Shown: positions 1 through 64,000 of the stretch, in pieces
How the letters are laid out: each line of letters opens with the position of its first letter
How positions within the stretch are numbered: position 1 is the stretch's first letter
Origin: Diadema antillarum
Taxonomy: Eukaryota
Length of the DNA stretch: 64,000 bases
Assembly: GCF_040938485.1 (NCBI RefSeq)
Contig: NW_027271384.1
Location: 310,001-374,000 of the forward strand
Reading direction: 5' to 3'
Made by a program: the position numbers and the translations under genes
The notes under the pieces: model-generated
What the model was told of the DNA's origin: nothing
Databases searched by the model: none
What the model saw: the letters and a program-made list of their open reading frames with translations, nothing else

Positions 1-28
1 TATATACCCCGTGATTATATACTGACCT

Positions 29-183
29 NNNNNNNNNNNNNNNNNNNNNNNNNNNNNNNNNNNNNNNNNNNNNNNNNNNNNNNNNNNNNNNNNNNNNNNN
101 NNNNNNNNNNNNNNNNNNNNNNNNNNNNNNNNNNNNNNNNNNNNNNNNNNNNNNNNNNNNNNNNNNNNNNNNNNNNNNNNNNN
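29..183. other. Assembly gap (first of seven)
   Basis: N runs at 29-183, 5203-5371, 5955-6120, 11280-11443, 12332-12519, 16521-16693 and 54456-54631. None interrupts an inferred exon. Confidence 0.99.
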
Positions 184-311
184 TGTTACCATCGATATGA
201 AAATGATGAGTGTATTTTTGCACTGGTTAACTTGTTTGATTACATGTATTGTACAGTTTTGTAAGCTTTATATAAATGTATTGTAGTAAGGGTAACATAA
301 AGTAAGTAAGA

Positions 312-344
312 GAGGGGACTGCATTTTGCAAGTGTGCTTTTTAG
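312..344 (+). repeat. LINE/SINE 3'-tail-like repeat; inverted homologue at 15541-15574
   Basis: GAGGGGACTGCATT(T/C)T(G/A)CAAG..TGCTTTTTAG is shared by both loci. Confidence 0.5.
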
Positions 345-1308
345 CAGCCCCTCAATTTCCATTTCCATCAAGTCCTTAATGAAACATGTCTTTTATTCCT
401 ACTGATTATGGATGTTACGAGAAATATACCTTATTTTTTACGCATGCGTTACCAATGTACAAGTTGTATATTGTTTAGAATTGAAAATTTAAAAAAAGGA
501 ATGAAATGAAACAAACCTGAGAACAGGTTATCAAAAGATGGGGTAAGTTGTTTACTATAGTATCTATCATGTTTTACCATAAAAACTGCAACTTGGAGAA
601 CTCGCTAATAGCAATCACTTTTAACGTTTTCAGCTTATAGAATAATAATTAATGGATACGTATATTAGCAAATAATTGCAGAGTATTAAGTTGAACAAAC
701 GAACATTTGTATAGTGTGCTAATTTAATTGTGACACTGCTCAGTCGTGACTCGAGAACACAGCGAAGTCTATAGACTTAGACTACAATACACTGAAGGGA
801 CGAATGAGTTTTATTTTTGTTCTCTTTTATATACATGTACCACGTAAATGTCGTGCACGGTTCAAAGGTTTCACCTTGAGGCAGGCGTTGTTATCAGAGC
901 GCTTTCGCTTACACTCCTACAGAAGGGGAATACAATGCACTGTAGTTATCTGTCTGGCAGAGATCGAGAGCTCTTTGGGATGTCATAGGCCAACGTTTGT
1001 TAGTCCTTCACATTTACCTCATAATAAAAGGAGCATCACAACATAGGAAAGGGGATCCGACATCTGAGGTTTAGAAAAAAAAAGAACTCATGGTGATTAA
1101 GATGATATTTCCCTCTTGGAATATTATATAGAAGTGTAGGCCTCCTGAAAGAGTGCAGTTAAACATTTCCCCAGGAGCTAGGGTGCAAAAGATCCCTTTC
1201 CACATCCAGATAATCTCAAACAGATATCTCTAGCTAGCAGAGCAGTGCGAGTTTCCCGTCAGCGACACTCATTGTAGGCCCCACAGCGTATTAATCAGCG
1301 AATTCCGA

Positions 1309-3881
1309 ATGATGGCTCTTGCTTCTGCACCTGATGGGAACTTGTCAGTTGTTCTTCACGCAAAGGACAAGATAGTGTTGGTGAGTATATTGTATCATAG
1401 GCCTGTAGGTCCTATTGACTTCAGTATTGTCACGGCTTGTCAGCCGTGTATTATGCTCAGACCCTCCAATCCAGGCTCGCTTATTACGGCCATGCACAGG
1501 GTACGTGAAGATCTAATTTAGTGTCTACGTGCACGTTACAGTATTCACCGGCAGTATAGCAATTGCTCGTGCCAGCCTTTTATTGCTTAGCTTGAATCTG
1601 TTGCTTTGATCAAAGCTTTTGCAAGCAAGTACTGCCCGCGATCATTTGCTAAGAGACCAACGTATTTCCTTATATAAAAACGTATGTATATTTACATTTA
1701 ATCTATTGTTTATTTATTCATGTATTCATTTACATTCATTTACATTCATTCACAACGAAAAATACAAATAAGCAAACAAACGGGGGCATGGTTATTATAC
1801 CCTTCAGTTCTGCTGATATCCAGCAAACCTGCTTTTCAAGGAAGCGTACGTAGTATACATAAACTTTCAGTTTAAAACAAACAATACAAACAAACATAAA
1901 AAACAAAGTATATATATTGGCCCTACATAGATACAGTCATATTTACAAATCATTCTTTACAACTACATTCGCAAAGGGTATTAAAATGGATACCAGTGTA
2001 TAAGTACACAGATCAACTCACAGAGTCAGATTAACATTATTTCCTATGTGCTTGGCAAAGTATAAGATCATAAGGTATGAGGTTGGTCGGCAGTGTTTCT
2101 TGAAAAAGGGGCAGTAAACTAAGCGTATGGATGGAAAGGGGTTGAGCATGGGAAGAGCATATTGGACAGGCTTATAGGAAGAACTATACCTTTTCCGTAC
2201 TCGGTGGACTATTGGTAACATGTATCCGTGTTACGTAATAAACGGGTCGCTGTGTGATCAGGCGATTCAGGTATTTGTTACATGTGTAGAGGCGGTGCAA
2301 ACCTGTTGAAGATGAGACAATGAGACAATGCTGTTATTTTATCCTGTCTTCAGTATCTTGCCAATTTAGTGTTGGAATAAAATGTGATACAGATTCTTGT
2401 TGCTTTATATCGAAAATCATTATATGAATATATCTATTTTGCATCGTTTGTAATTTCTTAATTCTTTTTTTTTTTGTGATTTGGAACATTAACCCCAGCT
2501 TGTGAAACAGTAATCTATGTGGGGTAAAACTAATGAGTAATACAAATTGATAATGGTTTTACGTAAAAAGATTTCACTCTTCGAATGCTTTTCACGGGCT
2601 GTTTTGGCACATAATATATAACATATACGTGTTTAGACCAGTTCAAAGTAGGTTCCTAATAACTCAGCTGTTCAATATACTGGTCATTGTACATATCACA
2701 CAAAATTTTCAATGTTACAATTTCTTTCTCGGACCAAACACCATTTACATTTATAACATTTTGTTTATTTTCATCCACTGACAAATCTGATCACACTGTA
2801 ATTGCTTTTCCTCTCGTAATAATTACATATTCTTTTTTCTACAAAATATTCCTGTGTCATCTGCATAAAGAGACAATTTAACATTCAATGATATATGTAT
2901 AATTATGTTACACAGGGTCATTAATATATATTATATATACAAAGCAATAATGGACCCAGTGTTGAATCGTGGGGTACACCAGATTTCACGGTATAGTCAC
3001 TGAGAATACAATTTGTACAAACACATTGTTGTCTACCACTTAAATAGTTTCTGAACCACTGTGGTTCTTGAGAGAATACCCCATATATCTTGTAAGTTCA
3101 TGAATAATAAAATCATGCAGGTCCTGGGCCCTGTTTCATAAACCTGTTCGTAAAGTTACGAACAATTTACGAGCGACTGGTGATCAGTTCTGATGTGCTA
3201 TAATTATCAGAATTTCCATAATTCAGCTCAAGAACTGATCACCAGTCGCTCGTAAGTCGTTCGTAACTTTACGAACAGCTTTATGAAACAGGGCCCAGGA
3301 GGAAGTCCGTCATTAAGATTAGAGAGAGGAAGAAAGTGAGATTGCGTAATAAAAGTGAGTAAAACCTGCATACATGCATAAATAATCAGTCATGGCTGTT
3401 GAGATGCAACAACATCAATATATCAGAGAGTTAAAAAAATGAGAGGGGTGGGTGCCTGGCGATTAAAAAAGATCTTAACAAAAGATAAAGTAAAAAAGGG
3501 GGATATTAAAGGCTAAAGCAAAAGACTTGATTTCAACATATACCAATTAGGGTCTACTTAACACATTTTATCTTCACTTGATATCACAACATTAAAAATA
3601 GTTTTAAGAAGTGAAGAAATTAATGAAAGGACCCTCGCAAAAAACAAAAACAATAAACATTCATTTATCTTACAACAACCATTTCAACACGAAAAAAAAA
3701 ATCGGAATAAAAAAATATATACAGGCCTATAGTAATGTTGATGATGGCTTCCTGTCCAAAAGCCTGTGAAAAGGGGTCTCAATCTTCAGGACTGGAGTGA
3801 ATTAGAAATGAATTGATCACTTTTTATGTTGAACAAAGAAGACTTAATTTTCCGTATCCTGTATGATTGTTAATACCTATA

Positions 3882-3925
<44 letters not shown>

Positions 3926-6900
3926 TCCCCCCCCCCCCCTATGAAAACACGTTTATCAATGGAGAATTATTTATCGGACTGGTGTGAGACCTAAAAACGT
4001 GCCTTCGCCATAATTGCCTTGCTGATAGTCTTTAACAAGACGCGCCTTGTGGAATACAAACTTAAAGCCATATGGTAGGCTTAAATAGATTGCCCTATTG
4101 TCTGTGCTTGAAATATACATCGTGATCGTGATTACAGTCTGACGCGAATACATGAGTGACCATTACCGTAAGTCCATCAAGCCACGCTCTGCATGAGCTA
4201 TAGCAATGGTATCATGGTAACGCCACTTAAACTTGTTTTGATGAAATGTCGAATGTAAGCGATCATAATTATCTAGCTCGTGCTTCACAATATCTGATAA
4301 GACTGAAAAAGGAGAACCCTTATCATGCCTGATTACAAGAACAATGGCGGGCCTCTAATACTTGTATTGCAATCTGAAATATATTTAAAAAGATTGATTT
4401 GCATGTATACAACTAGAATGATGCGAAGCGTTTATGGAATCTCTCGGCATTTCAGATTTTACTCTTTTTTTTATTGAGAAGAAAACTGTACTTTCGTTGT
4501 CTAATAAAATTCATTTATTGCCATACTTAGTCATGAAGTTGTTCGAAAATATTTCACGGTGTGGTGTCTATTGTGTGTCAACATCCAGCAGTATGATTCG
4601 GCACGCCAAATTGAATGCCATGTCTATGCACAGGACTTCAATAAAAAAAATAGAAATAATGACGCCCGTCGAAAGATACAATGTGCGCGCAAGTTATTTG
4701 TGTCGTGATACAAAGTAGACAGTGCCTTCATAATTGGACGAGCGAGAATATAACGAAGGGCACGGGTGAATAACATGTACAACAATATGTAGTGTATGTA
4801 CTTGTATAGATCTTGAAGTTTGTACTTCGAACTCGATATGTAAATTCAAAGTGAAAAAAAAAATGTTTTACAAGTGCATGTAAAGTTCATTAAATTTCCT
4901 ACTCGTGCAATATGTGGTTGGCATACTTGTATACAATATCGTGAATGTGAGGGATTTACTATTTTACTTAAATGTGTATGTGATTGTTCATCCTTCATTT
5001 TGTTTAAAATTCTTTCTTGTATTATGCAGGAAGATTCGCCAATCCCTGAGCCAAAGGAGAATGGTAAGGCAGTAAATGCATATCATATAGGGAAAGTTAC
5101 TTTACCCGAGTGTCAGAGATATTTTGACATTTTTGGAATGACAAAAAATGGACCAGAATATGATAATAATAATAATAATAATAATAATAATCTTAATAAT
5201 AANNNNNNNNNNNNNNNNNNNNNNNNNNNNNNNNNNNNNNNNNNNNNNNNNNNNNNNNNNNNNNNNNNNNNNNNNNNNNNNNNNNNNNNNNNNNNNNNNN
5301 NNNNNNNNNNNNNNNNNNNNNNNNNNNNNNNNNNNNNNNNNNNNNNNNNNNNNNNNNNNNNNNNNNNNNNNGTTGTACCAACGACATTAACTCATTCTGT
5401 ATAATGGGAAGCGAAGGGACTCACAATGAAGGAGATAATAATGATTGTTGAAATGTCTCTAAAAGTTGATTTTCATGATGGGACCAACTGAAAGTGCTGG
5501 GCGACACTTGTCCCTTGCTTACCGATGGGGTACAATAAAAAAGATAATAAATTTGTTGTCGACAATTTGCTCATCACAACACAAGATTCGAAGCCACAGT
5601 ATTTAATCAACATCAATACACACACACATACACACATGCTCACATCACACACACACACACACACCCAAGCAAACAACCACAAACAACCACTCAAAAACTT
5701 ACAAACAGAACAAAAAGAAGGAAAATAATAAACACCCTCGCTATGTCTTGATACTTCTATTTACTCCTACAATAATACATAATTGCTGCAAAGTACAGGT
5801 ATACAAAAACATTTCAAAAGCCGTATTATGCCCAGTATTATGTAAAAATGCGTTTTTGCGCGTAATATTATTATACTAAGTACATGAATGCATTGCTGTA
5901 TAAGAAAACTGATACCACAAAGCCTTATAACACCAACGAAGAAAAATTAACATCNNNNNNNNNNNNNNNNNNNNNNNNNNNNNNNNNNNNNNNNNNNNNN
6001 NNNNNNNNNNNNNNNNNNNNNNNNNNNNNNNNNNNNNNNNNNNNNNNNNNNNNNNNNNNNNNNNNNNNNNNNNNNNNNNNNNNNNNNNNNNNNNNNNNNN
6101 NNNNNNNNNNNNNNNNNNNNTTCTCTTAGGGGGAGGGGTCGTGGTGATAAAGGTGTTCCCGGAATGTTTTTTTTTTAAATAATTTACTTATTATCTTTCT
6201 GTGGTTGTGACGCCGTTGACTAGCAATTATTTTCGAGGAATACTGAAGGAGGATCTCGATGCCTTATGCGATTCCCACAACAAAGTGTTCCTAGCTCGGG
6301 CTGATCAGTTGACGCTGATTTTTTTCGGACTTCAATACATTCCTTGATGTGATCTCAAAGTTGACAATGGTATAGGTCTTGAACCTTGAACCTTGAAGTA
6401 GTAATCCCTTTCAGCAGTTCCTTGAAACTATCCCGGGATGAGTCTCTCTATAAAGGCCACATATAAAGTTTCCCTTGAGTGGCCTTTCTATATACAGACA
6501 TTCTATTTCGGTAAAAGCGATGAGTTTCCGTAGAGACCATTATTTTATCTACATGTGTTAGACCACATTTATGTGTGGTTGTGTGGATGTCTTTTTTTTC
6601 AGAGGTCCAGCTCAAAATGGCAGCAGTGGGAATCTGTGGGTCAGATATTCATATGTGGTCCGATGGCTCCATAGGCGACCTTGGAATCACATCGCCAAAA
6701 ACTCTAGGTCACGAAGCTAGCGGCACTGTGACAGCAGTGGGATCAAATGTTACGTCATTGAAAGTTGGTGAGTCATCACCATCAGTAATTTGAACCTCCT
6801 GTTGGCCAGATTTCACTCCAAACACACACAGACAAACACACACATACATTTTACAGCGAAGTTTCTTTCTTATTCATTTCATATAATGAAAAAAATCTCA

Positions 6901-9900
6901 TATTTCAGCTGCATAAATATAAAACTTGTCTTATAACCACCCAGAATAAAAAAAAAAATGCCAACGCTGATATATATCTTATTATTATGGGAACATGCTT
7001 ATACTTGTATTAGCTAAAATGACATTTTTGTGAATTTCGTACATAAAATTCGTGAAAAATTATGAGGGCATGACATCATCAACTCGCTGATTTCAAAATG
7101 TCGTATCTTCCTTATTTCTTATCCGAGTTTGATCATTTTTGTATCATTTTGTAGGGAATATTTCTCTCTTTCGTTTGACGTTTATCTAATATTGGGGTGG
7201 ATTTCTGATTAAAGAAAAAAAAACTAAATCAATGTGCATTTAACAATCAAGAAAATATTCAATTATGATTTCTTCCATTATGTTTTGTAATGTGAATAGG
7301 TGACAGGGTGGCTTTGGAACCCGGTATACCGTGTTTGAGGTGCGACATCTGTAAAGGTGGTCGCTACAATGTTTGTCCGAGTATGCTCTATACTGGTGTG
7401 ACTGTTGACGGTGGACTAAGAAGATACGCTTGCCATCCTGCCGAATTTTGCTTTAAGTAATAAATAATTGCGATTCTCTTTCTCATTCAGCCCCAATTAA
7501 GTAAATACTTGCAGCCGTAACAAACAGCAATTGCAGCTATATTAAAGACATTGATATTGTTATCATTTGATATGAAATGTCATTATATAAACTTACCAAA
7601 ATTATCTTAACTCATACTTTTATTTTAGAAATGTAATTATGATATACACTTGTATCTGTTTGTGCTCGTGTAACTCTAGTTGGGCAGTGAAGTCAGATGA
7701 ACTGTCGTCATAATTAGCTATTATGGATTGATTCAAATCTTATTTATAAATGTCACTTTAATCGCTCATGCCAAGCAGTTCTCTGTTAAACTTCATTTGT
7801 ACATGACTTTGAAAAAAGCTAAGATTTACATATTGTCTTTGTGCTACTATCATGAACTATATATCAGTAAACCTAGTCAACTGGACTTCATACTTAATTA
7901 TGTTTTTGGAGTAGCGACGCTTCACGTCATCTCCGGGACTCTTTATCAAGCCGACTGATCTTTGGCGGCAATTGGTTGTTGACCCGTGACAGGGTCGGGG
8001 AATTTTACGTCTGCCTGATGAAACGTCCCGGAGAGGACGTGAAACGTCACTACTTCAACGATACAAGTAAGTCCAGTTGACTAAATTTACTGATATGTTC
8101 ATGATCTACTTTACCTGGATGACTGAGAACATTCACAGACAATAGTTGGATGTTTGCAAAACAGGTAAACAATTAGTGTTACACAAGTAACTTTATACCT
8201 AGGAAAATTTTGTATTTATATATATGAATTGTTATTCTCTGTTTACTGTCCCGTTTTCCTCCTAGTTCCGTTTTGATTCAAGTTCAACCGTTTGTATATT
8301 TGCTGTCATTCTTTTTTTTTTTAAATGAAAGTCGATTTGAGATGGAGGGAGGTGGAGTGGAGTTTTAAAGTGAAGTTCACACCACTTTGCAGACTGCCTG
8401 ACCACGTGAGTCTGGAAGAGGGCGCACTTCTCGAACCATTGTGCGTTGCTATCCATGCTTGCCGAAGGGCCAGCGTCTATGCAGGGTCCAAGGTACTGAT
8501 CTGTGGCGCAGGTAATTGTGATGTTCTCTTACACATTGATTCTTAATTAACGCAGTATATCTAGTGGCAAGAGCAGTTGAAGTAAAGGCGTTTTAGAAAA
8601 ACGAACTGATGTGCTGTGGTGTAAAAGTATAATACGCGCTGTACAGACCTCGGAAAAAAAAATAAGGCAAATACACTACAATATTCATATTCTTGAAAAT
8701 TCTTGATGTTTTGGTGAAATCTAAAATAATCGTATATATCATTTTGATCGTTCGTGTTCTCCATTTGGCTTGGCAAAACTTTGGAAGTATTTTCGTCGCC
8801 AGTTGGTCTCGAGGATTGAATAACAATATATTTGCGAAGGCATGCAAGAGCCTTGAACGCATTTTTTTTTTCAACTTAATCTGATTAAACTGAGGAAATG
8901 ATTTGTCCGACCGAATGGATTTAATTACCGAGTGTGAAACTGAAACGCACGAAAAGTGGCAGCCAACCGTTGCTTCAGATTGTTTTGTTCTTTGTTATGT
9001 GCCATTCATTGGTGATTTATAGGGCCGATCGGACTACTGTGTCTTTTGACTGTAAGAGTCATGGGGGCAGCATCTGTTGTTATCACAGGTCAGTAAAACT
9101 TTTTCTTTTTCCTTTTTCTTTATTTTTATGTTTTGGGTCATCCGTATGTTCGTCTGTACTGCCTAGATCTCATTAAAATGACTGACAAAAAAAAAATACT
9201 AAAATTCTTTTTTTCAGTGCTTAGCAATGATATCATTTTAGGCGAAGTATTTTGTGGTCAGGATCTAATTAATGCCCGTCAACTTTGATTCAGAATGTTA
9301 TATTCCCTCCATAACTTAAGCTGGAATAAGCTGGGCTGAAATTGAGATAGAGTATACAGTCTTATTATTTATCTGCATAAAACTCACCTTCATAGTTCGC
9401 TATGTGACTGGTTTATGGGATAATAATATTACATGTATCATAAGAATGTTCACCATCCTCTGGTATTGAATCAATGTTCTCTACAGATCTCGTACAGAGT
9501 CGTCTGGATATGGCCGTTCAGCTGGGCGCTGACCATGCGGTTCTTGTGGACACCAAGGATGTCCAAGAGATGGTCAAGCGTATCCACACTGCCCTTGGGG
9601 ATAAACCCAACATCACCTTGGAGTGTACTGGGGCGCCCGCTGCTCTACAGACAGCAATTCATGTGAGTATGTCAGTTATCTGCATATATGCGTCATATTT
9701 GCATATGAAAATTCGAATTCACTCATATACAAATGTAATTTAACTTGCTAAAATTCCACATTAAGTAATGATGAATGGCAGAAATGTTAGAATTCAAACT
9801 TGGACGATATTTAACAATGAAGAAGTTAGGATATTTAGAATATATTGACCAAAAAAAAAATCCATCAAAGGTTGTATTAGGGTCAAATCCTATGTCATCA

Positions 9901-11801
9901 TATCACGCAAGGACCAATGTAGAATATCGAATTCATCCGAAGAGAAACAAGGTAAGGTGGTAGAGTAACAGGAGATATATTTAGGACTTACAGCCTAATC
10001 CCTATTTGGAGTTTAAAGGTTAACGGAAGCAGAGCCTCTCTTCAAAGTGAGAAAACGAGATAGTAATTGAGTCCTCGATGTAAAATGAGTGGATGTAAAT
10101 CAACACTTTCCTTATAAGAGGAACTAAGATATCCACTGACGATTATACAGATTCCAACCGGTTCTCGTAGACGATTACTTCAGATTAATAGGAGAGATAA
10201 TGGTCTGATGACCGCATTCTTGTTGACTTCCTGATTTCAAAGTACAATATAGTACATGTATAGCACAAATGACGGACCGAAAATAAAGGAAGGTTCGTTA
10301 ATCCGAAAAGGGAAAAGAAAGTGCGTACTAACAAACCTTCGGAATAACAAAGATTTTTATGTTTTCGGATTAACCAATCTCCGGAATAACGACATTTTTT
10401 CATTATCGGATGCATGAATCATGGAATAACGAACCTTATTTCATAACGAATCTTCGGAATAGCCAACCTTACTTCATCTTTGGATTGACGATCCTTCGTT
10501 GATAACTCTTAGTGATGAGAGACGAAACGTTAGATATTACTCACTGTACTTAAGCTATTTTCTTCTTTTTTTCGTGTCACATTTCAGCTTTTAATGTCCA
10601 GTGGTGATTCAATTTTGGATCTATATTTATAGGAAGGATGAGACATTTATTTCGCTGAAGTCACAAGTTGGAAAGGTCACTGGTTCAAAAGCCACTATAG
10701 CCTTAGCTCAAAACTGCAGTTTTTTAGCCATTATGGATAGTCAAAAAAAAAAGGAACTCGGATCGTCCCTCCTACCCCCCCCCCCCCCCTCTGCAAAGAA
10801 AGTTAGTCCTCGGTGTCAATAAATAGGATCATTGAATTGCCTCTAAATGTAAATGAATGGCCACTATTATTTGGACTACGGTTATTTCATCAACAACAAA
10901 AAAGTGAGGGCATTCCAGCTGAATGAGCGCAGTAGCCAAATACTTGAGCTCGTATTAACATGAAAGCTAACGCACTTCGATTGATCCGGTAGAAATGGAT
11001 ACTAGTATATCGTTGATCGATTCTACATGGTTCTGTTAACAGGCTACCCAGATAGGAGGTGTTGTGACTTTGGTTGGACTGGGCCCATATAACATTGATC
11101 TTCCAATCATCCTGGCAGCATTCAAAGAATTGGACGTTCGCGGCGCCATCATGCAACTGAACTGGTGAGTGAATTCTCCTCTGTCCGTCCAAACCAGTGT
11201 ATGCTGTAACCCCCACCTCCTTTGTTTTGATTTATACTATGATATGATTTCAATTACCTCTTACCAAAACGGCATACAANNNNNNNNNNNNNNNNNNNNN
11301 NNNNNNNNNNNNNNNNNNNNNNNNNNNNNNNNNNNNNNNNNNNNNNNNNNNNNNNNNNNNNNNNNNNNNNNNNNNNNNNNNNNNNNNNNNNNNNNNNNNN
11401 NNNNNNNNNNNNNNNNNNNNNNNNNNNNNNNNNNNNNNNNNNNATTGTTGATATAAATTATCTTATCAGGACCTTTCTGTATTATAAATACATTGTAATC
11501 TATGTCTATCTACATATTCAAGTTATTTAGTGTTCGAAATGATGTATTAGCTTTGTATATTCTGCTTTAATCGCAATCTTTATATTCGAATGACTACCAT
11601 ACATCAACCGTAAATTTTGATTGTTGTTTAAAATCTGCTTGTAGTTTCCCGACTGCTCTGGACATGATAGCGAGCGGTAAAGTGAATGCCAAGCCGATCA
11701 TCACCCACCATTTCAAGCTGAGCGAGGCGATGAAAGCCTTTGAGACTGCCAAGGCTGGGGCAGACGGCGCCATCAAGGTCATGATCCACTGTGACCAATA
11801 G
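1309..11801 (+). CDS. SORD: Sorbitol dehydrogenase-like Zn-dependent medium-chain dehydrogenase, paralogue 1 (9 exons, 355 aa)
   Basis: Exons 1309-1380, 5030-5063, 6603-6767, 7300-7456, 8393-8511, 9023-9088, 9487-9662, 11043-11164, 11645-11801. All introns GT-AG, phases consistent, 1068 nt open. Motifs [57 protein letters not shown]. Exon sizes match the vertebrate SORD structure as I recall it. Substrate may not be sorbitol (see findings). Confidence 0.93.
2020..3120 (-). mobile_element. Decayed CR1/L2-group LINE (RT relic) in SORD1 intron 1
   Basis: Broken frames give [27 protein letters not shown] and LYADDT (about 2853-2870). Confidence 0.7.
3127..3295. mobile_element. Small palindromic Harbinger-like MITE
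   Basis: About 60-bp imperfect inverted arms starting GGCCCTGTTTCATAAA, with CTG/CAG flanks. Sits at the end of a LINE relic. Confidence 0.7.
7850..8142. mobile_element. Penelope-like element relic (inverted pseudo-LTR ends) with hammerhead-like motif
   Basis: Two inverted copies of CTGATGA..stem..GAAACGTC..AAGTCCAGTTGACT, ending in ACCTGGATGACTGAGAACATTCACAGACA, which I recall as the typical Penelope/Poseidon terminus. Confidence 0.7.
8015..8048 (+). ncRNA. Minimal type I hammerhead ribozyme core (probably degenerate)
   Basis: CTGATGA-A-[ACGTCC cggaga GGACGT]-GAAA-CGTC. Helix I pairing is poor. Confidence 0.45.
10270..10505. repeat. Degenerate TTCGGAATAACGAACC-type subrepeat element; related copy at about 14290-14535
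   Basis: Multiple AACC/TTCGGAATAAC motifs in both orientations at both loci. Confidence 0.45.
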
Positions 11802-11993
11802 ATGGCGTCCTATGAGGTTTCCAAGTGATATTGAGGTTTTCAAGGATTCTATCATAGCGTGAAACACAGCATATAATTTGTGCCAATGCCAGGTTCAAGT
11901 GTGTACGTGTGTGTCACACACAAACACTGTATAGCTTCTGACCATTCGAGTATTGAGAATTTAGGATTTCTGGGACGAACACTGAACTAGGAC

Positions 11994-12063
11994 TTTCTAT
12001 AGCTCGGTCGGTAGAGCACTGGGCTAGCATCCGGAAGTCTCGGGTTCGAATCCCGATGGAATA
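11994..12063 (+). mobile_element. tRNA-like (SINE head) relic
   Basis: D arm GCTC..GAGC, T arm TCGGG-TTCGAAT-CCCGA, A and B boxes; poor anticodon arm. Confidence 0.55.
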
Positions 12064-13071
12064 TAAGATATTCAGGGGTGTCAGATAACATGATCGTGTG
12101 ATAACGGATCATAATGAGTATACTGATCCATTTGGCCATGATTAAGGTCTCTATTGATCCCCAGTCAAATACAGTGCTTTGTTAAGATATTCTTCTATGG
12201 GTAATGCCTTTGATTTGGAGCGCAGATATGCCTAATTTCTTTAATCAACCTTAGTCGATACGTTACTGTTTCTCTAAGATTTAGTCACATTTACAGTACA
12301 ATTTTCTATATAATTTTATCCATCACTCTGTNNNNNNNNNNNNNNNNNNNNNNNNNNNNNNNNNNNNNNNNNNNNNNNNNNNNNNNNNNNNNNNNNNNNN
12401 NNNNNNNNNNNNNNNNNNNNNNNNNNNNNNNNNNNNNNNNNNNNNNNNNNNNNNNNNNNNNNNNNNNNNNNNNNNNNNNNNNNNNNNNNNNNNNNNNNNN
12501 NNNNNNNNNNNNNNNNNNNAGAAACAATTTAGGTGTAAACATAATCCTATCAAAAATTGAACAGAACAAGCTCATGCTGACAGTACCAAGTTTAATTTGG
12601 CACACAAATTTTCGAGCTCCTCTCCCTTTATCAAGTGTTCTTGTGTGCATTATTATAATCGTATATTATAATTTTAGTCATGTATGTATGTGTGTTTTGT
12701 GTGTGTTTGTTAATGGACATATTGGAATTGCCTGCAAGAAAGTGTAAGAAGCAAAAATTCAATTCTGTGGGATAAACATTTCTTTTTGTTGAATATTGCT
12801 ATTGGGTATAAATTGTCTATGACAGTCTCATCATCGCAGTCATTCAGAGCAAGAAATGCCGTGTATTATCCTTCAAGTCGAGTGCCTCAGCACAGATGTA
12901 CTTCGATGGAACATCTGGACAATGCATTTAGCATTACAGTGTATAATGCTTTAATAGATCATACAGGATCAAATTAGAAGGTAGAGAAACAGACTGAACA
13001 GCAGTTTAATTCATATTGAAACTGAGTGCTAGTACTGAACATGCTATTATGACATCACAATATTGTTATTA

Positions 13072-13603
13072 CAGTGTACTCCCGTTATAACGAAATGCTC
13101 GGGACCGGCAGTGTTCTTTCGTTATAACGAAATTTCGTTATAACCGAACAAATACAATATATAACAAAAACAAAGAAACCGTGCATAGTATTATATTCTG
13201 TTTGTTGAATACTCATCGTACACTGGAAAGCAATGTGAAATGGAATGGTACCTTTTTAATTTCGTTTAAATATTACATTTAAAACTATTCGTGACACACG
13301 GAGCAAACACACGGTGTTGTGAAGCATTCTTCCATGCAGAGACGCTATAGAAATGCTTGTTCCGCTACGTATTTTCGAAAGCGATCCGCATTTCGTTATA
13401 ACGGAGCACATTTCTTTTGTTTTTCTTTGTCAGTGGGGCTCGGAAAAGACTTCGTTATGACGAAAATTTCGCTATAACCGTGTTCGATATAAGCGAATTT
13501 TGTTCCATAGACTTTAATGGCGATAATTTTGGGACCATAAGTTTTACTTCGTTATATAACGAAATTTCGTTATAACCGTGTTCGTTGTACCGGGAGTGCA
13601 CTG
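13072..13603. mobile_element. Tc1/mariner (pogo/Tigger-like) MITE, copy A
   Basis: TA TSD; TIR CAGTG(T/C)ACTCCCGTTATAACGAA; many CGTTATAACG subrepeats; reverse-complement homologue at 50186-50722. Confidence 0.85.
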
Positions 13604-14679
13604 TATAAGAAGGTAGTGATTATTATGATACATTACGGTGAACTGGTAGGATAGGGAATTGTTATGGTGTTAATCCATCAATACTGAATTCCGAAATCCC
13701 CGAAGACTTATTTTTTTTCTGTATGATTTGTGTATGCTCCTGTATGTTCCGGTATCATGTTATGTAACTATTTGCTGTTGTTTTTTAAGATGCACTGACT
13801 TGTGAAAGAACAGCCTGTGGCTGAATCAAGTGCACGTGTGGAAATGAAATAAACGAAATGAAATACATGTACACAGGCCACCAGGTTCGTACAGGAAACG
13901 ATATTTCATAGAAAAGTAGCAAAAGGTATTTGTTGTTATTTTGTTCATGTTTTTATTGTTTTATCTCTTCAAACTGTTTTCAACGTAAGCAAAATTATAT
14001 ATTTCATAGTACTCAACATGACATACATTGGCTAATAAACGAATACAAGGTACAATATGATGTACTATGATTTAGCGAAATAATAAATCATAACATGTAG
14101 TTATATGTCTTACAAGATCATAACATTTCCTTGCAATCATTATCCTATGATTAATCTCTTGGAATTAATGACTGAACTATACTGGAGATCGCCATCATAA
14201 CCTGATTTCGATGTCGGCTTGAAAAAAAAAAAAACCAGAAAATGTATGAGTGAATAATTTGATTTCGATTGGATTGGATTGGATAATGTGTCTGTCCGAA
14301 AAATAGTTCGTTATTCCGAATGTACTTTGTTCCGAAACACAAATTCCGAATACCTAGAGTGTTCTTCAATTGTCAAACATTAAAGATGCGTTATTCTGAA
14401 GGTTTGTTATTCCCAGGTTGCGTGCTAACGAATTACGAAGCTTGGTTTGTTTTTTTAATTAACGAACTTTAGGAATAATGAGCTTTGTTTCATTTTCAGA
14501 TTTAAGAACCTTCGGTATAACAAGCTGTAACCCTTTCTAGCACTTCAGCATTCATTGTCCGTACAGACCGCTTGTGTTGATTTCCAAATGCTTGTCATCT
14601 AAGTACATGTTTGGTTCAAACTAATTTAGGTGGTGTACCGGTAACTCTCAACCCGATAGAGTTTGGGATGAATTGCACG

Positions 14680-14755
14680 AAATGCAGTAAATCCGAGTTA
14701 AATTACAATAGTGAATTCCACCAAATGCAGTAAATCCGAGTTAAATTACAATAGT
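14680..14755. repeat. 33-bp perfect direct repeat with 10-bp spacer
   Basis: AAATGCAGTAAATCCGAGTTAAATTACAATAGT at 14680-14712 and 14723-14755. Confidence 0.9.
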
Positions 14756-15107
14756 TGCATCTGATTATGAATTATTGAATTGTTTACTTTCAAGTAGATA
14801 TGTAAAATGCGATGCATATTATGCTACCATTTGTAAACATGAATGAAAATATAAAGGACATACCTGTATCGCTTGTGAAACGTGATACTCTTGCGCAGTG
14901 TGTTGCGTCCATGTCTACACCAACTACTGAGTGGTATGCTAATCAAACACCTTTGTGACAGACAGAATACTAGTGTAGAACTGCAGTGTTATGTGTTAGA
15001 TCTTACGCCGATAAAAATGTCGTAGTTTCATGTTGAATAATGAGGAAGATGACTTCGTCGTTCAAAAAACATGTTCAAGTTCACGTTGTAAATGTTATAC
15101 AAAACCA

Positions 15108-15138
<31 letters not shown>

Positions 15139-17068
15139 GAAAGCAGGACTGATAGAAAGTAAGGGTATCATATTGCTGCTTGCATTCAAAATAATCAAAA
15201 TAAAGTCTCGTCCTTATAGTAATGTTTTATATAGCACACAAATACAAAATCCTTGTTTAAATGCTATAAATTGATCAAATTAAAGAGCTGTCTTAATTGT
15301 ATGTACACCCAAAGAAGCCACAAGTTCAAGTTGATTTATTTCACTTCCAACAAACAAATAATTACAAATACAATGAAACGCTCGTATACACAGACGTCAG
15401 GAAATCAGTACCACAATACGATGAACAAAATAACTTTGTAAAAGAGATACAGGTAAATTATCAACAGAGATACAAATAACTGTTACGTCACTGTGGTAAA
15501 TGCATAAACAATATTGCTGGAAATGGGGGGGGGGGGACTGCTAAAAAGCAGAGCTTGTAGAATGCAGTCCCCTCATAGAGAAAAAATATAATTGCAAAAA
15601 AAAAAAACCCCAACAAATTTCCCTAAGCGGTAGTAAAAAAAAAAAGAAAGACAGAGTAATACACACATACATGCACACATACGGACGCACATTAACAAAC
15701 ACAAGGCGGCTCTCTTGTAAGGAAAGATTGATGAGAGGATAGAAAGATATAGTAGTGAAGAAGGTAGTAAGTCCGAGGTGGACAAGGGGGGGGGGAGAAG
15801 AGGGATATGGTGGGTCATAACCAGGGTACTGGAGGCACAGAAGCACGGGCTCGCTGATGAACAAAGAGTAGTGACATTAACGAAGCAACGACAATTTTGA
15901 AAATCAAAAGTGAAAAAAGAATGAATTATTATGCTGTATAAGAAGTTTTTAAATGATTCTTTAACTTTAAAGAAAATGTACTAAAAATTAAAGCTTCTTT
16001 TAGATTATTATCAAGAGAATTCCAGTGCAATTCCTCTATTTAAGTTGACTTCAATACAGAAATTCAGACAAACAAAGTAGCAGAAGTTTCATAAAGATTT
16101 GACATATATAAGAGAGATATGGACTTTTGAAGTGTCCCGTTTTTTCATCTGATGGTGATATGATTGAAACAACGACACGCTTTCATCAGATGCAGGCGAT
16201 AATGGCATATCTTTTTGTTTTCTTGATGTGTAAACCCACTTTGGGTTGAACTGGTAAATATTTAGTCAGGCATGATTTCATTTTGAGAGAATAACGCAGA
16301 ACATTTACGTAAATTCTGACATGGAATCAGTACCTTCTTCATTTATGCATGTTCAGTAAAGGTAGAATGACGTTATTGTTTTTAACATAGTACTATAGTA
16401 TGCAAAAGAAAGTCACAATAGAACATACTCTTATCATTAGAAAAAATCAGACTTAGTGGATGCAGTGAATTTACAACTGAATGAAACTCAGATTACGATC
16501 ACCTTGCTAATACGCCACCTNNNNNNNNNNNNNNNNNNNNNNNNNNNNNNNNNNNNNNNNNNNNNNNNNNNNNNNNNNNNNNNNNNNNNNNNNNNNNNNN
16601 NNNNNNNNNNNNNNNNNNNNNNNNNNNNNNNNNNNNNNNNNNNNNNNNNNNNNNNNNNNNNNNNNNNNNNNNNNNNNNNNNNNNNNNNNNNNNGGCTTCC
16701 ATCTACTCATGATGCATCTGCCTTTAATTATGATGTCAGTGATGTTACCGGTGGAAATCCAGGGTCCACTGTCCACGCATTGTAGCATGTTCGTAGTCTC
16801 CGTTCATTGCCTCATGGGACAAATTCCACCTCTGCATTTACCTGCAGAAAGCTGAATATCGGTGCCCTTCGCTAGCCCATCATTTCATTGCCAAGCCAGG
16901 TATTTTATCCGGTTGTGTCATCTACGTTAACAGTTCCAACTCCTTTAGCAGGTCAAACTCCTTGGGGAAAATTTGGCGTCCAAAGAAGAAGCCCTTCATT
17001 GTCGTAATACCGCAGAGCGTTTGTCACATCTTTCCATCCGACGCCATTTTGAAGCCTAACCCGGGAAC

Positions 17069-17374
17069 ATGACATGTACTCCCTCACCAGGCGGAAACTT
17101 ATCAGTTGTCCTACACGCAAAAAATGAAATAGTTTTGGTGAGTGGCAACTTAACATTAATCACGCATCGTATACGAGGTATAATATTATGCTGACAAGCA
17201 AGCAGGGTATGGCTTTCTTGATACGTGCTAATATTTTTTCATATTTTTATAATTCTTATCATACTTTATAAAAACATTACTATTGTCAATGGGACACATG
17301 TATGTTATGTATAGTAATATGTATGTATAATATACAATATATAACATATAATAATAATAATAATAATAATAGTA

Positions 17375-17412
<38 letters not shown>

Positions 17413-17967
17413 TGTTTTGGATATAAACTCCAAATTTTATTGTCCAAGAATGGAAATTCATTTTGCCCAATTGATCGTGGGTCCGGCAGCCACTGAGCAG
17501 CGCCAGATCGACGTTGCTCTAACCTTTTCAACTATTGAACGGCAAACAATGTAGCAGCAACTCCCATCTTTTAACGTCTTTTGGTATGACGCGGCCGGGG
17601 TTTGAACCCACGACCTCCCGATTGTGAGGGCAGCCGCTCTACTCACTGAGCCAACACATCGGTACATATAACATGTAATATATAATATATGACATATAAT
17701 AATATGATATATGATATATACAATGTTATACTCGTGCATATACAAACAACCGCAGGTCTATATTTGTGTCTTTTGAGACTCTAAATCAATTGCTTTTATT
17801 TTCTGCTGTAATTATTTATATGCAATTAGGCTCAATATTTTGGATAGACTGTTTAATGTCAATGATTATAGTATCGTATTATTTGTTTCGTTTGTATATT
17901 CACATCAAGAACACGCAATTTAGCCTATGGGCTGGTATGTATTTTCCTTTTGATGAAACAAACCAAG

Positions 17968-18025
<58 letters not shown>

Positions 18026-21000
18026 TCTTGATTTCATAACAATGCTGCCCTGGTCTGCTTGTCCATTCAGACAGTTGCACGGCAGTAAAGAGCAAGTTAA
18101 TCTGCATTACAGATATGTTTCTAATAGCTACTGATAAGGTATCTTCTTAGAATTTTGTCTTTGGTTTCTCTCAACGAAAAGAGCATTATGACACAGACCC
18201 AGATATTGGCGTTTTACGACAATATTATAACTGTAGCTTTTTCAATAAAACTTTTGAAACAAACGTATTGCAGAAGGAAACATATAACACACGGGTGCAG
18301 TATTACTGTTTAAGAGAGAGAAAAAGAGAGAGATCCATGTTAACTCTGAGTGCTCCATTAAGGTGATAGTGATATGATCAAATGTCATTTGTAACCGTGA
18401 AGTCATTGTCTTTCGCTATAATCAGAATTTGAATTTCATCATACTTGACAGATGCATCAAAATAGAAAAGGGCATTTTAGGATTTTTCTGTTGCTTAAAA
18501 GACTGTATGTTTTCCAGCATCGATCTGTTGCGTGGAGTTTTGATTATGAACGACCGACATTTTTAGAAGAAATCGCCAATTGTTCCTGGGTTAGAAAGAG
18601 GTCTTTATAGGCCTACTATATTTATGTGATGTATATAATTCATTATTGATTTGATACACAGTCCAATTTCTACTCAGTTAGATTCCAGTCAGTTGCACTT
18701 TATTTCCATGAAAAAAAGAATACAGATAGTACGAGGTATAAATTTGGCAAATTATCTATTGTTTAAGACTCTTATAAGTAGTGCAAGTCAAACTTTTTAA
18801 AGTATAATACAGGATGTACGAATGAACGCGTAATCAAAGAAACGCTGGGTGCATACTTTGCAAGGACCACACAAGTGAGCATCGATGAAAAAGAGTGATA
18901 AACTGAAAAACAAGAGTTTGCAAGACGCAGATCACTCGATAAACAGTATGCAAATAATGCATTTAATATTTAAAAGATATGTGTAACGATAGATCATTAT
19001 AGCAGAATATGCACGTAATATAAAAAAAAAATACTATACTTGTAGCCAGTACTTGACGTACAGTATAGAGGAATGACAGTTAATGAAGGAGGTGTTTAGA
19101 TAGTAATCCACTGTCCACTGATTTAAGTGTTTAATACACAATAATGTACTCACAAAATACATCAGTGACTAAAGGAAAGGCTACGCAAGTGATTAGAATT
19201 ACACTCATGATGTAGAACTACCCGGGAGTGTGACCTATATGAACAAGCAAGAATCATTGAACTTCGTACTTCAGACAATAAGGTAAAAATAACATAATGA
19301 TTTCTGTATGATGTATTGTTTGTGTTAAAGGACAAGTTCACCTTCATAAACATGTGGATTGAATGAATGCAGCAATATCAATAGAACACATAATTGAATG
19401 TTTGGGGGAAATCGGACAATCCGTTCCAAAGCTATATGAATTTTTAAAGCATCTGCGCAGTCACTCCTGGATGAAAAGACTACTACAGTGTATGATGTCA
19501 TATGCGTAGAAAGATATTAAGAAAATATAAAGAGAATTTCACTTTTTTTAAAGTGCAAATTTCCTCGACTTGTCACTGACGTATATTAAGGGTAATATTA
19601 TTCCCCTTGCCCTCTCAAAGAGACAAGACAATTGTTCTTTTGTTATGCGAGAAGAGGGAAATTATGTTGAATTTTCTTTATAATATTTTCTTTATATCTT
19701 TGTACACATGTGACACCATAACCTGTAGTCGTCTTCTCGTCCAGCAGTGACTGAGCAGAAATTTTGAAAATTCACAACTTTTCAATGGATTGTCTGATTT
19801 TCCTCAAACTTTCATTGATGTGTTCTAATAATATTACTGCATTCACTCAATTAGTGTAGCATTATTGCACGTACGGAACAGCTACCTTGATACAGAAAAA
19901 TGCAATATGTATGTGAACGATGCAATCCTGTGCATAGAGCAGAATACGTGAAGAATTATTTTGGCTGCATGATTCGTTTTGAGTTCCGAAATTTGATTTT
20001 TCGTCTATTTGGCAGGAAGATGTGCCCATCTGTGAGCCACAGGAGAATGGTAAGGCACCAATGATTTTTTTTTCCAAATTTACCTAAGTGTCACATAAAA
20101 CCTTTTAAAACATACTGGACTATAACTGTTGCGCATGCGTAATAAACTAAATCACTTCCCTTCAAAATTCAAGAACCAATGTTTTTGTTTGAAATGTGTG
20201 TCGAAATGAGATTTTTGTATTTTCACAGGGTAGGGACACCCATCTTCTTAAACCTTGGTTTAATATTGGTTTCTGACTGACTGTCCGATATTCTATTTGC
20301 TTATGACTTACGCTTTAGATTGCGTTCATTCTTTACTCACTCAAATTATAATGACCTAGCTGGTCTTATTTGCTAATGAACGGTACCGTATTAATGTGAA
20401 GGGGCCAGGGCGAGTCCATTGTAATTAAAGGTTTGAGACTTCCATGTGGTGTAAAAACTATATATTTGCTTTATCTCAGAGGTCCAACTCAAGATGGGAG
20501 CAGTCGGGATCTGTGGGACAGATATTCATTTTTGGTCAGAGGGCAGCGTTGGCGACGTCACAATCAAATCACCAACGATCCTGGGCCACGAGTCTAGCGG
20601 CACTGTGACGGCAGTCGGGTCAAAGGTGACATCCTTAAAAGTGGGTAAGTGCCATGATGCCATGAATAATTTTGACACAAGTCACAGCATGGAGAGGGGA
20701 TGGGGAAGGGGACCGTGATCAAAATGATATAGGAATACTAGGACTTACATGACTTTTTATGCCTAATATCTTTAAGCAGTTTATGTCGTTTACTGATTTC
20801 TATATACGCTTCTGCTACCTGGGTCAGAGTGGTATATTTTGAGGCAATCCTAGTGCGCTATGCCCATTAATGTCTTGACAGTGTATAGAAAACGTCAAGT
20901 TGAAGTTTTAAAGTTTTATCATGCATGTCATACAGAAAAAAAAAAACGTAATTTGTTTTAAGAATAGCCAACCCTGATGAAAACGCACACATCGGTCGGC

Positions 21001-24000
21001 TTAGAACTCTCTTATTCAAGTTATCTTGAAAGGAAAATCGGATTTCTTTTCTCCGATAGTAACACAGACATTCATAGATATTTTACCATGAATTCCCTCA
21101 TTTTTTCCATGACATAAACAGGTGACAGGGTTGCCGTCGAACCTGGTATACCGTGCCTAAGGTGCGACATCTGTAAGCGTGGTCGCTACAATGTTTGTCC
21201 ACATTGGCTCTTATCCGGGATGACTGCTGATGGTGGGTTGACGAGATACATGTGCCATCCAGCCGACTTCTGCTTCAAGTACGAGTTCATTCCGATTTCT
21301 CTATTTCAAATAAGTTTCCTCCAATACTTAAAGGTTGATTTAAAACAAATATGTATGTGTGGATTTAGTGAATGCAGAAATATTAGTAGAGCACATCAAT
21401 GAGGTTAGAAGAAAATCTGACGATCTGTTAAGTTATGAAAAAAAGGTTGTTGCCGGCACGCTTTGGTGGATAAGAAAGCTACAGCAGTTTGTGTTGTTGT
21501 TGTAGCCTTTGAACGATATGGAAGAAATATAAAGAGAATTCAACATATATACATTGTATATATTCTTATATTTAGGTTATACAGCATTATAAAAGAGCAG
21601 TTCGTCATACTCCCTTCAGAACTAAGGCAGGGCAACTCAGGAAGAATATACCCTTAACATAAAGCATTACCGGTACAATGCCCTTAGTTTTTGAAGATAT
21701 CATTGTTTTAAAATGATACGCTGCCACAACACTAGTGTTGTGCAACTCAATAGTGTGTGATTACGAACTTGATCATAATACTCTATGAGGAGTTCTAAAC
21801 AATAGAAAAGTGTTTTGAAGAAAAATAGATTATCACCACCAAATCAAAATTAATTGGATATCACATAGCAGTGACCATTATACATATCACATTAAGAATC
21901 ACAACTATAACGTACCGCAACTTTTTCTTAGTAATATTCCGTATGATGCAGTACCATGGGGTGGGAGGGAGGATTATTGCCTATAATAGGTTATGGTCCA
22001 AGCTGCGGATCGAGTTCAGGGAAGCATCACTCTTTTTTGGCAAGTTCTGCAAGCCCTCCTGGGAACTACCGCAGGTAGCAGTCATCCATGATGTGACACA
22101 GAGTTTTGTCATGATGGCCGCAGTCTGTAGTATTACGCCGGGCTGTTTAAAAAAGCCCCATTCGTGTAGACGGCGGTCTGTGCCGTTGTATGGAGGATGC
22201 GGATGCGGTTCAGGGTGGGCCACTGTTTCCGAAGGAGGTTGAATCCCTGTCTGTGGTTTTAATTGCTCTCGGGTAAGTGTTGGTGTTGAACTTAACATGA
22301 CAGGTACAATGTATCGCAGACAGCATCAGATCAGCGTCTGCCCCATTAAGTTTCACATGGAGTCAAAGTTTTCCAATGACGGAAGGACATTCAGATTGGA
22401 TTGCAGGATTTACGGCGCTTTGATGGCAGGTTGTTGAGGTTATCGTGGATTTGAAGGTCATGGTCTGCATTAATTGATGGCACTGGTCATCCCAGTTACC
22501 ATCCTTTCTCTTCCGCGTAGGGAGGGGAAGTGATGTGTGCCAAGTACGGGCAACCAGTGAAGAGAGGTGGACTTGAGAGTGCCTGAGACTACTCGACATC
22601 GCATTGCCGAGTTCAGGACTGTATATCAACTCGTTTCGTGTGGCAGATGTTAGCACCTACTCTGTAGTCGAGTAGGTGTTGTAGTATGAAGAGCACGTGC
22701 TGGCTTTTGAACCCCAGTTGTTGCTCGCTATTTTCCTAGTGACCATGGACCGGTAACTGGGTGGAATGAACCAAGGTGACGAAGGAGGTTCCATGTCGAT
22801 CATTCTTCTGGAGTGACTGAAATCCAGTATACGTCCACCATTTCCTGCCACCTTTGGCGTCTTGCTGTTAAGTGATGCCAGGAATTCAGTGTCAATGCCG
22901 CAACTCCTGCACTTGAATATCTTTTTTTTTTTTGAATAATTTATTATGCAATAAGCTCGACACTCTTCATGTAACTAGTTGTTCCGTTTATCCTATTTGA
23001 CAGTTTTACTGTAGGCCCTAATACAAGATACCCTTTTGCAAGTAATGGTATAACTGAAAAGATCAACATTTCTGTCTAAATGTTAGAGTAAGTACTACCG
23101 TATGAATACCGTACTCTATCCCCTATTCTATCCAGAGTAGCTAAGCATAGAGTCTCCATACCGTCAAGCCTCGGCTTATTTTGGAGACCCTTCTGTTTAA
23201 GTTCCCTATAAGCTGTTTGTATTTGTCTTGTATAATTGTACTAAAAACTATGTGTCGATATACTGTTTGTCATAAATGACGTGTATATAATCATATCTAA
23301 TGTAACGGAATTAAGCAGAAATAAATCAAATCAAATCAAATCAAATCAAATCAAATCAAATCAAATCAAATATCATTATACGTGAACATCTAAGGTGTAC
23401 GCCTAATGTATACACTGTTTGCAGACTGCCTGACAACGTGAGTCTGGAAGAAGGTGCACTTCTCGAACCATTGGCTGTCGCTCTCCATGCTTGCCGAAGG
23501 GCCAATGTCTTTGCAGGGTCCAAGGTACTCGTCTGTGGCGCAGGTATTCTAAATGCTCCTGTTAAACTGATGCCTTTTAAAAAAATTTTCTCAACGGTTA
23601 ACGTATACTAGTAATAGAGGCAAAAGTATAAGTAATTGTTTTTGCAGCCAAGAGCTTGTAGTGTTACGATGAAATTAGATTATACACAATTTATACATTG
23701 ACAGTTGTATATTGACAAAGGCAAGTTCTTTAAAGGAAAACACACAAAGTTCCAAGATGAGTTGCACTGGCATAGGAAAGTGTTGGTCCACAACATAGTA
23801 CTTTGAACGCGTGTTCTCGCGTTTTTCAGCAATGAAAATGAATCAGTAGAACAATATTACTGGAATAGTATTACTATCAGTGATAATATGCTGGCGATGA
23901 TGATCAGACATGACTGGTAGAAACTCATCCCTAATTTTGGATTTAACATGTGACGATGCATGTCTTTATCGATATAATGACACAGGTCGTGCAGGAGCAA

Positions 24001-26544
24001 TTACATGTTTTTGCCAAAAAAAGAAAAGAAAAGAAGAAGGCAGCGTTATTACAATTTGATTGCGTTTATTGGTATCTTATACTGGAGAGCATGAATCAAC
24101 TATATCCATTTTATGGATTTTCTTTCTTTTATTGCTATTTCTTCGTTTTGTAGGGCCGATTGGGCTCTTGTGTCTCTCGATTGCTAGGGTTATGGGGGCG
24201 GCGTCTATTGTGATCACAGGTTTGTATACCAATAAGGTTCTTTCTCCCTTTTGTTTATCTATATCATATTGATTTTATCATAAATTTTGCTTACACAATA
24301 ATATGATAAATTGTGCGAAAAACATAGATATATGAAGAAAGATATATGTTATTGAGTTTTTGTCGGAATGAAAAATACAAGCAAATTCTGGTTTGTATTT
24401 TTATCAAGTCATTCCGTGTCATTAACATTTTTTTTTTTAAATACAATTCATTTTTATAAGACTGGTGGCCGGTGATCACTGCATCATTATTTTAGATGCC
24501 ACATTTCATCACCAAGTATACATGGACTACTGATATTTGCATCAGAAACAGCAGATATTCCTTGAATTTTCCTTCTATATAATGTTACGTTTACTGTTTT
24601 TTAAGGTGGCTTAAAAACCTCGTTTGACTGACTTTGATTTTCGTAGTGATCGACAGATTCAGGATGACAACTTTACAAAACGTATATTTACGTTCAACTA
24701 ATATTGAGGCACGGATTACATGCCCTATACATATACAACAGTGCTATTTCTCTTTTGGAAGCTCGTGGTATTGCATACTCTATGAGGGCTTGCATCCTTA
24801 CAGTTCAAATACATTTAATAATCTACAGATCTAGAACAGTATCGCTTGGACTTAGCCGTTCAACTGGGCGCTGATCATGCCATTCTTGTGGACACCAAGG
24901 ATGTCCAAGAGATGGTCAAGCGTATCCACACTGCCCTTGGTGATAAGCCCAACATCACCTTGGAGTGTACTGGGGCGCCCGCCGCTGTTCAGACAGCAAT
25001 TCATGTAAGTACAGATGGATCCAATTTCAGAGCACTGTAACTTATGGCGGCCATAACTGGGGGCTTCCAAAGAAGATCAAAAACACTTTCAGTAGGTTGT
25101 GCAATGAGCCAGCTGCGACGCTATGTCAGTAAATGAATTATTTATTGTTAGGCATACTTGAACCCCCACCCCCGTTACAAATTACCATAAGTAACAGTGC
25201 CCAAACAGAATTTGTTTATTTATAATAGACCATATAGGAAAAGCAGTAAGTCTCTCCTTTTTAAAAATATCTATATTCTGTCTAAACCCTGCAACCAACG
25301 AAAACGATTCTGTTTTCACGTTTTTTGTTGTTGATGTTGCAATTTTTTATTACAACTTGTCGAGATACTGTCAAGAATGACGCATTCTTTTCACCGAGGT
25401 TGAGGAACAAGATAGTGAAATTAACTTAGAGGTCGAGGGTCAAGCTATGGCCTGTAGGTCAAATTTCAAGCTGAATGTTAGGTAACTTCAAAAACTGTTT
25501 GACTAATGTACGTAAGAGGATGTAATCTGAAACAATTTCCCAATTACATTCGAAGCTTGCTAAATTGATGCTGACCTCTCTTTTTTGCCGCAGTGAATAT
25601 ACCAGTAAACCATCGTGTTTTATTCATTGGTGGAACCATATTCTCAATATAATTTTCACTCTTAAGTGAAATCTAGTGCAATGTGAAAAGAAAACAGCAA
25701 AGCAAAAAGAGATTCTGTCTGTGTGGTTCTCTACAGGCTTCTCAGATAGGAGGAGTTCTGGCCGTGGTTGGATTAGGAGCGTACCACATGAACCTTCCCA
25801 TTTTTCCGGCGTTGATGAAAGAGCTGGACATTCGCGGAACTAACGCTTATGCAAACTGGTATGGGAAAAGTTTTTCGCCTCCAGTGTTGTGGATTAGTTT
25901 AACGTAAGAGTGACAATTACCTCTCTTCCACCAATCCGCACACTGCTACACGTAACCTTGCAAAGTTATCAAATATTATTATTATTAGACGTATTTTCAA
26001 AAAAATCTTATTCTGTGTTCTGACTTCAATGGCAGTGCCTGTTCTTCTTTTTAAAAGCACGGACATTTCGCAACGGATTTGATTAAAATTATGATAATTA
26101 TTTCTCGCAGTAGATCAGTGGATTTCACGAGATGTGTTCTTGTTTTTTCATCTTTAATAACCATCATCATACCGGCTCTTGTTAACCGTTATTAGGAAGT
26201 GTTCCCCTCTGTAATGTTTAGTCGCTTGTGACTAACTGCCGTGATATTAATGTCATCATACAGGCATCATACAACAAGAAGCGCCCTTTTGATGTATATA
26301 TACTTTCCATATAATGTCAACAGAACGTTAATTGTGCAAATAAACAATCATAATATCATGGAACTTGTTATTTTTGTGTGTTTGTAGTTTTCCGACTGCT
26401 CTGGACATGCTGGCCAGCGGTAAAGTGAATGCCAAGCCGATCATCACCCACCATTTCAAGCTGAGCGAGGCGATGAAAGCCTTCGAGACTGCCAAGCAAG
26501 GAGGAAGTGGCATAATTAAAGTCATGATCCACTGTGATCAGTAG
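17069..26544 (+). CDS. SORD: Sorbitol dehydrogenase-like MDR, paralogue 2 (9 exons, 354 aa)
   Basis: Exons 17069-17137 ([23 protein letters not shown]), 20016-20049, 20480-20644, 21122-21278, 23425-23543, 24154-24219, 24829-25004, 25737-25858, 26388-26544. GT-AG introns, 1065 nt open, same exon sizes as paralogue 1 apart from exon 1. Confidence 0.93.
17346..17663 (-). mobile_element. tRNA-derived SINE in SORD2 intron 1
   Basis: On the - strand: A box TGGCTCAGTGAGTAG, B box GGTTCAAACC, body CATACCAAAAGACGTTAAAAGATGG (resembles the MetaSINE-type central domain, from memory) and an (ATT)n tail at 17346-17412. Confidence 0.8.
17968..18024. repeat. (TCTA)n microsatellite
   Basis: Read directly. 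Other microsatellites: (TA)n about 3885-3921, (AAT)n about 5162-5202, (GT)n about 15108-15132 and 54728-54756, (ATCAA)n about 23324-23370, (GTT)9 47976-48002, (AAAC)n about 58340-58382. Confidence 0.95.
19329..19851. mobile_element. TTAA-flanked Kolobok-like element, right end truncated
   Basis: TTAA|AGGACAAGTTCACC left end. The inner TIR segment ATTGAATGAATGCAGCAATATCAATAGAACACA is mirrored at about 19819-19851. Confidence 0.6.
21975..22915 (-). mobile_element. Decayed I-group (Ingi/Vingi-like) LINE relic in SORD2 intron 4
   Basis: Broken frames give [30 protein letters not shown] and [24 protein letters not shown] (C-terminal Cys/His knuckle), with several stops and frameshifts. Confidence 0.65.
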
Positions 26545-27257
26545 ATGCCGTCTCAGGAGTTCCCTGAAGAATCACCAGTCCGGCGTTGACTTCAATATTC
26601 ACAATAAAATAACGAACGAATTTCCTTTTCCTTTATTATTCAATGTACAACATAGTCGGCCAAACTCAACAAAATTTGAATAACAGTATTCTTTTGACGA
26701 AAGTGCATGATTCTATATGAATTTATAAAGGTCAGACGCCGGGCTGAACTAACTTAGGTGTCGTATAGTTCAGTGGCGGAACCAGGAGGGGGCGTACCTG
26801 GCGAGCGCTCCCATCCCACCTTTTTTCTTTTTTTTTTCTGAAATAAAAGAAATAAAAAGAAAAAAACATGGGGCTCTTTTAATTTTGTAAAGGCGCCCCC
26901 CCCCTTTACGGACTTTCTGAATCATTCTCTGCAATGATGATTACAAAGTATAACTTTTAAGATGTAATATAGAGTCTATATAGCCTCCGAGGGACTTTAG
27001 GTTACTTATTATGGTAGATGGTAAATTTTTATTGTCGAAATGATAATGAAAAATTCGATGTTATGGATAAGTTCATCGGCAAACATCAATCAAACGTATA
27101 TCATTCTAAACACGTTGAACACGTACTATGCATGTTGATAATGACTGTAAAGTGTGGAGCACAGATCCAGAATAGAACCATCTCAACTGTTGGTTTTGAG
27201 TTTCCATACCGTACAAGTAATAAGTATCGTTAAAAGTAATAGACCTACAGTCATTAA

Positions 27258-27614
27258 AGGGGAAGGCTAGTAACTGATCAGTGGGAATCAGTGGAAATGC
27301 TGGGAGATGATTGTTCCAATCCTTATGGGATTCATTCAAGAGTTCATTGTATATCTATTGTTGTGTGAAAATGATTTGCTTCAGAACGGTCTCATATTCA
27401 AGTAATGTGCAGATTAATGCTCCGTCACTGACCAGGGACGCTAACCTGGAAGCGTTAAACTGCACATTACTTGAATATGAGACCATTCTGAAGCAAATCA
27501 TTTTCACACAACAATAGATATACAATGAACTCTTGAATGAATCCCATAAGGATTGGAACAATCATCTCCCAGCATTTCCACTGATTCCCACTGATCAGTT
27601 ACTAGCCTTCCCCT
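27258..27614. mobile_element. Fold-back MITE with TTAA TSD (Kolobok-like), copy 1
   Basis: 155-bp arms with a single mismatch, 47-bp spacer, TTAA on both sides, AGGGG terminus. Confidence 0.85.
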
Positions 27615-27893
27615 TTAACTGTCGTGTATTATGTGTTCATTTAAGGAGAATGACAATTTCTTGTTTGTGATGGTATCTCGTAAATAATGTCATGAAAAGC
27701 TTATTTACTTCTGCTAATGATGACTCTAACTCGGGGCGTTCAGTCTTAACAACTGACGAAGAAAAGAGAGGATGACGTTGTGCATGTTGATACTTGCCAT
27801 TATAGGACAAACATTTCAAACTTTGAAACAGAACTACGTTGTAAACGTCTCAAACTATATTCATCGTGTTGTTCTAACGAAAGTAATAGTTAA

Positions 27894-28245
27894 AGGGGAT
27901 GGCTAGTAACCGATCAGTGGGAATCAGTGGGAATGCTGAGGGATGATTGTTCCAATCCTTGTGGGATTCATTTAAGAGTACATTATATATATATCTACTG
28001 TTGTGTGAAAATTATTTGCTTCAGAATGGTCTCATATTGAAGTAATGTGCAGATTAATGCCCCGTCACTGACCAGGCACGCTAACCTGGAAACATTAAAC
28101 TGCACATATACTTGAATATGAGACCATTCTGAAGCAAATAATTTTCACACAACAATAGCTATAGTAAATGAATCCCACAAGGATTGGAACAATCATCCTC
28201 CAGCATTCCCACTGATTCCCATTGATCAGTTACTAGCCTTCCCCT
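27894..28245. mobile_element. Fold-back MITE (Kolobok-like), copy 2
   Basis: Same family and orientation as 27258-27614; flanks are TTAA and TTGA. Confidence 0.85.
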
Positions 28246-29099
28246 TTGAGGGTCATGCCATCATGATGCCCAGTTGTGGCCAAGCTAGATCAATGTATGT
28301 TTAAAACGGATAAGCAAATAAAATGAATAAAAGTGCATGATTATAGACGTGATTATAATCGCGTGGAATATGATGATTGATTACTAACAGCACAAAGACA
28401 GCACACAGACTGCAATTCAAACAATTATTGATTCTCTTCAAAGTCAGGAGCAAATCATTAATATTGTGACATTAAATAGTCTATAGCTCCATTTCAATTC
28501 GGATGTAGAATGATAATAAAAAAAATCAAGATCTGACACTTCTCGTTAATTTTTGTTTCTGCCCTGTTCAATGCAACTTCGGTGCAATTTTCGTGCATGT
28601 TTTCTTAGCGTAACATATTCTTCACACTTGGAATGATTTTATATGGATATCAAAATTAAGTGTTTCTATTTACCTGTTGAGAATGTCGTTAATGAAATTA
28701 ATAAAATGAAAAGTGAAATAAAAATGTAAAAATCAGACGTGCAGTGTTATTATTTCAGTATAATACAGTCATGGAACAGAATTATCTATTTAAACATAAG
28801 ATACTGCAATGTTGCACGAATAAAATGGTCAGTTTCAACATTGAATATTTTGTCGATCGGATGCCTAAAAGCATATGACTTTCAACTTGGGAAACAAGTG
28901 AAACATAAATCTATGTACCTTCATTAATTGTTTAAAACATTTTTTTATTTTAGTCAGGATATTCATGGTCACAATACAAGGTCACATGATCTCATGCAAA
29001 CCGTCAGGCACCGAGAGTCCATCTTTCAGGTAACCAATTCATTATACACCGGCATAAATTGGGCAAATATATGATTTTGCCCCCCCCCCCCCTCATAAT

Positions 29100-29625
29100 T
29101 CCCGAGATGTGGAAAATTTTCTAGCTTTTCTGTATAGAAAACTGTTCAAATATTCCACCCAAAGCATGCACCAGATTGCTGACTGTCGATTCTAAAATGC
29201 TAAATCTCCCTCGCATGGGAAGGGAATACCCCCTCCAACACCCTCCCCTCATGCGCTCTTGATTCTTTGCAATAGACTTAGTATTACATTGCAGATTGAC
29301 AGATTTCCTAATATTTCATGAAAAGCGCCATACGCAACAGGTCTGTCACTTCAACTAAGGAAATACAAACCTTCTCTTGTGTTGGAATGCTGTATCTTCC
29401 CAAATCAAACCTTTCCCCTATCCCCCATAGGTCTAGTTCTATTACACTTTGACTTTGAAGATTTAAAATTTCCCATGTTCTTGTAAGATGCGATATCTTA
29501 CAAGGTATTATATTTTCATTTGCATTCGAAAAAGAAATGAATGAAGGTAGCTCTCTTGACGCCCGGTCGTCTGTTCTGGGGGCAAGGGGAGAAGTTGCCA
29601 TTCCTTCTTATGATTTTTTTTTTTT

Positions 29626-29656
<31 letters not shown>

Positions 29657-30005
29657 GGGCTAACACATGATTTAGACCCCTCCCCCATAATTCCAGAGAT
29701 GATGATGGTGATGATGACGATGATGATTGTTATTCTTATTATCATTATCATTACAATTAGCAGAACCTTTTATTATTTTGTTTTGTTTTTTGAAACAAAA
29801 TTGTCCAAATATTTCGACCAAAGAGTACGTGCGCCAGGAAGTATAATTGTACATGTATTTCAGTTTCTGAAAATGCAAAACCTCGGCGCGTGGGAATAGG
29901 ATGCAGCCTCCAACACCCTCCCCCATTAGTTCCCCACTATTCCATACTTGGCTCACTTTCAAGATTAGGCCTAAAAATCAATGTCCAAATTTTACCCCCC
30001 CCCCC

Positions 30006-30039
<34 letters not shown>

Positions 30040-30370
30040 GGGGTGATGTTCATCACTTTGTCACTTCAATTCAAAGAAAAAAACAAAACAAATATCAAGA
30101 GTTCTCCGCATAGATGACAGACTTAAATTACTACAGTTCTCTCATACAGAATGCATCCGGATATTCCACCAAAAGTGTGCGCCAGATCGATTGTTGAATT
30201 TCAATTCCAATATGCAAGTAATATTACTAATAATTAAGCTCCCTCGAATGGGAAGGGGATACTCCCCCCCCCCCCCCATCCCCGACAATTCTCTTCCGCG
30301 GTCCCCCTCCGTTGAATCTTTGGGGATTGAGAATTGTCCGAAAATTCCACAAGTTTGCACCTCTTTTTCC
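29100..30370. repeat. Cluster of degenerate interspersed repeats with C/G homopolymers
   Basis: Related segments (..CCAGAT.. CTCCCTCG(C/A)ATGGGAAGGG.. CCTCCAACACCCTCCCC) near 29160, 29870 and 30170. Confidence 0.5.
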
Positions 30371-30399
30371 CACACACCTTTACTGTGCTACCGATACAA

Positions 30400-30898
30400 T
30401 GAGAAAGAGATTCAGAGAGACAGACGGAATGAAAAACAGAAGCCAATTTGGCGATTTAGGCTTTCTTATACAGTGGTTTCAGGTTGTTGCGCACGCACGC
30501 GCGCCCGTGCTACTTGTTGTTGCTCTTTCTGCTTCAATATTTGGCGAGAAGATGAGTTGATGCTGAAGGGGGAAGGTAAGAGGATTTTGGCAGTTTGAGA
30601 CGGGCCCAAGCTTTTTATTATCAGCCCATATGTCGTTAATGTGTCACCGTTATTTGATGGTTAAAAATAACTGCATAGCTGATTTCTCTGTCATTTGCAT
30701 AGCCATTTATTTTGGTTGGGTAATAAGCTTAAAAAGCGATGGTTGTTTGTGTGGTACCACCTACTGAAAGAAATGTTGGAAGTTTTCGCCGTGCTAAATG
30801 CACTGCTAAGACAGTGCTATGCGCTATGCTCCATACGAGCGCTGAGCTGAGCAGCTAGCAGAGCAGAGCTGAGCTGAGCCTGAGGCTGAGCTGTAAGT
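30400..30898 (+). promoter_or_regulatory. Putative PRCC promoter and non-coding first exon
   Basis: CpG-richer stretch ending in a strong donor GTAAGT (30893-30898). PRCC coding exon 1 is preceded by an acceptor-like TTGAACAG (ending 43913) only 18 nt before the ATG. Inference; no transcript evidence. Confidence 0.4.
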
Positions 30899-31419
30899 TA
30901 GTAACTATAATAATCCCGGGGCGCTGTGACCAGTACGTGTTGGGGTTGTCATGCGGTTAGACCTAATAGGACTAGAGTCAAAAGGCCTATGATTTAGCTT
31001 AGGTCTAGATCTAGACTCGACTCTAGTAATAGTATACTCTACACGGACTACAGCAGAATTGATAGAGATTAGAACCCTAAATAATGATCGTGCTAATTTA
31101 TTGTGAAACATGATTCTCTTACTCTGTCTAGTCTAACCGTAATACAGTTAGCTAGGTAGAAACCACCTTCTAGACTAATCTAGGGCTCTAGTCTAGAACC
31201 TAACAAAGTTACAGAGCTAAATAATAGAAAGTTGCGGTAACAAATGTATATATTTTTATTTTAAGTAATTCATAAGTGAAATTTGATTTAAAATCTAACG
31301 TTACCATGGGCGTAATTATCATTCTAAATCCTAAAGACTTCTAGTTTTATAGTTGTTGCCCTCAGGCTCATGGTAAAGATGCTAACTGCTACAAGATGGT
31401 AATCATTAATCATGATAAG

Positions 31420-32044
31420 TGTAGCTGCTGGTTATTGCTACTGACTCTTATATGCTGTAATGTATGATACCCTGGCACCTTGTGTAATCTTGGGTTGGCT
31501 CTTTCTTATCACGCCACTCTTCCGCCGATCCGTCTCCCGATTTCCACTTCCATTCACACTTCATCATCCGATCATCACACACACTGATGCTCTGCACACA
31601 CTTGCGCTGCTCTGGCACGGAACGGTACTCACAAACTTGCAGCGAATCACAATCAAGTAACTGTGCTGTGGTATTGTCCACTGTGTTCTTTAATGCATCG
31701 TTTCACGTCTGACTCACTATTTTCTACACTTGGACACTTGAGACACGATGGAGCATCAATGAAGGTCAACACGATGAATTCTTCACTGCCTGTCTGTTCT
31801 ACATCCTTACATGATTACCGAGCAGAAAAGGTGAAAAGGTGGAAAAGCGGTACAAAGTGGGAAAAGCAGAAGAAGCAGATTGACAGATTGTGCGCCTCCC
31901 CCGGGTCACAATCACAGCATCCCTCACTCGTTTCTATCAGCCAAGTCCTCTCTTCTCTTTATATGTACTGCCTATTATACTAGTAAGATGCATTTTTAGA
32001 TTCGACCACAAGGTGGCGCTATTCCTGTTAAATCGGCAGTAACA
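31420..32044 (-). repeat. 3' LTR of BEL element
   Basis: 625-bp direct repeat of 42899-43523, preceded on the - strand by a polypurine tract (about 32045-32056). Confidence 0.96.
32003..32021 (+). promoter_or_regulatory. CTCF-like motif in 3' LTR
   Basis: Same CGACCACAAGGTGGCGCTA sequence as in the other LTR. Confidence 0.55.
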
Positions 32045-34345
32045 TTCCGGCCCCTTAATTTTCAACACGCTCGCCGGTGAAAATTATCTCTTTCTGTTTC
32101 CTTGAAACCATGGTAACCAACAATATGTAATCAAATGGTATCCCCATTAAACCAAGCACTATCTGTGCTGAAGAAACTTCACTTAGGTTTCTACAAAACA
32201 CTTCAATGTTCTAGTAACAAATTCAAATACGAACAGATGGTTATCTACCATGCATACATTATAGTATGAAACAAACTAGAACAAGTTAATATAAAACACA
32301 TAACCCAGTGCTCCTTTGAGTTTGGCACTTTAAACTGTTCTGACTGATGAGCATCCTACTCAACTCAATACAAGGCATGTATTTAATCAAGGCACTTGCA
32401 CCTCCTGCTGCTCTTTTTACTAGAATCAATCGTCAAGTGATTGAAATCACAATTTCTCTGAGTTAGCTTGTGTTTCAGAGAGTGTTTCTATGTACATGAC
32501 CAACTTGTAAATGCACAAATCTAGCTTTGAAACTCAGCTTGTCACTATACAACTAAGATCAATTAAGAACAATTGATGCAAAATGTATGCAATACCAAAT
32601 AACGAGTATGCCCATAACATACCAATTTTGTTCAAATACAAAAACTCTCACTATGCATTTGAATCCTCCTTTGGCCTTTTAAACTTTCGATTCTCTTCTA
32701 CCAACACCTGTCAACACCAAATCTGCAAACATTATCATCTGATGAACATATTTGCATGATACACTATTCACTATTAATGACATTTACATTGTATGTACCA
32801 TGTTGTACCTCAATGATAGCATAAAGCAAACAACATCAGAACAACAAATCACCACTTGGTTTTGTCTGATTCTGAAACAATAAAATATACCTTGATAGTA
32901 TACCACTGCTTCTATCTCTCTTGTTCTGACTTTGTGATCTCACAAAATCCATGTTTACTCTGATCTTATACTAGAAAACTGCAACAACTCCCCATAAAAT
33001 GAGAATACAATGCAATACACTTGCAATTACAAAGTGCACTTTTGTTTTCACACTTTTCCAAAATTAACTACACCAAAACCAATGATTTGCATACCAAAAT
33101 TCTATGGTTAACACCTTGACCGATTTAGAAATATTTCTCTTTGTACGTCTGTACCAAACCTCTTATGTTCCATGTTGAATCAGACTTGTGTCTGCACAGC
33201 ATAACATAAAAACACATAATATCATACAGTACACCTTTGAACTGTTCCATTATGTCATAAAGCATTACACCAAATGACTCACACACTGAAGTGAGCATAG
33301 ATCAAACAAAATATATCCAAAGACATATTACTGGGAGTCTCTTTGTCAAAAACTCAAACTTTTGGTATGCTTCTAAACTGCATATGTTCAGTGCTATTAC
33401 ATAGTGTGTACATATAAATACTCTTATCTCATATACCACTTTTGGCAAATTATTACTCTTCACCTAAAGAGCAAATTACCACTGGAACTATATTTTCTGA
33501 ATGTCATCTCCAAAAAATGCACACATACTTTAGCACCTCCATATGATGCAGTATCATGAGGTATATCCACTAGTCAATGAAATATTCTTCTTTTAAGCAT
33601 CAAAACATGTTCCCAGTGGTCAACTGGTGTAGCACTCCTTTTCATAATCACCTTGTGACTCAAAATGCAATACAAATGTGTAACAAATAACACAACTGCC
33701 TTTACCTTGTGTTACACACCAGAATTTTCTCTGTTATAAATGGATCCTTTTTTTTTTTTTTTTTTGAAAACTGATGTTATTTCAGCTTAAACACAAATTT
33801 AACCATTTACACATGTACTCTTCATGCAACTGCGGCCATGAAGTCCAATATCGCTTGAAGCTTATACAGTCGGCTTGTTACAGTCTCTGTCTGTATATAT
33901 CTAATATGTCCAATTTTCTTTGAGTTCCATTAATTTGTTGTTTCCACATATGTCCATTGTGCATCAAACGGTTTGGAGTGTCCTCATCATGCACTTGAGC
34001 AAACTTTGTTGAATGCGAGATGGCACATATCCGGTGATCACAAAATCACGGCAAACTAAGAGTGTGGCGGCGCTTGGCTCGCACCACACCTACTATACAT
34101 TTGCTATTATCTTTGAAGCAAGCAATATTCACACTATTTCAACACGCGATTCACAAATTGTTGTATTGCTGCATAACTGATCCTGCTGCATACACGCTCC
34201 ATGTAAACGTCATGCTATCCTGCTTGATGCTCCAAAACATACAGCTGTGGTCCAACTTCCATATCAAATCTATTTGTGGCGGCGCTTGGCTCGCACCACA
34301 TCATAAGCACAAAATAATTCACAAACTTCAGGATCCCACAACTGA

Positions 34346-37300
34346 TTACACATCTCCTTCCAGCAAAAGGCACAACTTGCTGATAGGCCGCGTATAAGCA
34401 CCCAACTTTGTCTTCACTTCTACGCTGCGAACGTAGCCCTCAGCATCTGGTAGTGTGCGTGTCACTCTCCCCAGCAACCAGGTGTTTCGTGGCAATGTCT
34501 GGTCCACCAGCAGCACCAAGTCACCAACCTGGAGATTGCGTTGTGGTTCCACCCACTTCTGCCTCTGCTGCAACTGGGGAAGATATTCTTTCGTCCATCT
34601 GCGCCAGAACAGATCTGACATGTACTGCACCTGACGCCATCTTCGTCTGGCATACACATCAGTCTCTCGGGTCACCGTTGGTGGTAGTTGTGGTTGTGAC
34701 TTCATTAGAAGCAGATGGTTTGGAGTTAATGCTTCTAAATCAGTCGGGTCATCTGACACCTTGGTAATGGGTCTCCCATTAATGATGGCTTCTGCTTCGC
34801 AAAGGAGTGTCTGCAAACCTTCGTCATCTAGTGTTTGCTGCTTTACAAGGTTAAACAGCAACTCTCTCACTGTGCGTATCTCGTTCCCAGACGCCGCCAT
34901 GATGTGAGCCCCCGGGAGGATTGAAGCTCCACTGTATGTTGTGTTGCAGCAGTGCATCGTTGATCTGTGCTTGATTCCATGCATCTATCTCTCGTTTCAG
35001 TTCTCTTTTTGCTCCAACCAGATTAGTGCCATTGTCAGATCTCATTACTTGCACTGCACCTCTCCGTGCAATGAACCTTCTAATGGCTGCGATGCATGAA
35101 TCTGTACTGAGACTGTCAGCCTTCTCGATATGCACTGCTCTGACTGCAAGGCATGTGAACATCACACCATATCTTTTCACAACTGAACGTCCTCTCTTCA
35201 CATCCAGTGGGCCAAAGAAATCGACTCCTACCCTTGTGAATGGAGGATCATCGGGCTTGATTCTGTCAGCTGGTAAGTCTGCCATCTTCTGCTTAAGAAC
35301 CTTTGCTCGGTTACGTCTGCATTGGATACAGCTCCCCGTTATCTTCCGGACGGCAGAATTTGCACTTGGCATCCAGTAGTTCTGGTGAAGTCGAGCTAGT
35401 ACATAGTTTCTCCCACTGTGCCCTGACATCTTGTGTATGTGTTCTAGGATCAACTTTGACACATGACTCTTCTTAGGGAGAATTACAGGATGTTTCACAT
35501 TCATGGGAAGTGAACCTCGACTCAGCCTTCCTCCAACTCTCAGCAGGCCCTCATCCAGCTCTGGGTCAAGTCTATAGATAGGACTTGCTCTTTTCACCCT
35601 TGTTTTCCGTTCTCCTTTACTTGCTGTTTGAATTGAGCCTTCGTTCTGTAGTCCCTCAATTTCACATGGGAATGCTTCACTCTGGGCAAAACCCACAATC
35701 TTTGCTTCTGCAGCTTGCATTTCCTGAAGTGTCAGTCTCCCTTTCAGGGATTCATCTTGAGAAGTGGTCTGCTCCTTCTTCTGACTCATCCATTTCTCAA
35801 ATCGCCTCAACCAGCACACTGCCCTTTTCAGTCTCATCCAGTCTGAGTAGTGATGGATAAGTTTGCTTGTGGGATTTGAAGTTTCCTCTTTGGTCACTTC
35901 CGTGGCAAGGCATGTTTTCTTCAATTCCAATTCAACATGCAGATTGCTTGGTGAGACTTCACTTCTTGTCAGCCACTCCTCATCTGGTGTTTGGAGGAAC
36001 TCTGGGCCTTCCTTCCAGACATCTGACTGCAGAAACTTATCCGCTTCGATTCCTCTTGAACACATGTCGGCAGGATTAAGTGAAGACTCCACATACCTCC
36101 ACTGGTTTGGTTTGGATCCATCTCGAATCACTGCCACCCTGTTCGCTACGAATGTCTTGAATCGTGACGTGTCATTACTTACGTAGCCAAGAACAGTCAT
36201 ACTATCAGTCCAGAAGAAGGTCTCATCTACCAAGATGTCGAGCTCTTGCTTGATCATGTGGTCAACCCTGACCGCTACAGTTGCTGCTGTCAATTCCATT
36301 CTAGGAATAGATACCTCCTTCAGTGGTGCAACTCTAGCTTTGCTCGTCACAAACTTCATTTGTACTCTTTCTGCATTTTTCCATCGCAGATATGTGACGC
36401 TGCCATAGCCTTTTTCACTGGCATCACAGAAATGATGCAGGGTGACTGACTCTGGCTCAAAATCTGGCAGTTTCAAGCATCTTTCCATCTTGAACTCCAT
36501 CAGCCTTGGTAGTTCGGTCTTCCAGGTGTGCCATTTCCTCAGCAAGTCCGGCGGAATCTTGGCATCCCAGCCCAACCGAGATCTACACAGCACTTGGAGC
36601 AACTGTTTGGCTGGCAACACAACTGGTGCTACACATCCTATGGGATCATACACAGAGCTCACAGTGGATAAAATCCCTCTTCTTGTTTCAGGTTTGTCCT
36701 TCAGATTGATCGTCACACCCAGCGTATCTTCATTTGTAGACCACACAATACCCAGCGCCTTCTCAGTGATCTCATTCTTGACATCTAAGCTCAAGTCTCG
36801 AACACTCTTTGCTCTTTCCTCCACTGGGATCTTGGCTAGCACCTCTGGCTCATTGCATAGCCACTTCGTCAGACGAAATCCCCTTCCTCTACAGATCTCT
36901 GTCAAGTCTGACACCAATTTCTCAGCCTCCTGTACACTCTGCGTTGAACACAAACAGTCATCGACGTAGAAGTTTCGATGCACAGTACGAATGACCTCAT
37001 CTGAGAAGCTACCTGTCTGGTCCTGTGCTGCTCTTTTCAAGGTAAAGTTGGCACATGATGGTGATGATACAGCACCGAAGACGTGTACCTTCATTCTGTG
37101 CTCTGTCAAAGGTTGCTCAATGTCGCCGTTCTCCCACCACAGAAATCTCAACATGTCTCTGTCTCTTTTAGGTACACGGATCTGTGAGAACATGCCCTCT
37201 ATGTCTGCTTGCATTGCCACTCTGTCTTGACGAAACCTGGTCAATACTCCAAACAACTTGTTCGCAAGATCCGGCCCCTGTAGCAGCTCCCTATTGAGAG

Positions 37301-39881
37301 AGAAGTCTCCATACTCAGCTGAGCAATCAAAGACGACCCGCAGCTTCCCTTTTTGAGGATGTACCACACCATGATGGGGAAGATACCACACTCTTCCATC
37401 AATTCTTTGTATTTCTTCCTCAGGTACTTTCTCCGTGTACTCTTTCTTCATCATGGAGTCTACAAAGTCAGTGTATTCCCTTTTGAAGTCTGCTTGTCGT
37501 TCAAACCTTCTCTTCAAATGGCCTGCTCGCTGCATTGCTTGAAGTTTGTTATTCGGCAACTTCACATCATCTCTACGGAAGGGAAGAGCTATTTCATAAT
37601 GACCATCTTCCAGCTTCATTGACTGCTCTACCTTCTTGATGAAGATCAAGTCTTCCTGTGACGTCTCTTCCTTGTCATCAATTATCCTTTCATTGAAATC
37701 TTGATTGAACAGCCTCTCAAACTGCTGGTCAATGTCAGCCTTAGCCTTCACTCTGTGAGACTGGATTTTGTTTCCTTTAGCTCCATCCCTTGATACACCG
37801 TACACCAGCCATCCAAGAACTGTTCTGCATGCAAAGGGCCCATTTGGAATTTCACTGCTTATCACCTCTACTGGCTCCATTGCCCTCGGAACATTGCTTC
37901 CTATTAGCAATCCCACATGCGCCTCTTCTGCTAAGGAAGGCATTTCGATGTTCTGCAGATAGCGCCACTTCCGCACATCCTCTTGCCTAGGAATGTCTTC
38001 CTTGTCTACTGGTATGTACTGTTGTGAGTAAACTTCTGGCAGTCGTATGATGTTGTGTCCCTGCACATCCATAACCTCTAAGTCTCTCAACACTTGGCTG
38101 GTCGTAATCTTTTCGTCTGTCATGGTAGACATGTGGAGGTTGATCGTCTTGCCTTGCACATTCAACGTTGTTGCCAGCTTTTCTGTGCAGAAGACCGCGT
38201 TACTGCCAGAGTCGATGAACGCATATGTCTCTGTGCACACACCTGTCCTTTGTGAGCGTACTCTGACAGGCACAATGGCTGGCAAGGTGTCATTTCCTGG
38301 TGAACTTGTGTTTAAGCTGCACTTAATTGCGTTTGATGCCACCGCTTGATTTTTGTTCTCACTATTCTGTTGTGGCTGCTGCGTAATAGTGGCAGAAGCC
38401 TCTGGTTCTATAGCTTGCTGCTGAGTGCCAGCCGAGTTGTTCTCCCTTTTAGGTTGATCCACCTTAAACTCCCTATGCAGCAGTGTTGGGTGTAGTTTGC
38501 TACAAATGCTGCACTTCAATCTCCTCTTGCAATTTCTTGCAAAGTGGGCAGCACCTTGAAGACAGCTGAAGCACAGACCTTCTTTTTTGCAAAATGACAG
38601 GCGGTCTTCATATGGCTTGGATGCGAGCACTGTGCAATCAGCCAGAGTATGTGTCCCTCTGCTGCAGAACAAGCACACTTCCTTCTTGCTCTCTGCTTTT
38701 GCTGCAGGCATTGCCGATGTGCTGAAACTTGATTTGCCTGCACTTGCAGACACCTTGCCTGTGCCTACAAATTTTGCTGGTGGTTTAGCCTGGTACTTCA
38801 GATTCCCATACACCGGATTCGTTGCAATCCTTGCTTGCTTGGCGATGAATGACACCACATCATCGAAGGTTATGTTGCCTTGCTTCTCCTCTTGGATGTC
38901 ATCTGCTCGATTTCTCCATTTATCCCTCAGCTTGTATGGGAGCTTTCCAATGATCAGCCTTATGTTGTGAGAGTGGTTGACCTCTGACTCCATGTTGAGG
39001 TCCCTGGCAAGATTGTGCAGCTCAGTTACAAAAATCGAGAAGCGATGGAGTTCTTCTCCATCTTCTGGTTTGATGTCAGGCCATTGCACTGCTTTCATCA
39101 TCATGGTCTCTACGATGAGCTGCCTATTGCCAAATTTCCTTCGTAGCAAATCCTTCGCCTTTCTGTAGGCCACAGTCTGGTCTTGGCCGTACATGCAGCT
39201 TTTCACGATGGCATTGGCTTCCCCCAATGTGTATTGGTCCAAATAATACAGCCGATCCGAGTCACTGCAAGTCTTAGCTTCGATGGTATGTTCGAATGCT
39301 CGCACGAAGGAGTGGTAATGTAGTGGGTTTCCTGTGAATGGTTTCACCTGCTTTTGTGGCAGAGAGGCCTTCATGTTTTGCTCAACGAGCATCCTCATCA
39401 GCTGATTCTGTTGCTGTAGAAATGACAACATTGCTGCATTTTCCATTCCAGCAGCACTAGCTGGTGCTGACATTTCCTCACGTGCCTTTCCATTTGCATG
39501 CATATTAAGTGGCTGCATTCTTGAAAAGCCTGTATCTAAGCTCTCTGGTGTCCTGAGTGGACTCGATGGTTGAGGCATGTATGGGTCTTGATGATACATT
39601 GGATAGTCATCCGACGTCTGCTCATCCATCTTTACAAATGGCTGTCTAAAGTCACTGTACTCCCAAATAAGTAAACGTGAACTAAACCTCGAAACTTGCT
39701 GCTTGCTTCCAGCCTGTTTCACTCTTAGTCCTGGCACTGCTTCATCAAGTCTTATCCAAAACTTGTTTAATCTTGGCCTTGCATTTACACTGTAATGTTT
39801 GCAAGTAATGTCCTTCAGGATTTCTGTAGTCCTGGCCTTGCTTAAAATATCATCCAAGACTATGCTGCTTTGGTCCTCCAA
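34346..39881 (-). pseudogene. BEL/Pao gag-pol polyprotein, frameshifted in integrase
   Basis: ORF 34851-39881 (first ATG at 39629) contains gag PFTGNPLHYHSF, three Cys/His knuckles, protease FIDSGS, RT FYVDD, RNase H HFCDAS, and integrase H..H..CxxC, VDFFGP, SDNGTN, GGVWER. The reading frame shifts at 34880/34881 and the C-terminus IRTVRELL...RRWRQVQ..FWRRW..EYLP continues in another frame to 34346. Confidence 0.92.
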
Positions 39882-40705
39882 CTCCTTTCAATACTAGACT
39901 GTCGACTGTAGATCTAGTCCAAGCTGGCTTCCAGTTGTAGTCCTACTGGTACCAAAGCAATTTGTGTACTGTATTAGTCCTAGCCTTGTTTATGACTGCT
40001 CGTAAGCTGTAGAGCTCTAGATCCTTTCTCATTCCAAGGCTCTGCAAACAATTGGTCCTCCAACACTTAAGATCTAGACAGTCCAGATGTAGATCTAGTC
40101 CATACTGCCACGAAGTTGTAAGAGTAAGACCACTTTCTATCCAATTGCAGTCAATATCCAGTTCGGACTGGGTATAACAGCACTCTCACATCAATATAAG
40201 ATCTATTTCCAGACCTTTTCTCCTTTATCCTAGTCTTCAGGTCCAAGACTCTTCCACCATAGACTAGGTGCTAGTCAATGTGGCCTTGTGTCGACATAAT
40301 ATCTATAAATTTGCTATAGTCTTGGCCTTTTACCTGCAGATCTGTTCCAAGACTTCTTAACTTTAGTACTTAGTCCTGGCCTTAGTTGAAGATCATCTGT
40401 TCCACAACTATCCTCAGTAGAGTCCTGGCCTTGTGTTTACTCAGATCTGTTCCAAGACTCCTTCACTTTAGTACGGTACTTAACTTAGTCCTGGCCTTAC
40501 TTGAAGATCATCTGTTCCAAGACTCCTTTACTTTAGCACTTAGTCCTGGCCTGTATACTTGCAGATCTGTTCCACGACTATACTTAGTAAAGTCCTGGCC
40601 TTGTGTTTACTTAGATCTGTTCCAAGACTCGTGCTCTTCAAGTTCTTAGATCTAGTCCTGGCCCTGTGTTTACTCAGATCTGTTCCAAGACTCCTTCACT
40701 TTAGC

Positions 40706-41202
40706 CAGGGCTGCCAACTCTCACGCATTGAGCGTGAGACTCACGCAATTCAACCAATTTTGACTGTCTCACTCTGATAAACGAAATCTCACGCTAAACC
40801 CCCTAAATGGACTGTACATGACTACAAAAATAAATATATCTCTAAATTCTCTGATATTCCGAATATCGATATGCCCAAGCCCAAAATGTCGAGATTTTCC
40901 AGCGCGGGTGTAAAGCTTAACCAATAATAATCGTTTTCGGTTCGCGCGCAAAGACGAGCTATTGGATTACGATTGGCTTCTACCTATACCACGTGAGCGT
41001 AGCGTGTACTTTTGGCAAATTACAGTACATATTGTATGGCTATGACGTGTGCTTTACATCGCTTTACATACACTGACTGTGTACGTAGTACGTACGTACG
41101 TACGTACGGCCGCACAGCAGGCCGCCAGGTGCTAGCCAGCGAGGTCGCTCCGCTCCCTCGTAGTGTCTCACGCCAAACTCTCACTCAAGGTTGGCAGCCC
41201 TG
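40706..41202. mobile_element. Non-autonomous DNA transposon (hAT- or P-like) nested in the BEL leader
   Basis: 13-bp TIR CAGGGCTGCCAAC / GTTGGCAGCCCTG and 7-bp TSD CTTTAGC. Removing it restores a normal leader repeat unit. Confidence 0.85.
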
Positions 41203-41282
41203 CTTTAGCATCTAGTCCTGGCCTCAAGTACTAGCAGTAGCAGATCTGTTCCAAGACTGCTCCTTCGTAGAGACTAACGTTA

Positions 41283-64000: not shown

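What the first reader, a model, noticed from the sequence alone, without database searches (positions are those of the whole stretch)
1309..26544. Tandem SORD-like pair whose substrate pockets have each been rebuilt: candidate novel polyol/sugar dehydrogenases
Seen: both intact genes keep the catalytic Zn ligands (C in GICG, H-E in GHE, E in LEPL), the Rossmann motif GAGPIG and the NAD-selecting Asp (TDL). Recalled knowledge: human/sheep SDH binds polyols via Tyr50, Phe59, Phe118/Thr121 (FFCATPP) and Phe297-Arg298-Tyr299 (GVFRY). Here Tyr50 is Met (copy 1) or Phe (copy 2) and Phe59 is Leu or Val. FFCATPPDDG becomes LYTGVTVDG or LLSGMTADG (one residue shorter), and GVFRY becomes GAIMQ or GTNAY, so Arg298 is lost in both. 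The copies differ from each other at exactly these positions. Inference: neither is a canonical sorbitol dehydrogenase; they may act on different substrates, for example dietary algal polyols or sugar acids.
Basis: partly seen in the sequence, partly recalled or inferred. Interest (0 to 1): 0.72.

Follow-up and report, generated by a model that had tools for sequence, protein, structure and literature searches.

The report
Diadema sorbitol-dehydrogenase copies with rebuilt pockets
Next to its ordinary sorbitol dehydrogenase gene, the sea urchin Diadema carries two intact extra copies that keep the catalytic machinery but have replaced almost every residue that holds the sugar alcohol, so they most likely work on other, still unknown substrates.

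Summary
The window (Diadema antillarum JBFRCO010000496.1:310001-374000) holds two intact 9-exon genes on the + strand, c1 (355 aa) and c2 (354 aa), 80% identical. They match RefSeq XP_071498844.1 and XP_071498845.1 exactly. All five N gaps lie in introns or between the genes.

The pair is the downstream part of a tandem triplet. A canonical SORD lies 14.3 kb upstream, outside the window. The same three genes stand in the same order in D. setosum.

A tree puts c1+c2 as sister to the Diadema canonical gene, inside sea urchins, on a 16-fold longer stem. Both copies keep the zinc ligands, Glu155, the Rossmann motif and Asp203.

Of 18 conserved active-site positions, 11 are changed (Fisher p=1.7e-4). 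The changes include Tyr50, Phe59, the 118-123 loop (one codon shorter) and Phe297-Arg298-Tyr299. These positions are canonical in 51 other animal SORDs.

Between the two Diadema species dN/dS is 0.16 (c1) and 0.10 (c2), against 0.03 for the canonical gene. The copies are maintained, not decaying.

Best reading: neofunctionalised NAD-dependent zinc dehydrogenases with new substrates. Substrates and expression are untested. This is a new variant of a known kind, of moderate interest.

The parts
1309..11801 (+). Gene c1 (SORD-like copy 1), 9 coding exons, 355 aa; equals RefSeq XP_071498844.1
1309..1380 (+). c1 exon 1 (start codon)
5030..5063 (+). c1 exon 2 (34-nt microexon, found by conservation with c2)
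6603..6767 (+). c1 exon 3: Cys44, His69, Glu70; pocket positions 46, 50, 56, 59
7300..7456 (+). c1 exon 4: four-Cys structural zinc motif; rebuilt loop 118-123, one codon shorter (157 nt against 160)
8393..8511 (+). c1 exon 5: Glu155-Pro156, first half of GAGPIG
9023..9088 (+). c1 exon 6: second half of the Rossmann motif
9487..9662 (+). c1 exon 7: Asp203 (NAD-selecting), coenzyme domain
11043..11164 (+). c1 exon 8: Leu274 and positions 297-299 (I-M-Q)
11645..11801 (+). c1 exon 9 with stop codon
17069..26544 (+). Gene c2 (SORD-like copy 2), 9 coding exons, 354 aa; equals RefSeq XP_071498845.1
17069..17137 (+). c2 exon 1
20016..20049 (+). c2 exon 2 (microexon)
20480..20644 (+). c2 exon 3: zinc ligands; Ser46Thr, Tyr50Phe, Ile56Val, Phe59Val
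21122..21278 (+). c2 exon 4: four-Cys motif; rebuilt loop (L-S-G-M-gap-T)
23425..23543 (+). c2 exon 5
24154..24219 (+). c2 exon 6
24829..25004 (+). c2 exon 7 (Asp203)
25737..25858 (+). c2 exon 8: positions 297-299 (N-A-Y)
26388..26544 (+). c2 exon 9 with stop codon
5203..6120 (.). Two assembly gaps (5203-5371, 5955-6120) inside c1 intron 2; no exon affected
11280..11443 (.). Assembly gap inside c1 intron 8
12332..16693 (.). Intergenic stretch between c1 and c2 holding two assembly gaps (12332-12519, 16521-16693)

Best explanation
c1 and c2 are the two downstream members of a tandem triplet: canonical SORD, then c1, then c2. The triplet arose by genomic duplication of the ordinary sorbitol dehydrogenase gene. 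The duplication happened in the Diadema lineage, after it split from camarodont sea urchins and well before D. antillarum and D. setosum diverged.

After the duplication the common ancestor of c1 and c2 changed quickly. The changes are concentrated in the substrate pocket. The two copies then diverged from each other, again preferentially in the pocket. Both have since been held under purifying selection.

Both copies keep everything needed for hydride transfer: the catalytic zinc ligands Cys44/His69/Glu70, Glu155, the structural four-Cys zinc site, the GxGxxG motif and the NAD-selecting Asp203. They have replaced the residues that position the distal hydroxyls of sorbitol: Tyr50, Phe59, Phe118, Ala120, Thr121, a deleted Pro122, Phe297, Arg298 and, in c1, Tyr299.

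Inferred mechanism: they are active cytosolic NAD(H)-dependent zinc alcohol/ketone oxidoreductases. They still oxidise a secondary alcohol held at the zinc. Their distal pocket is differently shaped, uncharged and more aliphatic, so their preferred substrates differ from sorbitol or xylitol and from each other.

Shown here: gene structure, synteny, phylogeny, selection and the pattern of substitutions. Inferred: catalytic activity and the change of substrate.
For: - Gene models equal the RefSeq proteins.
- The triplet has the same order and strand in D. antillarum (285915-296960, 311309-321801, 327069-336544 of JBFRCO010000496.1) and in D. setosum OZ188192.1.
- Intron positions are identical. 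Exon 4 is 160 nt in canonical genes of four urchin species and 157 nt in c1 and c2.
- The ML tree gives (S. purpuratus,(Diadema canonical,(c1,c2))) with support 99/94. The stem is 0.48 against 0.03 substitutions per site.
- Tajima relative-rate test: 74 against 12 and 81 against 11 unique changes, p about 1e-11.
- dN/dS between D. antillarum and D. setosum: 0.162 (c1), 0.099 (c2), 0.032 (canonical).
- Of 18 conserved active-site positions (list from PMC4404067), 11 are changed, against 23 of 134 other conserved columns. Fisher p=1.7e-4.
- All seven zinc and cofactor positions in the list are unchanged.
- Arg298 is present in 318 of 329 full-length family members collected. Three other sequences are cut short before this region. 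The only full-length ones that lack it are the Diadema copies and two distant relatives (36-47% identical to c1) of unidentified origin.
- Camarodont SORDs are all canonical.
- The AlphaFold model of c2 has pLDDT 93 and TM 0.92 to sheep and human SDH.
- Single changes at positions 59 and 297 are known to shift polyol specificity in LAD/XDH (PMC2731777). Changes at 50, 120 and 121 mark plant L-idonate dehydrogenase (PMC4404067).
Against: - There are no enzymatic data.
- There is no expression evidence: no RNA run was listed.
- Gene-wide dN/dS never approaches 1 on any branch. Rough least-squares estimates give 0.17 for the stem and up to 0.53 for the c1 stem. Positive selection is therefore not demonstrated, and relaxed constraint followed by renewed constraint would give a similar picture.
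- The c1 pocket still varies between species and haplotypes by conservative aliphatic swaps. This could mean weak constraint rather than tuning.
- The active-site list comes from a homology model in a plant paper, not from a structure of this protein.
Confidence: 0.7

Rival explanations
1. Subfunctionalised sorbitol/xylitol dehydrogenases. c1 and c2 still oxidise the usual polyols, perhaps with altered Km or kcat, and are kept because they are expressed in different tissues or stages.
For: The catalytic core and the cofactor site are fully conserved. The fold is the SDH fold. SORD enzymes are naturally promiscuous towards polyols (PMC4404067).
Against: Eleven of the 12 non-catalytic active-site positions are changed in one copy or the other. 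They include 59 and 297, where single changes alter sorbitol affinity about 5-fold, and Arg298, which all but two of the full-length relatives collected outside Diadema keep. One loop residue is deleted. A regulatory split alone would not predict a pocket-focused burst.
Confidence: 0.17
2. Relaxed or decaying duplicates, or proteins recruited to a non-catalytic role, for example a structural or binding protein derived from an enzyme. On this reading the pocket changes are drift.
For: dN/dS is 3-5 times higher than for the canonical gene. The c1 pocket is polymorphic between haplotypes and species. No expression evidence was obtained.
Against: The reading frames and GT-AG introns are intact in two species and two haplotypes. 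dN/dS is 0.10-0.16, far below 1. Every zinc, Glu155 and NAD position is retained, which drift or a structural role would not require. The c2 pocket is identical between the two species.
Confidence: 0.1
3. Assembly artefact. The two 'copies' are haplotypes or a collapsed or expanded duplication.
For: The assembly has a separate 194-kb haplotig carrying the same genes.
Against: c1 and c2 are only 80% identical, with dS of 0.67. The haplotig carries its own c1, c2 and canonical alleles at 98.6-100% identity. The chromosome-level D. setosum assembly has the same three genes in the same order.
Confidence: 0.01

Closest known systems
Canonical animal sorbitol dehydrogenase (SORD, EC 1.1.1.14; human 1PL6, sheep 3QE3; Diadema XP_071498843.1)
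   Same: Same fold (TM 0.92). Identity is 47-48% to the mammalian enzymes and 67-69% to the Diadema canonical paralogue. Same 9-exon structure, zinc ligands, Glu155, NAD-selecting Asp203 and cytosolic N-terminus.
   Different: Tyr50, Phe59, Phe118, Ala120, Thr121, Pro122 (deleted), Pro123, Phe297 and Arg298 are replaced, plus Tyr299 in c1 and Ser46 in c2. The evolutionary rate since duplication is about 6-fold higher.
Plant SDH class II / Vitis L-idonate 5-dehydrogenase (PMC4404067)
   Same: It also arose by tandem duplication next to a canonical SDH. It also evolved faster, and its substitutions also fall at pocket positions 50, 120 and 121 (Ala120Gly is the same change). It acquired a new substrate.
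   Different: Its origin is independent (plants). It changed only three active-site residues and kept Phe297-Arg298-Tyr299 and the full-length loop. The Diadema copies changed about ten and lost the arginine. The plant substrate (L-idonate) is known; the Diadema substrates are not.
Fungal L-arabinitol 4-dehydrogenase and xylitol dehydrogenase (3M6I, 7Y9P; PMC2731777)
   Same: They belong to the same polyol-dehydrogenase branch of the zinc MDR superfamily. Their specificity differences map to positions 59 and 297, which are also changed here.
   Different: Identity is 37%. They keep Arg298 and the Pro-Pro loop, and they act on pentitols. There is no evidence that c1 or c2 share their substrates.
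Whitefly NADP(H)-dependent ketose reductase (1E3J)
   Same: It is the best PDB match for two of the four exons searched. It is an invertebrate SORD relative with the structural four-Cys zinc site.
   Different: It has a canonical pocket loop, and its change is in the cofactor site (NADP). In c1 and c2 the cofactor site is canonical and the pocket is changed.

Membership tests
Zinc-dependent medium-chain dehydrogenase/reductase, polyol dehydrogenase (SORD) branch | ADH_N (PF08240) plus ADH_zinc_N (PF00107) domains above Pfam cut-offs | tested here: met
   101.7/83.6 bits for c1 and 103.7/91.1 bits for c2
Zinc-dependent medium-chain dehydrogenase/reductase, polyol dehydrogenase (SORD) branch | Catalytic zinc ligands Cys44, His69 and Glu70, plus Glu155 | tested here: met
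Zinc-dependent medium-chain dehydrogenase/reductase, polyol dehydrogenase (SORD) branch | Rossmann GxGxxG motif and Asp203, which selects NAD over NADP | tested here: met
   the role of Asp203 is taken from PMC4404067
Zinc-dependent medium-chain dehydrogenase/reductase, polyol dehydrogenase (SORD) branch | SDH fold and phylogenetic position inside the animal SORD clade | tested here: met
   TM 0.92 to 3QE3 and 1PL6; nested inside the echinoid SORDs, support 99/94
Canonical sorbitol dehydrogenase (EC 1.1.1.14), judged by pocket signature | Tyr50, Phe59, the F118-C-A-T121-P-P loop and F297-R298-Y299, each conserved at 90-100% in 51 animal SORDs | tested here: not met
   11 of 18 conserved active-site positions are changed and one loop residue is deleted
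Canonical sorbitol dehydrogenase (EC 1.1.1.14), judged by pocket signature | Oxidation of sorbitol to fructose with NAD+ | not testable with these tools
   needs an enzyme assay
Plant SDH class II / L-idonate dehydrogenase type | Tyr50His, Ala120Gly and Thr121Ser with F-R-Y retained; membership of the core-eudicot class II clade | tested here: not met
   Only Ala120Gly is shared. The Diadema copies branch inside the echinoid SORDs. This is a parallel, not a membership.

The most novel reading that the evidence does not exclude
c1 and c2 are the first animal SORD-derived enzymes that have left polyol metabolism. On this reading they act on non-polyol substrates: less hydroxylated, uncharged alcohols or ketones, for instance diet-derived algal metabolites or Diadema-specific compounds. 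The c1 pocket would still be diversifying within and between species: M50I/L, I56V, L59V, V121L and V159I make up 5 of the 16 differences between species and 2 of the 5 between haplotypes. That would indicate ongoing adaptive tuning rather than drift.
Probability: 0.25. Interest if true: 0.65.

Novelty: new variant of a known kind. Interest (0 to 1): 0.42.

Why it matters
SORD is usually a single, very conservative housekeeping enzyme in animals. Here the ancestral copy and two derived copies sit side by side in two sequenced species, so this is a clean natural case of pocket remodelling after tandem duplication.

It is directly testable. Expressing the three proteins and screening substrates would show which of about ten substitutions, plus a one-residue loop deletion, redirect specificity in the polyol-dehydrogenase scaffold. 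That is useful for enzyme engineering.

It also gives an animal counterpart to the plant change from SDH to L-idonate dehydrogenase. And it flags two RefSeq 'sorbitol dehydrogenase-like' names that probably should not be read as sorbitol dehydrogenases. D. antillarum is a keystone Caribbean grazer, so a lineage-specific metabolic enzyme may bear on its diet chemistry.

Tried and rejected
1. Full-length homology search from the window. A spliced protein cannot be given by reference, so I tried scaffold alignments of exon pieces.
   - MAFFT misplaced several pieces (A1-A4, A6, A7).
   - The first profile search (A5 on a moth SORD scaffold) returned only insect SORDs and was wasted.
   - The second (A8 on a shorter scaffold) found the Diadema proteins.
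2. The exon-4 search of 1.84 billion cluster representatives found no protein with a c1/c2-like loop. Clustering at 50% identity hides the Diadema copies under canonical representatives, so this alone was not decisive.
3. Expression. The look-up of sequencing runs listed no RNA run.
4. Ancestral reconstruction for a stem-branch dN/dS. I used least-squares branch fitting of pairwise dN and dS instead. It is rough, because dS is saturated for six pairs.
5. Distance-to-zinc enrichment. Model coordinates are not exposed, so I used a published active-site list instead.
6. Literature searches for Arg298/Phe118 and for Diadema SORD found nothing relevant.
7. Looked for a third copy or a pseudogene inside the window. 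None was found.
8. Checked whether the window overlaps the locus of the canonical gene. It does not; the canonical gene ends 14.3 kb before c1.
Full report
**What is in the window.** GC content is 39% and there are seven N runs. Motif scans and conservation between the two copies located two sets of nine coding exons on the + strand. Each set includes a 34-nt microexon that was only visible as the single conserved island in the long second intron region. Splicing with GT-AG sites gives c1 (355 aa) and c2 (354 aa), which are 80% identical without gaps. tblastn found no further copy or fragment in the 64 kb.

**Gaps.** The five gaps in the finding's range fall in c1 intron 2 (two gaps), c1 intron 8 (one) and the intergenic stretch (two). 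No exon abuts a gap. Loci fetched from the same assembly were used only for coordinates and for other genes.

**Identity of the genome and validation of the models.**
- A profile made of exon pieces on a short scaffold (A8) pulled out two Diadema antillarum RefSeq proteins of exactly 355 and 354 aa.
- c2 is 100% identical to P0274 (XP_071498845.1) and c1 is 100% identical to P0466 (XP_071498844.1).
- The coordinates of P0274 place the window at JBFRCO010000496.1:310001-374000.
- A 194-kb haplotig carries allelic versions of the same genes.

**The pair is part of a triplet.**
- Cluster look-ups show a third, canonical gene. It is P0469 (XP_071498843.1) in D. antillarum and P0288 in D. setosum.
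- In D. antillarum it lies at 285915-296960, on the same strand, and ends 14.3 kb before the c1 start codon.
- In D. setosum chromosome OZ188192.1 the order is canonical (32250063-32259856), c1 (32270289-32282130), c2 (32287432-32297157), all on the + strand.
- Exon sizes are 66 or 72, 34, 165, 160, 119, 66, 176, 122 and 157 nt in the canonical genes of both Diadema species, S. purpuratus and L. variegatus. In c1 and c2 the only internal difference is exon 4, at 157 nt. That is the one-codon loop deletion.
- This is therefore a DNA-level tandem duplication, not retroposition.

**When it happened and how fast.**
- An ML tree of 25 sequences puts c1+c2 as sister to the Diadema canonical gene, inside the echinoid clade. 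Support is 99/94, and 100/99 for the echinoids as a whole.
- The stem leading to c1+c2 is 0.48 substitutions per site, against 0.03 for the canonical sister branch.
- Tajima tests with three outgroups give 64-81 unique changes in c1 or c2, against 11-13 in the canonical gene. The p values run from 6e-9 to 3e-13.
- Pairwise dS is 0.12-0.20 between orthologues of the two species, 0.67 between c1 and c2, and 1.2-1.7 between either copy and the canonical gene.
- Both duplications therefore long predate the species split but postdate the split from camarodonts.
- S. purpuratus, L. variegatus and L. pictus have only canonical-signature SORDs.
- A full-length search with c1 against 5.8 billion clusters found nothing closer than 68% outside Diadema.

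**Selection.**
- dN/dS between D. antillarum and D. setosum is 0.032 for the canonical gene, 0.162 for c1 and 0.099 for c2.
- All six genes, and both haplotypes, are intact. The D. setosum c2 RefSeq model misses exon 1, but an intact exon 1 with a GT donor lies upstream and restores a 354-aa frame.
- The copies are maintained, under constraint 3-5 times weaker than on the canonical gene.
- Rough least-squares branch estimates give omega of about 0.17 on the common stem, 0.53 on the c1 stem and 0.14 on the c2 stem. There is no gene-wide signal of omega above 1.

**Where the changes are.**
- In an alignment of 51 canonical animal SORDs plus the Diadema copies (A9), 152 columns are at least 90% conserved. 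Of these, 34 are changed in c1 and/or c2.
- I used the 19 putative active-site residues published for SDH/LIDH modelled on human 1PL8 (PMC4404067). Renumbered to human they are 44, 46, 47, 50, 56, 57, 59, 69, 70, 118, 120, 121, 155, 156, 159, 274, 297, 298 and 299.
- Eleven of the 18 that are conserved are changed, against 23 of 134 other conserved columns. The odds ratio is 7.6 and Fisher p is 1.7e-4.
- The seven unchanged conserved positions are exactly the zinc and cofactor core: C44, D47, G57, H69, E70, E155 and P156. L274, which is only 65% conserved, is also kept.
- The pocket signature over 44, 46, 47, 50, 56, 57, 59, 69, 70, 118-123, 155, 156, 159, 274 and 297-299 is as follows:

| Gene | Signature |
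|---|---|
| Canonical (Diadema) | CSDYIGFHE-FCATPP-EPV-M-FRY |
| c1 | CSDMIGLHE-YTGV(gap)T-EPV-L-IMQ |
| c2 | CTDFVGVHE-LSGM(gap)T-EPV-L-NAY |

- Changes shared by c1 and c2 are V48I, A120G, the loss of P122, P123T, and the loss of F59, F297 and R298. Remodelling therefore began on the common stem.
- The copies then diverged at positions 46, 50, 118, 119, 121 and 297-299.
- Differences between c1 and c2 are enriched 3.9-fold at active-site positions, p=0.006.
- Among the 329 full-length family members collected, 318 have Arg298. Of the 11 without it, six are the Diadema copies, three are cut short before this region and two are distant relatives, 36-47% identical to c1, of unidentified origin.

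**Structure.** An AlphaFold2 model of c2 has mean pLDDT 93 and pTM 0.91. The lower-confidence blocks are 51-60, 101-120, 271-280 and 291-300, which are the remodelled elements. Foldseek gives TM 0.92 to sheep and human SDH and 0.94 to whitefly ketose reductase.

**Functional inference.**
- The chemistry at the zinc should be retained. This covers Ser/Thr46, His69, Glu70, Glu155, and NAD binding with Asp203. Both proteins should therefore be NAD(H)-dependent secondary-alcohol/ketone oxidoreductases.
- The distal pocket loses Tyr50, Thr121 and Arg298, and loses Tyr299 in c1. It gains aliphatic residues, with a few polar groups at new places: Tyr118, Thr119 and Gln299 in c1; Ser119 and Asn297 in c2. 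It is also one residue shorter.
- Precedents show that much smaller changes at these same positions alter specificity. LadA Y318F, which is position 297, lowers the Km for sorbitol about 5-fold (PMC2731777). Y50H, A120G and T121S accompany the change from sorbitol to L-idonate in Vitis (PMC4404067).
- I therefore commit to altered substrate specificity, different between c1 and c2, with 0.7 confidence.
- The loss of the only basic pocket residue, without a conserved replacement, makes sugar acids unlikely. Other polyols or less hydroxylated alcohols and ketones remain open. This step is inference.

**Ongoing change in c1.** Five of the 16 c1 differences between the two species (M50L, I56V, L59V, V121L, V159I) fall on the 19 active-site positions. 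So do two of the five differences between the two D. antillarum haplotypes (M50I, V121L). None of the 13 c2 differences do. All these changes are conservative aliphatic swaps. They could reflect fine-tuning or tolerance.

**Mosaic divergence.** Per-exon dS between c1 and c2 is 0.2-0.46 in exons 2, 5, 7 and 9, and 0.87-2.0 in exons 1, 3, 4, 6 and 8. The pattern is the same in both species. This suggests old gene conversion in the coenzyme-domain exons that spared the pocket-bearing exons 3, 4 and 8. The exons are short and I ran no formal test.

**Comparison and novelty.**
- These are true members of the zinc MDR polyol-dehydrogenase branch: domains, ligands, fold and phylogeny all fit.
- They fail the pocket signature that defines canonical SORD.
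- The nearest known parallel is plant SDH class II / L-idonate dehydrogenase. It is an independent case of tandem duplication next to a canonical SDH followed by pocket substitution, but with three changes rather than about ten.
- RefSeq names both Diadema genes 'sorbitol dehydrogenase-like'. I found no paper on them.
- I rate this a new variant of a known kind, of moderate interest.
- Another note of this scan on the same genome describes an ALDH5 paralogue with a rebuilt pocket. I did not test it.

**Limits.** There are no enzyme data. No RNA run was listed. The active-site list is model-derived. The sample of family members is biased towards the best hits of four searches.

Noticed in passing
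outside the window: JBFRCO010000496.1:285915-296960 (L002:10001-21046): A canonical SORD gene (XP_071498843.1) lies 14.3 kb upstream of c1 on the same strand. The locus is therefore a triplet. D. setosum has the same order.
   Followed up: yes
window exons 8393-8511, 9487-9662, 11645-11801 against 23425-23543, 24829-25004, 26388-26544: Synonymous divergence between c1 and c2 is mosaic: dS is 0.2-0.46 in exons 2, 5, 7 and 9, and 0.87-2.0 in exons 1, 3, 4, 6 and 8. The pattern is the same in D. setosum. It suggests old gene conversion that spared the pocket exons.
   Followed up: partly
window 6603-6767 and 7300-7456 (c1 codons for positions 50 and 121): The c1 pocket is polymorphic. The haplotig allele (XP_071482458.1) has M50I and V121L. 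D. setosum c1 has M50L, I56V, L59V, V121L and V159I. The c2 pocket is invariant.
   Followed up: partly
L005:2069-2137 (D. setosum OZ188192.1): The RefSeq model XP_072167432.1 (333 aa) of D. setosum c2 starts in exon 2. An intact homologue of exon 1 with a GT donor lies about 0.9 kb upstream of the annotated start and gives a full 354-aa frame.
   Followed up: yes
window 34851-39881 (-): A 1676-aa open frame matches Pao retrotransposon peptidase, reverse transcriptase and integrase domains. It is a BEL/Pao LTR retrotransposon, apparently intact, about 8 kb downstream of c2.
   Followed up: partly
window 13069-13606 against 50165-50725 (inverted); 27253-27618 and 27890-28247: Dispersed repeat copies at 66-92% protein identity when translated. 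One lies between c1 and c2 and one far downstream. A further 368-nt repeat family also occurs next to the haplotig's SORD locus. These are probably transposon fragments.
   Followed up: no
P0039 (469 aa; organism not identified): A SORD-like protein in the public collection has lost the catalytic Cys44 and the His-Glu pair ('IGNSD', 'LGYQG') and carries a long low-complexity C-terminal tail. It looks like a pseudo-enzyme and is unrelated to this locus.
   Followed up: no
window 7300-7456, 21122-21278: Echinoderm and other invertebrate SORDs, including c1 and c2, keep the four-Cys structural zinc motif (C-x2-C-x2-C-x7-C). From memory, not checked here, mammalian SORD has lost it.
   Followed up: partly
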